A stretch of 64,000 bases of DNA from an uncultured bacterium (GCA_963710755.1 CAVQBK010000003.1:480001-544000); one strand, 5' to 3'. Positions 1 to 64,000 are shown, counted from the first letter of the stretch. The notes: a model not told the origin generated them from the letters alone. Numbers and translations are program-made.

Positions 1-1199
1 AAGAAGAGGCCTCCGGTGAAAGCCCTTTCTGCGGTGAGCTGACGGGCAAGCTAACTTTTTTGGGTTTGCAGGCTATGGTTGATCCGCCCCGGCCGGAAGC
101 CATTACCTCAATTCGTGCCTGCCGGCAGGCAGGGATCAAGGTGAAAATGATCACCGGCGATCATGTGCTTACGGCTAAGGCCATTGCCGGACAATTGGGA
201 CTGGGCGATGAAAACGGCGAGGTCCAAGCCGTGAGCGGCCAGGAATTGGAAGCCATGAGTGACCAGACCTTGTTGTCCAGGCTGCCCGAGGTTGCCGTTT
301 TTGCCCGGGTGGCACCGGAACAAAAACTGCGCTTGGTTAATGCCCTGCAAACTCTGGAACAGGTGGTGGCCATGACCGGAGACGGTGTGAATGACGCCCC
401 GGCCTTAAAACAAGCAGACATAGGCGTGGCCATGGGTAAAGGAGGCACGGAAGTGGCCAAGGAGGCCTCGGATATGCTGCTGACGGATGATAATTTTGCC
501 ACCATCGAAAAGGCGGTGGAAGAAGGCCGCGGTGTTTTTGACAACCTTACCAAATTCATTGTATGGACCCTTCCCACCAACCTCGGTGAAGGTCTGGTCA
601 TTCTGGCTGCCATCGTGGCGGGCATGACCTTGCCCATCCTGCCGGTGCAGATCCTGTGGATCAATATGACCACGGCCGTGCTGCTGGGTTTGATGCTGGC
701 CTTTGAAACCAAGGAACCGGGCATCATGGCGCGGCCACCGCGCGATCCCAGCACGCCCATCATTACGCCCCAATTGGTGGTGCGTATTCTTCTGGTTTCG
801 GCCTTGATGCTGATTGGCGCCTTCGGGCTTTTTGAATGGGAGCTGCGCCTGGGTGGCGCCGTGGAAAAAGCCCGCACCACAGCGGTCAATGTCTTTGTCA
901 TGATCGAAATGATTTACTTGCTTAATTGCCGATCCCTCACCAAATCCATGTTCCACCTGGGGGTGTTCAGCAATCCCATGATTATCATAGGCATGCTCAC
1001 CATGTTGCTGCTGCAACTGCTGTACACCTACGCGCCGTTTATGCAGCAGGCGTTTAAAAGCGCGCCCATCGGCGGCAAAGAATGGCTCATGATCGCGATT
1101 CTGGCGCTGACGGCTTATTCCCTGGTGGGCCTGGAGAAATGGATCAATGGCCGCAGGAGGCGGGGGCGTTTAAATAAGAAACATCTAGATGGGATGTAG
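1..1199 (+). CDS. P-type cation-transporting ATPase, type II (Ca2+ ATPase-like); 5' part lies outside the window
   Basis: DPPR, MITGDH, FARVAPEQK, MTGDGVNDAPALK motifs, PVQILWINM and C-terminal TM helices. Confidence 0.93.
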   Translation, partial: EEASGESPFCGELTGKLTFLGLQAMVDPPRPEAITSIRACRQAGIKVKMITGDHVLTAKAIAGQLGLGDENGEVQAVSGQELEAMSDQTLLSRLPEVAVFARVAPEQKLRLVNALQTLEQVVAMTGDGVNDAPALKQADIGVAMGKGGTEVAKEASDMLLTDDNFATIEKAVEEGRGVFDNLTKFIVWTLPTNLGEGLVILAAIVAGMTLPILPVQILWINMTTAVLLGLMLAFETKEPGIMARPPRDPSTPIITPQLVVRILLVSALMLIGAFGLFEWELRLGGAVEKARTTAVNVFVMIEMIYLLNCRSLTKSMFHLGVFSNPMIIIGMLTMLLLQLLYTYAPFMQQAFKSAPIGGKEWLMIAILALTAYSLVGLEKWINGRRRRGRLNKKHLDGM

Positions 1200-1444
1200 C
1201 TACGGATAAACAACATCTCCTGTTTGCAGGAAAAGAGCGCATGAACAAATTTGATTACTTCCATGTGCCATGACTGTAACAATGTAAAATAAAATTTTAC
1301 TCATATCAAATTCTCCTGCGGCTTGTTGCTGAAGCCAGTCCCTATAAGTTGGAGGCCATGACTGGTCGGGCCGAAAGGGAATTTAAAAAGAATACCGGTT
1401 TTCCACATCCTCTTCGGTTTTCCACCTTTTTTTCCACCAGTTTC

Positions 1445-1472
1445 TAAAGTTTGACATTTTGCTGCTCGATAC
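1445..1472 (+). promoter_or_regulatory. Putative sigma28 (FliA) promoter for the modification island
   Basis: TAAAG-N15-CTCGATAC, close to the TAAA-N15-GCCGATAA consensus, about 70 bp upstream of the ATG at 1545. Confidence 0.55.
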
Positions 1473-1544
1473 TATGGAGGTTATTACCCATCGGAAGCCT
1501 TTCACCGGGGAAAGGATTCCATAGTTCTTCGAGGAGTTTTGTCC

Positions 1545-2294
1545 ATGAGCCACGCCAGTTTGCGCCAACCTTCCCAGTATGATTTGACTGCATCTTTGCA
1601 GGCTGATCCTGAGCATCAATGTCCTGTTTGTGGGCACCACGGGGTCAAGCAGTTCGACGTACTTTGGCCGGAACTGATCGAGGCCTGGGACTTAACCCCG
1701 CCAGAGACTGCGCTGATTAACCGTCAGCAGGGCGAGCTTTGCCAGCACTGTGAATGCAATCTTCGTTCCCGCACGCTGGCCGGGGCATTGTGCCAAAGCC
1801 TGCATTGGAAGGGTTCGCTGAAATTGCTGACCGACGCGGCTATTTTGGAATCCTCCCATTTGCTGGAAATTAATGAAGCCGGACAATTACATACCTTTCT
1901 GCAGCGTTGGCCTTATTATACCTTTGCCGCTTATCCCCAAATTGATATGCAGGCCATGCCTTATGATGACCAACAATTTGACCTGATTATTCATTCCGAT
2001 ACCTTGGAGCATGTCCCGGATCCCATCAAGGCTCTGGCGGAATGTCACCGCCTACTCAAACCCATGGGCAGCATGATTATGACGATTCCCATAGTACCCA
2101 CCCGCCTTACCCGGCGGCGTGACCATTTGCCGGAGAGTTATCACGGCCAGTCGGGCACGGCAGCGGGCGACATGAAAGTGATCACCGAATACGGTGCTGA
2201 TTTTTATCTGGATTTAATTCAAGCCGGATGGCGACAAGTTACCTTGTACACTTTGGGCAGCCTGGCCTCCCTGGCGGTGATAGGCACTAAATAA
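1545..2294 (+). CDS. Class I SAM-dependent methyltransferase-like protein with CxxC/CxxC Zn-ribbon
   Basis: FDLIIHSDTLEHV and RLLKPMG motifs; CPVC and CQHC pairs; GAGGAG RBS. Confidence 0.75.
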   Translation: MSHASLRQPSQYDLTASLQADPEHQCPVCGHHGVKQFDVLWPELIEAWDLTPPETALINRQQGELCQHCECNLRSRTLAGALCQSLHWKGSLKLLTDAAILESSHLLEINEAGQLHTFLQRWPYYTFAAYPQIDMQAMPYDDQQFDLIIHSDTLEHVPDPIKALAECHRLLKPMGSMIMTIPIVPTRLTRRRDHLPESYHGQSGTAAGDMKVITEYGADFYLDLIQAGWRQVTLYTLGSLASLAVIGTK

Positions 2295-2344
2295 ATTTCT
2301 GCGCTTTGGCCAAGCCGTCAAGGCGGAAGAACAAGGAGCACCTC

Positions 2345-5300
2345 ATGAGTGAGCTCGAATTTACGGGCGAACGCTTTGTGACCGATTACGATTCGCCCCA
2401 AATCAGTTATGAACATTGGCACCGATATTGTTACGCCGCCCAATGGGTGGCCGGTAAAAAAGTTCTGGATATTGCCTGCGGAGCAGGTTACGGCAGTGCT
2501 TTGCTGGCCCAGACTGCAGCCGAGGTGATGGGCGTGGACATCAGCCCGGAAGCCGTGACCCATGCCCGGGCTGCCTATCCATTGGCCAATTTGCAGTTTG
2601 TGGTGGGGCAGGCCAGTGCTATTCCGGACTCCGGGCAAGAGCTGTTTGATGTGGTGGTGTCCTTCGAGACCATTGAGCACGTGGATCAATCCACGCAGCA
2701 AGCCTTTCTAAAGGAAATTAAACGGGTGCTCAAACCGGAAGGCATGCTTATTATTTCCACACCCAATAAGCTGGTGTACAGTGATCTGCCCAAATACCAT
2801 AACGAATTTCATGTAAAGGAATTTTATTTCCGTGAATTTAAAACCTTTTTGCAGCAGTATTTTAAGGAGACGGCCTTTTTGGGTCAGCGTGTTTATGCGG
2901 GTTCCCATATCTGGCCTTTGGAGCAAAAGACCGACAAGCCGGCGGTGGAGTTTCATCTGAATTTTGATCAGACACTGAAACCGGTGCAGCAGCCCAAAAG
3001 TGATCTTTATGATCTGGCGATATGCAGCGATCAGCCCCTGCCGGCGACAGCCCCTTCCACCATGGTGGATTTAAGCGACCGGTTGATGCAACTTAAAGAC
3101 AGAAGCATTGGCGAATTGCAAGCCCTGCTGCTGCAAAAAGAGCAGGTTATCCGTCAACTGCAGGACGCTTTGCAGCAAAGGCCGGAGCCGCAAAACCTTC
3201 CTGCGGGTAATGCCCCAGTCCAGGCGCCAAAAGTCAGCATTGTTATTCCAGTATTCAACCAGGTGGAGTATACCCAACAATGTCTGGAAGCCCTGGCTGG
3301 CCACACGCCGGGGGAGCTGTTTGAACTTATTGTGGTGGACAATGCCTCCACGGATCAAACCGGGATGTTATTGAATGCTTTGGAAGGGGACGTGAAGATC
3401 GTCCGCAATCAGGAAAACCAGGGCTTTGTCCTGGCCTGTAACCAGGGTGCGGCTTTGGCCGGCGGCGAGTACATCCTGTTTCTTAACAATGATACCATTC
3501 CCCAGCCAGGTTGGCTGGAGGCTATGGTAGACCTGGCGGACCAGGACAGCTCCATTGGCGCGGTGGGCGCGAAGCTGATTTATCCCAACGGCAAACTGCA
3601 GGAAGCGGGCGGGTTGATTTTCAAGGATGGCAGCGGCTGGAATTTCGGGCGTCTCGATGACCCCAACAAGACGGCGTACAATGAAGCCTGTCAGGTGGAT
3701 TACTGTTCCGGCGCGGCCTTGATGGTGCGGGCGGAATTGTTCCAGGAGCTCGGCGGGTTTGATCAGCGCTTCGCCCCGGCTTATTATGAAGATACGGATT
3801 TGTGTTTTGGCCTGCGAGCGCTGGGCTATGTGGTGATGTTTTGTCCTCAGGCGGCGGTGGTGCATTGTGAAGGCATTACGGCAGGCACTGATCTGGCCCA
3901 GGGCTTCAAACATTACCAGGTGGTTAACCGCAGCAAGTTCGTGGAAAAATGGGCCGACGCACTGGCCTTGCAGGAAGAGCCGCCCAGTCTCACCAAACTA
4001 TTGCCCACCACGGCTGACCGTGTCAAACGGGGTCTGGCCCAGCCGCTTCAACCGGTCCACACGACGGTGACCACAGGACCTGTCAATGTACTGGTCATCG
4101 ACCCGATCCTGCCCCGCTATGACCGGGCCTCCGGTTCTTTACGCCTGTTTAATATCCTCAAAATTCTGCGCGCCCTAGACTGTCAGGTGACCTACATTGC
4201 CCGCAATGGTGTGCGCCAGGAACAGTATAAGCGGGAACTGGAAGCCATGGGCATCACGGTTTATGCCACTGATCCGGAAAAAATGGCGGCGCTTGGCTGT
4301 CCTCTGGAAGCGGAACCCATAAATCTCAAGGCTATTTTGCAGGCCACACCCTTTCACCTGGCCTGGCTTTCTTTTTATGATATTGCGGAACAATATCTGG
4401 CGGAGATTCGTCAATGGTCACCGCAGACCACCGTCATGATCGATACGGTGGATGTGCATTTTTTAAGAGAAGAGCGTCAGGCCGCGCTGGCCAACGATCC
4501 TCAGCTGGCCGCCAAAGCTAAACTCACCAAGCAGCGGGAGCTGGCCATTTATCAACAGGCGGACTGGCTCATGACCGTGACGCCTGATGATCAAGCCGTG
4601 CTGCACGAGGTCCTGCCGGACAAGGAGATCGTGGTGCTGCCCAATATTCACGGCCAGCAGCCGGATGGCCCGGGCTTTAGCGAACGCCGCGATCTGCTCT
4701 TTGTGGGCAATTTTCATCATCCCCCCAATGGCGATGCCATGGTGTATTTCTGCCGTGAGGTGCTGCCCAAAGTACAGCGGCAATGGCCTGAAGTTAAACT
4801 GACCATTGTGGGCGATTCGCCGCCGCCGGAGGTTAAAGCCCTGGCCAATGACCGGGTGACGGTTACCGGGTACGTGCTGGAAACGGAACCCTATCTCAAT
4901 GCCCACCGACTTTCCGTGGCACCTTTACGCTATGGCGCGGGCATGAAAGGTAAAATCGGAGAAGCCCTGAGTCACGGTCTGCCGGTGGTCACCACTTCCA
5001 TCGGCAGCGAAGGCATGGGTCTCATCGATAGCGAACAGGTGCTGATCGCCGATGATCCCCAATCCATGGCCGATGCCATCGGCCGGCTCTACCAGGATCA
5101 GGCGCTGTGGGAAAAGCTGGCCTACAATGGCAAAGCTTACATTGAAGACCATTTCGGGTTTACTGCGGTTACCCGGATCATGACCGGCCTGCTGGGGCGT
5201 TTGGGTGCCCGGCGTGGGACGTCTTCGGGATTGGTCAGTATTATTATTTTGGCGCATAACCAGCTCGAATACACGCAGCGTTGTGTGGAGAGCATTTTTC

Positions 5301-6091
5301 AGCATACGGACGAGCCCTATGAATTGATCATGGTGGACAACCATTCCACCGACGGTACGGCAGCGTATTTGGCCACCCTGAACAACCTTAAACCATTATC
5401 CTGCTGCGGCATCACCCTTCTTTCCAATCAGGCTAATCTGGGGTTTTCAGCAGGGAACAATCAAGGCTTGGCCGCAGCCCGGGGCGACTTCATGTTGTTA
5501 CTCAACAATGACACTGTGGTGACGGATGGCTGGCTCGCCACCATGCTCCGCGTCATGGCCGAAAAACCGCAGATTGGAATTGTGGGGCCCATGTCCAATT
5601 ATGTTTCCGGTCCGCAATTGGTGCGCGCCGTGGGCTACGATGTCAACAGCTTGCGCGGACTCGGCGAATATGCGGCCAATTTCAGCCATCGTCGTCAGGG
5701 GGAAGCCCGGCCTTTTTGGCGGGTGGTGGGCTTTTGCATGCTCATCAAGCGCGAGGTGATCGACGCCATCGGAGGGTTTGACGACCGTTACGGCCTGGGT
5801 AATTTTGAGGACGATGATTTCAGCCTACGCGCCGCGCTGGCGGGATTTGAATCATGGATCGCGGGCGACAGCTATGTTCATCACTTCGGCAGCCGCACCT
5901 TTGCCGGCGCGCGTCTGGATTATGATCAAAGCCTGCGTCAGAACTGGGAAATCTTCAAGCGCAAATGGAGCATTCCCCTGGAGGTGGGCTACGGCGAACC
6001 TTATGAAATGAATACCTTGATCGAGCAACGGTTTGTGGAATGCCATTACTGTCCCCTGCCGGATGTGGCAGCCGTAGGAGGTAACCTGTGA
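2345..6091 (+). CDS. Fusion: SAM methyltransferase + GT2 + GT4 + GT2 glycosyltransferases
   Basis: VLDIACGAGYG; two GT2 domains (VDNAS/VDNHS, LNNDT, YYEDTD/NFEDDD); GT4 segment LFVGNF..HPPN..KGKIGEAL; AAGGAG before ATG 2345. Confidence 0.9.
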   Translation: MSELEFTGERFVTDYDSPQISYEHWHRYCYAAQWVAGKKVLDIACGAGYGSALLAQTAAEVMGVDISPEAVTHARAAYPLANLQFVVGQASAIPDSGQELFDVVVSFETIEHVDQSTQQAFLKEIKRVLKPEGMLIISTPNKLVYSDLPKYHNEFHVKEFYFREFKTFLQQYFKETAFLGQRVYAGSHIWPLEQKTDKPAVEFHLNFDQTLKPVQQPKSDLYDLAICSDQPLPATAPSTMVDLSDRLMQLKDRSIGELQALLLQKEQVIRQLQDALQQRPEPQNLPAGNAPVQAPKVSIVIPVFNQVEYTQQCLEALAGHTPGELFELIVVDNASTDQTGMLLNALEGDVKIVRNQENQGFVLACNQGAALAGGEYILFLNNDTIPQPGWLEAMVDLADQDSSIGAVGAKLIYPNGKLQEAGGLIFKDGSGWNFGRLDDPNKTAYNEACQVDYCSGAALMVRAELFQELGGFDQRFAPAYYEDTDLCFGLRALGYVVMFCPQAAVVHCEGITAGTDLAQGFKHYQVVNRSKFVEKWADALALQEEPPSLTKLLPTTADRVKRGLAQPLQPVHTTVTTGPVNVLVIDPILPRYDRASGSLRLFNILKILRALDCQVTYIARNGVRQEQYKRELEAMGITVYATDPEKMAALGCPLEAEPINLKAILQATPFHLAWLSFYDIAEQYLAEIRQWSPQTTVMIDTVDVHFLREERQAALANDPQLAAKAKLTKQRELAIYQQADWLMTVTPDDQAVLHEVLPDKEIVVLPNIHGQQPDGPGFSERRDLLFVGNFHHPPNGDAMVYFCREVLPKVQRQWPEVKLTIVGDSPPPEVKALANDRVTVTGYVLETEPYLNAHRLSVAPLRYGAGMKGKIGEALSHGLPVVTTSIGSEGMGLIDSEQVLIADDPQSMADAIGRLYQDQALWEKLAYNGKAYIEDHFGFTAVTRIMTGLLGRLGARRGTSSGLVSIIILAHNQLEYTQRCVESIFQHTDEPYELIMVDNHSTDGTAAYLATLNNLKPLSCCGITLLSNQANLGFSAGNNQGLAAARGDFMLLLNNDTVVTDGWLATMLRVMAEKPQIGIVGPMSNYVSGPQLVRAVGYDVNSLRGLGEYAANFSHRRQGEARPFWRVVGFCMLIKREVIDAIGGFDDRYGLGNFEDDDFSLRAALAGFESWIAGDSYVHHFGSRTFAGARLDYDQSLRQNWEIFKRKWSIPLEVGYGEPYEMNTLIEQRFVECHYCPLPDVAAVGGNL

Positions 6092-7947
6092 AGAGCAAAG
6101 CCAAGAGCCGCGCTAAAAAAATAAAGCGTCGTTCCGGCGTCAAACCGGCCGCCCCGGTCAAAAAAGTCCTGATCGGGCCCAAACTATCGTTATGCATGAT
6201 TGCCAGGGATGAAGCCCGCCATTTGGGCAGCTGCCTTAAGAGTGTCCGTCATTTGGTGGATGAGCTGATCGTGGTCGATACCGGTTCCCAGGACAATACC
6301 CCGGAAATTGCCCGCAGCCACGGTGCCAAGGTGGTCCATTTTCCTTGGCGCAATGATTTCAGTGCAGCCCGCAATGAATCCATCCGCCATGCCACTGGGG
6401 ATTATATCCTCTGGCTGGATGCGGATGATGTGCTCGACCAGGAAGATCAGCAACAGCTGCTGGCCCTAAGAGCACACCTGCCTCGGGAAAAAAATCAGGC
6501 TTATTTTTTCCTGGTCAAGAACGAGGACCGCAAACTGGGCACCACCTCTTTTTTCCAATTGCGGCTTTTTCCCAATCTTCCTGAAGCGCGTTTCGACTAT
6601 GCGGTCCATGAACAGATCAGCCATCGTCTGGAAGCTGCCGGGATCACCCTGCTGCGCGCGCCCGTGGCGGTGCGCCATTTGGGCAACGTAAGTCATGATG
6701 ACCTGGTGCGCAAATCGCGGCGCAATCTGGCCATAATTGAAGAGGAACTGAAAAAGGATCCCCGCCATCTGGTGATGCATTATCAGGCCGCCCGGACCCT
6801 GGCCAATCTGAATGAATTGGAAAAAGCCGTGAGCCATATGCAACAGGTGCTGGACGGGCTAAAAGCGGACAACCAACAAAGTGCTTTTTATTTTGAAGCC
6901 GGTCTGCTCATGGGACGCTACTATAATGAACTGGGCCTGTTCAGCTCCGCCGAGAGTGTAATTAAGGAAATACAGGAGTCGTTTAAAGAAGCGCCCTTGC
7001 TGCAATTGGAACTGGGTAAAAGTTATTATTTGCAGGAACGCTATGAAGAGGCTATTCAAGAACTGGCACCGCTGCTGGATCAGGACCTGCAGGCAGGCCA
7101 TGTGGCGGTTAATGAAGACTTGGTTCGCTATCAGCAGACCTATTATCTGGGCAAGGCCTATGAAACCATTGGGGATCCAGCGCAAGCCAAGGCCATGTAT
7201 CAACGATCGTTAAATTACCACCAACGCGATTTTCAGAGCTACCATGCTCTGGGTATGCTCAGTCTGAAAAATGGGGCATTTGAAGAGGCCCTGCAGTACC
7301 TGCTTCAGAGCAGCCAGGCAGCATCGCAAGACGACTGCGTGCTTCAGAGCAATCTGGGTCTGGTTTACAAAAAGCTGGGTCGTGGGCAAGAGGCTGAGAA
7401 AGCCTTGATGCGGGCTATTGAAATTAATCCCGACCGCCTGGAAGCTTTTGTCAACCTTGGTTATCTTTATCAGGAAAGCCATAACTGGGGCAAGGCCGCC
7501 AGCAGCTTTAAACGGGCACTGAAACTGGACCCAACCCTTTGGGATGTGCACCTCTGTCTGTGTGATGTTTATTTCAATTTGCGCCAGGTGGACATGTTGG
7601 TGGAAACCTGCAACGATCTGCTATCCGGCCTGGGCCTGCAGGTCAACCAAACCCTGGAAGGACTGGATGACCTGGCCGCAATCTTTGAAAGTGTGGGAGA
7701 CAGTTTTTCCCAAACCGGTAAAAATGAATTGGCGGTGATGGCCTATCAAACCGGGTTTGGTATTTTCCCGCTCACCGCTATTTTGCATAAACTTTTACCT
7801 CTGGCTGCCGCCTCCGGACGCAGAGCGCAGGTCATGACCACGCTCAAAGAATCCGTAGAACGTCATGGTGATGATCCGCAGGTAATGGCATCTGTACAGA
7901 GTGTGCTTGACCAATTTCAACAAAGCGCCCAGCACGCCTATCGCTGA
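6088..7947 (+). CDS. GT2 glycosyltransferase with TPR repeats (flagellin glycosyltransferase-like architecture)
   Basis: LSLCMIARDE, VDTGS, DFSAARN, WLDADD, VHE motifs followed by several TPR repeats; GGAGG RBS. Confidence 0.88.
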   Translation: MKSKAKSRAKKIKRRSGVKPAAPVKKVLIGPKLSLCMIARDEARHLGSCLKSVRHLVDELIVVDTGSQDNTPEIARSHGAKVVHFPWRNDFSAARNESIRHATGDYILWLDADDVLDQEDQQQLLALRAHLPREKNQAYFFLVKNEDRKLGTTSFFQLRLFPNLPEARFDYAVHEQISHRLEAAGITLLRAPVAVRHLGNVSHDDLVRKSRRNLAIIEEELKKDPRHLVMHYQAARTLANLNELEKAVSHMQQVLDGLKADNQQSAFYFEAGLLMGRYYNELGLFSSAESVIKEIQESFKEAPLLQLELGKSYYLQERYEEAIQELAPLLDQDLQAGHVAVNEDLVRYQQTYYLGKAYETIGDPAQAKAMYQRSLNYHQRDFQSYHALGMLSLKNGAFEEALQYLLQSSQAASQDDCVLQSNLGLVYKKLGRGQEAEKALMRAIEINPDRLEAFVNLGYLYQESHNWGKAASSFKRALKLDPTLWDVHLCLCDVYFNLRQVDMLVETCNDLLSGLGLQVNQTLEGLDDLAAIFESVGDSFSQTGKNELAVMAYQTGFGIFPLTAILHKLLPLAAASGRRAQVMTTLKESVERHGDDPQVMASVQSVLDQFQQSAQHAYR

Positions 7948-7987
7948 CATAACCCCGCCGGCGGCAGGCCGGCGCAAGGACAAGGCT

Positions 7988-8887
7988 ATGATTCAAACCA
8001 TAAGCAGTGATCGTTTATCCGCACCGGGCGCGCTCTATGAAGAGGAGTGCGCCTTGCATTCGCTGGAGGAGTTCCGGCATTACCTGCAGCGGGTGCTTGC
8101 GCCGCGGCTGAGATTGGAGGAACGTTTGGCCAGGACAGGCCAGACCAGGCCCCAGTGGACGCTGGCCGGTTATTGTGAAGCTTGCGAGAAGTTGATGCCG
8201 CTGCAGCTGGATTGGCTTTCTTCGGACCGGGTCACGCCCAATTACCGGGAACGCCTGATTTGTCCGGCCTGTCAGCTCAACAACCGTCAGCGCTATACCC
8301 TGGGCTTGGTCAAGCGCCTGCTGCGGCAGTGGCCTGAGCCCATACCGGAAATTTATTTATACGAGCAAATCACACCTTTTTATCATTACATCCAGCGGTA
8401 CTTTAAAAGCGCCCTTATCACGGGTAGTGAATATTTTGGGTTTGAACACCAATCGGGTGAAGTGATCGACGGCATCCGCCATGAGGATGCCCTGGCCCTG
8501 AGTTTTGCCGATGAAGCCATGGCCATGATTGTATCCAATGATGTTTATGAGCATGTCCCTGATTACCACTTGGCTCTGCAAGAAGCGTTTCGCGTACTCC
8601 AGCCCGGCGGGCGGCTGGTGTTTTCCATCCCGTTTTATGCAGACCGGGAACAAACCAAGCCCAGGGCTGTGCTGGAAGAAGGGCAAATCAGACACCTCCA
8701 GCCTGAACAGTATCACGGCAATCCCATGCTCAACAAAGGCTCTTTGGTATTTCATGATTTTGGCTGGGATATTTTGGAGGCCTGCCGGCAGGCGGGGTTT
8801 AACCAGGCCTACGTGCTGGCCTATTACAGCGTGTTCTATGGCCATGTCGGCAATGGCAGCCAACAGGTGTTTATCGCTGAAAAATAA
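7988..8887 (+). CDS. Class I SAM-dependent methyltransferase-like protein with Zn-ribbon
   Basis: SNDVYEHVPD and RVLQPGG; CEAC/CPAC pairs; resembles 1545..2294. Confidence 0.75.
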   Translation: MIQTISSDRLSAPGALYEEECALHSLEEFRHYLQRVLAPRLRLEERLARTGQTRPQWTLAGYCEACEKLMPLQLDWLSSDRVTPNYRERLICPACQLNNRQRYTLGLVKRLLRQWPEPIPEIYLYEQITPFYHYIQRYFKSALITGSEYFGFEHQSGEVIDGIRHEDALALSFADEAMAMIVSNDVYEHVPDYHLALQEAFRVLQPGGRLVFSIPFYADREQTKPRAVLEEGQIRHLQPEQYHGNPMLNKGSLVFHDFGWDILEACRQAGFNQAYVLAYYSVFYGHVGNGSQQVFIAEK

Positions 8888-8955
8888 TTTGATGATCCGG
8901 ACCGGCACATCGACCAGCTCGGCAACCGGACCGGGAAAAATTACAGGAGGGGAAG

Positions 8956-9846
8956 ATGCATCCCTTGGAAACGCAAATGCGCAAAGTGATGGAGGAGCGG
9001 GATTTTTATAAAAGCATGCAATTTGTACCTCCCGGTCATTTTTATTCAGCCATTCCCGATTTGCAGGAAATCCGTCAGCACGAAGCCCGTTTGTTCCAGG
9101 CGCCGGCCAAGACCTTGCCGGGCATGAATCTGAATGAAGCGGCACAGCTGGCGTTGATGGATCAATTTGCAGCCTTTTACAATGAGGTGAATTTTCCTGA
9201 ACACAAACAAAAGGATTGGCGTTATTTCTATCAAAACCCGGCCTTTTCCTATGCCGATGGCTTGGTGCTCTATTCCATGCTCCGCTGGGCTAAGCCTAAT
9301 AAAATCATTGAAGTGGGCTCCGGTTATTCTTCCTGTGTCACCTTGGATACGAACCAACGCTTTTTTGATGGGCAGATCGAGTGTGTTTTCATGGAGCCTT
9401 ATCCTGATCTGCTGCTCAATCTTATAGAACCGGATGATTTGAAAAAAGTGGAGCTGTTGCCGCTGGGCCTGCAGGAAGTGGACCTGACCTATTTTGAGTC
9501 CTTGGAGCCCGGTGATATTTGCTTCATAGATTCCACTCATGTGGGCAAAGTGGGCAGTGATGTCAATTACATTTTCTTTCAAATCCTGCCGGCCTTGAAA
9601 AAAGGGGTGATCATTCATTTCCACGATATTTTTTACCCTTTTGAATATCCCAAAGAATGGATTTTTGAAGGCCGGGCTTGGAATGAAAATTATTATTTGC
9701 GGGTTTTCTTGGAATTTAATCAGGCTTTTGAAATTCTATATTTCAATGATTACCTGCGTCAATTTCATGCCGGCCTAATCAGTGCCAAAATGCCACTTTG
9801 CCTTAAAAACAGCGGTGGCAGCATCTGGTTAAAAAAAGTGCTATGA
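8956..9846 (+). CDS. Class I SAM-dependent methyltransferase (Methyltransf_24-like)
   Basis: IIEVGSGYSS, FIDSTH and HFHDIF motifs; AGGAGG RBS. Confidence 0.85.
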   Translation: MHPLETQMRKVMEERDFYKSMQFVPPGHFYSAIPDLQEIRQHEARLFQAPAKTLPGMNLNEAAQLALMDQFAAFYNEVNFPEHKQKDWRYFYQNPAFSYADGLVLYSMLRWAKPNKIIEVGSGYSSCVTLDTNQRFFDGQIECVFMEPYPDLLLNLIEPDDLKKVELLPLGLQEVDLTYFESLEPGDICFIDSTHVGKVGSDVNYIFFQILPALKKGVIIHFHDIFYPFEYPKEWIFEGRAWNENYYLRVFLEFNQAFEILYFNDYLRQFHAGLISAKMPLCLKNSGGSIWLKKVL

Positions 9847-9883
9847 CCGCTTGGAGCGTTCAGGCGGGCATGGCGGGGGAATT

Positions 9884-11491
9884 ATGACCAAATCACAAGT
9901 CCATCAGGATCTGACGCCGCTCATCGGGGAGTTTGCCTGGCACTCTCTGGTGGAAGATCCGCGTATCGAAGGCGAGAGCCAGCGCCATTATGACTTGGTG
10001 ACCAGAATTATGGCCAAGCACGGTTTGCAGCCTCACGATGGCCCGGCGCATATTTTGGAGATTGCCTGCTATGCCCATGTTACCGGCTATGACCTGGAAG
10101 AACGCTTGCACGCACAGGTCACCCTGTTCGAACTCTCCCGCCACGCCCTGCTCACGGGTAAAGCCCTGGGCGAACGGCTTGGGAAAAAAAGCCGGCCGTT
10201 GTTGGTCTCCGGCGATTTTCATCATCTGCCCTTTGAAGATGATGCCTTTAACCTGGTGTATATATGTTCAGCCCTGCATCATACTTGGAGGTATCAGGAT
10301 GTTCTGAAGGAAATGATCAGAGTGCTGGCGCCGGGCGGGTTATTGTTTTTTGAGAATGAGCCCACCAGCCGGGCCGGCTGTTTCTATAAATTCCGCTGCA
10401 ACCGGGTGCATGACTTTACGCCCCTGGAAAAGAAACTGGACGAACTGGGAATGCTGCGTACTGTGGCGGAGCCCTTTTTAGGCAGCCGCCCGGAAATGCT
10501 CTTTGATATGATTGAGAATCAGACGATGAGTCTGGATACGATTTTGGAAACCGTGGCCGCAGCCTGTGATCTCCGGGAAGTCCTGCTCTTTCCGGAAGCC
10601 TGCATGGGCCCCTTGGAACAACAATGGCTGGCTCAGAGGGGAAGAGGACAAACACATCTGGAAACCATGATAAAGACTCAACTCGAGGAACGTCTGCAGG
10701 CCGCTGCACCTTTGCTGGATGAAAAAACCAGGGGCATGGGCTTCAGTCTGCCCCAACCCGCGGAAGTCGCGGCCATGGCCCAATGGATCAGTGCGGCTTT
10801 AACCCAGCTGCCGGTGAACACCGACTTGTTTGAATTCAGGAAGCAGTTGTCCCTTCTCTTTGGCGCGCCGCTGCAGTTGGTAGCTCAAAAAAAAGGAGGG
10901 CCTGACACCAGGACAACTTCTGCCGCCATGGCGGACAAGCGGCAGCGGTTTCAGAAGGCCTGGCCCCAACTGGACGGGGTATATAATACCTTTCCTCCGG
11001 CTATCCGTGAAATTTTGGGACAGTCTTCGCTGGTAGCCGATATTCAGCAAAGTCCGGTGCCTCTCTTACAAGATTATTTTCCTTCGTCCAGTTGGACCAC
11101 TGCTCACGGTGATTTTGAATTGATCGCCATGGAAAAGATCAAACACCAATTGCTTTCCCTGATCAATAAGTCCAATGAAGCACAACTGCAGCTGCCGGTC
11201 CTGCCTGCCGGTGGCAAAGGCCTGCTGATCTGCAGGCTCTTTACCCAGGTGGAGACAGACCACTTTTACAAAATCACGCTGTCCGTGGCGGGCAAACCCC
11301 TGCTGGAAAGAGATACCTTCAGCAGTGAAAATCTGCTGCTCAAAGTGATTGTGGATCAAACCGACTTGACCGGAGCTGAACAGAAGCTGCAACTGCGGCT
11401 GAGTCCCCTTCAAGCGGGCCATGAACAGCACCCCTTTAAGCTGGCCCTCTCCTACGCCGGCTTCTTTAAAATCGATCAATTGCTGGGCTGA
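9884..11491 (+). CDS. SAM-dependent methyltransferase domain protein with long C-terminal extension
   Basis: ILEIAC, GDFHHLPFEDDAF, SALHH, RVLAPGG. Confidence 0.75.
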   Translation: MTKSQVHQDLTPLIGEFAWHSLVEDPRIEGESQRHYDLVTRIMAKHGLQPHDGPAHILEIACYAHVTGYDLEERLHAQVTLFELSRHALLTGKALGERLGKKSRPLLVSGDFHHLPFEDDAFNLVYICSALHHTWRYQDVLKEMIRVLAPGGLLFFENEPTSRAGCFYKFRCNRVHDFTPLEKKLDELGMLRTVAEPFLGSRPEMLFDMIENQTMSLDTILETVAAACDLREVLLFPEACMGPLEQQWLAQRGRGQTHLETMIKTQLEERLQAAAPLLDEKTRGMGFSLPQPAEVAAMAQWISAALTQLPVNTDLFEFRKQLSLLFGAPLQLVAQKKGGPDTRTTSAAMADKRQRFQKAWPQLDGVYNTFPPAIREILGQSSLVADIQQSPVPLLQDYFPSSSWTTAHGDFELIAMEKIKHQLLSLINKSNEAQLQLPVLPAGGKGLLICRLFTQVETDHFYKITLSVAGKPLLERDTFSSENLLLKVIVDQTDLTGAEQKLQLRLSPLQAGHEQHPFKLALSYAGFFKIDQLLG

Positions 11492-11571
11492 CCGCCTCTT
11501 CTGCCCCAATCCGATTTTAAAACAAGCCGGGAATAATCAAAAAAAAATCTGACAAAATAAAAACTTTTATT

Positions 11572-11598
11572 TAAGAAAACTTCCAGATGGTGCGAATT
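11572..11598 (+). promoter_or_regulatory. Putative sigma28 promoter of flagellin
   Basis: TAAG-N15-TGCGAATT; weaker -10 match, expected location. Confidence 0.4.
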
Positions 11599-11717
11599 AG
11601 GACATGTAAGGGGGGGTACGATGATCTTCAACGCAGCCCACCACAGCCACAAGATTGGTCTTAATGACCGGCCGGCATAAGGAACAATCTTAAAAATCCC
11701 GGGTGTGCGTGAAGATA

Positions 11718-11735
11718 GCTGGCACGGATGTCAGC
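11718..11735 (+). promoter_or_regulatory. CsrA-binding-type hairpin in the flagellin leader
   Basis: GCTGGCA-CGGA-TGTCAGC 7-bp stem with GGA in the loop, just upstream of the SD AAGGAGGA. Confidence 0.65.
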
Positions 11736-11759
11736 ATCATTATCAAGGAGGATACTTCC

Positions 11760-12581
11760 ATGGGTTTTGCAATCAATCACAACGTACCGTCAGTAGCAGC
11801 TTTGGGAGCTTTGGACAAAACGACAACCGCTATCGGAAAATCGTTGTCCAAACTTTCCACGGGTTTGCGCATCGTGAAATCAGGCGATGATGCTTCCGGG
11901 TTGGTCATCAGTGAGCGCATGCGTGCGCAGATCAACGGGCTGCAAACCGCCAAACTGAACGCTTCCGAAGGCATCAACATGCTCTCCACCGCGGAAGGCG
12001 TGCTCAACGAAATCCACAGCATTCTGCAACGTATGAATACCCTGGCCGTGCGCGCCGACAATAGCGTCACCATTGCTCCCGGTTCAGCGGAATTACAGGC
12101 TTTGCAGGATGAAAACGATGCTTTGGTGCAGGAAATCGACCGTATTGCCGGATACGCGCAATTCAACGGCGTTAACCTGCTCGACGGGTCGCTGAGCGGA
12201 AACTTGCAGGTTGGTCCCGGTGCTGCCGGTGACAACGTCATTGCCACCTCTTTAGGTACGGTGGATTCCACCACCCTGGGCGTCGATACCCTGACCCTGG
12301 GCGATGGCGGAACAGCCATCACAGCTATCACCGGTGCCATTGAGACCTTGGGTACCAACCGCGGTGATCTGGGTGTGGCCATGAACCGTTTGGAGCACAC
12401 GATTGTCAACCTCGACACCATGATCGAGAACACGACCGCTTCGGAAAGCCGTATTCGTGATGTGGATATGGCTGAAGAAATCTCCAACTTCACACGACTC
12501 CAAATCCTGCAACAATCGGGTACCTCCATGCTTGCTCAGGCCAACTCGCAACCACAAGCAGTACTTAGCTTGTTGCGGTAA
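11760..12581 (+). CDS. fliC: Flagellin (short, 273 aa, essentially D0/D1)
   Basis: INHN..LSTGLRI..DDASGL N-terminus and SRIRDVDMA..QILQQ..MLAQAN..VLSLLR C-terminus. Confidence 0.97.
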   Translation: MGFAINHNVPSVAALGALDKTTTAIGKSLSKLSTGLRIVKSGDDASGLVISERMRAQINGLQTAKLNASEGINMLSTAEGVLNEIHSILQRMNTLAVRADNSVTIAPGSAELQALQDENDALVQEIDRIAGYAQFNGVNLLDGSLSGNLQVGPGAAGDNVIATSLGTVDSTTLGVDTLTLGDGGTAITAITGAIETLGTNRGDLGVAMNRLEHTIVNLDTMIENTTASESRIRDVDMAEEISNFTRLQILQQSGTSMLAQANSQPQAVLSLLR

Positions 12582-12587
12582 GCCGGA

Positions 12588-12617
12588 TCAGGGCTAACGG
12601 GCAACCGTTAGCCCTGA
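12588..12617 (+). terminator. Strong hairpin after flagellin
   Basis: 13-bp perfect stem TCAGGGCTAACGG / CCGTTAGCCCTGA with GCAA tetraloop; U-tract is weak. Confidence 0.7.
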
Positions 12618-12736
12618 ACATTTCTCAGGCATGAAAGCTTCCTGACAGCCTGTGAAGGTGATGTCAGAAGTCCAACCGGCCGGTCCATTGGAACACTTCA
12701 GGGGTTTCAGGAACTTTTAGCCGGAATCGTGTAGCC

Positions 12737-12949
12737 ATGGATCAACTTGAGCGATTGGAAAAGGCGTTTGATCAAAAGGTCGGGAAGATCGCCGCCGGCC
12801 ATACAGGCATTCGCGACAAGCACATGGCCGATCAAGTCTCGATCTTGATAAGACAACAAGTGCGACATCAAAAACCGACAGCTATTTTGGTTCAAGCCAA
12901 CGCCACATTGGACCATGTTTTGAGCTTGTGCCAGAACCAAACCAACTAA
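12737..12949 (+). CDS. 70-aa protein resembling the flagellin C-terminal helical domain only
   Basis: GIRDKHMADQVSILIRQQVRHQKPTAILVQANATLDHVLSL aligns with flagellin RIRDVDMAEEISNFTRLQILQQSGTSMLAQANSQPQAVLSL. Confidence 0.7.
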   Translation: MDQLERLEKAFDQKVGKIAAGHTGIRDKHMADQVSILIRQQVRHQKPTAILVQANATLDHVLSLCQNQTN

Positions 12950-12954
12950 AAAAG

Positions 12955-12986
12955 AAGGGTCGGGCTCACAAGGCCCGGCCCTTTTT
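12955..12986. terminator. Intrinsic terminator between convergent genes, possibly bidirectional
   Basis: GGGTCGGGCT / GGCCCGGCCC stem followed by TTTTT and preceded by an A-run. Confidence 0.65.
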
Positions 12987-13050
12987 AATGCGATCCCCGC
13001 CTTGCCCGATATTTATTTCCGCGGCGGTTAGCTTTACCCCGGGTATTACG

Positions 13051-14205
13051 TCAGCTATAACGAAAAATGGCTGCCAGTTTGCCGTGGTCCGGTACCTGGT
13101 CTTTGGGCAGGGCATAAACTCGACCATGATGCAACAATGTCTGCAAAGCCGCCATTTCCAGCAGATCCCGATCTTCACCGGATTTGACCTCATGAAAATC
13201 ACAGACCGAAGCAGAAGCATCATACCAACCCCAGGCCTGTTCCTCCAGGTCCACAAATAAGGTGTGCACCTGTCCCTTGACCGTTGCCGGGAGAATGGTC
13301 TTGAGGTCGTGAGAGGTACGTGCTGTATTGGCATAATAGCGATATATGGATTGGGCCGTAGCCTGATCCTTGCTCAAAATGGGGTGGATAAGGGGCCAGG
13401 CCAGCTCATGGAGCTGGGTGGCGTCCCAATGATCGAAATGGCCGTTCAAGCCTTGCTCCAACAAGGCGCTATAATGATTGGCCTCACGGTAAATGGACTG
13501 GATGTAATTGACGCCGGCAATCAACAGCGGGTCCTTATGCCCGGCTAATTGAGCGACCACAGCCTTGTCAATAGCCTGGAAAAATTCCAGGATATGGGCT
13601 TTGGCTGTCTCAGGCTGGCTGCCGTGACCACTGAAGGTGCTGCTGACGCTGTTGCCAAAACGGCTGGCGCTGCTGTGCATCCGTTGCTGCCGTTCCGCGG
13701 CTGTGTACTGTAAAACGTCTTCCAAATTCCGGGGAGCATTGGGCAAAGGAACCGGTACCAGGCCGGTCCCATCACCTTTAAAAAGCCGTACCAAATCCTG
13801 GCTCAGGGTCAGCAGATAAAAAGTGGCTTTGGAGGTCAGGGCCGGCACCAAGGGCTTAAGATAAAAATGATTGTTAATCATTACCAACGGCGGCACGGAA
13901 AACGAGGTCCAAATGGATTCGAAAAAATGATCGGCCATCAGTAACACCAGCCCCCGTGCTTTGGTTTGCCAGAAAAAAGAATCCTTCATCAGGTCATGCG
14001 CGGGCAACAACAACTGTTCTTGCTGATCCCGGGAGTAGCCCAAGGTTTTCAACTGCTGTTCCGCTTCCTTTAGCAGGGATTTCAGGCAGATCTGATCGTG
14101 GTGATTGCGATTCACGGCTTGGAAACAAGGCACATAAATGGAAATACAGGGGGAAACTTTTTTTTCCATCAACGATTTTAATTGGTCAAGCCTCATCATG
14201 GTCAT
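13051..14205 (-). CDS. Bacterial archaeo-eukaryotic release-factor-like protein (baeRF3/baeRF7 type)
   Basis: PCISIYVP..DQICLKSLLKEAE N-terminus, FYLLTLSQ, PLLIAGV, GQVHTLFV, AAIFRY C-terminus; recognised by eye. Confidence 0.7.
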   Translation of the reverse strand: MTMMRLDQLKSLMEKKVSPCISIYVPCFQAVNRNHHDQICLKSLLKEAEQQLKTLGYSRDQQEQLLLPAHDLMKDSFFWQTKARGLVLLMADHFFESIWTSFSVPPLVMINNHFYLKPLVPALTSKATFYLLTLSQDLVRLFKGDGTGLVPVPLPNAPRNLEDVLQYTAAERQQRMHSSASRFGNSVSSTFSGHGSQPETAKAHILEFFQAIDKAVVAQLAGHKDPLLIAGVNYIQSIYREANHYSALLEQGLNGHFDHWDATQLHELAWPLIHPILSKDQATAQSIYRYYANTARTSHDLKTILPATVKGQVHTLFVDLEEQAWGWYDASASVCDFHEVKSGEDRDLLEMAALQTLLHHGRVYALPKDQVPDHGKLAAIFRYS

Positions 14206-14594
14206 AGGGTCATCTCCTTTACCAGAACCATTTTTTCTCCCCCATTCTGCAACAACCTCCTGTGTTCTAACAGCACCTTATCCTACACTCCAAAGCTAGG
14301 GACAATGAAGCTTTAAGCAAAGATACCTCCTAATATATCGGTTGCTTCCCAGGGTCCTGACCTCTGTCACCTCCTTTGGCCGCTATTATTGTACTCCAAA
14401 CAGGACCGTACTCAATGCATAAATTAGACACGTTTAGGTTTGTCATGGTGCTGCCGGTGAGGATAAAAATGCTTGCCTTAAAAGGCTGATTGGCATTTGA
14501 TTCCCGGCCCGGCTGTGATATAGTTTATCCAATTGTGTGAAGTTGTTTTAAAGTCCAATGATGACTGCCGTTAAGTCCAAAACGCGGAGCGGCT

Positions 14595-15719
14595 ATGACC
14601 GAACCCAGTCCACTTCTCACCAATCTTATCCAGCGCTTGCATCAGGCCCGGCTGGATATCCGGCATCATGCTTTTCAAGTTCTAAAAACCCTGAATACGC
14701 AAAGCCCGGAAACCATTTCCGGACTGGCTCAAAGCTTCCATGACGATCCTGATGTCCGCCACCGTATTACGCTGTTAGAGGTGATGGTATGTCTTGAGCC
14801 GGATCACTACAAAACCATCTCTGCCTTAGAAGCGGCCCTGGACGCAAGGGAACCGGCCTTGGTGGACAAAGCGATCAATATTCTCAAATACACGGTTTTG
14901 CCTCCCACGGTGGTGAAGCGTCTGATCATGGACCTGCCAGCAGGGAAATTGCCGGCTTTGATCCAAGTGATCAAGCGCCTTCTCGGTGCCAACCAGCAAT
15001 TACTTCCCCATTTAATCAAGCTTTATGTTCAGGGACAATTGGAGGACAAGTTGAGTTTGCTCGAGCTCTTTTCCCATTTGGGTTCAACGGCCGTGACCGC
15101 CATGCCGGTGCTGATGAAAGATATTTATCAGCCCGAAGTACTTTGGCAGGACTGGCAGAATCCGCCGGGGAAGAAGAACCGGGCCTTTTACAGTATGGTC
15201 CGGCAGCAACTCATGCAGACCCTATATACGTTGGGTGAACCTCCGGAAGCGCTTGCACCGGCGTTGCTGGAGGCGTTGACTACGGAGGATGGAAAAGTTC
15301 ATCTGTTTGATGACCAGTTGGACTTTCATTATGCTGCGGAAGGGGAGCGGTTTTTGTGGGTTCATTTTATGGTGGCCACGGCCTTGATTAATCATCCCCA
15401 TACCAAGGCCCGATTGTTGCCCCTTTTAAAAACAGCCTTGCTTCATCATCATGCTCAGGTTCGCCGTTTGGTGGCGGAATTGTTGGGGCTCTATGCAGCA
15501 GAGGCTGTGGAGGCTATTGATCTCTTGTGCCATGTTTTGTTGGAGGACAGTTATTACCGTGTGCGCGGCCACGCCGCCGCTTCCCTGGGGCTGATTGCCA
15601 AAGCCGCGGGCTTGCTGCCGCAGGTGCTGCCGGCTTTGAGTCGTGCGCTTGACGATGAGCATGAATACGTCCGTCAAGGTGCGGATCTGGTTTTGGCCTG
15701 GATGGATCAGCATCACTAA
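14595..15719 (+). CDS. HEAT-repeat protein
   Basis: Repeated VR..AA..LG / ALDD..VR helical pairs. Confidence 0.75.
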   Translation: MTEPSPLLTNLIQRLHQARLDIRHHAFQVLKTLNTQSPETISGLAQSFHDDPDVRHRITLLEVMVCLEPDHYKTISALEAALDAREPALVDKAINILKYTVLPPTVVKRLIMDLPAGKLPALIQVIKRLLGANQQLLPHLIKLYVQGQLEDKLSLLELFSHLGSTAVTAMPVLMKDIYQPEVLWQDWQNPPGKKNRAFYSMVRQQLMQTLYTLGEPPEALAPALLEALTTEDGKVHLFDDQLDFHYAAEGERFLWVHFMVATALINHPHTKARLLPLLKTALLHHHAQVRRLVAELLGLYAAEAVEAIDLLCHVLLEDSYYRVRGHAAASLGLIAKAAGLLPQVLPALSRALDDEHEYVRQGADLVLAWMDQHH

Positions 15720-15764
15720 AATGTGGGTCACGACACGAGGACGGGTAAAATCAAAAAAACAAAT

Positions 15765-16821
15765 TTCAAGCCCAGGTGAGATGCCATTTAATGGCCTTGG
15801 GATCCTTGTCCTCCAGGTCCACCTTGGTGATTTTGAGCTTGATCAGCGCCAGGAACCCTGTTAGCCAGCCTTTCATAAACAGGCGTAGGAAAACAGGATA
15901 ATCAGGAAAATCCCTAAGCACCAAACTGCATCCCTTGGATCCAAAATTCTCAAGGGTCATGGCGCCGGTGCCATAATAGGATCTCCACAGTTTATCAAAT
16001 TTCTTCAGCACATATTCCTTGGTGGGAATGGATAAGAAGATTTTATAAAACATGGGTGTTTCCTTGGCCGTGGCCAGGCCTAAATCAAACAGGTTTTGCT
16101 CTTCACTGCCTTTAAACAGCAACTGCGCTGCTTCATATAAATGACTGCCTTCTTTGACCATGGGCAAATCCAGCCAGGAGACGGCCAAGCGTTTAAAATC
16201 CTCACGGCACTGGGGCATGAGCCTAGGTAAATAGTCCTTTTCAAAACTAAAGCCCCGGTCCTGTACCACCTTTTTGATCATCACAATGGACGCGCCTTTA
16301 ATTTTATTCATGATTTACTCCTTGAACAGGATTCAAGCCCAGGTGAGATGCCATTTAATGGCCTTGGGATCCTTGTCCTCCAGGTCCACCTTGGTGATTT
16401 TGAGCTTGATCAGCGCCAGGAACCCTGTTAGCCAGCCTTTCATAAACAGGCGTAGGAAAACAGGATAATCAGGAAAATCCCTAAGCACCAAACTGCATCC
16501 CTTGGATCCAAAATTCTCAAGGGTCATGGCGCCGGTGCCATAATAGGATCTCCACAGTTTATCAAATTTCTTCAGCACATATTCCTTGGTGGGAATGGAT
16601 AAGAAGATTTTATAAAACATGGGTGTTTCCTTGGCCGTGGCCAGGCCTAAATCAAACAGGTTTTGCTCTTCACTGCCTTTAAACAGCAACTGCGCTGCTT
16701 CATATAAATGACTGCCTTCTTTGACCATGGGCAAATCCAGCCAGGAGACGGCCAAGCGTTTAAAATCCTCACGGCACTGGGGCATGAGCCTAGGTAAATA
16801 GTCCTTTTCAAAACTAAAGCC
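15765..16821. repeat. Direct repeat, 490 bp x2, period 567 bp
   Basis: 15765..16254 reads identical to 16332..16821 by eye. Confidence 0.92.
15766..16311 (-). CDS. DUF2378/TIGR02265-like protein (copy 1)
   Basis: KIKG start, YKIFL..KLWRSYY.TG, GWLTG and terminal W pattern; AAGGAG RBS. Confidence 0.6.
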   Translation of the reverse strand: MNKIKGASIVMIKKVVQDRGFSFEKDYLPRLMPQCREDFKRLAVSWLDLPMVKEGSHLYEAAQLLFKGSEEQNLFDLGLATAKETPMFYKIFLSIPTKEYVLKKFDKLWRSYYGTGAMTLENFGSKGCSLVLRDFPDYPVFLRLFMKGWLTGFLALIKLKITKVDLEDKDPKAIKWHLTWA

Positions 16822-16878
16822 GCGGTCTTCCACCACTTTTCTGATCATGACGATAGAGGCACCTTTGACTTTATGCAT
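16333..16878 (-). CDS. DUF2378/TIGR02265-like protein (copy 2)
   Basis: Same protein as copy 1 except four substitutions in the first 17 aa; AAGGAG before ATG 16878. Confidence 0.6.
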   Translation of the reverse strand: MHKVKGASIVMIRKVVEDRGFSFEKDYLPRLMPQCREDFKRLAVSWLDLPMVKEGSHLYEAAQLLFKGSEEQNLFDLGLATAKETPMFYKIFLSIPTKEYVLKKFDKLWRSYYGTGAMTLENFGSKGCSLVLRDFPDYPVFLRLFMKGWLTGFLALIKLKITKVDLEDKDPKAIKWHLTWA

Positions 16879-16945
16879 GCTTTTCTCCTTTTTCCCTGGG
16901 AAGAGAGGCACCCAGGCCACATGATGTAATAAATTTACACGCTTA

Positions 16946-16973
16946 GTATCGGCCCTGGAATCTGAAAAATTAA
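16946..16973 (-). promoter_or_regulatory. Putative sigma28 promoter for the first DUF2378 pair
   Basis: Minus strand TTAA-N16-GCCGATAC. Confidence 0.6.
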
Positions 16974-17084
16974 TTGACTAATAGCATATTTATAGTGAAG
17001 TTCAATGGAATGGTTTTTTCCATGGCCGGGCCAGCAATCAGACGGGGAGGTGGAAACTTGAAGAAAAAACAGCCCTTACTTGAT

Positions 17085-17112
17085 TAAGGATCCTGCCGAT
17101 GCCTGCCGATAC
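17085..17112 (+). promoter_or_regulatory. Putative sigma28 promoter for fliD-fliS
   Basis: TAAG-N16-GCCGATAC; a second candidate TAAAG-N15-TACGAAAC lies at 17228..17255. Confidence 0.55.
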
Positions 17113-17296
17113 TGTTGGTGCACATTGCAACCGGGGGAATGCCGAACTTAATAAATATTGAATATAAAACAATTACAAGCAAGGCTCCGATGTTGTGGAT
17201 GGGACGGCTGTTTGGTTAAAATTTAATTAAAGTTAGGCCCCTAATGGTACGAAACCTTTTATAGCAACTGATCGTCGGGGAGAAAGAGGTCGACCA

Positions 17297-19114
17297 ATGG
17301 CATCGGATATTACTTTTACAGGCTTGGCTTCCGGTATTGATACAGCCAGCATTGTGCAAAAATTAATGACCCTCGAACGTCGTCCTCAGGACAACTTGAA
17401 AAATAAAGTCCTCTACAACAGCGGCCTCAATGATGTCTACAGCACCCTTAATTCCCGTTTATCAGCTTTGAAGGATATCGTTAAGGATTTCGACGATATT
17501 GTGAATCCTTTTTTTGAACAAAAAAAAATCAGCACCTCCGACAGCGCGGTATTAAAGGCCACTATTACCGGCTCCTACCCGGCGGTGGGCAATTTTAGTG
17601 TCGATGTCACCGCCCTCGCCACGGCAGCCATGGTTAATGGCAGCGGGGCTTTGTACACGGGAGCGGACAGCACGGCTCAGCCGGCGGTTACCGCCAGTGC
17701 CAGTGGGGTCAATGGCCCCTCCTTAGTTGTTGATCCCAGCCAGTCTTTGGCCAGTCAGAGTGCCAACTTTGCCACGGCACCCCAAGCCTCAGGCAGCATT
17801 ACCATCAACGGTAAAACCATTGTCTGGGATGACAGTATGAGCCTTAATGAAATCATGGGGCAAATCAACAATGCCCACGCAGGGGTGACGGCCAGCTTTG
17901 ACCAGGGAACCCAAACCTTCAGCCTTACCTCCACCGAGATCGGAGCTGATGCGGAGATTATCACCAGCCAAAGCTCGGGTAATCTGTGGGAGACCCTGCA
18001 GGTCACGCCCGGCACCACTACGGGTGCTGATGCCGTAGTAACAGATCTCACCAAGGCTGTGGGGTCAGTGGATGCTCACCTGGATACCGCTGTCACCAGC
18101 GGCACCTTTACCATTAATGGCGTGATCTTTACGGTTGATGCAGCCACGGATACCCTGCAGACCGTGCTGGGGCGCATCAATAATTCCAGTGCCGGTGTCA
18201 ACGCCAGCTATGACACCACCACCGGACGCATTACCCTCTATCAGCAGGAAACCGGCAGCAGCCATCAGATTGTGCTGGGTGCGGCCGGCGACAGCAGTAA
18301 TTTTATCTTTGCCAGCAAACTTTCAGCCACCAATCCGCCGGTGGGCGGCGTCGCCGATACGTACAGTGGCACGGACGCCCTGGTTTCCCTCAACGGCGCT
18401 GCCGCGCAGAGTTACGATAGCAACACTATCAACGGCCTGGTGCCCGGGGTATCCCTTAGTTTGAAGAGTCTCGGCGAGAGCGCGGTCAGTGTGGAACGAG
18501 ACGTGGACGGCATGGTCGATACCGTCAAGGATTTTGTGGATCAATATAACAATGTGTTGACCTATATCAACGGCAAATTAAATGAAACCAAGGTGGAAAA
18601 CCCTTCCACGGTCTCCGACAAACTGCAAGGCGCCTTTGTGGGTGATTCGCTGATCATGGATACCAAGTCCGATCTGATCTCCATGGTAACTCAGGCGGCC
18701 CCGGGTCTTACCAGTGCCCTCAAGCATCTCTCTCAGATCGGCATTGACACCACCTCCGATAATTATGGGAAAGCCGGCACACTGACACTGGATGAAACGC
18801 AATTACGGGCTGCTTTGGAATCCGATCCGGAAAGCGTGGAAGCCCTGTTTAACGATCCCACTGAAGGCATCATGACCAAACTCAAGGAAAAATTGGGAAG
18901 TATGACCGATCCGATCTACGGTAGTTTTACTCTGGAAGAAAAAGCGATCACTGACAACAACAGCGATATTAATAAACGTATCGGGGATATGGAAGAACGG
19001 CTTACCAAACGGGAAGAGCAGCTCAAACTGGAATTTGCCAATATGGAATCCGCCGTGGCGCAACTTAACTCCATGGGATCGGCGTTGACCTCCATGATGG
19101 CTAAACTGGGATAA
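17297..19114 (+). CDS. fliD: Flagellar filament cap protein
   Basis: ITFTGLASGIDT N-terminus, FVDQYN, LSQIGI..GTLTLDE..L, C-terminal F..ME..V.QLN. Confidence 0.95.
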   Translation: MASDITFTGLASGIDTASIVQKLMTLERRPQDNLKNKVLYNSGLNDVYSTLNSRLSALKDIVKDFDDIVNPFFEQKKISTSDSAVLKATITGSYPAVGNFSVDVTALATAAMVNGSGALYTGADSTAQPAVTASASGVNGPSLVVDPSQSLASQSANFATAPQASGSITINGKTIVWDDSMSLNEIMGQINNAHAGVTASFDQGTQTFSLTSTEIGADAEIITSQSSGNLWETLQVTPGTTTGADAVVTDLTKAVGSVDAHLDTAVTSGTFTINGVIFTVDAATDTLQTVLGRINNSSAGVNASYDTTTGRITLYQQETGSSHQIVLGAAGDSSNFIFASKLSATNPPVGGVADTYSGTDALVSLNGAAAQSYDSNTINGLVPGVSLSLKSLGESAVSVERDVDGMVDTVKDFVDQYNNVLTYINGKLNETKVENPSTVSDKLQGAFVGDSLIMDTKSDLISMVTQAAPGLTSALKHLSQIGIDTTSDNYGKAGTLTLDETQLRAALESDPESVEALFNDPTEGIMTKLKEKLGSMTDPIYGSFTLEEKAITDNNSDINKRIGDMEERLTKREEQLKLEFANMESAVAQLNSMGSALTSMMAKLG

Positions 19115-19168
19115 TGAGCGCAACACCAGGCAACAGGTGAACGTTGAGTGACAAGGAGGTCAACAACA

Positions 19169-19597
19169 ATGCAGGCAGCTATGTCCATGAACGCGTATTC
19201 GAACAGTGCCAACACAATGGGTGATTCATTCAAGTCGTCCTATCAGGAGAATCAGGTCTATACCGCCAGCCGGGAAGAATTGATTCTCATGTTGTATGAA
19301 GGGGCGCTTAAATTCATCCGCTTCAGTCTGATAGCTTTGGAAGAACAGGATGTTCCTCAAATCGGGTTTAACATCCTGCGTGCCCAGAAGATTGTCCATT
19401 ATCTGGACATGTGTCTCAACATGGAAGCAGGTAAGGCAATCGCGGAAAATTTATCGCGCCTTTATGATTACATCAATCAAAAACTTTTTGAAGGCCAGCA
19501 AAAGAAAGACGCCGAGGCCATTAAAGAGGCGGCCAAGATCATTGAAACCCTTAAAGAGGCGTGGCAAACAGGTGTGGTTAACAGGACCGAGGCTTAG
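19169..19597 (+). CDS. fliS: Flagellin export chaperone
   Basis: YQENQVYTAS..LILMLYEGA, NLSRLYDY, LKEAW. Confidence 0.95.
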   Translation: MQAAMSMNAYSNSANTMGDSFKSSYQENQVYTASREELILMLYEGALKFIRFSLIALEEQDVPQIGFNILRAQKIVHYLDMCLNMEAGKAIAENLSRLYDYINQKLFEGQQKKDAEAIKEAAKIIETLKEAWQTGVVNRTEA

Positions 19598-19633
19598 CCA
19601 ATAGTCCGCGCACGGTCTTGCTGATCGGTTTTT

Positions 19634-19668
19634 AAAAAGGATGATCCCAAAGGGATCATCCTTTTTTT
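19634..19668 (+). terminator. Intrinsic terminator after fliS
   Basis: AAAAAGGATGATCCC-AAA-GGGATCATCCTTTTTTT. Confidence 0.9.
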
Positions 19669-19677
19669 GTGCTTTTC

Positions 19678-19704
19678 TTAAAAATATGGCGGGCTTACCG
19701 AGAC
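19678..19704 (+). promoter_or_regulatory. Putative sigma28 promoter for HDOD-kinase pair 1
   Basis: TTAA-N15-ACCGAGAC immediately after the fliS terminator. Confidence 0.45.
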
Positions 19705-19745
19705 TAAGTCTATAATAACGGACAGTGGGGAAGGGGAGGCGTTGG

Positions 19746-20627
19746 GTGGATAAAAAAAAGCTCCTGAAAATCACGGAACGGATTACTGAATTTCCCACCC
19801 TGCCTACGGTCATTGCCAGGGTGATGCAGATCATGGATGACCCCAAGTCTTCGGCCGCGGACTTGACCAGTATCATTCAACTCGATCAAGCCATGATGTT
19901 CAGAATTCTCAAGATGGCCAACTCGGCTTATTACGGATTTCCCCGCGCCATTGCCACGGTGACTGAAAGCATTGTCCTGCTGGGCTTTACCACGGTGCGC
20001 AATATTATTCTTACCACCATGATCTACCAATTCGACCAGCTTTGGAACCGCCAACAAGACGTTAAGCCCGGGGCCATGGCTTTTGATCAAATGGAGGAAT
20101 GGCATCACGCCGTGGCCACGGCCATTGCCACTCGCGAACTTATCAGTCTGCAGCATCTGGGGGCTCTGGAAAATTTCGCCTATCTGGCCGGATTGATGCA
20201 TGATATCGGCAAGATCCTTTTCTTTCAGTATATGCCCGAAGATTACAAGCCCGTGCTTCAGGCCTTTCGTAAGAAAAAACAGGCCCTGTGGCAATTGGAA
20301 GAGGACATGCTGGGCGCGGATCACAGCCGGGTAGGCGCCTGGATTGTGGATAAGTGGAATTTGCCCGAAGATATTGTGGTGCCCATCAGCAACCACCACA
20401 CCCCGGAGAGATCCCAGGACCATCAAGAGCTGACCTGGGCATTGTACTGGGGCAATCATATTGCCTATGAGGCCTTGGGGGATCAGCCCCATGAGCCTGA
20501 ACCACAACTATGGCGGCAACAATTGGAAAGCATGATGGACGTGAGCCCGGAAAAGCAGGAAGCTCTGATTGTTAAAATCCGGGAAGAAGTGGATCACATT
20601 AAATCCTATATGGAACTGTCCCAATGA
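19746..20627 (+). CDS. Stand-alone HDOD domain protein
   Basis: PTLP, RILKMANSAYYG, AGLMHDIGK, DHSRVG..WNLP..HH; GTG start after GGGAGG. Confidence 0.9.
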   Translation: MDKKKLLKITERITEFPTLPTVIARVMQIMDDPKSSAADLTSIIQLDQAMMFRILKMANSAYYGFPRAIATVTESIVLLGFTTVRNIILTTMIYQFDQLWNRQQDVKPGAMAFDQMEEWHHAVATAIATRELISLQHLGALENFAYLAGLMHDIGKILFFQYMPEDYKPVLQAFRKKKQALWQLEEDMLGADHSRVGAWIVDKWNLPEDIVVPISNHHTPERSQDHQELTWALYWGNHIAYEALGDQPHEPEPQLWRQQLESMMDVSPEKQEALIVKIREEVDHIKSYMELSQ

Positions 20628-21991
20628 AGAAAAAAATCAATACCAGCCGCATAACAGGCGCAAAGAAGAAAACAGCCGTCTCACCGGTCTCCAAACGTCC
20701 GGCAGTTCCCACCCAAGCCCAGGAACCATCGGGTTTTAAAAACCATATTGATCTTTTGGAAAAGGTCAACCGCAGCCTGCGCGCCTATATTGGGGAGATG
20801 ACCAGTGTCTTCCGGTTTATCGAAACCGTGAGCGGCACTCACTCGTTGCATAAAATTCTTAAACTGCTGCTGGAAGTGGTTAAAGAATTATGTGCCTTCG
20901 ATGCCGGCGTGGTCTATCTGCATAAGCGGGGCAAGGGTGGCGGCAGTATTAAAACCCTTATGGCAGAAGACAATTCGGGTATCATCGAAAAGTTCCGCAA
21001 AACCATGGAGATCGATGAGAACATCTACGAGTGGGTGTTTCGCCAGGGCCAGGCGGTGATTATCCCCGAGAGTTTCCGTAAAAAAAATTCCCGCACCTTT
21101 AAACATTGGTCCTTTTTAATTGCGCCTTTAGTCTCCGGGCAGGAGCAGATCGGCCATCTCGAGCTGGCCTTTGACCGGCCTCAGGGCACCTTTACACAGC
21201 AGATGTTCAGTATTCTCAATGTGCTGCTCAAGCATGCCACGGTCATTCTCGTCAATGAGCGGGTTTATGAAAAAGAACGGCAGACCGCGCAAAAATATAT
21301 GGAATTGGACCTGTTGAAAAAGGACGTGGTCAACACCACCACCCATGAAATTAAAACGCCCTTGACCATCATTCAGGCGGCCAGCATCATCCTGGAAGGG
21401 GACGACAACATCACCTTGACAGAGCGCAAGGAATTGCTGGGCAAGATCATTGAACAATGCCGCCGTATTGATCTGATCGTCAACGAGCTTTTTGAAACCG
21501 CCCAGGTGGATGAACAGGTGCCGCTCATCAAGCCGCGGCCGATTAATTTAAACACTATTACCCGCGAGACCTTGAAGGATGTGCCGCACAATCCCAGCCT
21601 TGTTCATTTCGATCTGAACATTCCCGAGGCCCTGGTCACTTATGCCGACCCCAGCAGTATCTACAAAGTTTTTCGCAACTTAATTGAAAATGCCATCAAA
21701 TATTCTCCTCAAGGAGGACAGATCGTGATCCGTGCTCAGAGGCAGGACAGTAAGGTTCAGTGGATGATCAAGGATCAGGGCGTTGGTATCTCGGCCAAGG
21801 AACAGGAACAAATATTTGATAAATTTTTCCGCGGCGGTGAACTCTCCACCCGCCGGGTGGGCGGTATTGGCCTGGGGTTATATATTGTTAAAAAAAATGT
21901 GGAACTCAATCAGGGAACCGTGCGGGTGCAAAGCACACCTGGCGAAGGCACTACCTTTACGGTTACACTGCCGGGGGACAAAAGTAATTGA
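20624..21991 (+). CDS. Cytoplasmic GAF-domain sensor histidine kinase
   Basis: H-box THEIKTPL, N-box NLIENAIKY, DQGVG, GGIGLGL; GAF-like N-terminal region; no TM segment seen. Confidence 0.9.
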   Translation: MKKKINTSRITGAKKKTAVSPVSKRPAVPTQAQEPSGFKNHIDLLEKVNRSLRAYIGEMTSVFRFIETVSGTHSLHKILKLLLEVVKELCAFDAGVVYLHKRGKGGGSIKTLMAEDNSGIIEKFRKTMEIDENIYEWVFRQGQAVIIPESFRKKNSRTFKHWSFLIAPLVSGQEQIGHLELAFDRPQGTFTQQMFSILNVLLKHATVILVNERVYEKERQTAQKYMELDLLKKDVVNTTTHEIKTPLTIIQAASIILEGDDNITLTERKELLGKIIEQCRRIDLIVNELFETAQVDEQVPLIKPRPINLNTITRETLKDVPHNPSLVHFDLNIPEALVTYADPSSIYKVFRNLIENAIKYSPQGGQIVIRAQRQDSKVQWMIKDQGVGISAKEQEQIFDKFFRGGELSTRRVGGIGLGLYIVKKNVELNQGTVRVQSTPGEGTTFTVTLPGDKSN

Positions 21992-22072
21992 GGCCATTTT
22001 CCGTAATGGTAGGGATAAAATCAAACCTCCCACCTCAGACTGTATCACAACACAAAAACAAATAACTTGTTT

Positions 22073-22149
22073 GTCATTCCGGTGAATGCCGTAATCTAGT
22101 GATCTTGATTTTAAAGGCATTTCTGGACCCCGGTGAAAACCAGGATAAC
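22073..22149. repeat. Degenerate REP-like palindrome pair
   Basis: GTCATTCCGGTGAATGCCGTAATCTAG ... CTGGACCCCGGTGAAAACCAGGATAAC; related unit at 45122..45158. Confidence 0.5.
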
Positions 22150-22419
22150 GTCCACGCGCCCATGGTGCCGGCCACCTCTGCTCACTTGAATCTATATTGC
22201 TTCCCAACCGTAACACGCCTCTTTTTTAAACATTTTAATTCGATTCCCGCAAAAAAATTATCTTGTTTCCAACAGTGATGAAGAATAGGTTCCCCTAAAG
22301 TGGCTGGCACCATAGTTTACTTCGCACGGTGCAGGCCGACCTGTACCCTGCACCCGCTTATTGAGCCCGGTGCATCCAGGGTCAATTAAATTTTCCACAG
22401 CCCCTCCCCAGGCATGGTG

Positions 22420-22457
22420 TTCATTCCATACTCTGGACCCAAAGTCTATGGAATAAA
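22420..22457. promoter_or_regulatory. Putative upstream activator (bEBP) binding site 1
   Basis: TTCATTCCATA-N16-TATGGAATAAA; near-identical copy at 45581..45618. Confidence 0.7.
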
Positions 22458-22595
22458 ATCCCTAGGTCCAAGTTAAAGGTGCTCTTGCCGATTATAGCAG
22501 GGTGGCTATCTTAATCCTCCATCATATTAATCTTTATTTATAAGCGTTTTATTGAAATACACCTAGAGGCCACCTGTAATGGCATAAAAATAAAA

Positions 22596-22612
22596 TTGGC
22601 ACATCTGTTGCT
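22596..22612 (+). promoter_or_regulatory. sigma54 (-24/-12) promoter of the flgB operon
   Basis: TTGGCAC-ATCTG-TTGCT matches consensus. Confidence 0.88.
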
Positions 22613-22655
22613 TATAATAAATTCGCCAATCTATTCCAGAAAGAAGGTGGCGTTT

Positions 22656-23114
22656 ATGCACGAATCCTTTGAATCCAACTCCAGCTTGGAACCAGTGGTG
22701 AATTCCCTGGGACGAATTCAAAGCCAGATTCAGGCGTTGATGGAAATGGAAAAGTCCTGGCGCGATGAATTGGATATGGAACAGCTCCAAGAGTTGATCA
22801 AGCGCAAACGCCAGCTGATTGACAACATCCAGCACCTTATCCGTGATCAACAGAATCTGGAAATGGAATTGGTCGAAAGCAGCGGTGAGGCGCTGCCATC
22901 TCAATATAAGGATTATCGGGACAAACAGGTGGCTGCTATTCATCAAATGCTGGAAAACATCATCAACTTGCACCAGAGCCATGAACAGAAACTCCAACAG
23001 CGCGCCAGCACCCTCAAACTCAATCTGGAAGAAGTGCAGCAGGCCATTGCCCTGGTCAAGGCCTACCATGTACAAAAACCAAATCAGGCCCGTCATATTG
23101 ACCTGGCGGGATAG
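22656..23114 (+). CDS. Helical protein, possible FlgN/FliT-like flagellar chaperone
   Basis: All-helical coiled-coil pattern (LQELIKRKRQLID); first gene of the sigma54 operon. Confidence 0.5.
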   Translation: MHESFESNSSLEPVVNSLGRIQSQIQALMEMEKSWRDELDMEQLQELIKRKRQLIDNIQHLIRDQQNLEMELVESSGEALPSQYKDYRDKQVAAIHQMLENIINLHQSHEQKLQQRASTLKLNLEEVQQAIALVKAYHVQKPNQARHIDLAG

Positions 23115-23203
23115 ACGGTTGTGCAAGATCCTGCTCGGACCTCCGCGCACTGAGAGCAGAAAGATAGAAAAACCATCCCAAAGAACTCAGGGGGAGTAAG
23201 GCC

Positions 23204-23614
23204 ATGAACATTAATTTTAACGGCTTTGACCTCAATCAAGTCATGCAGGTCCTGGATGTATTACAGGTTAAACATAAGACCCTGGCCGACAACATTGCCA
23301 ATACCAATACGCCCGGGTATATCCGTCAGGACGTGAACTTCCGGCAAGAATTGGAAAAAGTGTTGGAGCAGCCGTCTCCAGCCGCGTCGTTTCAAGACTC
23401 CGGCTATCCGGGGCAAGGACTGGATGCTCTAATGGCCCAGGATATTGAGATCCAGAGTGACACCAGCCAACCGGTCAAAACTGACGGCAATAATGTCAAT
23501 TTAGAGCAGGAAATGGTGGACCTAAGCCAGACCAGTCAGGCTTACGAAATCATGACCAAGCTGGCGTCCAACCGATTTAAACTGGCCAGTTATATTGTGA
23601 GAGGAGGACATTAA
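23204..23614 (+). CDS. flgB: Basal-body rod protein
   Basis: ADNIANTNTPGY, DGNNVNLEQEM. Confidence 0.95.
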   Translation: MNINFNGFDLNQVMQVLDVLQVKHKTLADNIANTNTPGYIRQDVNFRQELEKVLEQPSPAASFQDSGYPGQGLDALMAQDIEIQSDTSQPVKTDGNNVNLEQEMVDLSQTSQAYEIMTKLASNRFKLASYIVRGGH

Positions 23615-23616
23615 GC

Positions 23617-24021
23617 ATGGAAATTTTTCCGGGCATGCTGATCAGCGCCAGTGGGCTGACTGCAGAGCGCACGCGCATGAATGTGATCGCCAATAACATT
23701 GCCAATGTCAACACCACCAAGACCGCCGACGGTTCGGTCTTCAAAAGGCAATTGGTGGAATTAATGTCCGTGGACGGGGACAGCAGCCCCACCGGCGTGC
23801 CGGGCGTGCAGGTGCAGGGCATTGTGGAAGATACGGCACCCTTTAAACTGAGCTATGAACCCAATCATCCTGATGCCAACGCGCAAGGATATGTCACCCG
23901 TCCCAACGTGGATATCATGATGGAAATGGTGGATCTTATCTCCGCCTCGCGCAGCTATGAAGCCAATGTCACGGTGCTGGAAAATGCCAAAGACATGGTG
24001 AAAAACGCCTTGGCGATCTGA
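23617..24021 (+). CDS. flgC: Basal-body rod protein
   Basis: SASGLTAERTRMNVIANNIAN, YEPNHPDA..GYV..PNV, RSYEAN. Confidence 0.97.
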   Translation: MEIFPGMLISASGLTAERTRMNVIANNIANVNTTKTADGSVFKRQLVELMSVDGDSSPTGVPGVQVQGIVEDTAPFKLSYEPNHPDANAQGYVTRPNVDIMMEMVDLISASRSYEANVTVLENAKDMVKNALAI

Positions 24022-24037
24022 AGCTTAAGGAGGTCAC

Positions 24038-24349
24038 ATGATATCCATTGAAGGCATTCCCGGTATTAAACCCATCGTCATGGATAACCTGCTGGCTCCG
24101 GAACGCACGACCGCCAAGCCGGCCGAGGGCAGTTCGTTTCAAAATCTGCTGATGGAAGGCATTAAAACCCTCAACACCCAGGATCAGGAGAGTGCAGCCG
24201 TGACCCAGGCTTTTTTAAAAGGCGAAGGCCCGTCGGTACATACGGTGATGCTGGCCACGGAGCAAGCCAAACTGAGTATGGAATTTGCCGTGCAGATTCG
24301 CAACAAGGTCATGGAAGCCTATCAAGAAGTAATGCGCATGCAGGTCTAA
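24038..24349 (+). CDS. fliE: Hook-basal body complex protein
   Basis: QIRNKVMEAYQEVMRMQV. Confidence 0.96.
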   Translation: MISIEGIPGIKPIVMDNLLAPERTTAKPAEGSSFQNLLMEGIKTLNTQDQESAAVTQAFLKGEGPSVHTVMLATEQAKLSMEFAVQIRNKVMEAYQEVMRMQV

Positions 24350-24392
24350 GCCCGCGGCAGCAAGGGTCACAACATTTTCCGGATGGTGATGC

Positions 24393-25904
24393 ATGAACCG
24401 TTTTGAACAACTGTTGAAAAAAATCACAGCTTGGTGGAGCCAAACCACCTTAAACCAAAAAATCCTGATCGTGCTTTCCGGTCTGGTGGGCCTGGGCATG
24501 ACCGCAGGCTTGATTTACTGGTCTACCCGGCCTGACTTCACCGTGCTCTACAGTAAGCTGAGCCCCCAGGATGCCAATGCCATCGTGGAAATCCTTAAGG
24601 ACAACCACACCCCCTATCGCTTGGGCGCAGGCGGGGGCACTGTCGAAGTGCCGAGCAAAGCTATTTATGACACCCGCTTGGAATTGGCCGGCAAAGGCCT
24701 GCCCAAAGGCGAAGGGGTGGGTTATGAAATTTTTGACAAAATGGCTTTTGGCGTGACCGATGAAGTTCAGCAAATTAACTTTTTGCGGGCTCTGCAAAAT
24801 GAACTGGAACGCACCATTGACTCCATTGATGCCATTGAAAAATCCCGGGTACATTTGGTGATCCCCAAGGAAGAAGGCTGGTTTCAGGAAAAATTCAAGC
24901 CTACGGCATCGGTGATGGTCCGCCTGGCCTCGGGCGGCACCCTGCTGCCCCGGCAGATCAGCAGTATTCGGCACCTCCTGGCCAGTGCGGTCAGCGGCCT
25001 GTCCCCGGAAAATGTAACCATTGTGGATACCTCGGGCAATGTACTCAGCGCAGCCGGTGATGATGATGACAACAGCGTGAGCGACCGCCAGATCGAGTAT
25101 AAGCAAAAGGTGGAAAAAACCCTGAAAGAAAAAGCGGAGAGCCTGCTGTTCAAGATTGTAGGCCCCAATAAAGCCGCAGTACAGGTGTATGCAGAAATGG
25201 ACTTTGACCAGACCCAACGGGAACAGGAATATTTTACGCCCGTGGTGGGCAAGAGCGGCCTAGTGCGCAGTGAAAAGCGCAACTCCGTGACCCCTGTCAA
25301 AAGCAATAACCAGAGCGGCGGCATGGCCGGCACAGCCAGCAATCTGCAGGGTTATCCACCGGCCGGTGTGGTGACCCGCCAGGCCAGCAGCAAGAGCGAA
25401 CAACAGGTGAGCTATGAAATGAACCGCACCGTGGAGCGCACCACCACCGCCGGCGGGCAGGTTAAAAAACTGTCGGTCGGCATTTTTATCGACGGCAACA
25501 TGAAAGAGGAGCAATTGAGCGCCATTCGCGGGGTGGTGGAAAAAGCCCTGGGTATTGACCCGCAGCGGGGCGATCAGATCGAAGTCAAGGCCTTGCCCTT
25601 CACCAGTCAGAATACGGAAGAAGAGAAGCAACTGCTGGAAAAATCCCAGCGCCAGAAATTCATCATGACCATCATCACCAAGTGGGTACCCCGGGCCTTG
25701 CTGGTGCTGGTAGGCATCGGTTTTCTGATTATGAGCATGGGTAATATGAAGAAAATGGCGGCAGCTGCAGCCCAGTCTTCCAGCGACGAGGAAGACGACG
25801 GCCCTGACTATGGGGGCCGGAGGTTTGATCCGGATAAATTCATAGGGGCGATCAAGAACAATCCCGATGAAACGGCCAAGGTACTGAAGAACTGGCTTTC
25901 TTAA
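24393..25904 (+). CDS. fliF: MS-ring protein
   Basis: GYEIFD..FG.T, RALQNELERTI, RVHLVIP, PTASV, RGDQIEV; two TM helices. Confidence 0.96.
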   Translation: MNRFEQLLKKITAWWSQTTLNQKILIVLSGLVGLGMTAGLIYWSTRPDFTVLYSKLSPQDANAIVEILKDNHTPYRLGAGGGTVEVPSKAIYDTRLELAGKGLPKGEGVGYEIFDKMAFGVTDEVQQINFLRALQNELERTIDSIDAIEKSRVHLVIPKEEGWFQEKFKPTASVMVRLASGGTLLPRQISSIRHLLASAVSGLSPENVTIVDTSGNVLSAAGDDDDNSVSDRQIEYKQKVEKTLKEKAESLLFKIVGPNKAAVQVYAEMDFDQTQREQEYFTPVVGKSGLVRSEKRNSVTPVKSNNQSGGMAGTASNLQGYPPAGVVTRQASSKSEQQVSYEMNRTVERTTTAGGQVKKLSVGIFIDGNMKEEQLSAIRGVVEKALGIDPQRGDQIEVKALPFTSQNTEEEKQLLEKSQRQKFIMTIITKWVPRALLVLVGIGFLIMSMGNMKKMAAAAAQSSSDEEDDGPDYGGRRFDPDKFIGAIKNNPDETAKVLKNWLS

Positions 25905-25975
25905 TCAGTACTCCTCCCATTGAACCGCATTCAAAGACGGCGGGACGAGGGTAGTAGTCAAGTGAGGTTCAGGGT

Positions 25976-27001
25976 ATGGCGTTAAAGGACGATCAAAAAA
26001 AAGAACGCCTCCACAAGGTGGCGGTACTGCTCACGCTTATTGGCAAAGAGGCTGCCCAGGAGATTATCAAACAGTTTCCGCCCGATGAGATTGAACGTAT
26101 CAGCCGTGAAATGATGAAATGTGAATCTGTGGACAGCCAGGAAGGGGAGCAAGTGCTGCGGGAGTTTTTTACGGCCATTGGCAGCAGCCATAGTCTGGCC
26201 AAGGGTGGGGCTCATTACGTCGAGGACGTGCTGGCACCGGCCCTGGATCCGGAGCGGGCCCAACGTCTGCTACGTAAACTGCGCAATCCCAACCAGGTCA
26301 TGCCCTTTGATGATTTTCGGGATGTGGCCCCCAGTATTATCATCGATGTGCTCAAAGAGGAACATCCCCAGACCATGGCCCTGGTGATTTCCAATTTACC
26401 CAGTGATGTCTCGGCGCAGATCATCCACCAACTGCCGGAAAAATTGCAGCAGGAGGTGGCCAGGCGCATTGCCACCCTCGATCAAAGCGCACCCGATATG
26501 ACCACCATCCACGACATTGAGGATCGCCTGCGGGAAAAGATCAAGCAGGAAGAAGCCAAACCACAATTACTCAAAATTGGAGGTGTGCAAACAGCGGCAG
26601 ATATTCTCAATCAACTGGACAAACAGGCAGCGGGCAGCATTTTGGAAACGATTGAAGGTGCTAATGAAGAGTTGGCCAATGCCATCAAAATGCGCATGGT
26701 GCGTATGGAGGATATGATCAAACTCAACGATATGGAAGTTCAGCGCGTGCTCAAGGAAGTGGAGACCCAGGATCTGGCCGTGGCTTGCAACCGCCTCGAT
26801 GCCGGGGTTCAGGACATGATCTTCCGTAACATGTCCTCCCGGGGCGCGGAAATGCTCAAGGATGACATTGAGGTTATGGAAAATGTCAAACCTGAAGCCA
26901 TTCGCGAGGCACGGCGTAAGATTGCCGAGATTATGCGCCGTCTCGATGATGAAGGCAGCATCATGCTCAACAAGCAAAACCTGGAGGAAGACATTGTCTA
27001 A
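25976..27001 (+). CDS. fliG: Motor switch (rotor) protein
   Basis: EHPQTMAL, GG linker, NMSSRGAEMLKDD charged helix. Confidence 0.96.
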   Translation: MALKDDQKKERLHKVAVLLTLIGKEAAQEIIKQFPPDEIERISREMMKCESVDSQEGEQVLREFFTAIGSSHSLAKGGAHYVEDVLAPALDPERAQRLLRKLRNPNQVMPFDDFRDVAPSIIIDVLKEEHPQTMALVISNLPSDVSAQIIHQLPEKLQQEVARRIATLDQSAPDMTTIHDIEDRLREKIKQEEAKPQLLKIGGVQTAADILNQLDKQAAGSILETIEGANEELANAIKMRMVRMEDMIKLNDMEVQRVLKEVETQDLAVACNRLDAGVQDMIFRNMSSRGAEMLKDDIEVMENVKPEAIREARRKIAEIMRRLDDEGSIMLNKQNLEEDIV

Positions 27002-28970
27002 GGTGATCAAATCTCCCCACTTGAGCGAACAGGCATTTGCCATCCCTGTGCACGGCGCAACGGCCGCTGACACCCACCCGGATGGTACGGCGGACAACAA
27101 GTCCAGCGAGCCTGATCAGGTTGCCACTGCCGAGGATGGGGTTGGCCGCGAAACGGACATGGAAACAATTAAAGTTTCGGCCTTTAATCATGGCTTTGAG
27201 GAAGGCCGACGATCGGCCGAGCAACGGCTGGCACGGGAGAAAGCAGAGCAGGAGCAATTGTTGACGAAAATCGGTCAGGAAGTGGAAAGCTTCTACACCA
27301 AGATGGAAAAGCGTATGCTTGACGTCATTCTGGCCATAGTGAAAAAAATCATCGGCCAGAGTGATCACCTTAATCCCGACCTGATCAAGGAAAGTCTTAA
27401 AAAAGTCTTGGGTAAGCAGGACGATCTGGGGGGGGTGCTGACCCTGAGGCTCAATCCCCGTGATTACAAAAAAATTGCACCTGACCGCCAGGTGATGCCC
27501 ACCAATCTCCGTTTACTTCCCGATCAATCCATCCAGCCTGGAGGTACGCTGTTGGAGACCCCTTATGGGTTTATTGACAGCCGCTTGGAATCGCAGCTGG
27601 AAGAATTGGAACGGATGCTGCGTGATCAATTTGCCGACGGCCGCGTGCCGCTCCAGGCCAAGGCCATGGTGGAAGAAGCCCAGGAGATACGTTCCGAGGG
27701 CCGGGTGCTCAACATTGTGGGCACCGTGCTTGAATCGCGCGGACCCAACGTGACCATTGGCGAGCAGTGTGACATTATCGGGGCCAACCGGCAGCAGCGG
27801 GTCAGGGCTGAGGTTATTGGGTTTAAAGACAACCGGGTGCTCATGATGCCCTTGGGCGAGAAGCACGGCATTGGTCCGGGCAGCCGGATTATTGCCCATG
27901 GCCAGCCCTTCACCATTCACGCCAGCGAGCAATTGCTGGGCCGCATTCTCGACGGCCTGGGCCAGCCTATTGACGACCAAGGACCCATCTTCGGCGGTGA
28001 AGCCGTAAGCATTCACAATACGCCCAATAATCCTATGCAGCGCCGGCCCATCGAGAAACCGCTCTACACGGGCGTGAAAGCCATTGACGGTCTGCTCACT
28101 TGCGGCAAAGGCGGACGCATGGGGATTTTCGCAGGCAGCGGTGTAGGTAAGAGCACGCTGCTGGGCATGATGGCCCGCAACACCTCGGCGGACATCAATG
28201 TGATTGCCCTGATCGGAGAACGAGGCCGGGAAGTACGCGAATTTATTGAAAATGATCTTGGCCAGGAAGGTCTGCAACGTTCGGTGGTCATTGCCGTGAC
28301 TTCCGACGAATCGCCCATTCTGCGCATTCATGGCGCCAAACTGGCGGCCAGTGTGGCCGAGTATTTTGCGCGCCAGGGCAAGGATGTGCTCTTCATGATG
28401 GATTCGGTAACGCGCTTTGCCATGGCTCAGCGTGAGATCGGCCTGGCTGTGGGCGAGCCGCCCACCACCAAAGGGTACACGCCCTCCACCTTTGCCGAGT
28501 TGCCCAAGCTGCTGGAACGTTCCGGAAACTTCAGCCAACAGGGCAGCATCACCGGCTTTTATACGGTACTGGTGGAAGGAGACGATATGGATGAACCGGT
28601 CTCGGACCATGTGCGCAGCATCCTCGACGGGCACATTGTGCTTTCGCGCAGCCTGTTCAGCCAAAATCACTTTCCTGCCATCGATGTTCTGCCCAGCATC
28701 AGCCGTTTGGCCAAGCAGGTTTGCTCACCTGAACAAGGCCGGTGGGGCGGGATGATCCGCGATCATTTGGCGGCTTTTGCGGAAGCGCAGGATCTCATTA
28801 ACATCGGCGCTTATGTGCAGGGCAGCAACCCTAAAATTGACAAGGCCATGGCGGTGATCGACGACATCCGTGCTTTTCTGAAGCAACGCGTCAATGAGAA
28901 GATTGCCGTGGACCAGGTCTGGCCGCTGCTGGAGCGTATCATCAAAAAGATTGAAGGACAGGGCGTATGA
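26994..28970 (+). CDS. fliH-fliI: In-frame fusion of FliH and the FliI export ATPase (about 658 aa)
   Basis: TTG start after GGAGGA overlapping the fliG end; FliH motifs GFEEG, LRLNPRD, PGGTLLET..GFID, then FliI GRV..VG, Walker A FAGSGVGKST, DSVTR; no stop codon between them. Confidence 0.88.
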   Translation: MSKVIKSPHLSEQAFAIPVHGATAADTHPDGTADNKSSEPDQVATAEDGVGRETDMETIKVSAFNHGFEEGRRSAEQRLAREKAEQEQLLTKIGQEVESFYTKMEKRMLDVILAIVKKIIGQSDHLNPDLIKESLKKVLGKQDDLGGVLTLRLNPRDYKKIAPDRQVMPTNLRLLPDQSIQPGGTLLETPYGFIDSRLESQLEELERMLRDQFADGRVPLQAKAMVEEAQEIRSEGRVLNIVGTVLESRGPNVTIGEQCDIIGANRQQRVRAEVIGFKDNRVLMMPLGEKHGIGPGSRIIAHGQPFTIHASEQLLGRILDGLGQPIDDQGPIFGGEAVSIHNTPNNPMQRRPIEKPLYTGVKAIDGLLTCGKGGRMGIFAGSGVGKSTLLGMMARNTSADINVIALIGERGREVREFIENDLGQEGLQRSVVIAVTSDESPILRIHGAKLAASVAEYFARQGKDVLFMMDSVTRFAMAQREIGLAVGEPPTTKGYTPSTFAELPKLLERSGNFSQQGSITGFYTVLVEGDDMDEPVSDHVRSILDGHIVLSRSLFSQNHFPAIDVLPSISRLAKQVCSPEQGRWGGMIRDHLAAFAEAQDLINIGAYVQGSNPKIDKAMAVIDDIRAFLKQRVNEKIAVDQVWPLLERIIKKIEGQGV

Positions 28971-29422
28971 AAAAATTTAAATTTAACCTGGCCGCGCTGC
29001 TGAAAATCAGAAAGCGCCATGAAGAACGCATCATTCAGGAGTTCAGCGATCAGCAACGCCGGGTGCTGGAACAAGAAGCCCTCCAGCAACAACTGGTGGT
29101 GGCACGCAGCAAGAAACATCAGGAATATAAGCTGCTTAAAACCGGGGCCATGGACATGGCCAAGGACAAGGCCTATGACCAGTACTTGATCCGTTTGCAA
29201 CAGGACATTCAGAAAACCGAAACCCATTTGGGCCTGCTCCGGCAGGAATTGGAAGCCTTGCGCCAGCGCCTGGTCCGAGCCCGCAAAGAGGTGGCGGTGC
29301 TGGAAAAAATAAAAGAGCATCGCTGGGAAGAACACCGGCAAGCCTTGAGTAAGGAAGAGCAGCGTCTGCTGGACGAGGTGGCCATTAACCACGCCCAGGA
29401 TCAGCAGTTCTGGAATGATTAA
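28967..29422 (+). CDS. fliJ: Flagellar export protein
   Basis: FKFNLAALLKIR, EQRLLDE, coiled coil; follows fliI. Confidence 0.92.
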   Translation: MKKFKFNLAALLKIRKRHEERIIQEFSDQQRRVLEQEALQQQLVVARSKKHQEYKLLKTGAMDMAKDKAYDQYLIRLQQDIQKTETHLGLLRQELEALRQRLVRARKEVAVLEKIKEHRWEEHRQALSKEEQRLLDEVAINHAQDQQFWND

Positions 29423-29532
29423 CATATGTCTTAAAGGCTGCAATGAGGGTGGTAAAAAACTAACGCCTTCAAACAGGCATTAACATTCATGTCATAACCC
29501 GGAGGATGCACAGCACCTCCCAGGAGGATCTT

Positions 29533-30849
29533 ATGGGTGAATCCATGCAAGTGCAAGCAGCAGTGGTAGAAGCCGCCGTCAATACGGCTCAGGGCGCCGC
29601 CGTCAAAGACAACACCAACCTGGAGCAGCCGGACTTGGGGTTGGTAAAGGAATTTTTAGCCTTTTTAAACCACGATCTGGCCAGTGAGAATGCTGCCCCC
29701 TTGGGAGATCAGGAGAGCGAAACCGAGGTCGAGACCGAGACCGACCAGCCATCAGAAGGCACAGAGCAGGCCTTGCTCCAATTGCTTCAGAACCATCCGG
29801 CTATGGCCGCGGCCGTGCTTATGCCTATGATAGCTCCGCCGCCACAGGCCGAGGTACCAGGTGATAATCCTGTGCAGGGCACAAAAATGAATCTGGCGGA
29901 TTTGGCAGCCGCGATGGAAGCTCTTCAGGACCAGCCTCAGGGTCAGGCTGCGGTCATGGAGGTGTCTCCTGTGGCTGTGCAGAGTGAAAATCCACAGGTT
30001 TTGAAACGCGATCAAACCGGGGTCCACGGTATGCTCAATGATTTTCCCCAGGGATGGGAAAGCCTGCTGGACGATAACGCCGTAGCGGAAACATCGGGCC
30101 CATTGCCTGAACCAGGGGCTCTTGAGCAGGTCAAAGCGGGTGCCATGACCATGACGGTTATGCCCAGCGGAGCTGAAGCCGAAAGCCCGGGGTCCGGCCT
30201 GACTTTGGAAAATTTGGACAGCGAGCAAGAAACCTTCACCTTTTTAGCGGGCAAGGAGGGAGGGGGCACCAAGCATGCGGCCGTTGAGAAAACGTCCATG
30301 GAGCCCACTTTTACGGAAAACGCGATGTTCAGCATGCCCGGCCGGAGTCTGGGACTGGATGCGACTCTGTCACCGTCCGGTGCGGGCACATTGCAGCTGC
30401 TCAAAGCCATGAACGAGGTACAGCAGCAGAGTGTGATCAAGTCCTTTAGCCAGGAAGTAGTCAAGGGTGCCAAAGGCAAGGAAGAAAAACTTCATATTGA
30501 ACTAAATCCACCTGAATTGGGACGGGTGCAGGTGACCGTCCATCGCAGCGGTGATCAGATTCATGCCAAGGTATTCATGGCGGATAAACATCTGGGCGAG
30601 TTTTTTCAGGACAATTTGGACCAGATTAAAAAAAACCTGGAGTCCGCAGGCGTGAAGGTGGGGACGTTTTCCCTGGAAGTGGGGCAGCAACAACAGCAGG
30701 CCGGCCAGGGACCGGTCAACAAGCAGGATCAGGAGGAACAGGGGTGGTCCGCTCAGCCTAAAGGGCTGAGTGTGTCTGAGACCACGCCGACAGGCAGCGG
30801 CGACCGGGCCGGACGCTGGAAAACCTCAAAAGTGGATATGTTGATATAA
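29533..30849 (+). CDS. fliK: Hook-length control protein
   Basis: Low-complexity acidic N-terminal region, C-terminal IELNPPELGRVQV T3S4 domain. Confidence 0.9.
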   Translation: MGESMQVQAAVVEAAVNTAQGAAVKDNTNLEQPDLGLVKEFLAFLNHDLASENAAPLGDQESETEVETETDQPSEGTEQALLQLLQNHPAMAAAVLMPMIAPPPQAEVPGDNPVQGTKMNLADLAAAMEALQDQPQGQAAVMEVSPVAVQSENPQVLKRDQTGVHGMLNDFPQGWESLLDDNAVAETSGPLPEPGALEQVKAGAMTMTVMPSGAEAESPGSGLTLENLDSEQETFTFLAGKEGGGTKHAAVEKTSMEPTFTENAMFSMPGRSLGLDATLSPSGAGTLQLLKAMNEVQQQSVIKSFSQEVVKGAKGKEEKLHIELNPPELGRVQVTVHRSGDQIHAKVFMADKHLGEFFQDNLDQIKKNLESAGVKVGTFSLEVGQQQQQAGQGPVNKQDQEEQGWSAQPKGLSVSETTPTGSGDRAGRWKTSKVDMLI

Positions 30850-30930
30850 CTCTGGCAGGGCGTGCCCCTCTGGGGTTGAGTGGAGCCGGGCCACCATGTC
30901 CGGGTTTAACACAGACAGGAGGAAGAACAT

Positions 30931-31299
30931 ATGAATGTGGATTCAGTAGGATCAATGGGTAAAACCGATTTTTTAAACTTGTTGGCCACGCAGTTAAAGT
31001 ATCAAGATCCCATGAACCCCGTGGACAATACGGAGTTCATCTCCCAACTGGCGCAGTTCACGGCTCTGGAGACTTCGGAGAACACGAGAGATGAAATTGC
31101 CGGACTGGCCAGGTTGGAATCAAACAGTTTTGGCACTGTGCTGCTGGGCCGGTCTGTGAGCGGCATTGACACCCGGGACAGCAACTGCTATCTGCCCTTT
31201 TCAGGAGCTGTGACGGCGGTGGATGTTTCCGGTAATCAGGTAAAAGTGACCGTCAATCACCAAGAGTATCTGCTTAGCGATGTTCAGGCTATTGAATAA
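30931..31299 (+). CDS. flgD: Hook capping protein
   Basis: DFLNLLATQLKYQDPMNPVDN.EFISQLAQF. Confidence 0.95.
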   Translation: MNVDSVGSMGKTDFLNLLATQLKYQDPMNPVDNTEFISQLAQFTALETSENTRDEIAGLARLESNSFGTVLLGRSVSGIDTRDSNCYLPFSGAVTAVDVSGNQVKVTVNHQEYLLSDVQAIE

Positions 31300-31345
31300 A
31301 CGGACTTAAATGATCCGCAAGCACAGCTAAAAGAGGAGGACTATT

Positions 31346-32569
31346 ATGTTACGTTCATTATTTACGGGAATTTCAGGGCTGACCAATCATCAAACCAGGA
31401 TGGATGTGATCGGTAACAACATTGCCAATGTCAACACCACAGGCTTCAAAGCCGGTCGGGTTAATTTCCAGGACATGATGTCTCAGACCTTGCAGGGCGC
31501 CAGCCCGGGCACCGGCGGCCGGGGCGGCACCAACCCCAAAGAAATCGGGTTGGGCGTCTCCATGGCCACCATTACCAATATCCACAGCCAGGGCGCGCTG
31601 CAGTCCACGGGGGTCATGACCGATCTGGGCATCCAAGGCGACGGGTTTTTTATTCTCAGTGACGGCAACCGTAACCGCTATACCCGTGACGGCAGTTTCG
31701 GACTCGATGAAGACGGTAATTTAGTGGAGCCGTCCAACGGCTTGCTGGTGCAAGGGTGGAGCGCCACCGCCGGGGTGATCGATACCACCCAGCCGGTGGG
31801 TAACATTAACATTCCCATTGCCGCGGAGATGGCGGCCCAGGCCACCAGCCAGGCTGAGATTATCGGCAACCTTGATTCCACCCAAGCCGCAGGCTACACT
31901 TACAACAACACCTTTCTGGTCTACGATTCCCTGGGTGATAACCACAATGTCACCGTAACCTACACCAAGACGGGCGTCAATACCTGGAGCTGGCAAGCCT
32001 CAGGCACTGGCATCGTGGCCGCCGGTCTGGTTAATCAAGGGGTGCTCACCTTCAATCCCGATGGGTCCCTTAATGCTCAAACCGGGGCTTTAAGTATCAC
32101 CACCACCAACGGCTCGACCACACCTTTGGCCATTAATCCTGATTTTACAGCCATGACTCAGTTGGCTGATCCGGATACAGCCACCCTCTTCAATCAGGAT
32201 GGGTTTGCACCGGGCACCATGGTCTCCTTTAATATCAGCAATAGTGGCATTATCAACGGGGTTTATGACAACGGGATTGTGCAGACCATCGGCCAGATCG
32301 CCCTGGCGCGCTTTACCAATAACTCCGGTTTGATGAAAGAGGGGGAGAACATCTGGTCTGAATCCGCCAACAGCGGCGTGGCCCAGATTGGGGAAGCCAA
32401 CACCGGAGCCCGTGGCGGTATCCAGGCCGGGACCCTGGAAATGTCCAATGTCAATCTGGCTCAGGAGTTCAGTGACATGATTATTACGGAACGGGGCTTC
32501 CAGGCCAATTCCCGGGTTATTACGACATCCGATGAACTGCTCCAGGAATTGATCAGCCTGAAACGGTAG
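31346..32569 (+). CDS. flgE: Flagellar hook protein
   Basis: MDVIGNNIANVNTTGFK, YTRDGSF, VYDSLG, LEMSNVNLA..QAN. Confidence 0.96.
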   Translation: MLRSLFTGISGLTNHQTRMDVIGNNIANVNTTGFKAGRVNFQDMMSQTLQGASPGTGGRGGTNPKEIGLGVSMATITNIHSQGALQSTGVMTDLGIQGDGFFILSDGNRNRYTRDGSFGLDEDGNLVEPSNGLLVQGWSATAGVIDTTQPVGNINIPIAAEMAAQATSQAEIIGNLDSTQAAGYTYNNTFLVYDSLGDNHNVTVTYTKTGVNTWSWQASGTGIVAAGLVNQGVLTFNPDGSLNAQTGALSITTTNGSTTPLAINPDFTAMTQLADPDTATLFNQDGFAPGTMVSFNISNSGIINGVYDNGIVQTIGQIALARFTNNSGLMKEGENIWSESANSGVAQIGEANTGARGGIQAGTLEMSNVNLAQEFSDMIITERGFQANSRVITTSDELLQELISLKR

Positions 32570-32814
32570 TATGTTCATAGGCGGGCAATAAGAGCTTGAA
32601 CTCAAGCCAAGTTGCAAAGGACACAGAGTAAAGATCGGTGATTCGATTAATCCTTCTTAGTGCTTGGCCTGGGTTAAATTGTGGGGGTAAAGTTTGGACG
32701 AACTAGTATTAAGCCCCTAGCAATGACATTGATCGACGCAATAGACCACTGCATGGCCGACACAGATCTTAATCGCGGGCCAGAACATGGCCGGCCAATT
32801 TCGTGAGGTGCACC

Positions 32815-33036
32815 ATGATAGAATTATCCAAATTAAACGGCGACCGGATTGTGGTCAATGAACGCTGGATCGAAACCATCGAAGCTCTTCCGGATACCAC
32901 CATCACCGTCAGTTCCGGCAACAAGTTCGTGGTCCTCGAACCGGTGGCCGTGGTAATGGAAAAAATTATCGCTTGGAAGATCAATGTCACCAAAAAAACC
33001 GGGAAAGCGAAACCGAAAAAAACGCTCGGGAAATAG
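32815..33036 (+). CDS. flbD: FlbD/SwrD family flagellar protein
   Basis: MIELSKLNG..VN...IETIE..PDT.I...SG.K.VV.E; located between flgE and motA. Confidence 0.9.
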   Translation: MIELSKLNGDRIVVNERWIETIEALPDTTITVSSGNKFVVLEPVAVVMEKIIAWKINVTKKTGKAKPKKTLGK

Positions 33037-33085
33037 CCTTTTTAGCAAGACCTGTGAGGACCGAGGAAAAACCAAAGCCTTGTCT

Positions 33086-33112
33086 TTAGAAGGGACTCAA
33101 GCCATCCGACAC
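33086..33112 (+). promoter_or_regulatory. Putative sigma28 promoter for motAB
   Basis: TTAG-N15-TCCGACAC. Confidence 0.4.
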
Positions 33113-33157
33113 TAAGAAAAGGCAGGAGAAAACCATGCCGACAGGGAGCCAAAGGTA

Positions 33158-33943
33158 ATGGATTTTGCAACCATTGTGGGATTAATTATGGCCTGGGGAT
33201 CGTTGGTCGCCATTGTCTATATCGAAGGCGGCCATCTGGGGTCCTTATGGAATTTTGGAGCTTTTGTGCTGGTCATAGGCGGCACCCTGGGTGTCACGGT
33301 TGTGGGTTCTGACAAGGAAGATATCCGCTCCATTCCCACCATCATGAAAAATGCTTTTTTCTCCAAGCCGATCAAGGTGGAAGAAACCATCAGCATGCTG
33401 GTTAATCTCAGCAAAACCGTGCGCAAGGAAGGCCTGCTCTCCCTGGAAAAGGTGAGCGAGCAGATTGAGGACGACTTTTTCAAAAAGGCCATACAAATTG
33501 TAGTGGACGGTCTGGACGCGGAACAGGTGCGCGCCATATTGGAAACCGATATTGAGTTGCTGGGCGAACGTCATAAAATCGGCGCCAAAATCTTTGCCAC
33601 TATGGGCGGCTTTGGGCCCACGTTGGGTATTATCGGCACGGTCATGGGCTTGGTGCACATGCTGGCCAATATTTCCACGCCCGATAGCATGGGTCCGGCC
33701 ATTGCCTCAGCCTTTATTGCCACCTTATACGGGGTGAGCACAGCCAACCTGATTTACATTCCCATTAGTAATAAATTAAAACGACGCAACGAAGAAGAAG
33801 TGCACGCCCGAATGATCGTGCTGGAAGGCATTATTTCCATCCAGGCCGGAGACAATCCCCGCATCCTGGAAGAAAAACTCCTGACTTATTTATCGCCCAA
33901 AGCACGGATCAAAGTGGCGGAAAAAATCAAAGGGAGCAAGTAA
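33158..33943 (+). CDS. motA: Stator A subunit
   Basis: RKEGLLSLE, PTLGIIGTVMGL, AFIATLYG. Confidence 0.96.
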   Translation: MDFATIVGLIMAWGSLVAIVYIEGGHLGSLWNFGAFVLVIGGTLGVTVVGSDKEDIRSIPTIMKNAFFSKPIKVEETISMLVNLSKTVRKEGLLSLEKVSEQIEDDFFKKAIQIVVDGLDAEQVRAILETDIELLGERHKIGAKIFATMGGFGPTLGIIGTVMGLVHMLANISTPDSMGPAIASAFIATLYGVSTANLIYIPISNKLKRRNEEEVHARMIVLEGIISIQAGDNPRILEEKLLTYLSPKARIKVAEKIKGSK

Positions 33944-33945
33944 GC

Positions 33946-34821
33946 ATGGGCCGGCGGAAAAAACAACATGAAGAAGAGGCCAATGAAGAGCGCTGGCTGC
34001 TCACCTACGCGGATATGATCACCCTGCTGGTGGCCTTTTTTATGATGATGTATTCCATGTCCGTACTCAACCTGGAAAAATTCAAACAAGCCGCCATGGG
34101 CATCAGATCCGGATTTAACGGCGCAGTGCCCGATGGTAAGAAGGACAAGGCCGGTGATTCCATTGTGGAACGCGGGGCGCCCAGTGCGTTTATTCCCAAA
34201 CCGGTCATTGCCATTGTCCCCGGCAAAGGGGTGGCGAAAAAAAGGGAGGAAGGTACGGGTGATGTTGGCCATAAACGGTCACACCGTGCCACCCCTAGAA
34301 AACCGATGGGTCCGCCCAAGCCGACGGCTGCTCAACTGCGCGCCCAGCGGGTGGGGGCCTTGACTGCCAAACTGAACAAGCAATTGGAAGGCCTGGTCGG
34401 CAAAGGCAAACCCGCTCAGGTGATCGGGGAGAGCAAAGGCGTGGCCATTGAGCTGATCGGCGACATGATTTTCTTTCCCAAGGACAGTGCGCAGCTGAGC
34501 GAGAACGCTAAAAAAATACTGGATGCTGTGGTGTCAGTGCTGACCACGCTGCCCAATGAAATTTCGGTGGAAGGCCATACCAGCAAATACGTCACCTGGG
34601 AAAATTCGCCTTTTGCCAACAGCTGGGAACTCTCCACCGCCCGGGCCATGGCGGTGGTCACTTATTTCATGCAATCCCATAAAATTCAGCCCCAGCGAAT
34701 TTCCGTCACCGGCTATGGCCAGTACCGGCCCTTGCATGAGCGATCCAAAGCAGCGGTTAAGAAAACACCGCCTGATCCCACCAAAAACGACCGGGTGCGG
34801 GTATTTATTTATCAGGATTAA
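33946..34821 (+). CDS. motB: Stator B subunit
   Basis: WLLTYADMITLL TM segment and OmpA-like domain VEGHT..WELSTARA. Confidence 0.93.
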   Translation: MGRRKKQHEEEANEERWLLTYADMITLLVAFFMMMYSMSVLNLEKFKQAAMGIRSGFNGAVPDGKKDKAGDSIVERGAPSAFIPKPVIAIVPGKGVAKKREEGTGDVGHKRSHRATPRKPMGPPKPTAAQLRAQRVGALTAKLNKQLEGLVGKGKPAQVIGESKGVAIELIGDMIFFPKDSAQLSENAKKILDAVVSVLTTLPNEISVEGHTSKYVTWENSPFANSWELSTARAMAVVTYFMQSHKIQPQRISVTGYGQYRPLHERSKAAVKKTPPDPTKNDRVRVFIYQD

Positions 34822-34925
34822 TTCCACGACTATTCCTGAAAAAGGGTTCTTCAAGGAAAGACCAAGGCTTTGTGACAGTTAAAATCTTTAAGGATAGTGG
34901 GGCATTTAACAGATGAGGCTTGAGC

Positions 34926-35489
34926 TCAGGTCCAAGTGAGCAAGTATTGGTAAGTGATGGCATTGTTCTCAGGATATTTTTTATAAGACACGGTAACGTT
35001 TTTACAGCCCGACAATTCTCCGGTGCGCTTGATCCAGCCGGCCACGGTAATCATCATTTCCTTGGAATCTTCCTCGAATTCTCGGATATAAAAAATAACT
35101 TTTTTGGGCTCCGTAAATTCAGGCACCATAATACCGGACGTGTAATGCTGGCGCCAAACTGCTGCCGCACGCTTGATGATAAATTCCACGGACCCCAATT
35201 TGAAAAATATTTTAGTGACCCCTTGCACCGCCAGTTCAGCCGAATACTTGCCGACGTCCAGCAATAGTTTGGAATCTCCTGTGCCCATGACTTGATCAAT
35301 AACGCGATGAAGCTGGGCATAATAGTCAAATGGATACCAGGCCGCCATGAGAATGCCGATTTCTATCTGCTTTTGCAGTTCAGGGCTTAATTTATCGATG
35401 ACCATCTGTTTCATCTGCGGGGAACCTTTGACTTCCGCGTACTTAAGCCGTGAAAGAATGGTACTGCCTTTGATTTTGCTCATGGTCAT
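34926..35489 (-). CDS. DUF2378/TIGR02265-like protein (copy 3)
   Basis: KIKGS, AWYPFDYY, KIFFKL..AVWRQHYTSG, AGWI, terminal W. Confidence 0.65.
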   Translation of the reverse strand: MTMSKIKGSTILSRLKYAEVKGSPQMKQMVIDKLSPELQKQIEIGILMAAWYPFDYYAQLHRVIDQVMGTGDSKLLLDVGKYSAELAVQGVTKIFFKLGSVEFIIKRAAAVWRQHYTSGIMVPEFTEPKKVIFYIREFEEDSKEMMITVAGWIKRTGELSGCKNVTVSYKKYPENNAITYQYLLTWT

Positions 35490-35531
35490 GGTTCCTTTTC
35501 AGCAATTGCCCCGAAGAAGTAGACAGGGCGG

Positions 35532-36089
35532 CTATAACCACGTCACATCATATTGATAGGTCATACCGCTGGGTTCGCGGAATTTTTTATAAGAAATGGT
35601 GACGCTCCGGCCACCCGAGAGTTCCACGGTACGCTGGATCCAGCCGGCCACGGTGACCAGCATTTCATTGGAGTCTTCCTCGAATTCCTTGACCAGGAAG
35701 GTGACCGTCTTCTTTTCTCCGAATATTGGTTCCATCAAGCCTGAGGTGTAATGTTGATGCCAGACCGCACTGGCGCGCTTCATAATGAATTCAGGGGAAC
35801 CGAGCTTGAAAAAAATTTTAGTGACCCCATGCACGGCCAGTTCGGCGGAATACTTGCCCACGTCGAGCAACAGGGTTAGATCCCCTTTGCCCATCACTTG
35901 GTCAATGGTGCGGTGCAGTTCCACATAATAGTCAAACGGGTACCAGGCGGCCATAAGAATGCCGATTTTAATCTTATCCTGAAAGTCGGGGCTCAACTTT
36001 TGAATAACTTCGTCTTTGGTCTGCGCCGAGCCTTTGACTTCGGCAAATTTGAGCCTGCTGATAATGGTACTGCCTTTGATTTTACTCAT
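35532..36089 (-). CDS. DUF2378/TIGR02265-like protein (copy 4)
   Basis: Close paralog of copy 3, with differences spread along its length. Confidence 0.65.
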   Translation of the reverse strand: MSKIKGSTIISRLKFAEVKGSAQTKDEVIQKLSPDFQDKIKIGILMAAWYPFDYYVELHRTIDQVMGKGDLTLLLDVGKYSAELAVHGVTKIFFKLGSPEFIMKRASAVWHQHYTSGLMEPIFGEKKTVTFLVKEFEEDSNEMLVTVAGWIQRTVELSGGRSVTISYKKFREPSGMTYQYDVTWL

Positions 36090-36181
36090 GGGTCACCTCG
36101 CCGTAGGTGTGTGGTTTAAAATCTCCGCTGATCCAGCATTGGGTGCCCTTTCCAAGGGCAGGGATTTCCCCACTGCCACAA

Positions 36182-36208
36182 GTAACGGCATAGCCTGATT
36201 GTACCTTA
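36182..36208 (-). promoter_or_regulatory. Putative sigma28 promoter for the second DUF2378 pair
   Basis: Minus strand TAAG-N15-GCCGTTAC. Confidence 0.5.
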
Positions 36209-36296
36209 ATAACTTTCAGGCTGTCATGTGAAAAGCATGCTGGTTGGAATGTCTGGAATCAACTGATAGCAGCGCAGTAAAGGTAAAATAGTTTGT

Positions 36297-36326
36297 TTGA
36301 AAAAAAAACCGGGCTGATGGTATAGT
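36297..36326 (+). promoter_or_regulatory. Putative sigma70 promoter of the giant gene
   Basis: TTGAAA-N18-TATAGT with extended -10 TG. Confidence 0.55.
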
Positions 36327-36371
36327 AATGCCCTATCCCAAAAGACCATTTTTGATGAGAGGTGTTCCACA

Positions 36372-39300
36372 ATGTCTCCAATGCCCACCAAGCGCCTGTT
36401 ATTATTAGCCAGCTTTCGTCATCCCCGCCGGCAGCGGAGATCAGGACTGGCCGCCATGTTGGTCATGGTCAATCTACTGCTGCCCCTTTTTTCCTGGGCT
36501 TTTGAACCTCCGGCACGTTTGTGGCCCCAGTTGGACCGCATAACATTTCAGCGACGGCTGGGGCTGCCAAAAGAAGCGGGCTCCATTTCAGCCCTCAGTA
36601 CGGGACAGGGCCCCATGGTCGTGATGATTGATGATCTGCATTGCCAGGAAGAGGTGCAGCGTCACATTGCCATGATCCTGGAACGGTTAAACACCACCAT
36701 GGGCATTACCCTGACCATGGTGGAAGGAGCCCACAGCCGGGTCAGGGTGGACCAGCTTTCTCAACTTTCCCAGGCTCGTGTACGTGAGAAAGTGGCCGGT
36801 TATTTCCTGACCCAAGGCACGTTGACCGGAGCGGAGTATGCCGCTATTAATTCCGCCGGGGCCATTGAGCTTCTGGGTATGGAAGACCAGCGGGCCTACC
36901 ACCGCAGCCAGGACCTGGCCAGGTCTTTTCTCACCTCAGCCTGTCAGGGTGATGTACTTGATCTTGAACAAGCGCTGCAGGATCTCAAGGGGCACCTCTT
37001 TCCGGCGCCTTGGCTGGCCCATGACCGCCTGCGTCAAGCCTTTCGCAACGGCACCAGTTCACTGCACCAATACAGCCTAGCCTTGGCTAAGGTCGGGCGC
37101 AAGGCGGGCCTTGACCTTAACGCCTTTCCCGCTTTAAGCCAGCTGTTAACCTCACCATCCCTTGCACATCATGAGGTTTTTGATCCTGATCAATTGCTGG
37201 AAGAAGATAATGCTCTGGAAAAAATTATCCGGGCCGGTCTGTCGGTCACACCGGCACAACGCACTTGGGAAGAAATGGACCAACGAGTGCAATTAATGCA
37301 AAAACTGCTCTCCATATCCGCCACCCCGGCGGAATGGCACACCTTCCAAAAACTTGGATCCACTCTTCAGGTGCCGGCCATCCTGGCTTTTATTCAGCAA
37401 CAAGATCCTAATCATCCCCTGCTCCTGGAAACGTCTTTGAACCATCTCGACCATGCCTTAAATCAGGCCCGGGCTTTCTATACCCTGGCAGACCGGCGCA
37501 GTGAATACTTTGTAACCAACGTGTTGGCGGCCATGCAAGCCCATCGTCAGCAGGCCGTGGCCGTGGTTTGCGGTGGATATCATCGCGACCAAATTTTGGA
37601 GGCTTTGAAGGCCAAAGGTATTGGTTATGTTAGCATCCGGCCGCACCTGGGCCGCGCCGACCGCCTCAACCCCTATTTCTCCCTGTTAAGAGAAGAACGG
37701 TCGGACCTGGAAAAATGGCTGATGAAAAATCAAACCCTTATGGCCCTGCCCACCACTTTCCTTCAAGGCGAAGGTGACCTGGCCACCCTGCTGCGCCAGG
37801 CGCCAATGGCGGTCAAGCTGGCCCGGAAAGAGCGAGCACTGTTCAAATTACAAGGGTTACTGGCAGAACTAATCGAACATCATGATAACAGCCAGGATAT
37901 GTTGGCCCGGACCCTGGCCGCCCAGGATGCTCTGCATGAGCCGACCTTGGCCATTGAGAAAAACGGTGTAATTTTGGATGCGCGCCGAACCTACTTCGCC
38001 TTTCCCCTCAAAACCTTGGGACTGGCCATTGTGCTTCACCGGCCCGGCCAAAGCAATACGGCTGCCTTAAGCCAGTGGGCCTTTAGCCGTAGCCTGCAAA
38101 TAGACCTGGTACCTATAAAAGTCCTTAACGCTCATTTAGCCTCTGTTGGCCACGGGCCATACTGGTGGCAACAGCAGGTTGTCCAAGAGTGGCAAAAACT
38201 GGCTGTCGCAGGCCAAAAAGTATTGGCCCAGATCCAGGCCTGGAAGACGCACTGGCTGAATCTGGCCACGCCCGAGCGGGAAGAACAATGGTTTCGCCTG
38301 CTGCCCATGCTGCTTTGGCATGTTGGTCTGGCGCCTGCCGGCGGGGTGCTCCTGGCTTCGGCGGCGATTTTTTTAATGCTCCATCGCCGGCAGCACTGGA
38401 CTCCCGGGCAATGGCTGGGCGCCACGGTGATGACCGCTGTGATCAGCCTGCTCTACTACAGTACGGCCTTGGCTGTATCCCTGGCCGGCGCCGGTCAAGT
38501 CCTGGCCGCGGCAACAGCCACCTTGGTTTCCTCCCAAAGCCATCGCTTGAACAATCAATGGCTGGCACCGCGCCTGCCACGGTGGCTGCCGGCCTTGTCG
38601 CTGGCTTCCCCTGATGCAAAGACGGACAAGCGATCAGCCGCACAGCTCACGGCTTCGGCTACAGCTCTACGGGAGGCCTTGATGGCCCCGGTGGTTAAAA
38701 CCATGATTCACATGGCTTCCTATCTCAACAGCGATCAGGGTAAATTACCGCCGGCCTTGGAGACCCAAAATGCGGGCTTAATCATGGCCAATAATATGAT
38801 GGAAATGACCACGGAAGCTGTGAAGGAAAATCTTATTCAAGTTAACCTGGGAAAAATCGTGCGGGTGTATAAATGGATGGTGGATTCGCTCGGTGCGTTT
38901 TGGCACAATTCCAATTTACCTCTGGCCCACTATCCTCTTTATTTCATTAAGCCTTCCAACAGCTCCCGCTATATTCACGGCCTGGATTTTAAAACCATCT
39001 TTTCGCGCTGGCCGCCGCGGGCGCATTGGAATGACCAGGATAAAGCTTCCTTGCTGCTCTACCTGCGCGAGCAAAAAGAAGTGCTCCATATCGATGAAAA
39101 GGTGACGCTTAATGACGCCATGGTGGCCTTCCGTCCCCACAGCCAGGAAATGGTGTTGATCCTGACCATGACCATCGACGGCCGCCGGCTGACCATACCC
39201 ATGGGGTATTTCACCAAACAGGAACAGCAACAGGCTCAGGGGCGACAATTTCTTCTGGGCGACCGCTTTGGCAATATTTTCTCCCCCCAGGGTGCGGAGG

Positions 39301-42300
39301 CCATCACCTACAACCTGGACCAGGATCAGATTAAGGCCATGGTGGACAGTGCGCATGCTCAGAACCAGAAAATTATCGCCAATTTTTATGAATGGCGGGC
39401 TCCTGAATATGTAACCGAAGAAAATTACCATCATTATTATCATCATTTTATCCCTGCCCAAGACCAGCGCGATGACGCGCGGCTGCTGCAGGACACCAAC
39501 CTCGACTGGGTGGTCCTCCATCTTTCCGGTGGCCGGCGCGTGTTGGTGGAGCGTGTCAGTGGCCATCATGGCCATCCCCTGTGGGCTACCCAGGACCAGC
39601 TGCTGCCCGATCTGGGTAAAAAAGACGGCACGCCTCAAGAACAGGACAATTACCATTATTGGAAACGAGTGTATTTGCAAAACCTGGAACAGTTGGCGAA
39701 CTGGGGATTTGATGGTGTGCGCGTTGACCTGGTCCATGGCTTTGGCCGGGAGGGTGATTACCGGATTTTTAAGGATCTGGTGCAGGAGACCATGGCCTAT
39801 GCCAAGGCTAGCCGGCAGGCGCGCTTTTATTTTTTTCTGGAAACCTACCCGGATATGTATTTTTATGACCAGCGTTTCACAGATTATTTTCGCGCCTGGA
39901 ATCAGGACCTGCCTTATGCAGCCATCAAAATATACCATGCCAAAATTGAACGTGAACTGGTGAATGCTAAAAATGGGGAACAGGCCTTGGATCAATTAAT
40001 GTGGACCCTGCACTGGCTGCTTAAACACCCGGAAGGCGCCACGGGTGAGCTAATTCCCATTGCCAGTTTTGATGATTATAGTCTTAGTGACATTGCCCGG
40101 CACAGCAACATGCCCTTGCCGGCCTTGCAGGAATTCATGCTTTTGCTGGGCAAAGCCGGCTACAACGTGCTGGCTGTGGACCGCGACTTAATGGGCTTGC
40201 AAGGCGAGCTGATTCCCACCGTACCGGGTGGTACTGATGATGGCGCAAGAAACGGACACTATGTGACTCACCGTGTGCCTGATCAGGAAGAATTACCTCA
40301 GTGGCTCAGCCGGGGATACACCGGGCTGTTGCAGCGTACCCAATTGCTGGAGTTGATGGAGACGGTTGATGACTATCCGGCCGTGGCCGGTATTGACGTG
40401 GACATTGCCGGCCGCACGGTCACCTTTACTTTTGCCGATCATCGCCAACGGCGCTTTAATTTTCGCGACCTGGGACGCGGGCAAATGCCAATCAGCACCG
40501 CCCAAGGCGAGGTTTGGGAGACACCCCTGCTGAGTGAGGACGCCCAGCGGGATCTGACGGAGTTGCAGCAAATAGAACAGGAATTGGCCGCAGCAGCAGG
40601 CCTGTCCCTAGAGGCTTGGCGCAATCTGGGCGCAGGGGTCAGCCAGGATGTGCTGGAGCAACACCATTTGATCAATCCTTTTGGCAAGGAAGGTTGGCAT
40701 AATTTTCTGGGATTCGTGAAGGGCATGGCCTGGGAACGTGCCGGCATCGGGCAGCAGCAAGTGGCGCCCTTCGATACCTACCTCGCCCGCCATGCCGACC
40801 AGCTGGTAGCCGATTATTTAAGCATGCGGGATATCCCTTATATTGTAGAAGGCAAATGGCAACAATGGAGAATTCTTGAAGCTACGGTCGCCATGGAACA
40901 CCGGGAACATGTTCGCCATCTTTGGCAGCAAGCCTGGAAAATCCGCACCACCTTGCTTAATGAAGCCCATGATCTGGACAAGGCAGCTGCCTTGTCCAGC
41001 GAAGCTCCTCCCGAACAGCCGCAGGTACAAACCATCCAACGGCCGCTGGTGGCCTCTTATTTACGGCAATGGATTATACGGGTGCTGGCTGCACCCAAAG
41101 CGCGTCTCTTGGCCCAGGCCTTGAGCTTCATCAACCGGCCCAATAAAATGCAGATCCTGATGGATCTGACGGCTCAGGCAGGCCAGCCCGGCACTACTTT
41201 ATGGCAGCAGGGGTTGAGTGCCATTTATCCTACCTTATCCATGTTTAACCGTCCTGAATTTCACGGCATCAAGGCCACCCTTTGTCTGGCCAAACCTTTT
41301 CTTAGCAAAGGTTCAGGCTTAGTGGACCAGGCGCGGGAGGTCCTGTGGCAGCCCTGGGAGGCCTTGGCCAATAAACAGGATTACCCTGCGCTGCGTGCCA
41401 TTATCCAAAAGTATGTGAAGGGGTTGAACCAGGAAGACCCACAAACCTTGCCCCTGCGCTTGCAGCTTAGTCTGCCCGAATGGCTGACCTATCAGGATCT
41501 TATGACCATTCTTCGAGCCATGCCTCAAGACACGCGGCAAGTGCCGGCGCTCAATGCCCTCTGGCAAAGAATCCTGAATGATTTTATTGTCTACTTACAT
41601 AATCGCAGTGACCAAAATCAAATTGACGGCCTGGACGAAGTTTTGAACAAAAAAAATTCCTACCGGCGTGCCCAGAGGCTGCTCCGATCCAACCTGCTCG
41701 ACCAGGGCACCTATTTCCAGGACTATGTGCAGGACCGGCTCAACCATGCGGAAACACAAGCGTTGTTTCGTGCCAGGGTCAAAGGCTTATGGATAGGTCA
41801 AATGGCCATGGACATTAATCCTGAACTAAGGGAACCGCATAAAACCCTAATAGGTCTCGATGAAGCTGGTGCGCCTCTTAGCACTACCGTGGATTTCTCC
41901 CGCCTTTATCTGTCCCATACCGATCTGACGGCCTTGGCCTGGGATGAAGCCCAATGCCTGGATTTGGTAGTGGACCAGATCAAGGTGATGAGCATGATTC
42001 CTGCGGCCGCCCGGCTGGTGGCCATCAATCCCATGGTCAAGCAGGCCCAGGATCAGAACATTTCTTTTAAACTGGCTTGGGAGCGCGAGGACCTGCGCCG
42101 CCAAAGCCTGGGGCTGATACCGTTGTCCCAAACAGGGCAGGTGGAAATCATTGCTGATCAGGATCTGGCTGATTCCAGCCAGGAAAAACCGGCCTTGAGC
42201 TTGCCGGTGAGTACCATCAAGCTTGAGGAAAAACATCTCAATGCTTCCCGCTGGGGCGAGCTCTATCAGCAAGGCTTGCGTCAGATTTTATTGCCCAGCG

Positions 42301-44987
42301 ATGCGGACGTGGACGGGAAACCCTTGTTTGCCAATGATCATCTGGGCGTGATGGTGCAGTGGGCTTCCCAAAAGCAGTCCCACCGTCTGTTGCTTTTACC
42401 AATGACCATGGATCAAGTGCCGGACAGTGTCTTTGGGGGGGAACAAGACCATTTACGGCCGGAAGATTTTGCCAACCGCCTGGTCTTTGACCACCTTTGC
42501 CGTTTTTCGCCTGCGATCCAAGCTGGCCTGCCCAGCAGGGAAGATGTGACCGTTCGGCTTGATTTGAGTCTAATAAATAAAATTGGTAATCATCCGTCAC
42601 CGGCAGTGCTGCAAAAAAATTGGCGCCGTTTTTTAATCCGCATTGGCTTTATCTTGAACCGGAAAGATGGTCACCGTCAACAGCTTCGCCAGATGGACAT
42701 GCAGTGGCCGGCGGTGAGCGGGGGGCTCAACCGGGCGTTGATGGCGGAAAACATGCCGTCCGGTCCAGTGCTGGGTGACCACCAGGACAAACGTCCTGCT
42801 TTCAAGGCCATGGTCCCACCGGAACCGCTTTTCAATAGCGATTTGGAACAAGAGGTGCGCCAGTTGCTTCAAGACTTGATCGCTGTGGAGCAGCAATTGG
42901 CTCAGGCCGCCGGCGTGGAGTTACAAGTTTGGCTGGATTTGGGGTATGGGCTCAATTGGGAACAAGCCAAGCAACGCGACCAACTCCTAAGCCTGCAACA
43001 TGAACTCACCACTTCCGGCAGTTTGCTTAATGCCCTCAAGACCCAGGCCTGGATAAGTAACCAGATTCCTGACCAGGATAGTGACGGCCACCAAGCTTTT
43101 TTGGATGATCAGCCTCTGGAAGTGGCCCAAAGGTATATGAGTTTTAGGTTTAAATCGTGGGGAACCCAGGAAGGGGCGCTACTGCAACGGCAAGCTTTGG
43201 AAAAAGTTCAGGGTGAAAATAATGTTTCACAGGAGGCTTGGGAACAACTATGGCGCCAGCGGGACGAATTGAGGTTGAAATTAACCCATTTGGCCCTCTC
43301 CGATGATCTGGAAGCACGAGAATTGACCTCAGCGGGTATGGGCCGCTGGCCCTGGCTGCAGAAGCTGTATGATAATCTGGAATCCAGCTTGCTGCCGCAG
43401 TGGGGGGCTAAGTGGAGCGCCATAATTGCCCAGGCCTGGGCACCAGCACTTTTGGAAACCGGGTTGGCCGTGGGCACCTTGACCTATGGGATCCAGGCGC
43501 TGGTTAATGTGATCAGTCCTGGTTTGTTGGGTACAGGCCTGGCTTTTTGGATCAGCTTGGCCATCAGCCTGGGGCTATGGCAAATGGGCCATTTACCTTG
43601 GCAAACCCTTGGCACTCAACCATTAGCGCAAATGATCGCCAAACAGGGACGGCAGATGATGAGCAAACCCTTGGTGATTATCACCGGCTCGAGCTTGTTG
43701 GCCACAGCGCTGCTCCAACCGACGGGCGTGGCTTCGGCCATGCTGCTCTGGGCCGTACTGATCGCCATTCATGTCCTGGTCAATTCAACCGCTTTGGCCA
43801 GAAAGGCCCGGCCGGCCGCTTTCACCAGCAGGACAGAGCAGGGTGCTCTGGGCAAGCATTTGATGAAGGTACAAGCCTTGACACAAGGGGCCAACAGCCT
43901 CTTGACCAAAAAGCGGGCCTTCTGGGAAAAGGGTATTGGCCGTGGGATGCAATGGTTGCTCTTCAGTCCCATGGTGCCTGCAGCCGGGAGGATGCTGCGA
44001 ATGGGCCTAGGCCCGTGGTTGAACAGCCATGGCCAGCTATGGCGCAAGCTGGCTACGCCAGCTGCTCCCTGGGAACAGCCAGTGCGGCGTTTGATCGTGC
44101 AACAGTTGTTGGAGCAGGACGCTGACTCAGCGGTCAATGCCTTAAGCGGGCCCAGCATCAAAGTTGAAGTACTCAGCCCCTACAACCGTCATTTCATGCA
44201 AGGCACTTTGGGCATAGGCGGGGGCTATTATTGGCAGGGTCAAACCCTTACCTTGCTGGTGGCACCTTATCTGCTGGATAGCCTAGCCGCAACCCCACAG
44301 GCTGCTGCTTCTCTGTCTTTCCGGTTGCGCCGGCAGCTGCTGGCCCTGATGAGTGCCCAAGCTACCAGGATTTATATCCACCAACCGGCTAAGGTTTCCG
44401 TGCGACAACCTGCACCAAAGCCACCGGCTTTGGTGCAGGTCTTCATGGCGCTGTCCCTACGCTTAGCCGGGCGTTTGCCTTCAAGCTATCGCCGCGTTGT
44501 TCATCGCTTCTGGCTGAGCCGCCAGCCCCAAGCATACCGGGTCTTCCAGTTTGGGCAGGACCACTCCGGCTTGGCTCAGGCACTGTTGGATCACACCAGC
44601 ACCCTTTATCAGGCCTACCTGTTGTATTATAAGGAACCCAGTGATAAGACCAGGGCGGCCTGGTGGCACCAAGCTGTGCTGGCTATGGTGCCGGTCGGCC
44701 ACCAAAACCAGGCTGTTGCTTTGCAAGCCAATTTAGCCACTTTTTCCAGAATTAATACCATGATGGGTGTAAAGCAAACAACGGTGGGCCATTGGCGTCA
44801 GACCGGTGATCATCAGCAGGCAGACCTTATTTATCTTCCCCATGCCTGGCTGGTTAATCCTGACCATGTAAAGTTGAAAAGCAGCATGCGTCATCTGTTG
44901 GGTCAGGCAAGGCCGGAGGCTTTACAGCTGAACCGCGTCTGGCATCGGGGTATACCGCTTAAGCCCAGCCTGGCCGGTTCGGTGTAG
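36372..44987 (+). CDS. Giant 2871-aa multidomain membrane/secreted protein
   Basis: Uninterrupted 8.6-kb ORF, GAGG RBS, signal-peptide-like N-terminus, two TM clusters, GH13-like motifs, internal repeat. Confidence 0.85.
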   Translation: MSPMPTKRLLLLASFRHPRRQRRSGLAAMLVMVNLLLPLFSWAFEPPARLWPQLDRITFQRRLGLPKEAGSISALSTGQGPMVVMIDDLHCQEEVQRHIAMILERLNTTMGITLTMVEGAHSRVRVDQLSQLSQARVREKVAGYFLTQGTLTGAEYAAINSAGAIELLGMEDQRAYHRSQDLARSFLTSACQGDVLDLEQALQDLKGHLFPAPWLAHDRLRQAFRNGTSSLHQYSLALAKVGRKAGLDLNAFPALSQLLTSPSLAHHEVFDPDQLLEEDNALEKIIRAGLSVTPAQRTWEEMDQRVQLMQKLLSISATPAEWHTFQKLGSTLQVPAILAFIQQQDPNHPLLLETSLNHLDHALNQARAFYTLADRRSEYFVTNVLAAMQAHRQQAVAVVCGGYHRDQILEALKAKGIGYVSIRPHLGRADRLNPYFSLLREERSDLEKWLMKNQTLMALPTTFLQGEGDLATLLRQAPMAVKLARKERALFKLQGLLAELIEHHDNSQDMLARTLAAQDALHEPTLAIEKNGVILDARRTYFAFPLKTLGLAIVLHRPGQSNTAALSQWAFSRSLQIDLVPIKVLNAHLASVGHGPYWWQQQVVQEWQKLAVAGQKVLAQIQAWKTHWLNLATPEREEQWFRLLPMLLWHVGLAPAGGVLLASAAIFLMLHRRQHWTPGQWLGATVMTAVISLLYYSTALAVSLAGAGQVLAAATATLVSSQSHRLNNQWLAPRLPRWLPALSLASPDAKTDKRSAAQLTASATALREALMAPVVKTMIHMASYLNSDQGKLPPALETQNAGLIMANNMMEMTTEAVKENLIQVNLGKIVRVYKWMVDSLGAFWHNSNLPLAHYPLYFIKPSNSSRYIHGLDFKTIFSRWPPRAHWNDQDKASLLLYLREQKEVLHIDEKVTLNDAMVAFRPHSQEMVLILTMTIDGRRLTIPMGYFTKQEQQQAQGRQFLLGDRFGNIFSPQGAEAITYNLDQDQIKAMVDSAHAQNQKIIANFYEWRAPEYVTEENYHHYYHHFIPAQDQRDDARLLQDTNLDWVVLHLSGGRRVLVERVSGHHGHPLWATQDQLLPDLGKKDGTPQEQDNYHYWKRVYLQNLEQLANWGFDGVRVDLVHGFGREGDYRIFKDLVQETMAYAKASRQARFYFFLETYPDMYFYDQRFTDYFRAWNQDLPYAAIKIYHAKIERELVNAKNGEQALDQLMWTLHWLLKHPEGATGELIPIASFDDYSLSDIARHSNMPLPALQEFMLLLGKAGYNVLAVDRDLMGLQGELIPTVPGGTDDGARNGHYVTHRVPDQEELPQWLSRGYTGLLQRTQLLELMETVDDYPAVAGIDVDIAGRTVTFTFADHRQRRFNFRDLGRGQMPISTAQGEVWETPLLSEDAQRDLTELQQIEQELAAAAGLSLEAWRNLGAGVSQDVLEQHHLINPFGKEGWHNFLGFVKGMAWERAGIGQQQVAPFDTYLARHADQLVADYLSMRDIPYIVEGKWQQWRILEATVAMEHREHVRHLWQQAWKIRTTLLNEAHDLDKAAALSSEAPPEQPQVQTIQRPLVASYLRQWIIRVLAAPKARLLAQALSFINRPNKMQILMDLTAQAGQPGTTLWQQGLSAIYPTLSMFNRPEFHGIKATLCLAKPFLSKGSGLVDQAREVLWQPWEALANKQDYPALRAIIQKYVKGLNQEDPQTLPLRLQLSLPEWLTYQDLMTILRAMPQDTRQVPALNALWQRILNDFIVYLHNRSDQNQIDGLDEVLNKKNSYRRAQRLLRSNLLDQGTYFQDYVQDRLNHAETQALFRARVKGLWIGQMAMDINPELREPHKTLIGLDEAGAPLSTTVDFSRLYLSHTDLTALAWDEAQCLDLVVDQIKVMSMIPAAARLVAINPMVKQAQDQNISFKLAWEREDLRRQSLGLIPLSQTGQVEIIADQDLADSSQEKPALSLPVSTIKLEEKHLNASRWGELYQQGLRQILLPSDADVDGKPLFANDHLGVMVQWASQKQSHRLLLLPMTMDQVPDSVFGGEQDHLRPEDFANRLVFDHLCRFSPAIQAGLPSREDVTVRLDLSLINKIGNHPSPAVLQKNWRRFLIRIGFILNRKDGHRQQLRQMDMQWPAVSGGLNRALMAENMPSGPVLGDHQDKRPAFKAMVPPEPLFNSDLEQEVRQLLQDLIAVEQQLAQAAGVELQVWLDLGYGLNWEQAKQRDQLLSLQHELTTSGSLLNALKTQAWISNQIPDQDSDGHQAFLDDQPLEVAQRYMSFRFKSWGTQEGALLQRQALEKVQGENNVSQEAWEQLWRQRDELRLKLTHLALSDDLEARELTSAGMGRWPWLQKLYDNLESSLLPQWGAKWSAIIAQAWAPALLETGLAVGTLTYGIQALVNVISPGLLGTGLAFWISLAISLGLWQMGHLPWQTLGTQPLAQMIAKQGRQMMSKPLVIITGSSLLATALLQPTGVASAMLLWAVLIAIHVLVNSTALARKARPAAFTSRTEQGALGKHLMKVQALTQGANSLLTKKRAFWEKGIGRGMQWLLFSPMVPAAGRMLRMGLGPWLNSHGQLWRKLATPAAPWEQPVRRLIVQQLLEQDADSAVNALSGPSIKVEVLSPYNRHFMQGTLGIGGGYYWQGQTLTLLVAPYLLDSLAATPQAAASLSFRLRRQLLALMSAQATRIYIHQPAKVSVRQPAPKPPALVQVFMALSLRLAGRLPSSYRRVVHRFWLSRQPQAYRVFQFGQDHSGLAQALLDHTSTLYQAYLLYYKEPSDKTRAAWWHQAVLAMVPVGHQNQAVALQANLATFSRINTMMGVKQTTVGHWRQTGDHQQADLIYLPHAWLVNPDHVKLKSSMRHLLGQARPEALQLNRVWHRGIPLKPSLAGSV

Positions 44988-45580
44988 CATTGTGGTGACG
45001 GACAAGGATTTTTTAATTAAGAGCTGTTCATCATAAATTCGGTTGGCGGCTGGCATCGATTCTATTACCTAAAAACCGGTCATCGCCAAACAAGGTGGGT
45101 AAATTGGAATTGCTTTTTGCCGTTATTCCGGCCAAAGCCGGAATCCGGGGATCTTGATCCAGCCACCAAGTTTTCACTCATATAAAAGGATGGACCAACT
45201 GACCTCACCCCTATTTTAAGTCACCCGCGAGGAGAGTCCCAGGGCGCTTTTTGCCGGCGGCTTCGCTTTGTGTTCCTTCATAAATTCATCAAGTGTTTTT
45301 ATCCCCACCTAAGCTTCTTTCAATACTACGATGATCTATTCTTCAGTATGTTTTTGTCATTTTCGACTCCTGGTTCATTGTGTTTTACATCCAGGAAACT
45401 CACCTTTCAAGTGGCTTTAATTTCGGGGGAGAGGCCAGGGGTTTGTAAGCGAGAAAATATTACATTATTAAGTTGTTAACGTTCCGTACTTTCACACGGC
45501 TTGATGAAATTAAGAAGTGTGTAGGTTGGTGGCTATCCCCAATCCCATTACCAATATTCAATGCCCGTTATATCAGGGAA

Positions 45581-45618
45581 TTCATTCCATAGTCTGAACG
45601 GTTAACCTATGGAATGAA
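45581..45618. promoter_or_regulatory. Putative upstream activator (bEBP) binding site 2
   Basis: TTCATTCCATA-N16-TATGGAATGAA perfect inverted repeat. Confidence 0.72.
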
Positions 45619-45756
45619 TTACTTATCTCCAGGTAAATCTCTGGAACCCATTCCATGCCTATGGCACTCAATCAAGACCATCCCATAAAAGCCTTTAAAT
45701 TCCTATAGAATTAATTCGGGTCCATTCCGTCTCATTTATCACTCATAAAATAAATA

Positions 45757-45773
45757 TTGGCATAGTCTTTGCT
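45757..45773 (+). promoter_or_regulatory. sigma54 promoter of the fliL operon
   Basis: TTGGCAT-AGTCT-TTGCT. Confidence 0.85.
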
Positions 45774-45812
45774 TTTTTAATGCAGCGACTCATTCTGACA
45801 AGGAGAGCTCTT

Positions 45813-46397
45813 ATGGCCAATGACAAAGAATCTCAAGAAACTCAGGACAATGCCTTAAAACAAATGAAGTTGCTCATCATGGTGGTGTTGGTGATTGCCA
45901 TGGTGGCCCCCTTTTTATCCACCTCCATGGCTGTGAAAGGCATTAATGCAAAATTGAACAAGCTCAGTGCTGTTGCCAAGAGTGAACCCACAGAGGAAAA
46001 CCAGGCGGAGGCGGAGACATTGCCCATGGCATTTTTTAAGCCCATGGAGTTTCTGGTTAATCTTGGGGATACGGACGGCAGCCACTACTTACGGGCTACC
46101 GTTAGTTTAGGGGCGCGCCTGAGCAAGGAAGATTTGAATGGGGAAGGTAAAAAAGGCGGCGGTCACGGCGGCGGCGAGAGTGGTGCTGCACCAGAACCTG
46201 CTTTTTTTAACACCATCAAAGCTCAGGAACCGATCGTGCGCGATACCATCATTTCCGTGATTTCCAACTATACCATGGACGATTTGGTGGCTCCGGCCGG
46301 GAAAAACAAACTCAAGGAGACCATCCGCAACCGGCTGCGTTCAGAATTTAACCGTGAAGATCTGGAGGTTTATTTCACGGCGTTTACCCTGCAATAG
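45813..46397 (+). CDS. fliL: Flagellar basal-body-associated protein
   Basis: Single TM, EFLVNL, VRDTII, GKNKLKETI, VYFT.F.LQ. Confidence 0.93.
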   Translation: MANDKESQETQDNALKQMKLLIMVVLVIAMVAPFLSTSMAVKGINAKLNKLSAVAKSEPTEENQAEAETLPMAFFKPMEFLVNLGDTDGSHYLRATVSLGARLSKEDLNGEGKKGGGHGGGESGAAPEPAFFNTIKAQEPIVRDTIISVISNYTMDDLVAPAGKNKLKETIRNRLRSEFNREDLEVYFTAFTLQ

Positions 46398-46430
46398 ATC
46401 AACAAGCTGATTCAGACTAAAGGAGCAGGC

Positions 46431-47447
46431 ATGGCCTCATCAGAAAAACGGGCGGCCAAAGCACCGGCAACGTTGGCTTCAATACCTGTACGGGTGCGCC
46501 GCTACGACTTTAAAACTGTCCGCAAATTAAAACAAACCCAGCGCATCCGGCTGGGCGCCATTCATTCCCGCATGGCCGCAGTGCTGGCCAAACGCATGGA
46601 GGACTTGTTGCATGGCCATGTGGAAACATCCTTCCTGGGATTGGAGCAGGTGATGGTCAATGCCTTCCAGCCCGCGGACTACGGTGAAGTCGTTTGCATC
46701 ACTTTCAGCCTGGACCCGGGGCTGGGTCAGTGTTTTGCGTTGTGCCCGCGGGAGATTGCCTTTTTTGTTATTGAGCGGCTCCTGGGGAGCACGGGGGAAC
46801 AATTGTTCATGGACAAGCCGCTTTCCGGCTTTGAACGGCGCATGCTTCTGCGCTTTGGTCAGGAGCTGTGGTTCAGTCTGCAAAGCGGATTTGACCAGGA
46901 CAAGGAGCCCCAAGGGGGCTGCGTGAAAATTACGGAAGGCGTGGAGCCTTTTGCCGAGGACATGGCTTATGAAATTTTACTGCTGAGCAGGATCAATGTG
47001 CAGGCACCGTACCATCAAGGCAAGATTACCATGATATATCCTTATGCTCTGGCCCGGCCATGGATTGACGATCAGGAAGACAATGCCGGAGCCACCGAGG
47101 ACAACAGCTGGCGTACTTCCGAGATTGGTATCCCCAGCAGTCTGGCCCAAGCCCCGTTGGCAATGACCGTCAAGATGGATACCACGCCCATTAAAGTTTC
47201 GGATTTTACCAGTCTGCAAGAAGGGGATTGCATTCAGCTCAATCATTCCATTCATGATCCTTTTGAAATTATGGTGGAGAACCAGGTGAGGTATCGCGGC
47301 TACTTGGGTGTGGCCGGCCGGCAAATGGCCGTCAAGATCGCAGCCAAGCTAACCCCGGTACCGCCGTCACCGGGAGAACAACCGGGCAAGACGCAAGCCG
47401 GCCTGCAGGCTGGCGCTACGGGTAATCAACAGCAGGAGGCCGGATAA
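46431..47447 (+). CDS. fliM: Motor switch protein lacking the N-terminal LSQxEIDxLL peptide
   Basis: YDFK, ERLLG..G, LSGFE, C-terminal SpoA domain (LQEGDCIQL). Confidence 0.85.
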   Translation: MASSEKRAAKAPATLASIPVRVRRYDFKTVRKLKQTQRIRLGAIHSRMAAVLAKRMEDLLHGHVETSFLGLEQVMVNAFQPADYGEVVCITFSLDPGLGQCFALCPREIAFFVIERLLGSTGEQLFMDKPLSGFERRMLLRFGQELWFSLQSGFDQDKEPQGGCVKITEGVEPFAEDMAYEILLLSRINVQAPYHQGKITMIYPYALARPWIDDQEDNAGATEDNSWRTSEIGIPSSLAQAPLAMTVKMDTTPIKVSDFTSLQEGDCIQLNHSIHDPFEIMVENQVRYRGYLGVAGRQMAVKIAAKLTPVPPSPGEQPGKTQAGLQAGATGNQQQEAG

Positions 47448-47977
47448 TGGGAGAAAAAGCAGCATGGCAAATTTTAAAACCAGGGGTTGTTCAGACAGGC
47501 GCGGCCAACGCCAATCCCAGCGAACCCGCTATGGAAGCGGGCGCCGTGGAGGAGGAAGGCTTTTTACAGGAAACGGTTAAAGGCAAAGCTCAGCGCCAGG
47601 AATCGCGATCCCGAGATTATGGACGTCAGGGCTTTGACCAGCTTTCGGCCAAGGTGGTGCCTGAGAGTGAATGCGTGCAGCGGGTCAAATTTCCTGCTGT
47701 GCAAAGCACCCTGAACGATACGCAAGCTCTGGAAAAAATTGATTATCTGCGTGATGTGGATCTGGAAGTGGGTGTGGAATTGGGCAACACCATCTTATCC
47801 ATCAATAAAATTCTGGGCCTGGATGTGGGCTCGGTGGTGGAGCTCAATCAGACGGTAGGTGAGGAAGTCCGCATCCTGATCAACGGCAATCCTTATGCCC
47901 TGGGCGAGGTGGTGGTGATCGGAGAAAAATTCGGCGTCCGTCTGACCCGTATTATCCACGAACGGGGGCAAGGATAA
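47447..47977 (+). CDS. fliN: Motor switch protein
   Basis: DVDLEVGVELG, GSVVEL, GEVVVIGEKFGVR. Confidence 0.93.
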   Translation: MGEKAAWQILKPGVVQTGAANANPSEPAMEAGAVEEEGFLQETVKGKAQRQESRSRDYGRQGFDQLSAKVVPESECVQRVKFPAVQSTLNDTQALEKIDYLRDVDLEVGVELGNTILSINKILGLDVGSVVELNQTVGEEVRILINGNPYALGEVVVIGEKFGVRLTRIIHERGQG

Positions 47978-48402
47978 TGAATGAAGCGGCAGTCGATTTA
48001 TGGAGCTCCACCATGACGGCGCAAGCCTATAGCGGGTTGCAGGATATCAGCCTGGGCCGTTACCTAATCTCCTTGCTGCTGGTCCTGGCAGTGCTCATGC
48101 TGGCGGCTTGGCTGGTGCGCAGGGCCGGATGGTTTCAAACCGTGAGCCAGAAGCCGGACATCGCAGAGCCCGAGGATAAACTCTTGTTTTACACCCAGTT
48201 CAATAGCGAACAGACCCTGATGGTGGTCGAACAAAAACAAACCATTTATTGCTACATTATGAAAGGCAAACAAACACAACTGGCCACGCCCTTGCCGGGC
48301 CTGGTCGTTAAACCGGAACATTCTCACAAGACAGCCAAGCCCAGCCAATCCTTTCAAGCCTTCTGGCTGCAGGCTCTGGGTAAAAAGCGGGGCAAAAACT
48401 AA
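47977..48402 (+). CDS. fliO: FliO-like export protein
   Basis: One TM then WLVRR and C-terminal SF..W; sits between fliN and fliP. Confidence 0.7.
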   Translation: MNEAAVDLWSSTMTAQAYSGLQDISLGRYLISLLLVLAVLMLAAWLVRRAGWFQTVSQKPDIAEPEDKLLFYTQFNSEQTLMVVEQKQTIYCYIMKGKQTQLATPLPGLVVKPEHSHKTAKPSQSFQAFWLQALGKKRGKN

Positions 48403-49178
48403 TGCGAAGGCGCTGGCTCATGATCCTGCTGATGGGGGGGGCATTATTCCTGCCCTTGGCTGCCAGCGCGGCCAACACGACCTTCACCCTCAACCTGGGT
48501 CAGTCCGGCTCCGGTCTGCAGGTAGCCCTCAACCAGCCCGCCCATGGACAGGATCTGTCCACCATGATCAAACTGTTGTTGCTCTTCACAGTCATTTCGT
48601 TGGCGCCTGCTATTTTAGTGATGTGCACGTCTTTTACCCGTATTCTGATCGTGCTCTCTTTTTTACGGCAGGCCCTGGGTATTCACAATGTGCCGCCCAA
48701 TCAGATTCTGATTGCCATCGCGCTTTTTTTAACGGCCTTTAACATGCTGCCGGTGTGGAACCAAATCCAGAGCCAGGCCCTGGTGCCTTACCAGGCTGGT
48801 CAGATCTCCTGGTCGGAAGTCGGCCAAAAAGCAGTGGAACCGGTGCGCCTGTTCATGGTCCGCCATACGCGCACCAAGGATATGGCTCTCTTTATTAAAC
48901 TGGCCAAACAAGCCCCGCCGGCCACACCTCAGGATGTCTCCTTTTTAACGCTTATTCCCAGTTTTATTCTCAGTGAACTGCGCATTGCTTTTCAAATCGG
49001 ATTTTTGCTGTATCTGCCTTTTTTGGTGGTGGACATGGTGGTGGCCAGCATTTTGCTCAGCATGGGCATGATGATGCTGCCGCCCATCATGATCTCTCTG
49101 CCTTTTAAAATATTATTGTTCGTGCTGGTGGATGGTTGGAATTTGCTGGTGACAGCACTGCTCAAGAGTTTTCATTAA
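48402..49178 (+). CDS. fliP: Export gate protein
   Basis: TSFTRI, PPNQ, PSFILSEL..AFQIGF, SMGMMMLPP, DGW. Confidence 0.97.
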   Translation: MRRRWLMILLMGGALFLPLAASAANTTFTLNLGQSGSGLQVALNQPAHGQDLSTMIKLLLLFTVISLAPAILVMCTSFTRILIVLSFLRQALGIHNVPPNQILIAIALFLTAFNMLPVWNQIQSQALVPYQAGQISWSEVGQKAVEPVRLFMVRHTRTKDMALFIKLAKQAPPATPQDVSFLTLIPSFILSELRIAFQIGFLLYLPFLVVDMVVASILLSMGMMMLPPIMISLPFKILLFVLVDGWNLLVTALLKSFH

Positions 49179-49202
49179 TACTTTTTTTGGAGGCACAAGG
49201 TC

Positions 49203-49472
49203 ATGAATGAATTATTGGTGATGAAATTGGCCAAGGATGCCCTGATTTTAATCGCCCTGGTGGCCGCGCCGTCGCTGGTCTTTGGTCTGGTGGTGGGCTT
49301 GGTGGTCAGTGTTTTCCAGGCCGTAACCTCCATACAGGAAATGACGCTGGCCATCATTCCCAAAATCTTCGCAGTCTTTATTGCCTTGCTGATATTCGGA
49401 CCGTGGTGCATGAAACTGATGACCAGTTTTGCTTATCAAATTATATCCAATATTCCCAAGTACGTGCATTAA
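49203..49472 (+). CDS. fliQ: Export gate protein
   Basis: FQAVTSIQEMTL..IPK, GPW. Confidence 0.96.
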   Translation: MNELLVMKLAKDALILIALVAAPSLVFGLVVGLVVSVFQAVTSIQEMTLAIIPKIFAVFIALLIFGPWCMKLMTSFAYQIISNIPKYVH

Positions 49473-49491
49473 AGCCGGAACAGAGGTGGGC

Positions 49492-50265
49492 ATGGAAGCA
49501 TTTTTAGGCTGGTGGCAAGTGTTTATTCTCGGCATGGGCCGGGTGGGCGGCCTGGTGGCGTTGGCGCCGGTCATCGGCGGCCGCACCATGCCCATGATCA
49601 TCAAAGTCCTGGTCACGCTGATTCTGACGTTGTTTTGCATAAGTGTAGTAAAGCTGCACGCGCCTGCGCTCGATTTGGCTCCGGGCTGGATGGCGGTGTT
49701 GATCATCAAGGAGATGGTGATCGGCCTGATCATGGGCTTCACGGTGACCGTGGTGATTGCCGGCTGCCAGGCTGCCGGAGAATTCATGGGTTTTCAAATG
49801 ATGTTCACCGCGGCCTCCACATTCATGGCCTATACAGAGGAACAAAGCACGGTCATCAGCAATTATTTTTACATCCTGGCGGTGCTTATATTCGTTTCCC
49901 TGGACGGCCAGCATTGGCTGATCCAAGGGCTGGTGAAGAGTTTTGAAGTGGTGCCCGTCTACGGCCTGCCGGCGCACTTGGGGCCTATGCAGGCGTGGGT
50001 GCGATTCTTTGGCAATATCTTTGAAGTGGGATTGCATCTGGCCCTGCCACTCATGGGAACCCTACTGGTCACCAATTTGATGCTGGGCATGATTGCACGC
50101 ACCATGCCCCAGCTCAATGTTTTTGTGGTAGGTCTGCCGGTACAGATCCTGGCCGGCATTCTGCTCATGATCGTGATGATCAGCGGCCTGACCTTGGCGG
50201 AGAGCACCATCTTCAAGCAGTGGAGCCGGGAATTGCTGGCCCTGATCCATTCCCTGGGCAGGTAG
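49492..50265 (+). CDS. fliR: Export gate protein
   Basis: KEMVIG, AGEFMGFQM, RTMPQLNVFVVGLP. Confidence 0.94.
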   Translation: MEAFLGWWQVFILGMGRVGGLVALAPVIGGRTMPMIIKVLVTLILTLFCISVVKLHAPALDLAPGWMAVLIIKEMVIGLIMGFTVTVVIAGCQAAGEFMGFQMMFTAASTFMAYTEEQSTVISNYFYILAVLIFVSLDGQHWLIQGLVKSFEVVPVYGLPAHLGPMQAWVRFFGNIFEVGLHLALPLMGTLLVTNLMLGMIARTMPQLNVFVVGLPVQILAGILLMIVMISGLTLAESTIFKQWSRELLALIHSLGR

Positions 50266-50349
50266 GAGCTTGAGCAACTGAATGTCGAAGCTCCCGAGCA
50301 ATTGAGATTCGAAAAAAAGGACGGGTTCGAGCGGAGCAAAAGGTAACTA

Positions 50350-50516
50350 GTTCTTGTTGCGGAAAGGACATTTTCATATCCCCTCTCCCCCGAATTTGGG
50401 GGCGAGGGTGAGGGGGTAAAAGCCTTTGATTCTAAAGATAATCCCTCACCTTACCTCTCCCAAGAGGAGAGGGGTTTTTTATTAAGATCGAAAAAATCTG
50501 TTTCCGCAACAAGAAC
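50350..50516. mobile_element. MITE-like element (167 bp)
   Basis: 16-bp perfect TIR GTTCTTGTTGCGGAAA / TTTCCGCAACAAGAAC; 6-bp direct repeat TAACTA on both flanks; internal CCCTCTCCC/GAGGG palindromes. Confidence 0.8.
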
Positions 50517-50631
50517 TAACTATTGCTGGCATAGGTTCCCGGCATAGATCAAGTTTATCTGTGAGGGCGTAAAGATTTGAGCCCCCACAGTAAGTAAATT
50601 CCGGCTTGGCCGGAATGGCAAGGTGAAAACG

Positions 50632-51699
50632 ATGGCAGAAGCAAACAGAACCGAAGCCGCAACGCCTAAAAAGAAGCGTGAGGCGCGCGACAAGGGAGAA
50701 GTGGCCAGGAGCATTGAGATCAGTGCTGCCGTGAATATGCTGGTGGGGTTGACCGTGGTCTGCCTCTTTGCCGGCCATGTGCTGGCTCAGACCAAGGAGT
50801 TGATCAGTTTTACCTTTGCCCAATTCTCGGCCACGCCCTTGTCCATGGTAAATCTGAGCGAGCTGATGCGCTTTGCCTTGATCAAAATAATAATCATGGC
50901 TGCGCCCATGCTCTTTTTTATCATTTTGGCCATTGTACTGGCCAATTATCTGCAGATTGGTTTCCAGATTGCACCTCAGGCCATCACGCCTAAATTATCC
51001 AATCTCAATCCGCTTAACGGGGTAAAGCGCCTTTTCAATGCCCGCGCCCTGATGGAACTGTTGAAAGCCACCATCAAGGTCTTTTTCGTCATTACCATTG
51101 TATGGGCCATCGTTAAAAGTCATTTGCCGGCCATGGTGCTCATGCTCTCCGGGCCGCTGCCCGCGGTGTTGCAAAGCGTAGGGCAAATGCTCTGGGCCGT
51201 CATTTGGCAACTGGGTTTGTTCTTTCTGTTAGTGGGTGTGCTTGATTATTTCTGGCAACGCTATGAGTTTTTCAAACGTCTGCGCATGACCAAACAGGAA
51301 GTGCGCGATGAGTACAAACAGCAGGAAGGGGACATGCAGATCAAATCGCGGCGTCGGTCGAAACACCGCAAAATGGTGATGACCCGCATTGCCGCAGAAG
51401 TGGCCCGGGCTGATGTGGTCACCACCAACCCCACCCACTATGCCGTGGCCCTGCGCTATGATCAGAACAGTATGCGCGCCCCCAAGGTGGTGGCCAAAGG
51501 TGAAAATCACTGGGCCAAAATCATCCGCCGTCTGGCCATCAAACATCAGGTGCCGGTGATTGAGAACAAAGCGGTGACCAGAGCTATTTACAAACATGTG
51601 GAAGTGGGACGGGAAATCCCGCCCATGCTTTACAAAGCGGTGGCGGAAATTCTGGCGGCCCTGTACAAACTCCGGGCTGGAAAGGGGATGCGTCCATGA
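50632..51699 (+). CDS. flhB: Export gate substrate-switch protein
   Basis: TEAATPKK, MTKQEVRDEYK..EGD, NPTH autocleavage motif. Confidence 0.97.
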   Translation: MAEANRTEAATPKKKREARDKGEVARSIEISAAVNMLVGLTVVCLFAGHVLAQTKELISFTFAQFSATPLSMVNLSELMRFALIKIIIMAAPMLFFIILAIVLANYLQIGFQIAPQAITPKLSNLNPLNGVKRLFNARALMELLKATIKVFFVITIVWAIVKSHLPAMVLMLSGPLPAVLQSVGQMLWAVIWQLGLFFLLVGVLDYFWQRYEFFKRLRMTKQEVRDEYKQQEGDMQIKSRRRSKHRKMVMTRIAAEVARADVVTTNPTHYAVALRYDQNSMRAPKVVAKGENHWAKIIRRLAIKHQVPVIENKAVTRAIYKHVEVGREIPPMLYKAVAEILAALYKLRAGKGMRP

Positions 51700-53759
51700 G
51701 CACTCCGCGTGTCAGTCTCTCCGGGAAAATAGGGGAAATGAGTGTGGTGGTGGGGATCATCGTTTTGCTGATGATCATGGTGATTCCCCTGCCCAGTGCT
51801 TTTTTAAGTTTTCTGATTGTTATTAATCTCTGCATTGCCCTGGTCATTCTCATGCTCTCCATTTATATCAACAAGCCCCTGGAGTTTTCTTCCTTTCCCT
51901 CGGTGCTGCTTATCATGACCCTTTTTGACCTGGGTCTGCACATCTCGGCCACCCGCCTGATCCTGACCACAGCCAACGCTGGCGCCGTCATCCGCGGTTT
52001 TGGAGAAGTGATGACCGGCGGCAACGCCGGGGTGGGACTGGTGCTGTTCGTCATCATCACCATCGTGCAATTTATCGTGATCACCAAGGGCGCGGAACGT
52101 ATCTCGGAAGTCACGGCCCGCTTTACTCTGGATGCCATGCCGGGCAAGCAAATGTCCATTGACGCCGACCTGAATGCAGGCATCATCACCAATGAGGAGG
52201 CTAAGTCCCGGCGTGCTGAAATCACCGATGAATCCAATTTCTACGGTGCCATGGACGGGGCCAGTAAATTTGTCAAAGGCAATGTGATCGCGGGCTTCAT
52301 CATTATTCTTATCAATATTGTAGGCGGAATTCTGATCGGGTTTATCAATCAGCAAATGGATTGGCTGGATATCTTCCGGACCTACACGCTACTGACCATC
52401 GGTGAAGGTCTGGTCATCATTATCCCTTCCTTTTTGACCGCTGTGGCCGCAGCCATCATCATTACCCGGGCAGCCTCGCGGTCCAACCTGGGCACGGCTT
52501 CCATTAAGGAAATGCTGGCCCGGCCCAAGGCGCTGAAGGTGGTGGCTGTGGTGACCTTTATTTTCGGCTGTGCCGGCCTGTTCACCGCCCTGCCGGTCAT
52601 GCCTTTCTGGATCATGTCCGCATTGCTGGTACTGGCCACTATGGCGGCCGAGAAAAGCGAAAAGCAGCAACAGGAAATCGCCGTTAAGACCAAGGAAACC
52701 GAGGAAGAACCGGCGGAGATGGTGGCGCCCTTTCTGCTGGTGCCTCCCATTGAATTGGAGCTGGGCTACGGCCTGCTGGGCATGGTGGACTCGGAACGGC
52801 GGGGCAGCCTGCTGAGCCGCATCAAGATGGTGCGCCAAAATCTGGCTGTGGAACTGGGCATTGTGGTGCCGCCCATCCGGGTTAAGGACAATATCAAGCT
52901 GCCGCAGAATGCCTATACCATCAAGATCAAAGGTGTGGAGAAGACCAGCTATGAAATCTATCCCGGCCACTTTCTGGCCATGAATACCAATAACCAAAAA
53001 GAAAACTTGCCCGGTATCCGCACCAAGGAACCCACCTTCGGTCTGGAGGCCACCTGGCTGGCGGAGAACTGGAAGGACAAAGCCGAGGCCATGGGTTTTA
53101 CGGTGGTGGATGCGGCTACCGTACTCATCACCAATCTGATGGAAGTGCTGCGCGCCAATGCCCATGAAATCCTGGGCCGCCAGGAAGTGCAGGTGCTCAT
53201 TGACCACCTGCGGCCCAGCTATCCTGCGGTGGTGGAGGAATTGCTGCCCCATCTGCTGACCCTGGGGGAGGTGCAGCAGGTGCTTAAAAAATTATTGCAG
53301 GAAAGGGTGCCCATTCGTGACATGGTGACCATCCTGGAAAGCTTGTCCAACGCCGCCCGCCATAACAAGGACCTGGACACACTGGCCGAGCACGTCCGCC
53401 TTTCCCTGGGCAGTGCCATCTGTCAGCAATTTCAGACCAGCAAAAATCTGCTCTCTGTGATTACCATGGATCCTGGCGTGGAACGTCTCATCGCCGACTC
53501 GGTGCAGACCACCACCTATGGTTATACCTATAGTGTGGAACCCAATATACTCCAGAAAATTTACGGCCAGGTAACCAAGATGGTGGAAAAATTCCTGCCC
53601 CATGCCAAACATCCGGTGATTCTCTGTTCCCCGCAGGTGCGGGTGCATTTGAAAAAATTAACGGAGCGGGTCTTCCCGCACCTGGTGGTGATTTCTTACA
53701 ACGAAGTGCCCCAGCAATTCCGGGTGCAGTCTCTGGGCATGGTGGAAATGCCGGTGTAG
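51696..53759 (+). CDS. flhA: Export gate protein
   Basis: KGAERISEVTARFTLDAMPGKQMSIDADL, GAMDGASKFVKG. Confidence 0.97.
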   Translation: MSTPRVSLSGKIGEMSVVVGIIVLLMIMVIPLPSAFLSFLIVINLCIALVILMLSIYINKPLEFSSFPSVLLIMTLFDLGLHISATRLILTTANAGAVIRGFGEVMTGGNAGVGLVLFVIITIVQFIVITKGAERISEVTARFTLDAMPGKQMSIDADLNAGIITNEEAKSRRAEITDESNFYGAMDGASKFVKGNVIAGFIIILINIVGGILIGFINQQMDWLDIFRTYTLLTIGEGLVIIIPSFLTAVAAAIIITRAASRSNLGTASIKEMLARPKALKVVAVVTFIFGCAGLFTALPVMPFWIMSALLVLATMAAEKSEKQQQEIAVKTKETEEEPAEMVAPFLLVPPIELELGYGLLGMVDSERRGSLLSRIKMVRQNLAVELGIVVPPIRVKDNIKLPQNAYTIKIKGVEKTSYEIYPGHFLAMNTNNQKENLPGIRTKEPTFGLEATWLAENWKDKAEAMGFTVVDAATVLITNLMEVLRANAHEILGRQEVQVLIDHLRPSYPAVVEELLPHLLTLGEVQQVLKKLLQERVPIRDMVTILESLSNAARHNKDLDTLAEHVRLSLGSAICQQFQTSKNLLSVITMDPGVERLIADSVQTTTYGYTYSVEPNILQKIYGQVTKMVEKFLPHAKHPVILCSPQVRVHLKKLTERVFPHLVVISYNEVPQQFRVQSLGMVEMPV

Positions 53760-53791
53760 GTTAAAACAGAAACGAACAAGGGTGTGATGAT

Positions 53792-55246
53792 ATGGAACAA
53801 CGGCAAAGATTTAAAGTGGTGGCCATAGATGATGAACCGGAAATTTGCTGGCTGATCACACGTATTCTGGAAGAAGCAGGCTACGAAGCCTATATGGCTG
53901 ACAACGGTCCGGACGGGCTGGCCCTGATCAAGCAACATCAGCCGGACCTGGTGCTGCTCGATCTGCGTCTGCCCGGTATGGACGGCCTGGAGATTTTGCG
54001 GCGCCTGCGCGAATTTGACAAGGACCTGATGGTGATTATTCTCTCCGCCTTCGAGAGCTTCGAGGCAGCCGTGCAGGCTATGAAATTGGGATCCTATGAT
54101 TTTTTGACCAAACCCATTAATGTGGAAGAAATGAAAATTACCATGAAAAACGCCTTGCAAACCAAACAACTGGTCAAAGAAGTCAAAGACCTTAAACGGC
54201 AGGTCAAGGAAAGTAAAAGAGCCAGCACCATTGTAGGGCATTGCCCGGCCATGCAGGAACTGGACCGTCAGATTGAACTGGCCAGTGCCCATAATATCTC
54301 TGTGTTGATTCTGGGGGAGAGCGGCACCGGCAAGGAGCTTTTGGCCCGGGCCGTGCACTACCACAGCCAGCGTAAGCAGGAACCTTTTATCTGCATCGAC
54401 TGTTCCACCATCCCCGAGAATTTAATCGAGAGTGAGCTCTTTGGTCATGAACGGGGCGCGTTTACGGGCGCCACAGAGCGTAAGATCGGGCGCCTGGAGC
54501 TGGCACACAAAGGCACGCTTTTTCTGGACGAAATAGGTAATATGCCCATGACCATGCAGATGAAGCTGCTAAGAGTCATTCAGGAACGCACGATTACCCG
54601 TTTGGGCGGAAAGGAATCCATTCCTATTGATATCCGGCTGATCACAGCGACCAACCAGGATCTGCGCCAAAGCATACAGGACGCCGGCTTCCGCCAGGAT
54701 CTTTATTACCGGCTCAATGAATTTCCCATCTGCCTGCCGCCCTTGCGAGAGCGGGGGGAGGACATTCATGTGCTGGCCAAATATTTTCTGGATAAATTCA
54801 ACCACGAGTTTTCCAAGCATCTCTTGGGTTTCACGGCGGAGGCCAAGACCTGCTTGGAAGTCTATCCCTGGCCGGGCAATGTGCGTGAATTGCAGGGTGC
54901 GGTTAAACGGGCGGTAATTTTGGCCGGTGATTGGATTGCGCCGGAGCATCTGCCGGTGGAGATCACCAAGCACGCCAAACTGCCCAGTCATGCGTTTACG
55001 CTGGAGACCTCACTGGACGAGATTAGACCCATTAAAGAAGTCTCCCGGGAAGTGGTGGCCAAAATCGAGCGGGAACTGATCCAGCGGGCTCTGGAAAAAA
55101 CCAAAGGCAACAAGGTCAAAACCGCCCGATGCCTGGGCATTGATTATAAAACCTTGTTTAACAAATTAAGGCAGTATCACATTGAAATGGAAATGCCCAT
55201 GCGGATTGATTCCTCTTCCATGCCGCAATGGCACAGCCTATCCTGA
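53792..55246 (+). CDS. sigma54-dependent response regulator (REC-AAA+-Fis HTH), likely flagellar activator
   Basis: [42 protein letters not shown]-terminal HTH. Confidence 0.93.
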
Positions 55247-55265
55247 CAAAATGGGGAGGTAAGTT

Positions 55266-55520
55266 ATGCGGCTGCTTTGGAATTTAGCCATGACGCTGAT
55301 GTTGACCTTGACCGGATTATCTATTCTTCTCGGCCTGGTATTGGGCCATGCGGTTGAGGCTATAGTGCTGCGCAGCACAGTAGTGCTGGTGGTCTCCGGT
55401 ATGGCCGTCATGGGACTGTCTCTCTGGAATATGCAGGAATATCGTCAGGCCCGAAAAATAGCCAGGCGGCTAAAAACAGCCCCCAAGGCACCTGATGCCA
55501 ATACCAGGGAGGCGGCCTGA
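55266..55520 (+). CDS. Small two-TM membrane protein
   Basis: GGGAGG RBS, two hydrophobic helices, within the operon. Confidence 0.65.
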   Translation: MRLLWNLAMTLMLTLTGLSILLGLVLGHAVEAIVLRSTVVLVVSGMAVMGLSLWNMQEYRQARKIARRLKTAPKAPDANTREAA

Positions 55521-55609
55521 GCCGCGCCCTATTGAGCTAAGAAAGGCTCCTGCCGATGCTTAGGCGGCAGGGCTACCTCAAGCAAGGTTATGTAAGCGGA
55601 GGAAAAGGC

Positions 55610-56374
55610 ATGACGCCTGAAGAACGCCACGATTGGGAACAATACAAACGCCATCAGGATCCCCAGGCCCATGAACGTTTATGCCAGCGTTATCTGCAGG
55701 ACGTCAAACGTATTGTGGGGCGCATGAGCATTTATATCGGTGACAATGCCATCGATCGTGAAGATTTGGTCCATGCCGGGGTGATCGGGCTCATCAATGC
55801 CATAGAACATTTCGATCTGGGTAAGGAAACAGGGTTCCTTGAATTTGCCTTCAAACGAATCCGGGGCGCTGTGTATGACGAATTGCGCCACCTGGACGGA
55901 TTTTCCTCCCGCTCACGGCGGCAGCAACGGCACTTGGAAAAGGTCAAGGACTTGTTACAGCAGCATTTGTTCCGTGCTCCCTCGGAGGAGGAAACGGCCG
56001 AGGCCATGGGCATCAGTGTCGATAAATTACGGGCCTTGCAGAACAACCTGAAAAACGTCCGCTCCGAACCACTGACGCCCGATATGGAGGAGACTTATTG
56101 TGAGTCAGCTTTGCGGCCGCTCAAGAGCAGCCTGCCTGATGCGGACGGGCTCTCGGCTTTGGAGAAATACCGGGTGGTGGAAAATAAGATCGATCAATTG
56201 CCGGAGCGCACTAAAATTATTCTGAGTCTCTATTATGCGGAAGGGCTGACGCTGAAGGAAATTGCGCAGATCATGGAGATCACCGAATCCCGGGTTTGCC
56301 AGATTCATGCCAATGCCATCGAACTGCTCCATGATCAATTGGATCAAATTAATTCGGTGTTTTTAAGACGGTAG
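55610..56374 (+). CDS. fliA: Flagellar sigma factor sigma28
   Basis: DLVHAGVIGL, RIRGAVYDELR, LYYAEGLTLKEIA..ITESRVCQIH. Confidence 0.95.
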   Translation: MTPEERHDWEQYKRHQDPQAHERLCQRYLQDVKRIVGRMSIYIGDNAIDREDLVHAGVIGLINAIEHFDLGKETGFLEFAFKRIRGAVYDELRHLDGFSSRSRRQQRHLEKVKDLLQQHLFRAPSEEETAEAMGISVDKLRALQNNLKNVRSEPLTPDMEETYCESALRPLKSSLPDADGLSALEKYRVVENKIDQLPERTKIILSLYYAEGLTLKEIAQIMEITESRVCQIHANAIELLHDQLDQINSVFLRR

Positions 56375-56426
56375 GGCCGGCCAAACCGGATGATGGGCAA
56401 CAGCCGCCCACCAGGAAAGGAGCGCC

Positions 56427-56741
56427 ATGGTAGAACCGCTCGACGCGCAGAATATGCTCTCGCGCACGCCCCTGGTTGAAAAAACCGTGGCCGCCCAGCA
56501 GGAAAACGCGTCACAGCTGCAGGCCCAGGCCGCCCAGTTTAAAAAGGAGCGGCTCCATGAAGGGGAACACATCCATCGCGAAGGGGAAGCAGACCGTACC
56601 GAGGATCCTCCCAAAAAGGAAGGCCAAGCTCCCCAGGATCAGGATCCACATCAGGCCCAGGGCGGGGCCAAGGAACAGTCCGTGGAATGGGTGGAAGAAA
56701 GCGCCGATGAACCGGCGCATAACCTGGACATCACCATTTAA
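56427..56741 (+). CDS. Hypothetical hydrophilic protein of the flagellar operon
   Basis: AAGGAG RBS; Q/E-rich; ends HNLDITI. Confidence 0.6.
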   Translation: MVEPLDAQNMLSRTPLVEKTVAAQQENASQLQAQAAQFKKERLHEGEHIHREGEADRTEDPPKKEGQAPQDQDPHQAQGGAKEQSVEWVEESADEPAHNLDITI

Positions 56742-56763
56742 GGTTGGGGGAAAGGATAACCGG

Positions 56764-57483
56764 ATGACGGAATCAGGACGGAATCATTGGCATCGGGTGC
56801 TGACCGTGGCGGACATGATCCAGCCGGCGGAGTACCTTATTCTTACCCTTCCCGATGAGCAACTGCCCATGAAATTTCATCCCCAGGTTATAAGCATTGA
56901 CGGCGACCAACTGGGCCTCAAGCTTCCTTTTCGCTGGTGGCAGTTTTTTGAGTTCACACCGGGGATGACCGTACGGCTGAGCTTGCTCCACCCGGACGGC
57001 GTGTTTTTTATTACGGGACTAATAAAACAAGTCAATTTCAACAAACAGCCCAATTTGTTGGTAGCTCATGACAATGCCATCAAGCGCGATCAGCGCCGCT
57101 TTTTTTACCGGGTCAATGTGGATCAGGAAATCGTGATCAAAGAGTTGGTTTTTCCTGAAGGTCAGCGGATTATGAATTGCCCCGCCCGGATCAGCGATAT
57201 CAGCGCCGGTGGCCTGGGGTTGACGGTGGAAATCTTTCTGCCGCCAGGAACGGTGCTGACCCTTAAAGATTTGCTGGTACTTTTATTGGAAGAACCAATG
57301 CCCCGGGAGGACTGCCAGTTGCAGGTGGTCTGGTGCCGAAAAAGCAAGCGCCAAACCTACCGTATCGGCGCCTGCTTCAACTATGCCGATGTCAGGGCTC
57401 AGGACGAGATGGTGAAGATGATCAACCAGGTGCAGCGCCTTAAATTAATTAAATATCCGCAAGTACGCGGGGCCAGAAAATGA
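56764..57483 (+). CDS. PilZ/YcgR-like c-di-GMP flagellar brake
   Basis: QRRFFYR (RxxxR) and DISAGG (DxSxxG) motifs after an N-terminal beta-rich domain. Confidence 0.88.
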   Translation: MTESGRNHWHRVLTVADMIQPAEYLILTLPDEQLPMKFHPQVISIDGDQLGLKLPFRWWQFFEFTPGMTVRLSLLHPDGVFFITGLIKQVNFNKQPNLLVAHDNAIKRDQRRFFYRVNVDQEIVIKELVFPEGQRIMNCPARISDISAGGLGLTVEIFLPPGTVLTLKDLLVLLLEEPMPREDCQLQVVWCRKSKRQTYRIGACFNYADVRAQDEMVKMINQVQRLKLIKYPQVRGARK

Positions 57484-57498
57484 CATTTCACCAAAACT

Positions 57499-57525
57499 TA
57501 ACTTCATTATTGCTGGCGCCGATAC
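57499..57525 (+). promoter_or_regulatory. Putative sigma28 promoter for HDOD-kinase pair 2
   Basis: TAAC-N15-GCCGATAC. Confidence 0.68.
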
Positions 57526-57576
57526 TTTTACAGCACAGGATAAACACGCCATTCCCACAAGTAAGTGAGGTAGCTC

Positions 57577-58431
57577 ATGCCGTCGGCCAAAATAGATCTT
57601 GAGGCGTTAAATCAAAGACTGCAACATGTATTCCCTATGCCTCAAATACTCTCCAAAATTATGAAAACCATCAATGACCCCAATGCCAGCGCCGCCTCCA
57701 TTGAGCAAGTGTTTAAATATGAACCGAGTTTTACCCTGAAAATTCTGAGCCTGGCCAACTCGGCCTATTATGGCTCTCCCGGCAAGATTACCAACATCCG
57801 GACCGCCATTACATTGCTGGGATTCAATCTGATCAAGAGCATTGCCATTCATGCCAGTGTGAATGAACTTTTTCATACCGGCGCCGGAACCAGCCTCTTT
57901 TCCGGCGTGGATTTATGGAAACATTCGGTGGGCGTGGCGGTCTGCGCCAAGATGATCGCCCGGCGCTGTCATTTGGGTAATGCTGAAGATTTTTTTACGC
58001 TGGGCATTCTCCACGATGTGGGTCTGATCATTGAATATCAGTTTTACCGCAATGAGTTTATCGCTATTCTAAAACATCTGCAGGAAGAACAGCGGCGGCT
58101 GGTGGAAGTGGAAGAAGAAGTGCTGGGGGTGAATCATACGGCGCTCACCAAAATGCTCTGTGATAAATGGTACATGCCTGAAAGCATGAGCATTGGGTTG
58201 GCCTACCATCATCATCCTCTGGAGGCACCCGAGCATTTGCAGGTTTATGCCACGGCGATCTATGTTTCCAATATTCTGGTGCATGAGAAGCAGTTTGGCT
58301 TTACCTATCCCGGCAGCGAGAAAATGGATCCGCCTGTGCTGGAGGTACTGGGTATGAACATGGTGGACTATTCGGTATTGCTGGAAGATTTTGATCAGGA
58401 AATCAATGAACTGTCGATTCTGCTGGATTGA
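57577..58431 (+). CDS. Stand-alone HDOD domain protein
   Basis: KILSLANSAYYG, WKHS, GILHDVG, W.MP..YHH. Confidence 0.9.
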   Translation: MPSAKIDLEALNQRLQHVFPMPQILSKIMKTINDPNASAASIEQVFKYEPSFTLKILSLANSAYYGSPGKITNIRTAITLLGFNLIKSIAIHASVNELFHTGAGTSLFSGVDLWKHSVGVAVCAKMIARRCHLGNAEDFFTLGILHDVGLIIEYQFYRNEFIAILKHLQEEQRRLVEVEEEVLGVNHTALTKMLCDKWYMPESMSIGLAYHHHPLEAPEHLQVYATAIYVSNILVHEKQFGFTYPGSEKMDPPVLEVLGMNMVDYSVLLEDFDQEINELSILLD

Positions 58432-58469
58432 AGCATGAGCCGGCATTATCGGGCAACGAAGGATAAGGG

Positions 58470-59495
58470 ATGATGGATAAACCCAAGGACCAATCAGTGC
58501 TCTATTTATCCAAAGAAGAAGAAGACGTCCTGGTAGCCCAGGCTGGACCGGAAATGCAGGCGGTGATTCACAAATATAAGTCCCGGGTACGTCAGCTGCG
58601 CAAGGAGATCGAAGCCCGCAAGGAAGAAAACGCTCAGATCATCAATGAGAATCTGCAGCAGAACGAGGAATTGCGCAGCATTAACCTGGTATTGGACAAA
58701 AAAATCCAGGACCGTACGGCGGATCTTGAGGCCTCCAAGTTGCAACTGGAAGCACAGAATCAGACCCTCCAGGAAGTCAATGAAACCAAGGAAGCCATGA
58801 TGCACATGATCGTGCATGACATGAAAAATCCGTTGACATCGGTCATGGGCGCCTTGATCCTGGTGCAAAAAATCAAATCCAACCTGCCCCCGGAAATGGT
58901 GGGGTTGTTGAAAGACGCACACGTGCAGTCCATTAAATTAAGAACCATGATGGATGATATCCTAACCATCAGTAAAATGAAATCCAATGAGTTTCAAGTG
59001 GAATTGATGGACGTGGATTTAATCAGCCTGGTGCAGCAGAGTGTGCTGTTGATGAATACGGTTAAAGGCGAAAAAAACGTGACCATTGAATTTCTATCGC
59101 CGCTGCAAGAGTTGGTGGTGACCATGGACTTTCAGATGGTCGAGCGGGTGATCAATAATATCATCAACAATGCTATTAAATACGCGCCTGCCGGCAGTGT
59201 CATTAAATTGAATGTCAGCCGGCAAGAAACCCACGCCTTAGTGACTATTAGCGATATGGGTGAAGGTATTCCGCCCTCCCATCACGAGAAGATATTTGAA
59301 ATGTTCACTCGGGTCAAGCCGCAAGACAAAAAAATCAGTGGCACGGGCCTGGGCTTGGCATTTTGTAAATTGGCCATTGAAGCCCATCATGGCAAAATCT
59401 GGGTAAAATCTCCTGTTGAGGGGCAGACTTGCGGCACCACGTTTCATTTTACCCTGCCGCTTTCAGCTGCCACATCCTCCACCGAAGCCAATTAG
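58470..59495 (+). CDS. Cytoplasmic histidine kinase with coiled-coil N-terminus and no obvious sensor domain
   Basis: VHDMKNPL, NNAIKY, DMGEG, GTGLGL. Confidence 0.92.
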   Translation: MMDKPKDQSVLYLSKEEEDVLVAQAGPEMQAVIHKYKSRVRQLRKEIEARKEENAQIINENLQQNEELRSINLVLDKKIQDRTADLEASKLQLEAQNQTLQEVNETKEAMMHMIVHDMKNPLTSVMGALILVQKIKSNLPPEMVGLLKDAHVQSIKLRTMMDDILTISKMKSNEFQVELMDVDLISLVQQSVLLMNTVKGEKNVTIEFLSPLQELVVTMDFQMVERVINNIINNAIKYAPAGSVIKLNVSRQETHALVTISDMGEGIPPSHHEKIFEMFTRVKPQDKKISGTGLGLAFCKLAIEAHHGKIWVKSPVEGQTCGTTFHFTLPLSAATSSTEAN

Positions 59496-59573
59496 CACTT
59501 TTAAAACCCGGGAACTGATCTTATAATACTGCTTTAGCCTCGTTGCCCGGATTCCACTCCAAAGGACACGCGT

Positions 59574-61046
59574 ATGCCCGTTGCCTGCCGCCACTTCATT
59601 GTCGGATTGGGCGCGCTGCTGGTACTTGCCGGTTGTGCGCTGCTGCCGCCTCAACCGGGACCTCCGGAGGTCACGCGGGCGCAATGGCCTCTGGCCCATT
59701 GCACGGAAGCCATGGATCGACCGGGGTTTTGGCTGGACAAACTGGATCAGCCGGAAGCGGTGCTATTAGCCCCCCAGGCCATTGCCCGTCTTAATCAACA
59801 AACCCGGCAGCGCGGACTGCTGACCGATGTATTCTCCGATCGTTTATGGGATTATAAAAATGAGGAAGTCGACCGTCCCGAAGAAGTCAACCCTGACGGT
59901 GAATGGGATATTGAAAAACCCATGCTTTACAGTCCCGGTGTGGTGGATGGCTACCGGCTATACACCTATTTGAAAGATGAAACGGAACGTATTAAAAGCC
60001 GTCCCCGCTGGGATGCACAAGGCGCCCCCATGAAGGCAAGTGTTTTCAAAGCCTGGGATGACAATCTCAACCTGGGCCAACTCAAGGAGAATAATCCCCT
60101 TGGTTATGGTCTGACCTTGCGGCGTTCCAATGTGCGCTATTATCCCACGGACCAGGTGGTGGCGGGCCGCCGCTGGGATCATGATTTCGACATTGTCCAG
60201 GTCTCTTCAGTGCGGGCTTTTCAGCCATTGGTGATTTTGCATCACAGCCGGGATCAACGCTGGTATTTCGTGGTGTCCCCTTTCTGCCGCGGCTGGATCA
60301 AAGCCAAGGATATGGCGGCCTATTGCAATCCCAAAACCATTGCCGATTTCATTACGGCGGAACGAAAGCTGGTGGTAACCGGGCATAAGGTCACGGCTTG
60401 GCGGGAACTAGGTAATACGCGTACAGCGGAAGCCTTTTATATGGGCACGGTCTGCCGTCTTCTGGATAAAAATGAAACCGGTTATACCATTGCTTTGCCT
60501 AAACGCAATGACCGTGGCGGTTTGAATCTGGAAAAAGCCTTCATTGCCAGGGGGGAAGATGTGTACGAAGACTTCCTGCCCTACAGTCGAGCACAGATTA
60601 TCCGGCAGGCCTTTAAATTGCTGCACCACCCTTATTCTTGGGGAGGTCAGCGGGAGTACCGCGACTGCTCACAAATGGTCATGGATGTATTTGCCAGCAT
60701 GGGGATATTTTTACCACGTAACTCGTCGGCGCAGGCCCGGGTGGGCAGCAGCCATAAGGCCTGCGGCCGTGAGCTGGACCAGGAACAAAAAATTGCGGCT
60801 TTGCAAGCCCTCAACGGCCCGGCCTTATTGCAGTTTCCCGGGCATATCATGCTCTTTTTAGGCATGCATGAGGGCCGGCCTTATGCCATCCACGATATTT
60901 GGTCCTACCGGGTATTTAAAGCACCCGGCGTGGATGACAAGGTTGTCATCGGACAGGTGGTGGTCTCCGATCTCAGTCTGGGTGAGGGCAGCAACCGTGG
61001 GTCCTTGTTGGAAAGACTGACCACCATTAACAGGATAAGGCCTTAA
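59574..61046 (+). CDS. NlpC/P60 peptidoglycan endopeptidase lipoprotein with SH3-like domains
   Basis: Lipobox LVLAGC; PYSWGG..DCS, PGH, IHD catalytic pattern. Confidence 0.88.
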   Translation: MPVACRHFIVGLGALLVLAGCALLPPQPGPPEVTRAQWPLAHCTEAMDRPGFWLDKLDQPEAVLLAPQAIARLNQQTRQRGLLTDVFSDRLWDYKNEEVDRPEEVNPDGEWDIEKPMLYSPGVVDGYRLYTYLKDETERIKSRPRWDAQGAPMKASVFKAWDDNLNLGQLKENNPLGYGLTLRRSNVRYYPTDQVVAGRRWDHDFDIVQVSSVRAFQPLVILHHSRDQRWYFVVSPFCRGWIKAKDMAAYCNPKTIADFITAERKLVVTGHKVTAWRELGNTRTAEAFYMGTVCRLLDKNETGYTIALPKRNDRGGLNLEKAFIARGEDVYEDFLPYSRAQIIRQAFKLLHHPYSWGGQREYRDCSQMVMDVFASMGIFLPRNSSAQARVGSSHKACGRELDQEQKIAALQALNGPALLQFPGHIMLFLGMHEGRPYAIHDIWSYRVFKAPGVDDKVVIGQVVVSDLSLGEGSNRGSLLERLTTINRIRP

Positions 61047-61048
61047 GT

Positions 61049-62386
61049 ATGCACCTGGTAAAGTGGGGTAAGGTTTGGCGAAGAGGCGGACTGCTGCTGG
61101 CAGGGCTACTAATCCTGGGCGCCTCGGCGCCCAGGATTAAGCCAGGCCCGAATCACCTGCCCCATGTCACCGCAGCCATGCAAACCCCTGAGTTTTGGCT
61201 GAACCGTCTGGACCATGAGGACGAGATCTTTTTAACACCCCGCCAGTATCGGCATTCCTGGCAACGCTGGGTCAAGCAGGGGTTGCTGATGGATCTGCGC
61301 GCTCTGCCGTCACGGTTACCCACCCATCAACTGCGCCGCTGGCTCAGCGAGGATTTCAGTTACCTTAAACGGGCGGGCCGCTACTACGGTTCTGAGGGCC
61401 GGTCCATGACCACGGAGGATTATAAAAAAATTATTAACCAGGTGAACCTGGAAGGGCTTAAGGGGTCTAGTTTAGATGTTTTTTGGGGATTGACAGTCCA
61501 TGATGCATCCCTCATGTTGTTTCCTACGGATTTAGTGATAACAGCCAAACCCAAAGATGTAGAATTTAATCTTGCCGCCCATTCCAGGCTGCTGCTGGCC
61601 TCGCCGGTAGCTGTGGTGCACACCAGCAGGGATGGACAATGGGTTTATGTTATTTCAGCTATTGGCCGAGGGTGGCTGCGGACAACCGCGGTGGCGGTTA
61701 CCGGCCGGCGCGATCAGGTGTTGGATTATGGTCAAAAAGCCCCGAAGGTCCTGGTGGATGCGCAAAGTAAGGTGATGGTGCAGGGGCAGGCGATTATCAC
61801 CACCATGGGTTGTTGGCTGGCCCAGGATCATGAGCAGGTGCTGGTCCCTGTTCGGACCAGCGAAGGCCGTTTGGACTGGGCACAGGCCGACCTGGTAGAA
61901 CCTCAAAAATGGACCGATCGCTTTTTGCCGGCCAGTCCCCATACCTTGATTACCCAAGCCTTTAAATTATTGGGCCAACCCTATGGGTGGGGCGGGCAGG
62001 AAGGCCTGGGGGATTGTTCCGAATTCGTCAGACGTCTGGGGCTGACTTGCGGCATGATCTGGCCGAGAAGCACTACGGGCCTGCGTCAGGGTTTTTCCGC
62101 CCGGCCGGTGCACCAGCCGCAAGCCCCAAAAGAAGGGCAGAGCCTGTTGTTTCTTCCCGGGCATGTGATGCTGGTGTTGGGCATTGATCAAAGACGGGTT
62201 TTTGTCATTCATAATCTTTACGGTATTTATGGACAGGATAAAGAAGGCCCCTTTATTGCCCGTGTGGGCAAGGTGGTGGTGTCGGACTTAAGCTTAGGCC
62301 GTGGCAGCCGCAAAGGCTCCCTGGCCCAGCGTCTCGACGCTCAGGCGGAACTTGGACCTGCAAGCGATCAGTCCCGGGGCTTCTAA
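61049..62386 (+). CDS. Second NlpC/P60 SH3-domain endopeptidase (paralog)
   Basis: PYGWGG..DCS, PGHVML, IHN; N-terminal hydrophobic segment. Confidence 0.85.
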   Translation: MHLVKWGKVWRRGGLLLAGLLILGASAPRIKPGPNHLPHVTAAMQTPEFWLNRLDHEDEIFLTPRQYRHSWQRWVKQGLLMDLRALPSRLPTHQLRRWLSEDFSYLKRAGRYYGSEGRSMTTEDYKKIINQVNLEGLKGSSLDVFWGLTVHDASLMLFPTDLVITAKPKDVEFNLAAHSRLLLASPVAVVHTSRDGQWVYVISAIGRGWLRTTAVAVTGRRDQVLDYGQKAPKVLVDAQSKVMVQGQAIITTMGCWLAQDHEQVLVPVRTSEGRLDWAQADLVEPQKWTDRFLPASPHTLITQAFKLLGQPYGWGGQEGLGDCSEFVRRLGLTCGMIWPRSTTGLRQGFSARPVHQPQAPKEGQSLLFLPGHVMLVLGIDQRRVFVIHNLYGIYGQDKEGPFIARVGKVVVSDLSLGRGSRKGSLAQRLDAQAELGPASDQSRGF

Positions 62387-62487
62387 TAAGGGTTACTATT
62401 GGCAGGCTCGAAGAATCCATCGATAAAATACAACGACCATAAAAACAGGCTTGGCAAAAGCTAATTATACCGGATATTCCGCTGGAG

Positions 62488-63483
62488 GTGGAAATGGACA
62501 AAGACATCAAGGCCCTGAATGAAAAGGTTAAAAAAGAGAGCGTGTTCGTGGAGGCATTGCGTCAGGAGATCGGCCGCGTGATTGTGGGCCAGCGAGAGTT
62601 AGTTGACGGTCTGTTGATCGGGCTGTTGGCGGACGGTCATGTGCTGCTGGAAGGTGTTCCCGGGCTGGCCAAAACCTTGACCATCAAAACCTTATCCGAT
62701 TGCTTAGAAGCCGATTTTCAACGGCTCCAATTCACACCCGATCTGCTGCCGGCGGATTTAATTGGCACCCTCATTTATAACCCCAAAGGCGAAGGCTTTA
62801 TGGTTAAAAAAGGTCCGCTCTTTTCCAACCTGATTCTGGCCGATGAAATCAACCGGGCTCCCGCCAAAGTTCAAAGCGCGCTCCTGGAAGCCATGCAGGA
62901 GCGGCAGGTCACCATTGGTGATACCACCTATCCGCTGGAGGCACCTTTTCTGGTGCTGGCCACCCAAAATCCCATTGAACAGCAGGGCACCTATCCCCTG
63001 CCGGAAGCCCAAGTGGACCGGTTTTTACTGAAGGTTAAGATCGGTTATCCCAGCAAAGAAGAAGAAAAAGAAATTTTAAGACGCATGACCAACGGCGCCG
63101 TGCCTACCGCTAAAAAAGTGGTGACGATCAAAGAAATTCTTAAAGCCAGAAAATTGATTGAGCAAATTTACGTTGATGAAAAAATGGAAAACTATATCGT
63201 GGATCTGGTCTTCGCCTCCCGTGACCCGGAAGCTGCCGGGCTGAAGGATCTCAAAGACCTTATTGCCTATGGAGCCTCCCCCAGGGCCACAATCAGCCTG
63301 ACCACCGCCGCCAAAGCCTACGCTTTTCTGGCTGGCCGCGGATTTATTACCCCGGAGGATGTGAAGTCCGTGGGCCTCGATGTACTCCGCCATCGTATCA
63401 TCATTACCTACGAAGCGGAGGCAGAACAAATGACCTCGGAGGCTATTGTCAAAATGATTTTTGACGGCGTGGAAGTGCCCTAG
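62488..63483 (+). CDS. moxR: MoxR family AAA+ ATPase
   Basis: GHVLLEGVPGLAKT, QFTPDLLPAD, DEINR, ATQNPIE, GASPR. Confidence 0.95.
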   Translation: MEMDKDIKALNEKVKKESVFVEALRQEIGRVIVGQRELVDGLLIGLLADGHVLLEGVPGLAKTLTIKTLSDCLEADFQRLQFTPDLLPADLIGTLIYNPKGEGFMVKKGPLFSNLILADEINRAPAKVQSALLEAMQERQVTIGDTTYPLEAPFLVLATQNPIEQQGTYPLPEAQVDRFLLKVKIGYPSKEEEKEILRRMTNGAVPTAKKVVTIKEILKARKLIEQIYVDEKMENYIVDLVFASRDPEAAGLKDLKDLIAYGASPRATISLTTAAKAYAFLAGRGFITPEDVKSVGLDVLRHRIIITYEAEAEQMTSEAIVKMIFDGVEVP

Positions 63484-63570
63484 AAACCGGAGCGATGGGT
63501 TGCCCGAGGTCCAGAGTAATCGATAATCGAAAATAAACAAGCAAGTTTAAATGCCTTGAAAGGGTGAAGC

Positions 63571-64000
63571 ATGTTACCCAAAGAGATCATTGCCAAAATC
63601 AGACGTTTGGAGATTCGTACCGGCCGTTTGGTCAATGAATTGTTTGCCGGCCAATACGAGAGCGTGTTTAAGGGCCGGGGCATGGAGTTTGATGAAGTGC
63701 GTGAATATTTTCCCGGTGATGATATCCGCAGCATTGACTGGAATGTGACTGCCCGCACCGGCCATCCGCATATCAAAAAATTTGTGGAAGAGCGGGAACT
63801 GAACATGATGCTACTCGTTGATTGTTCGGCCTCCCAGCGCTTTGGCACGGTCTCCCAGAGCAAGGCCGAGATGGTCGCCGAACTGGCCGGCGTGCTGGCC
63901 TATGCGGCCATCAAAAACAATGACCGCATCGGTGCTATCTTATTTACCGATCAAGTGGAAACCTTTGTGCCCCCGTCCAAGGGGAGCATGCATCTATCGC
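63571..64000 (+). CDS. DUF58 (vWA-like) protein, truncated at window end
   Basis: Read from the sequence: MLPKEII..GQYESVFKGRGMEFDEVREYFPGDDIRSIDWNVTAR; typical moxR partner. Confidence 0.9.
   Translation, partial: MLPKEIIAKIRRLEIRTGRLVNELFAGQYESVFKGRGMEFDEVREYFPGDDIRSIDWNVTARTGHPHIKKFVEERELNMMLLVDCSASQRFGTVSQSKAEMVAELAGVLAYAAIKNNDRIGAILFTDQVETFVPPSKGSMHLS

Follow-up and report, generated by a model that had tools for sequence, protein, structure and literature searches.

Several described systems bear on a flagellum that lacks the usual docking site for the chemotaxis regulator. In the secondary flagellum of Shewanella putrefaciens CN-32, FliM2 is reported to lack the CheY site, and in E. 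coli CheY-P also touches FliN and the middle domain of FliM. The archaellum, which has no FliM docking peptide, is served by the Che pathway through an adaptor (CheY-CheF). Flagellar two-component systems include FlgS/FlgR in Campylobacter and Helicobacter, FlrB/FlrC in Vibrio and FleS/FleR in Pseudomonas; FlgS and FlrB are soluble kinases. The PilZ effector of the CN-32 system is MotL (PMC8203827). HDOD-only proteins alter swimming in Pseudomonas (PMC11813219, PMC11004494), and the HDOD proteins with motility phenotypes include PSPTO_4229, PFL_0554, PFL_5871, GsmR, Cj0248 and SadB (PMC11813219, PMC11004494, PMC12075610, PMC6543031). Fitness profiling places PSPTO_4229 together with che genes (PMC11813219). 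SadB is described as a proteolysis adaptor (PMC12075610, PMC6543031) and is the sole member of this set with a known mechanism.

The window analysed here, a stretch of 64,000 nucleotides from an uncultured soil bacterium, carries the only flagellar gene cluster of its genome (labelled G000; relatives are G003, G007, G014 and so on). The order comprises 15 genomes, seven flagellated and eight without FlhA or FliM, the phylum set holds 99 genomes, and a Pfam domain scan covered the 45 ORFs between 13051 and 63999. The flagellar genes are listed below; fliH-fliI reads as a single ORF, and the gene order from flgB to flgE is kept in relatives.

11703..12581, plus strand: flagellin (Flagellin_N 1e-34, Flagellin_C 1.3e-29)
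17297..19597, plus strand: fliD and fliS (FliD_N/C, FliS)
23204..32569, plus strand: flgB, flgC, fliE, fliF, fliG, fliH-fliI, fliJ, fliK, flgD and flgE (Pfam)
33158..34821, plus strand: motA and motB (MotA_ExbB, MotB_plug, OmpA)
45780..46397, plus strand: fliL (FliL 4.4e-17)
46431..47447, plus strand: fliM without the CheY-docking peptide (FliM profile, N-terminus, relatives)
47447..47977, plus strand: fliN, no FliY-type N-terminus (domain match, N-terminal inspection)
47977..53759, plus strand: FliO-like ORF, fliP, fliQ, fliR, flhB and flhA (Pfam and NCBIfam domain matches)
55556..56374, plus strand: fliA, sigma28 (TIGR02479 190.4 bits, cut-off 189.6)

The N-terminus of FliM reads MASSEKRAAKAPATLASIPVRVRRYDF and contains no LSQxEIDxLL peptide; its ATG is preceded by AAGGAG, and the reading frame cannot extend more than 11 codons further upstream. 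The middle domain matches PF02154 at 31.3 bits (cut-off 27) and the C-terminal domain FliMN_C PF01052 at 58.6 bits, while only positions from 32 onwards of the NCBIfam FliM model TIGR01397 are covered, at 89 bits for a cut-off of 219.6. The peptide was not found in FliN (47447-47977) either, so that the initial annotation, which had described both switch proteins as lacking it, is corroborated by the N-termini and by the FliM profile alignment. Genome-wide there is one FliM match, and the two FliMN_C matches are FliM and FliN themselves; a second FliM and a FliY are therefore absent. All seven flagellated genomes of the order have a peptide-less FliM, as do G025 and G036 in their second FliM, and the docking peptide is present in 16 FliM from other families of the phylum (the survey has 28 rows, three of them wrong ORFs). 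Searched against 1.84 billion proteins, the window's FliM has only six representatives at E<1e-30, every one peptide-less. Since this FliM is without the CheY-docking peptide, the textbook step from CheY-P to the FliM N-terminus cannot occur, and FliM can offer CheY-P no canonical dock in G000 or in any of the seven flagellated genomes of the order.

The FlhA sequences assign the cluster to a separate flagellar lineage, here called type-2. In a tree from a quick search, with an arbitrary root and a bad ORF as its G017 row, a branch with SH-aLRT 100 sets apart the FlhA of the seven flagellated genomes of the order together with the second FlhA of G025 and G036. The second systems share 51-52% identity with the window's FlhA, versus 43-48% for all primary ones. 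Type-2 is the sole flagellum in the order, G000 having one FlhA, one FliM and no co-existing primary system; in G025, G036, G092 and G093, which belong to two other families, it is a second system. In these four genomes it co-exists with a primary, CheY-responsive system, as the secondary flagellum does in CN-32, and it resembles CheY-ignoring secondary (lateral-type) flagella in its peptide-less FliM and in the PilZ gene inside the cluster. It differs from the CN-32 system in being the only flagellum of G000, in having HDOD-kinase operons as an integral part of the cluster, and in being accompanied in relatives by a dedicated che cluster with HDOD.

The HDOD genes follow this lineage. Among the 99 phylum genomes, all 11 with a type-2 FlhA have 4-12 HDOD matches, whereas 87 of the 88 without type-2 have 0-1, the exception being G033 with four; 0-1 is also the count in 53 of 54 genomes with only a primary FlhA, and the relatives are not independent, so that the association amounts to about five independent contrasts. 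Within one genus, the flagellated G007 has seven HDOD genes and the non-flagellated G009 has one. Two of the eight HDOD genes of G000 lie in the flagellar locus, each with a soluble kinase.

19725..20627, plus strand: HDOD1, stand-alone HDOD protein (HDOD 1e-53, whole model)
20624..21991, plus strand: GAF-HK1, soluble GAF-HisKA-HATPase kinase (domain matches)
57577..58431, plus strand: HDOD2 (HDOD 5.1e-52, whole model)
58470..59495, plus strand: HK2, coiled coil, HisKA and HATPase, no sensor domain (domain matches)

HDOD1, which is preceded by the terminator-like hairpin of fliS and retains the H..HD..H..HH residues, overlaps GAF-HK1 by 4 bp and stands immediately upstream of it in all six genomes examined, GAF-HK1 orthologues adjoining HDOD genes in G003, G007, G014, G025 and G036. 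The order fliS-HDOD1-GAFHK1-flgB is kept in G003, G007 and G014, and in G025 the HDOD-GAFHK pair adjoins flgB. The order fliA-PilZ-HDOD2 is likewise kept in G003, G007 and G014, with HK2 downstream of HDOD2 in G003 and G007 and missing in G014. This conservation of position within the locus spans two families of the order and extends in part to G025. No transmembrane-like window was found in HDOD1, GAF-HK1, HDOD2 or HK2. The two pairs of HDOD and soluble kinase proposed by the initial annotation (19725-21991 and 57577-59495) stand, as does the linkage of the HDOD-kinase and PilZ modules to flagellar genes. The nearest solved structure to HDOD2 is 3hc1 (1.1e-27), with the Cj0248 structure 1vqr at 3.5e-13. 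Six of the eight HDOD genes of G000 are fused or adjacent to a kinase or REC domain, and the H, HD, H and HH residues are intact in all eight proteins. Beyond the flagellar locus there are also a paralogous pair, HDOD3-HK3, and HDOD-REC pairs, and these disappear together with flagella. The extra che clusters of G007, G014 and G025 (three of three relatives examined) contain a module of CheD-HDOD, CheY and CheX in variable order. Such a cluster is absent from G000 and G003, because each has only three CheW matches, and the che-type HDOD genes of G000 accordingly either neighbour REC genes or occur by themselves. Like the motility HDOD proteins described elsewhere, the type-2 proteins are stand-alone and about 280-300 aa long, with a presumed link to swimming; they differ in that their genes share operons with histidine kinases or adjoin those of CheY-like receivers, CheD and CheX, and in being multiplied 4-12 fold with one flagellar lineage.

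The sigma54 activator of the locus, its presumed sites and the promoters are the following.

53792..55246, plus strand: REC-AAA+-HTH sigma54 activator (Sigma54_activat 2.4e-70, Response_reg 1.8e-29)
22424..22453, plus strand: palindrome TTCCATA-N16-TATGGAA, putative enhancer for the sigma54 activator, ending 144 nt before the promoter
22597..22612, plus strand: sigma54-type promoter TGGCAC-N5-TTGCT, before a FlgN-like ORF and the flgB operon
45585..45614, plus strand: second palindrome TTCCATA-N16-TATGGAA, with 144 nt between its end and the promoter of fliL
45758..45773, plus strand: sigma54-type promoter before fliL, conserved in four of four genomes
57498..57524, plus strand: sigma28-like box TTAAC-N16-CCGATA before HDOD2, similar in G003 and G014, absent in G007

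No ORF scanned in the locus other than the sigma54 activator has a REC domain, in agreement with the single response regulator announced earlier. The palindrome occurs twice in the window against an expectation of 0, and it lies upstream of all eight sigma54 promoters of four genomes (G000, G003, G007 and G014), ending 128-144 nt before them. With a REC-AAA+-HTH sigma54 activator in the cluster, sigma54 promoters on structural operons and soluble kinases nearby, the arrangement is similar to FlgS/FlgR, FlrB/FlrC and FleS/FleR. The activator, however, scores 326.8 and 326.9 bits with the FlgR and FlbD equivalogs, far under their cut-offs of 750, and there are two kinases here, each with an HDOD partner gene and with a GAF domain or no sensor, whose cognate pairing is putative and deduced from gene position. 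The claim that each HDOD-kinase and DUF2378-like pair stands behind a sigma28-like promoter is tenable in part. The strict pattern TAAA-N15-CCGAWA gave no match; a CCGATA box resembling a -10 element, with TTAA further upstream, precedes the first DUF pair (DUFa2; TTAATT-N15-CCGATA), fliD and HDOD2. HDOD1 (CCGAGA) and the second DUF pair (DUFb2; CCGTTA) have only weak boxes. In four of four genomes fliD has an upstream TTAAAG-N16-ACGAWW box and flagellin a TTTAAG-N15/16-GCGAAT-like box.

Between fliA and HDOD2 lie two further conserved ORFs.

56427..56741, plus strand: 104-aa ORF between fliA and PilZ (homologues of 105-119 aa in the same place in G003, G007 and G014)
56764..57483, plus strand: PilZ protein of about 239 aa, an uncharacterised 109-aa N-terminal domain followed by PilZ (PF07238, 3.2e-11)

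The 104-aa ORF has no Pfam match. The PilZ ORF as listed earlier (TTG at 56476, 335 aa) probably overstates the length of the protein, a start near 56764 being favoured because relatives have a separate ORF of the 104-aa type and a PilZ protein of about 239 aa. The RRxxxR and DxSxxG motifs are intact, reading QRRFFYR and DISAGG in four of four genomes. The protein shares intact c-di-GMP motifs, a length of about 240 aa, an N-terminal domain and a gene within the flagellar regulon, beside fliA, with the YcgR/MotI/FlgZ brakes. Residues 1-109 gave no Pfam match at E<=1, PilZN/YcgR included, and motor braking here is putative. Sequence searches found no solved relative. Its extra N-terminal domain has no counterpart in MotL (PMC8203827).

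Other genes of the locus were considered as parts of the flagellar system and rejected.

15766..16920, minus strand: first 'DUF2378-like' pair, about 185 aa each (15766-16311 and 16333-16920; paralogues 97-98% identical)
34926..36089, minus strand: second 'DUF2378-like' pair (34926-35489 and 35532-36089; paralogues 73% identical)
36372..44987, plus strand: 2871-aa membrane protein between motB and fliL (no Pfam or NCBIfam match)

The four DUF2378-like proteins are true paralogue pairs, but they matched no family, DUF2378 included, in Pfam (E<=1) or NCBIfam (E<=0.01), and a PDB profile search returned no hit; the only lead to DUF2378 (PF09536 / TIGR02265) is a language-model Atlas neighbour cluster at rank 7, with PF09536 in 17% of its members. 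The family, made up of small soluble proteins, has at least 22 copies in G000 and is equally expanded in non-flagellated relatives, thus not following flagella, and G003, G007 and G014 have no such pair in their flagellar loci, so that the proposed linkage of the pairs to flagellar genes fails. The 2871-aa gene has no counterpart in the flagellar loci of relatives, and its N-terminal domain has about 33 further copies in the genome. On comparison with relatives, the pairs and this gene appear to be local insertions.

The Che pathway of the genome bears on what drives the motor. CheW, MCPsignal, CheR, CheB, CheC and CheD domains were not found in the 45 ORFs scanned (13051-63999), and the CheW and MCP matches of the genome all lie outside the window, which confirms the absence of che and mcp genes from the locus. 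The genome as a whole holds a complete set: CheA with P2, two CheW, two CheY, CheB, CheR, two CheC/X, CheD and six MCPs. The wider search thus yielded a complete Che system and no second FliM or FliY with the peptide. The non-canonical circuit initially suggested is therefore supported in part: the missing FliM dock, the lack of a second FliM or FliY, the conserved places of the HDOD-kinase and PilZ modules and the HDOD genes that follow the lineage agree with it, but a replacement of classical chemotaxis does not follow, given the complete Che pathway, and the DUF pairs do not belong to the system. It can be hypothesised that the core Che pathway still steers the flagellum, with CheY-P contacting FliN or the middle domain of FliM directly, or working via an adaptor, and the HDOD-kinase pairs being unrelated regulators. 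The P2 domain of CheA together with CheC and CheD is typical of flagellar Che classes, so the core pathway may still reach the motor by another contact; no further che cluster exists in G000 or G003, and the E. coli contacts with FliN and the FliM middle domain offer a precedent. The archaeal CheY-CheF-archaellum arrangement is alike in having no FliM dock yet a Che pathway, with no homology, and an HDOD protein as a CheF-like adaptor would be speculation. Against such steering, CheW matches are present in 15 of 15 genomes of the order while FlhA is in seven, and MCPs were found in all five non-flagellated genomes tested; a pathway kept in all 15 genomes, including eight without flagella, is not flagellum-specific. 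Moreover, in six genomes the core CheA, which adjoins a PilM/FtsA-like gene, is separated from pilT by 12-25 kb of a single contig, no ORF of the genome begins with a CheY-docking-like peptide under a loose regular expression, and no che or MCP gene came up in a crude scan for sigma28 boxes. The general Che pathway is probably not dedicated to the type-2 flagellum, and we regard its steering of this motor as unlikely.

The HDOD-linked kinases may, alternatively, feed the sigma54 activator only, i.e. transcription and not motor control. The pairs would then be purely transcriptional, with FlgS/FlrB-like kinases of the activator serving for example an assembly checkpoint, and a c-di-GMP brake would be the sole motor input. 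The activator as the only REC protein of the locus, the conserved enhancers at two sigma54 promoters, the solubility of the kinases, as in FlgS and FlrB, and a kinase beside fliA and the activator in G025 and G036 are consistent with this. Less easily accommodated are the apparent sigma28-type (late) promoter on HDOD2-HK2 in three of four genomes, the loss of the HDOD3-HK3 and HDOD-REC pairs along with flagella, the HDOD genes embedded in che operons of relatives and the che-gene-like behaviour of PSPTO_4229 in Pseudomonas (PMC11813219). This proposal, too, seems improbable. That the HDOD and kinase genes have no dedicated function and are general signalling genes riding on a horizontally moving flagellar island is very improbable, for although many HDOD copies lie outside the locus and type-2 appears mobile within the phylum because two other families have it as a second system, copies scattered over four contigs disappear along with the flagellum (e.g. 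G007 versus G009) and positions in the locus are conserved.

We propose, with moderate confidence, that the whole is best explained as a type-2 cluster with HDOD-kinase input, a sigma54 activator, FliA-dependent late genes and PilZ tuning. HDOD1 and HDOD2 would be regulatory or sensing partners of the translationally linked soluble kinases, of which HK2 has no sensor domain of its own. GAF-HK1 at the least, which accompanies every type-2 system examined, would phosphorylate the sigma54 activator, which would bind the palindromes and switch on the structural operons; FliA would then turn on late genes such as fliD and probably HDOD2-HK2. After assembly, the c-di-GMP-binding PilZ protein may tune the motor as a brake or clutch, and HK2-type kinases may also act via single-domain receivers beside a second, che/REC-linked HDOD class elsewhere in the genome. 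The locus shows a real, conserved and new form of flagellar regulation.

Scans of the ORFs with Pfam and NCBIfam give one large flagellar cluster in the window, with flgF/G and flgL lying outside the window, 10-18 kb upstream. The source genome, G000, comprises 3.44 Mb in 13 contigs and is 98% complete, the window being C3:480001-544000; partial copies of the window stretch were found in soil-metagenome DNA contigs only. The domain scans recovered both HDOD-kinase pairs, the PilZ domain and the lone receiver protein that the initial annotation had read in the locus, and the 45 ORFs scanned contained no che or MCP domain, in agreement with its description.

Features of the flagellar cluster in the window (GAF-HK1 and HK2 are the kinases paired with HDOD1 and HDOD2)
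1539-11491 (+): methyltransferase/glycosyltransferase block, directly 5' of flagellin, including a 1261-aa multi-domain gene
from 11703: flagellin
13051-15719: baeRF gene and HEAT-repeat gene, after flagellin and before the first 185-aa pair
15766-16920 (-): first pair of near-identical 185-aa genes
3' of the first 185-aa pair: fliD, fliS
19725: HDOD1, with a 4-bp overlap with GAF-HK1 at 20624
between GAF-HK1 and flgB: FlgN-like ORF
then, in this order: flgB, flgC, fliE, fliF, fliG, fliH-fliI, fliJ, fliK, flgD, flgE
3' of flgE: flbD-like ORF, then motA, motB
34926-36089 (-): second pair of 185-aa genes, 3' of motA-motB
36372-44987 (+): 2871-aa gene, no known domain
then, in this order: fliL, fliM, fliN, FliO-like ORF, fliP, fliQ, fliR, flhB, flhA
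53792: REC-AAA+-HTH sigma54 activator, 3' of flhA
then, in this order: 84-aa membrane ORF, fliA, PilZ gene, HDOD2 (57577), HK2 (58470)
3' of HK2, closing the order: NlpC/P60 genes

The FliM of this cluster lacks LSQxEIDxLL, the N-terminal peptide on which CheY-P docks. The protein begins with MASSEKRAAKAPATLASIPVRVRRYDF, its ATG being preceded by AAGGAG and the frame being closed 11 codons before it. Alignment to the FliM equivalog model starts only at profile position 32 and reaches 89 bits, the cut-off being 219.6. The initial annotation's reading of FliM is upheld by this check of the start and by the profile alignment, and FliN is likewise without the peptide. A mis-called start was rejected on account of the closed frame and of the retention of the trait in 7 genomes and 6 database representatives. 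Searches of the whole genome with the FliM and FliMN_C profiles gave one FliM match and two FliMN_C matches; since the latter are FliM and FliN alone, there is no second FliM and no FliY, and the peptide-bearing copy elsewhere in the genome that the initial annotation had named as contrary evidence is absent. A loose expression for a displaced docking-like peptide, applied to all ORF starts of G000, gave 2 loose matches, neither of them flagellar. The peptide is missing from FliM in 7/7 flagellated genomes of the order and also from the second FliM of G025 and G036, two genomes from the rest of the phylum sample, in which 16 FliM proteins have a clear [LI]L[SN]xxE[ILV]xAL[LM] N-terminus (comparison of 28 rows, 3 of them wrong ORFs). 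The window FliM shares only 18-25% identity with canonical FliM, and a search of 1.84 billion proteins returned 6 cluster representatives at E<1e-30, all 6 peptide-less. Among its best 150 matches the motif expression fits 98 and fails 52, about a dozen of the latter carrying variants; this FliM is thus not the only peptide-less one in nature.

The FlhA sequences point to a distinct flagellar lineage, here termed type-2 and defined by the FlhA clade together with the peptide-less FliM, the other flagellar systems of the phylum being termed primary. Identity to the window FlhA is 68-94% within the order, 51-52% for the second FlhA of G025, G036, G092 and G093, and 43-48% for every primary FlhA. 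In a maximum-likelihood tree (27 rows, quick search, arbitrary root, the G017 row being a bad ORF on a long branch), the 7 order genomes and the second copies of G025 and G036 share one side of a branch with an SH-aLRT of 100, and the primary copies of G025 and G036 are placed elsewhere. Type-2 is the sole flagellum of the order. The fliH and fliI domains form a single ORF (26862-28970, +, about 650-700 aa), the true start of which is uncertain because it overlaps the end of fliG; this single ORF also occurs in G003, G007 and G014, relatives from the order, and in the second system of G036, and it may be a conserved FliH-FliI fusion of the lineage. Between fliR and flhB, a gap of 357 bp (50266-50622) contains inverted repeats of ~20 bp (GTTCTTGTTGCGGAAA ... 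TTTCCGCAACAAGAAC) flanking a G-rich segment, which may be a small inserted repeat element.

The initial annotation's suggestion of a circuit that acts instead of classical chemotaxis is not supported, since G000 has a Che pathway outside the window. It consists of a CheA (Hpt-P2-dimerisation-ATPase-CheW), after which come a CheC/CheX protein and a PilM/FtsA-like protein of 711 aa, of a CheR-TPR-CheW-TPR-PII-CheY-CheC-CheD-CheW-CheY-CheB cluster, and of 6 MCPs above cut-off. The genome-wide che search proposed at the outset has yielded the Che system and not the second, peptide-bearing FliM or FliY. Within the core che cluster, a P-II nitrogen-regulatory gene (L009:13824-14162, contig C3 at ~1063.8 kb) is flanked by a TPR gene and cheY. 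This core Che might still steer the motor through another contact than the missing dock. CheW matches occur in all 15 genomes of the order (G000-G014) with a constant CheW-CheW spacing of 4.6 kb, and FlhA and FliM in only 7 (G000, G001, G003, G007, G012, G013 and G014); the 8 genomes without them include G009 and G011, both 100% complete, and MCPs are kept in 5/5 non-flagellated genomes tested, with 1-7 each. Because core Che is kept in genomes without flagella, half of the order must use it for an output other than flagella. This output may be type IV pili: PilT was found in 15/15 genomes searched, and in 6 genomes it shares a contig with the core CheA at a distance of 12-25 kb. That a flagellated genome encodes a Che pathway is no proof that this pathway steers the flagellum, and we consider it unlikely that core Che steers this one.

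At the transcriptional level, TGGCAY-N5-TTGCW occurs at 2 sites in the window, 22597 before the flgB operon and 45758 before the fliL operon, and the palindrome TTCCATA-N16-TATGGAA exactly 2 times against 0 expected, each copy ending 144 nt before one sigma54 promoter. Both promoters are kept in G003, G007 and G014, with a palindrome end 128-140 nt upstream of each, and the pairing is found at 8/8 sigma54 promoters across the four genomes. The palindrome would most simply be the enhancer of the cluster's sigma54 activator, and predicted enhancer-promoter pairs are present on two structural operons. A strict E. coli-type sigma28 consensus gave 0 matches, and the regions upstream of fliC and fliD in the four genomes contain TTTAAG/TTAAAG-N15-16-(G/A)CGAWW. 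The statement that each module stands behind a sigma28-like promoter is supported only in part: HDOD2 is preceded by TTAAC-N16-CCGATA, with like boxes in G003 and G014 and none in G007, and DUFa2, the first 185-aa pair, appears in a relaxed scan; the box upstream of HDOD1 is weak. That relaxed scan, a crude one with no proper null model, gave 100 matches in the whole of G000, 32 of them upstream of ORFs, including fliD, HDOD2, the DUFa2 pair and a number of REC or kinase genes. A separate 104-aa ORF (56427-56741, +, N-terminus MVEPLDAQNMLSRTPL), with no Pfam match, separates fliA from the PilZ gene here and in G003, G007 and G014, and its position would suit a candidate anti-sigma-28 factor. 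The PilZ protein itself is probably about 239 aa, with a start near 56764, and shorter than the first listed ORF; its search against PDB sequences gave nothing meaningful, and its c-di-GMP motifs are intact. Control could be purely transcriptional, a reading to which the promoter pairs lend themselves; we regard it as improbable, to the same degree as steering by core Che.

HDOD genes and HDOD-kinase operons are inherited with the type-2 lineage. At E<=1e-30, the 11 type-2 genomes have 8, 9, 5, 7, 12, 10, 10, 6, 4, 4 and 4 HDOD matches, and the other 88 of the 99 phylum genomes have 0-1, except G033, whose 4 matches fall in long multi-domain frames. Among the 54 genomes with primary FlhA only, 53 have 0-1 HDOD genes, and the signal is therefore not one of motility in general. 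The 99 genomes share ancestry, and the association amounts to about five independent contrasts: G007 versus G009 in one genus (7 versus 1 HDOD), g9 versus g8 in family f2, g1 and g3 versus g2, g4, g5 and g6 in family f1, G025 versus three g14 genomes in family f7, and g29 versus g60-g62 in family f12. Linkage of the HDOD, kinase and PilZ genes to flagellar genes in relatives, the lack of which the initial annotation had named as contrary evidence, is evident from synteny. The order fliS-HDOD1-GAFHK1-flgB is kept in G003, G007 and G014, and fliA-small ORF-PilZ-HDOD2-HK2 in G003 and G007; in G014, PilZ and HDOD2 are encoded on the opposite strand and HK2 is missing. In G025, HDOD-GAFHK-HDOD-HDOD lies directly upstream of the second-system flgB, and G036 has the same four genes elsewhere in its genome.

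HDOD genes of G000, eight in all (HK3 is the kinase paired with HDOD3)
HDOD1 + GAF-HK1
HDOD2 + HK2
HDOD3 + HK3, paralogous pair, C3:281232-283161
REC-HDOD fusion, flanked by a PAS kinase and a REC-HD protein
HDOD5 + REC5
REC6 + HDOD6
two orphans

The H, HD, H and HH positions are retained in 8/8 of these proteins. The HDOD proteins and both kinases of the locus have no membrane-like segment, HK2 consisting of a coiled coil and the catalytic core only, and HDOD2 matches solved HDOD structures, Cj0248 among them. An uncontrolled complex prediction from small alignments for two HK2 chains (residues 30-341) with HDOD2 scored 0.30 against a mark of 0.32, which speaks neither for nor against such a complex. 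In a FastTree of 24 HDOD sequences, read for topology only, a che/REC-linked clade stands apart from the kinase-linked clades, and HDOD1 groups with the GAF-kinase-linked copies of G025 and G036. Additional che clusters, absent from G000 and G003 (3 CheW matches each), contain CheD-HDOD, followed in variable order by CheX and a CheY-like receiver, in 3/3 cases among flagellated relatives.

CheD-HDOD(x1-2)-CheY-like-CheX modules in the additional che clusters
G007 C1, L070:15997-18202
G014 C11, L071:4931-9085
G025 C14, L063:16814-19873, adjoining the second flagellar cluster

That HDOD and kinase genes merely hitch-hike with no dedicated function is very improbable beside the conserved synteny and the lineage-wide contrasts.

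For the four 185-aa proteins the DUF2378-like label needs correction: they gave no Pfam match at E<=1 and no NCBIfam match at E<=0.01, the label's sole basis being a language-model neighbour cluster with PF09536 in 17% of members, and the family profile found nothing meaningful among PDB sequences. In G000 this family of soluble proteins numbers at least 22 members, frequently arranged in tandem (for example C13:107083-109018 and C6:28643-29842). The flagellated genomes of the order have 22, 26, 20, 17, 10, 9 and 13 copies and non-flagellated relatives 0, 3, 5, 14, 1, 15, 1 and 18, the family being as abundant without flagella as with them across the order; a search of 6 genomes from other families gave none. 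The flagellar loci of G003, G007 and G014 contain none of its genes. Because abundance ignores flagella and the relatives' loci are without them, both pairs are taken as local insertions, and their proposed role as a flagellar control module was rejected. The 2871-aa gene is treated in the same way; its membrane protein matched nothing in Pfam or NCBIfam. The N-terminal domain of this protein (~420 aa, residues ~40-460) recurs about 33 more times, at 30-38% identity, on G000 contigs C1, C2, C3, C4, C5, C6, C11, C12 and C13, and the Atlas clusters nearest to its N-terminus are unnamed and mostly from Candidatus Omnitrophota. The baeRF gene (bacterial eRF1-like, family 7, 1.9e-37, minus strand) and the HEAT-repeat gene look unrelated to motility. 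The transferase block, also kept in G003 and G007, is probably a flagellin glycosylation island.

We propose, with middling confidence in the composite as a whole, that HDOD1 and HDOD2 would be regulatory partners of their kinases, as suggested by translational coupling, the sensor-less HK2 and the Rosetta-stone REC-HDOD fusions; that GAF-HK1 would feed the sigma54 activator; that FliA would switch on the late genes, HDOD2-HK2 included; that the PilZ protein would be a brake; and that HK2/HK3-type kinases with HDOD-adjacent receivers would form a behavioural layer. We hold more firmly that the HDOD-kinase modules are regulators dedicated to this flagellum than that these outputs are correctly assigned.

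To our knowledge, HDOD is a widespread signalling domain without assigned function; HDOD knock-outs alter swimming in several model bacteria, with no mechanism known there. Shewanella putrefaciens CN-32 reportedly has a FliM2 without the CheY site, and FlgSR/FlrBC-type sigma54 control and YcgR-type brakes are among the closest known systems. Others are the CheY-insensitive secondary flagella that have a PilZ effector, for instance Shewanella MotL (PMC8203827), and a group of HDOD-only proteins with an effect on swimming: PSPTO_4229, whose fitness profile clusters with those of che genes (PMC11813219), PFL_0554/5871, GsmR and Cj0248 (PMC11004494), and SadB. In the HDOD literature searched, titles and abstract openings yielded no report of che operons that include HDOD genes or of a link between HDOD and a peptide-less FliM. 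The flagellar cluster, the sigma54/sigma28 hierarchy and PilZ as a kind of system are already known; what departs from it, on the literature searched, is the coupling of a peptide-less switch to HDOD-kinase operons, to an expanded set of HDOD genes and to the CheD-HDOD-CheY-CheX module.

It can further be hypothesised, as a quite unlikely extension, that HDOD is the coupling device of the peptide-less switch, with phosphorylated CheY-like receivers or HDOD-bound kinases acting on the C-ring via HDOD. If true, this would be a bacterial counterpart to the archaeal CheY-CheF adaptor; the HDOD domain, long without function, would gain a defined role in motor control, and the CheD-HDOD-CheY-CheX modules and the HDOD-only swimming phenotypes of Pseudomonas and Campylobacter would be explained. 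For an uncultured group, the conserved enhancer-promoter pairs allow the regulon to be cleanly defined. The type-2 lineage constitutes a natural experiment, in which the CheY dock is lost and a set of 4-12 HDOD genes appears and disappears with the lineage in every case, some wired to kinases within the flagellar cluster and others inside che operons, and it provides concrete testable pairs of HDOD with its kinase, with CheY-like receivers and with the switch proteins.
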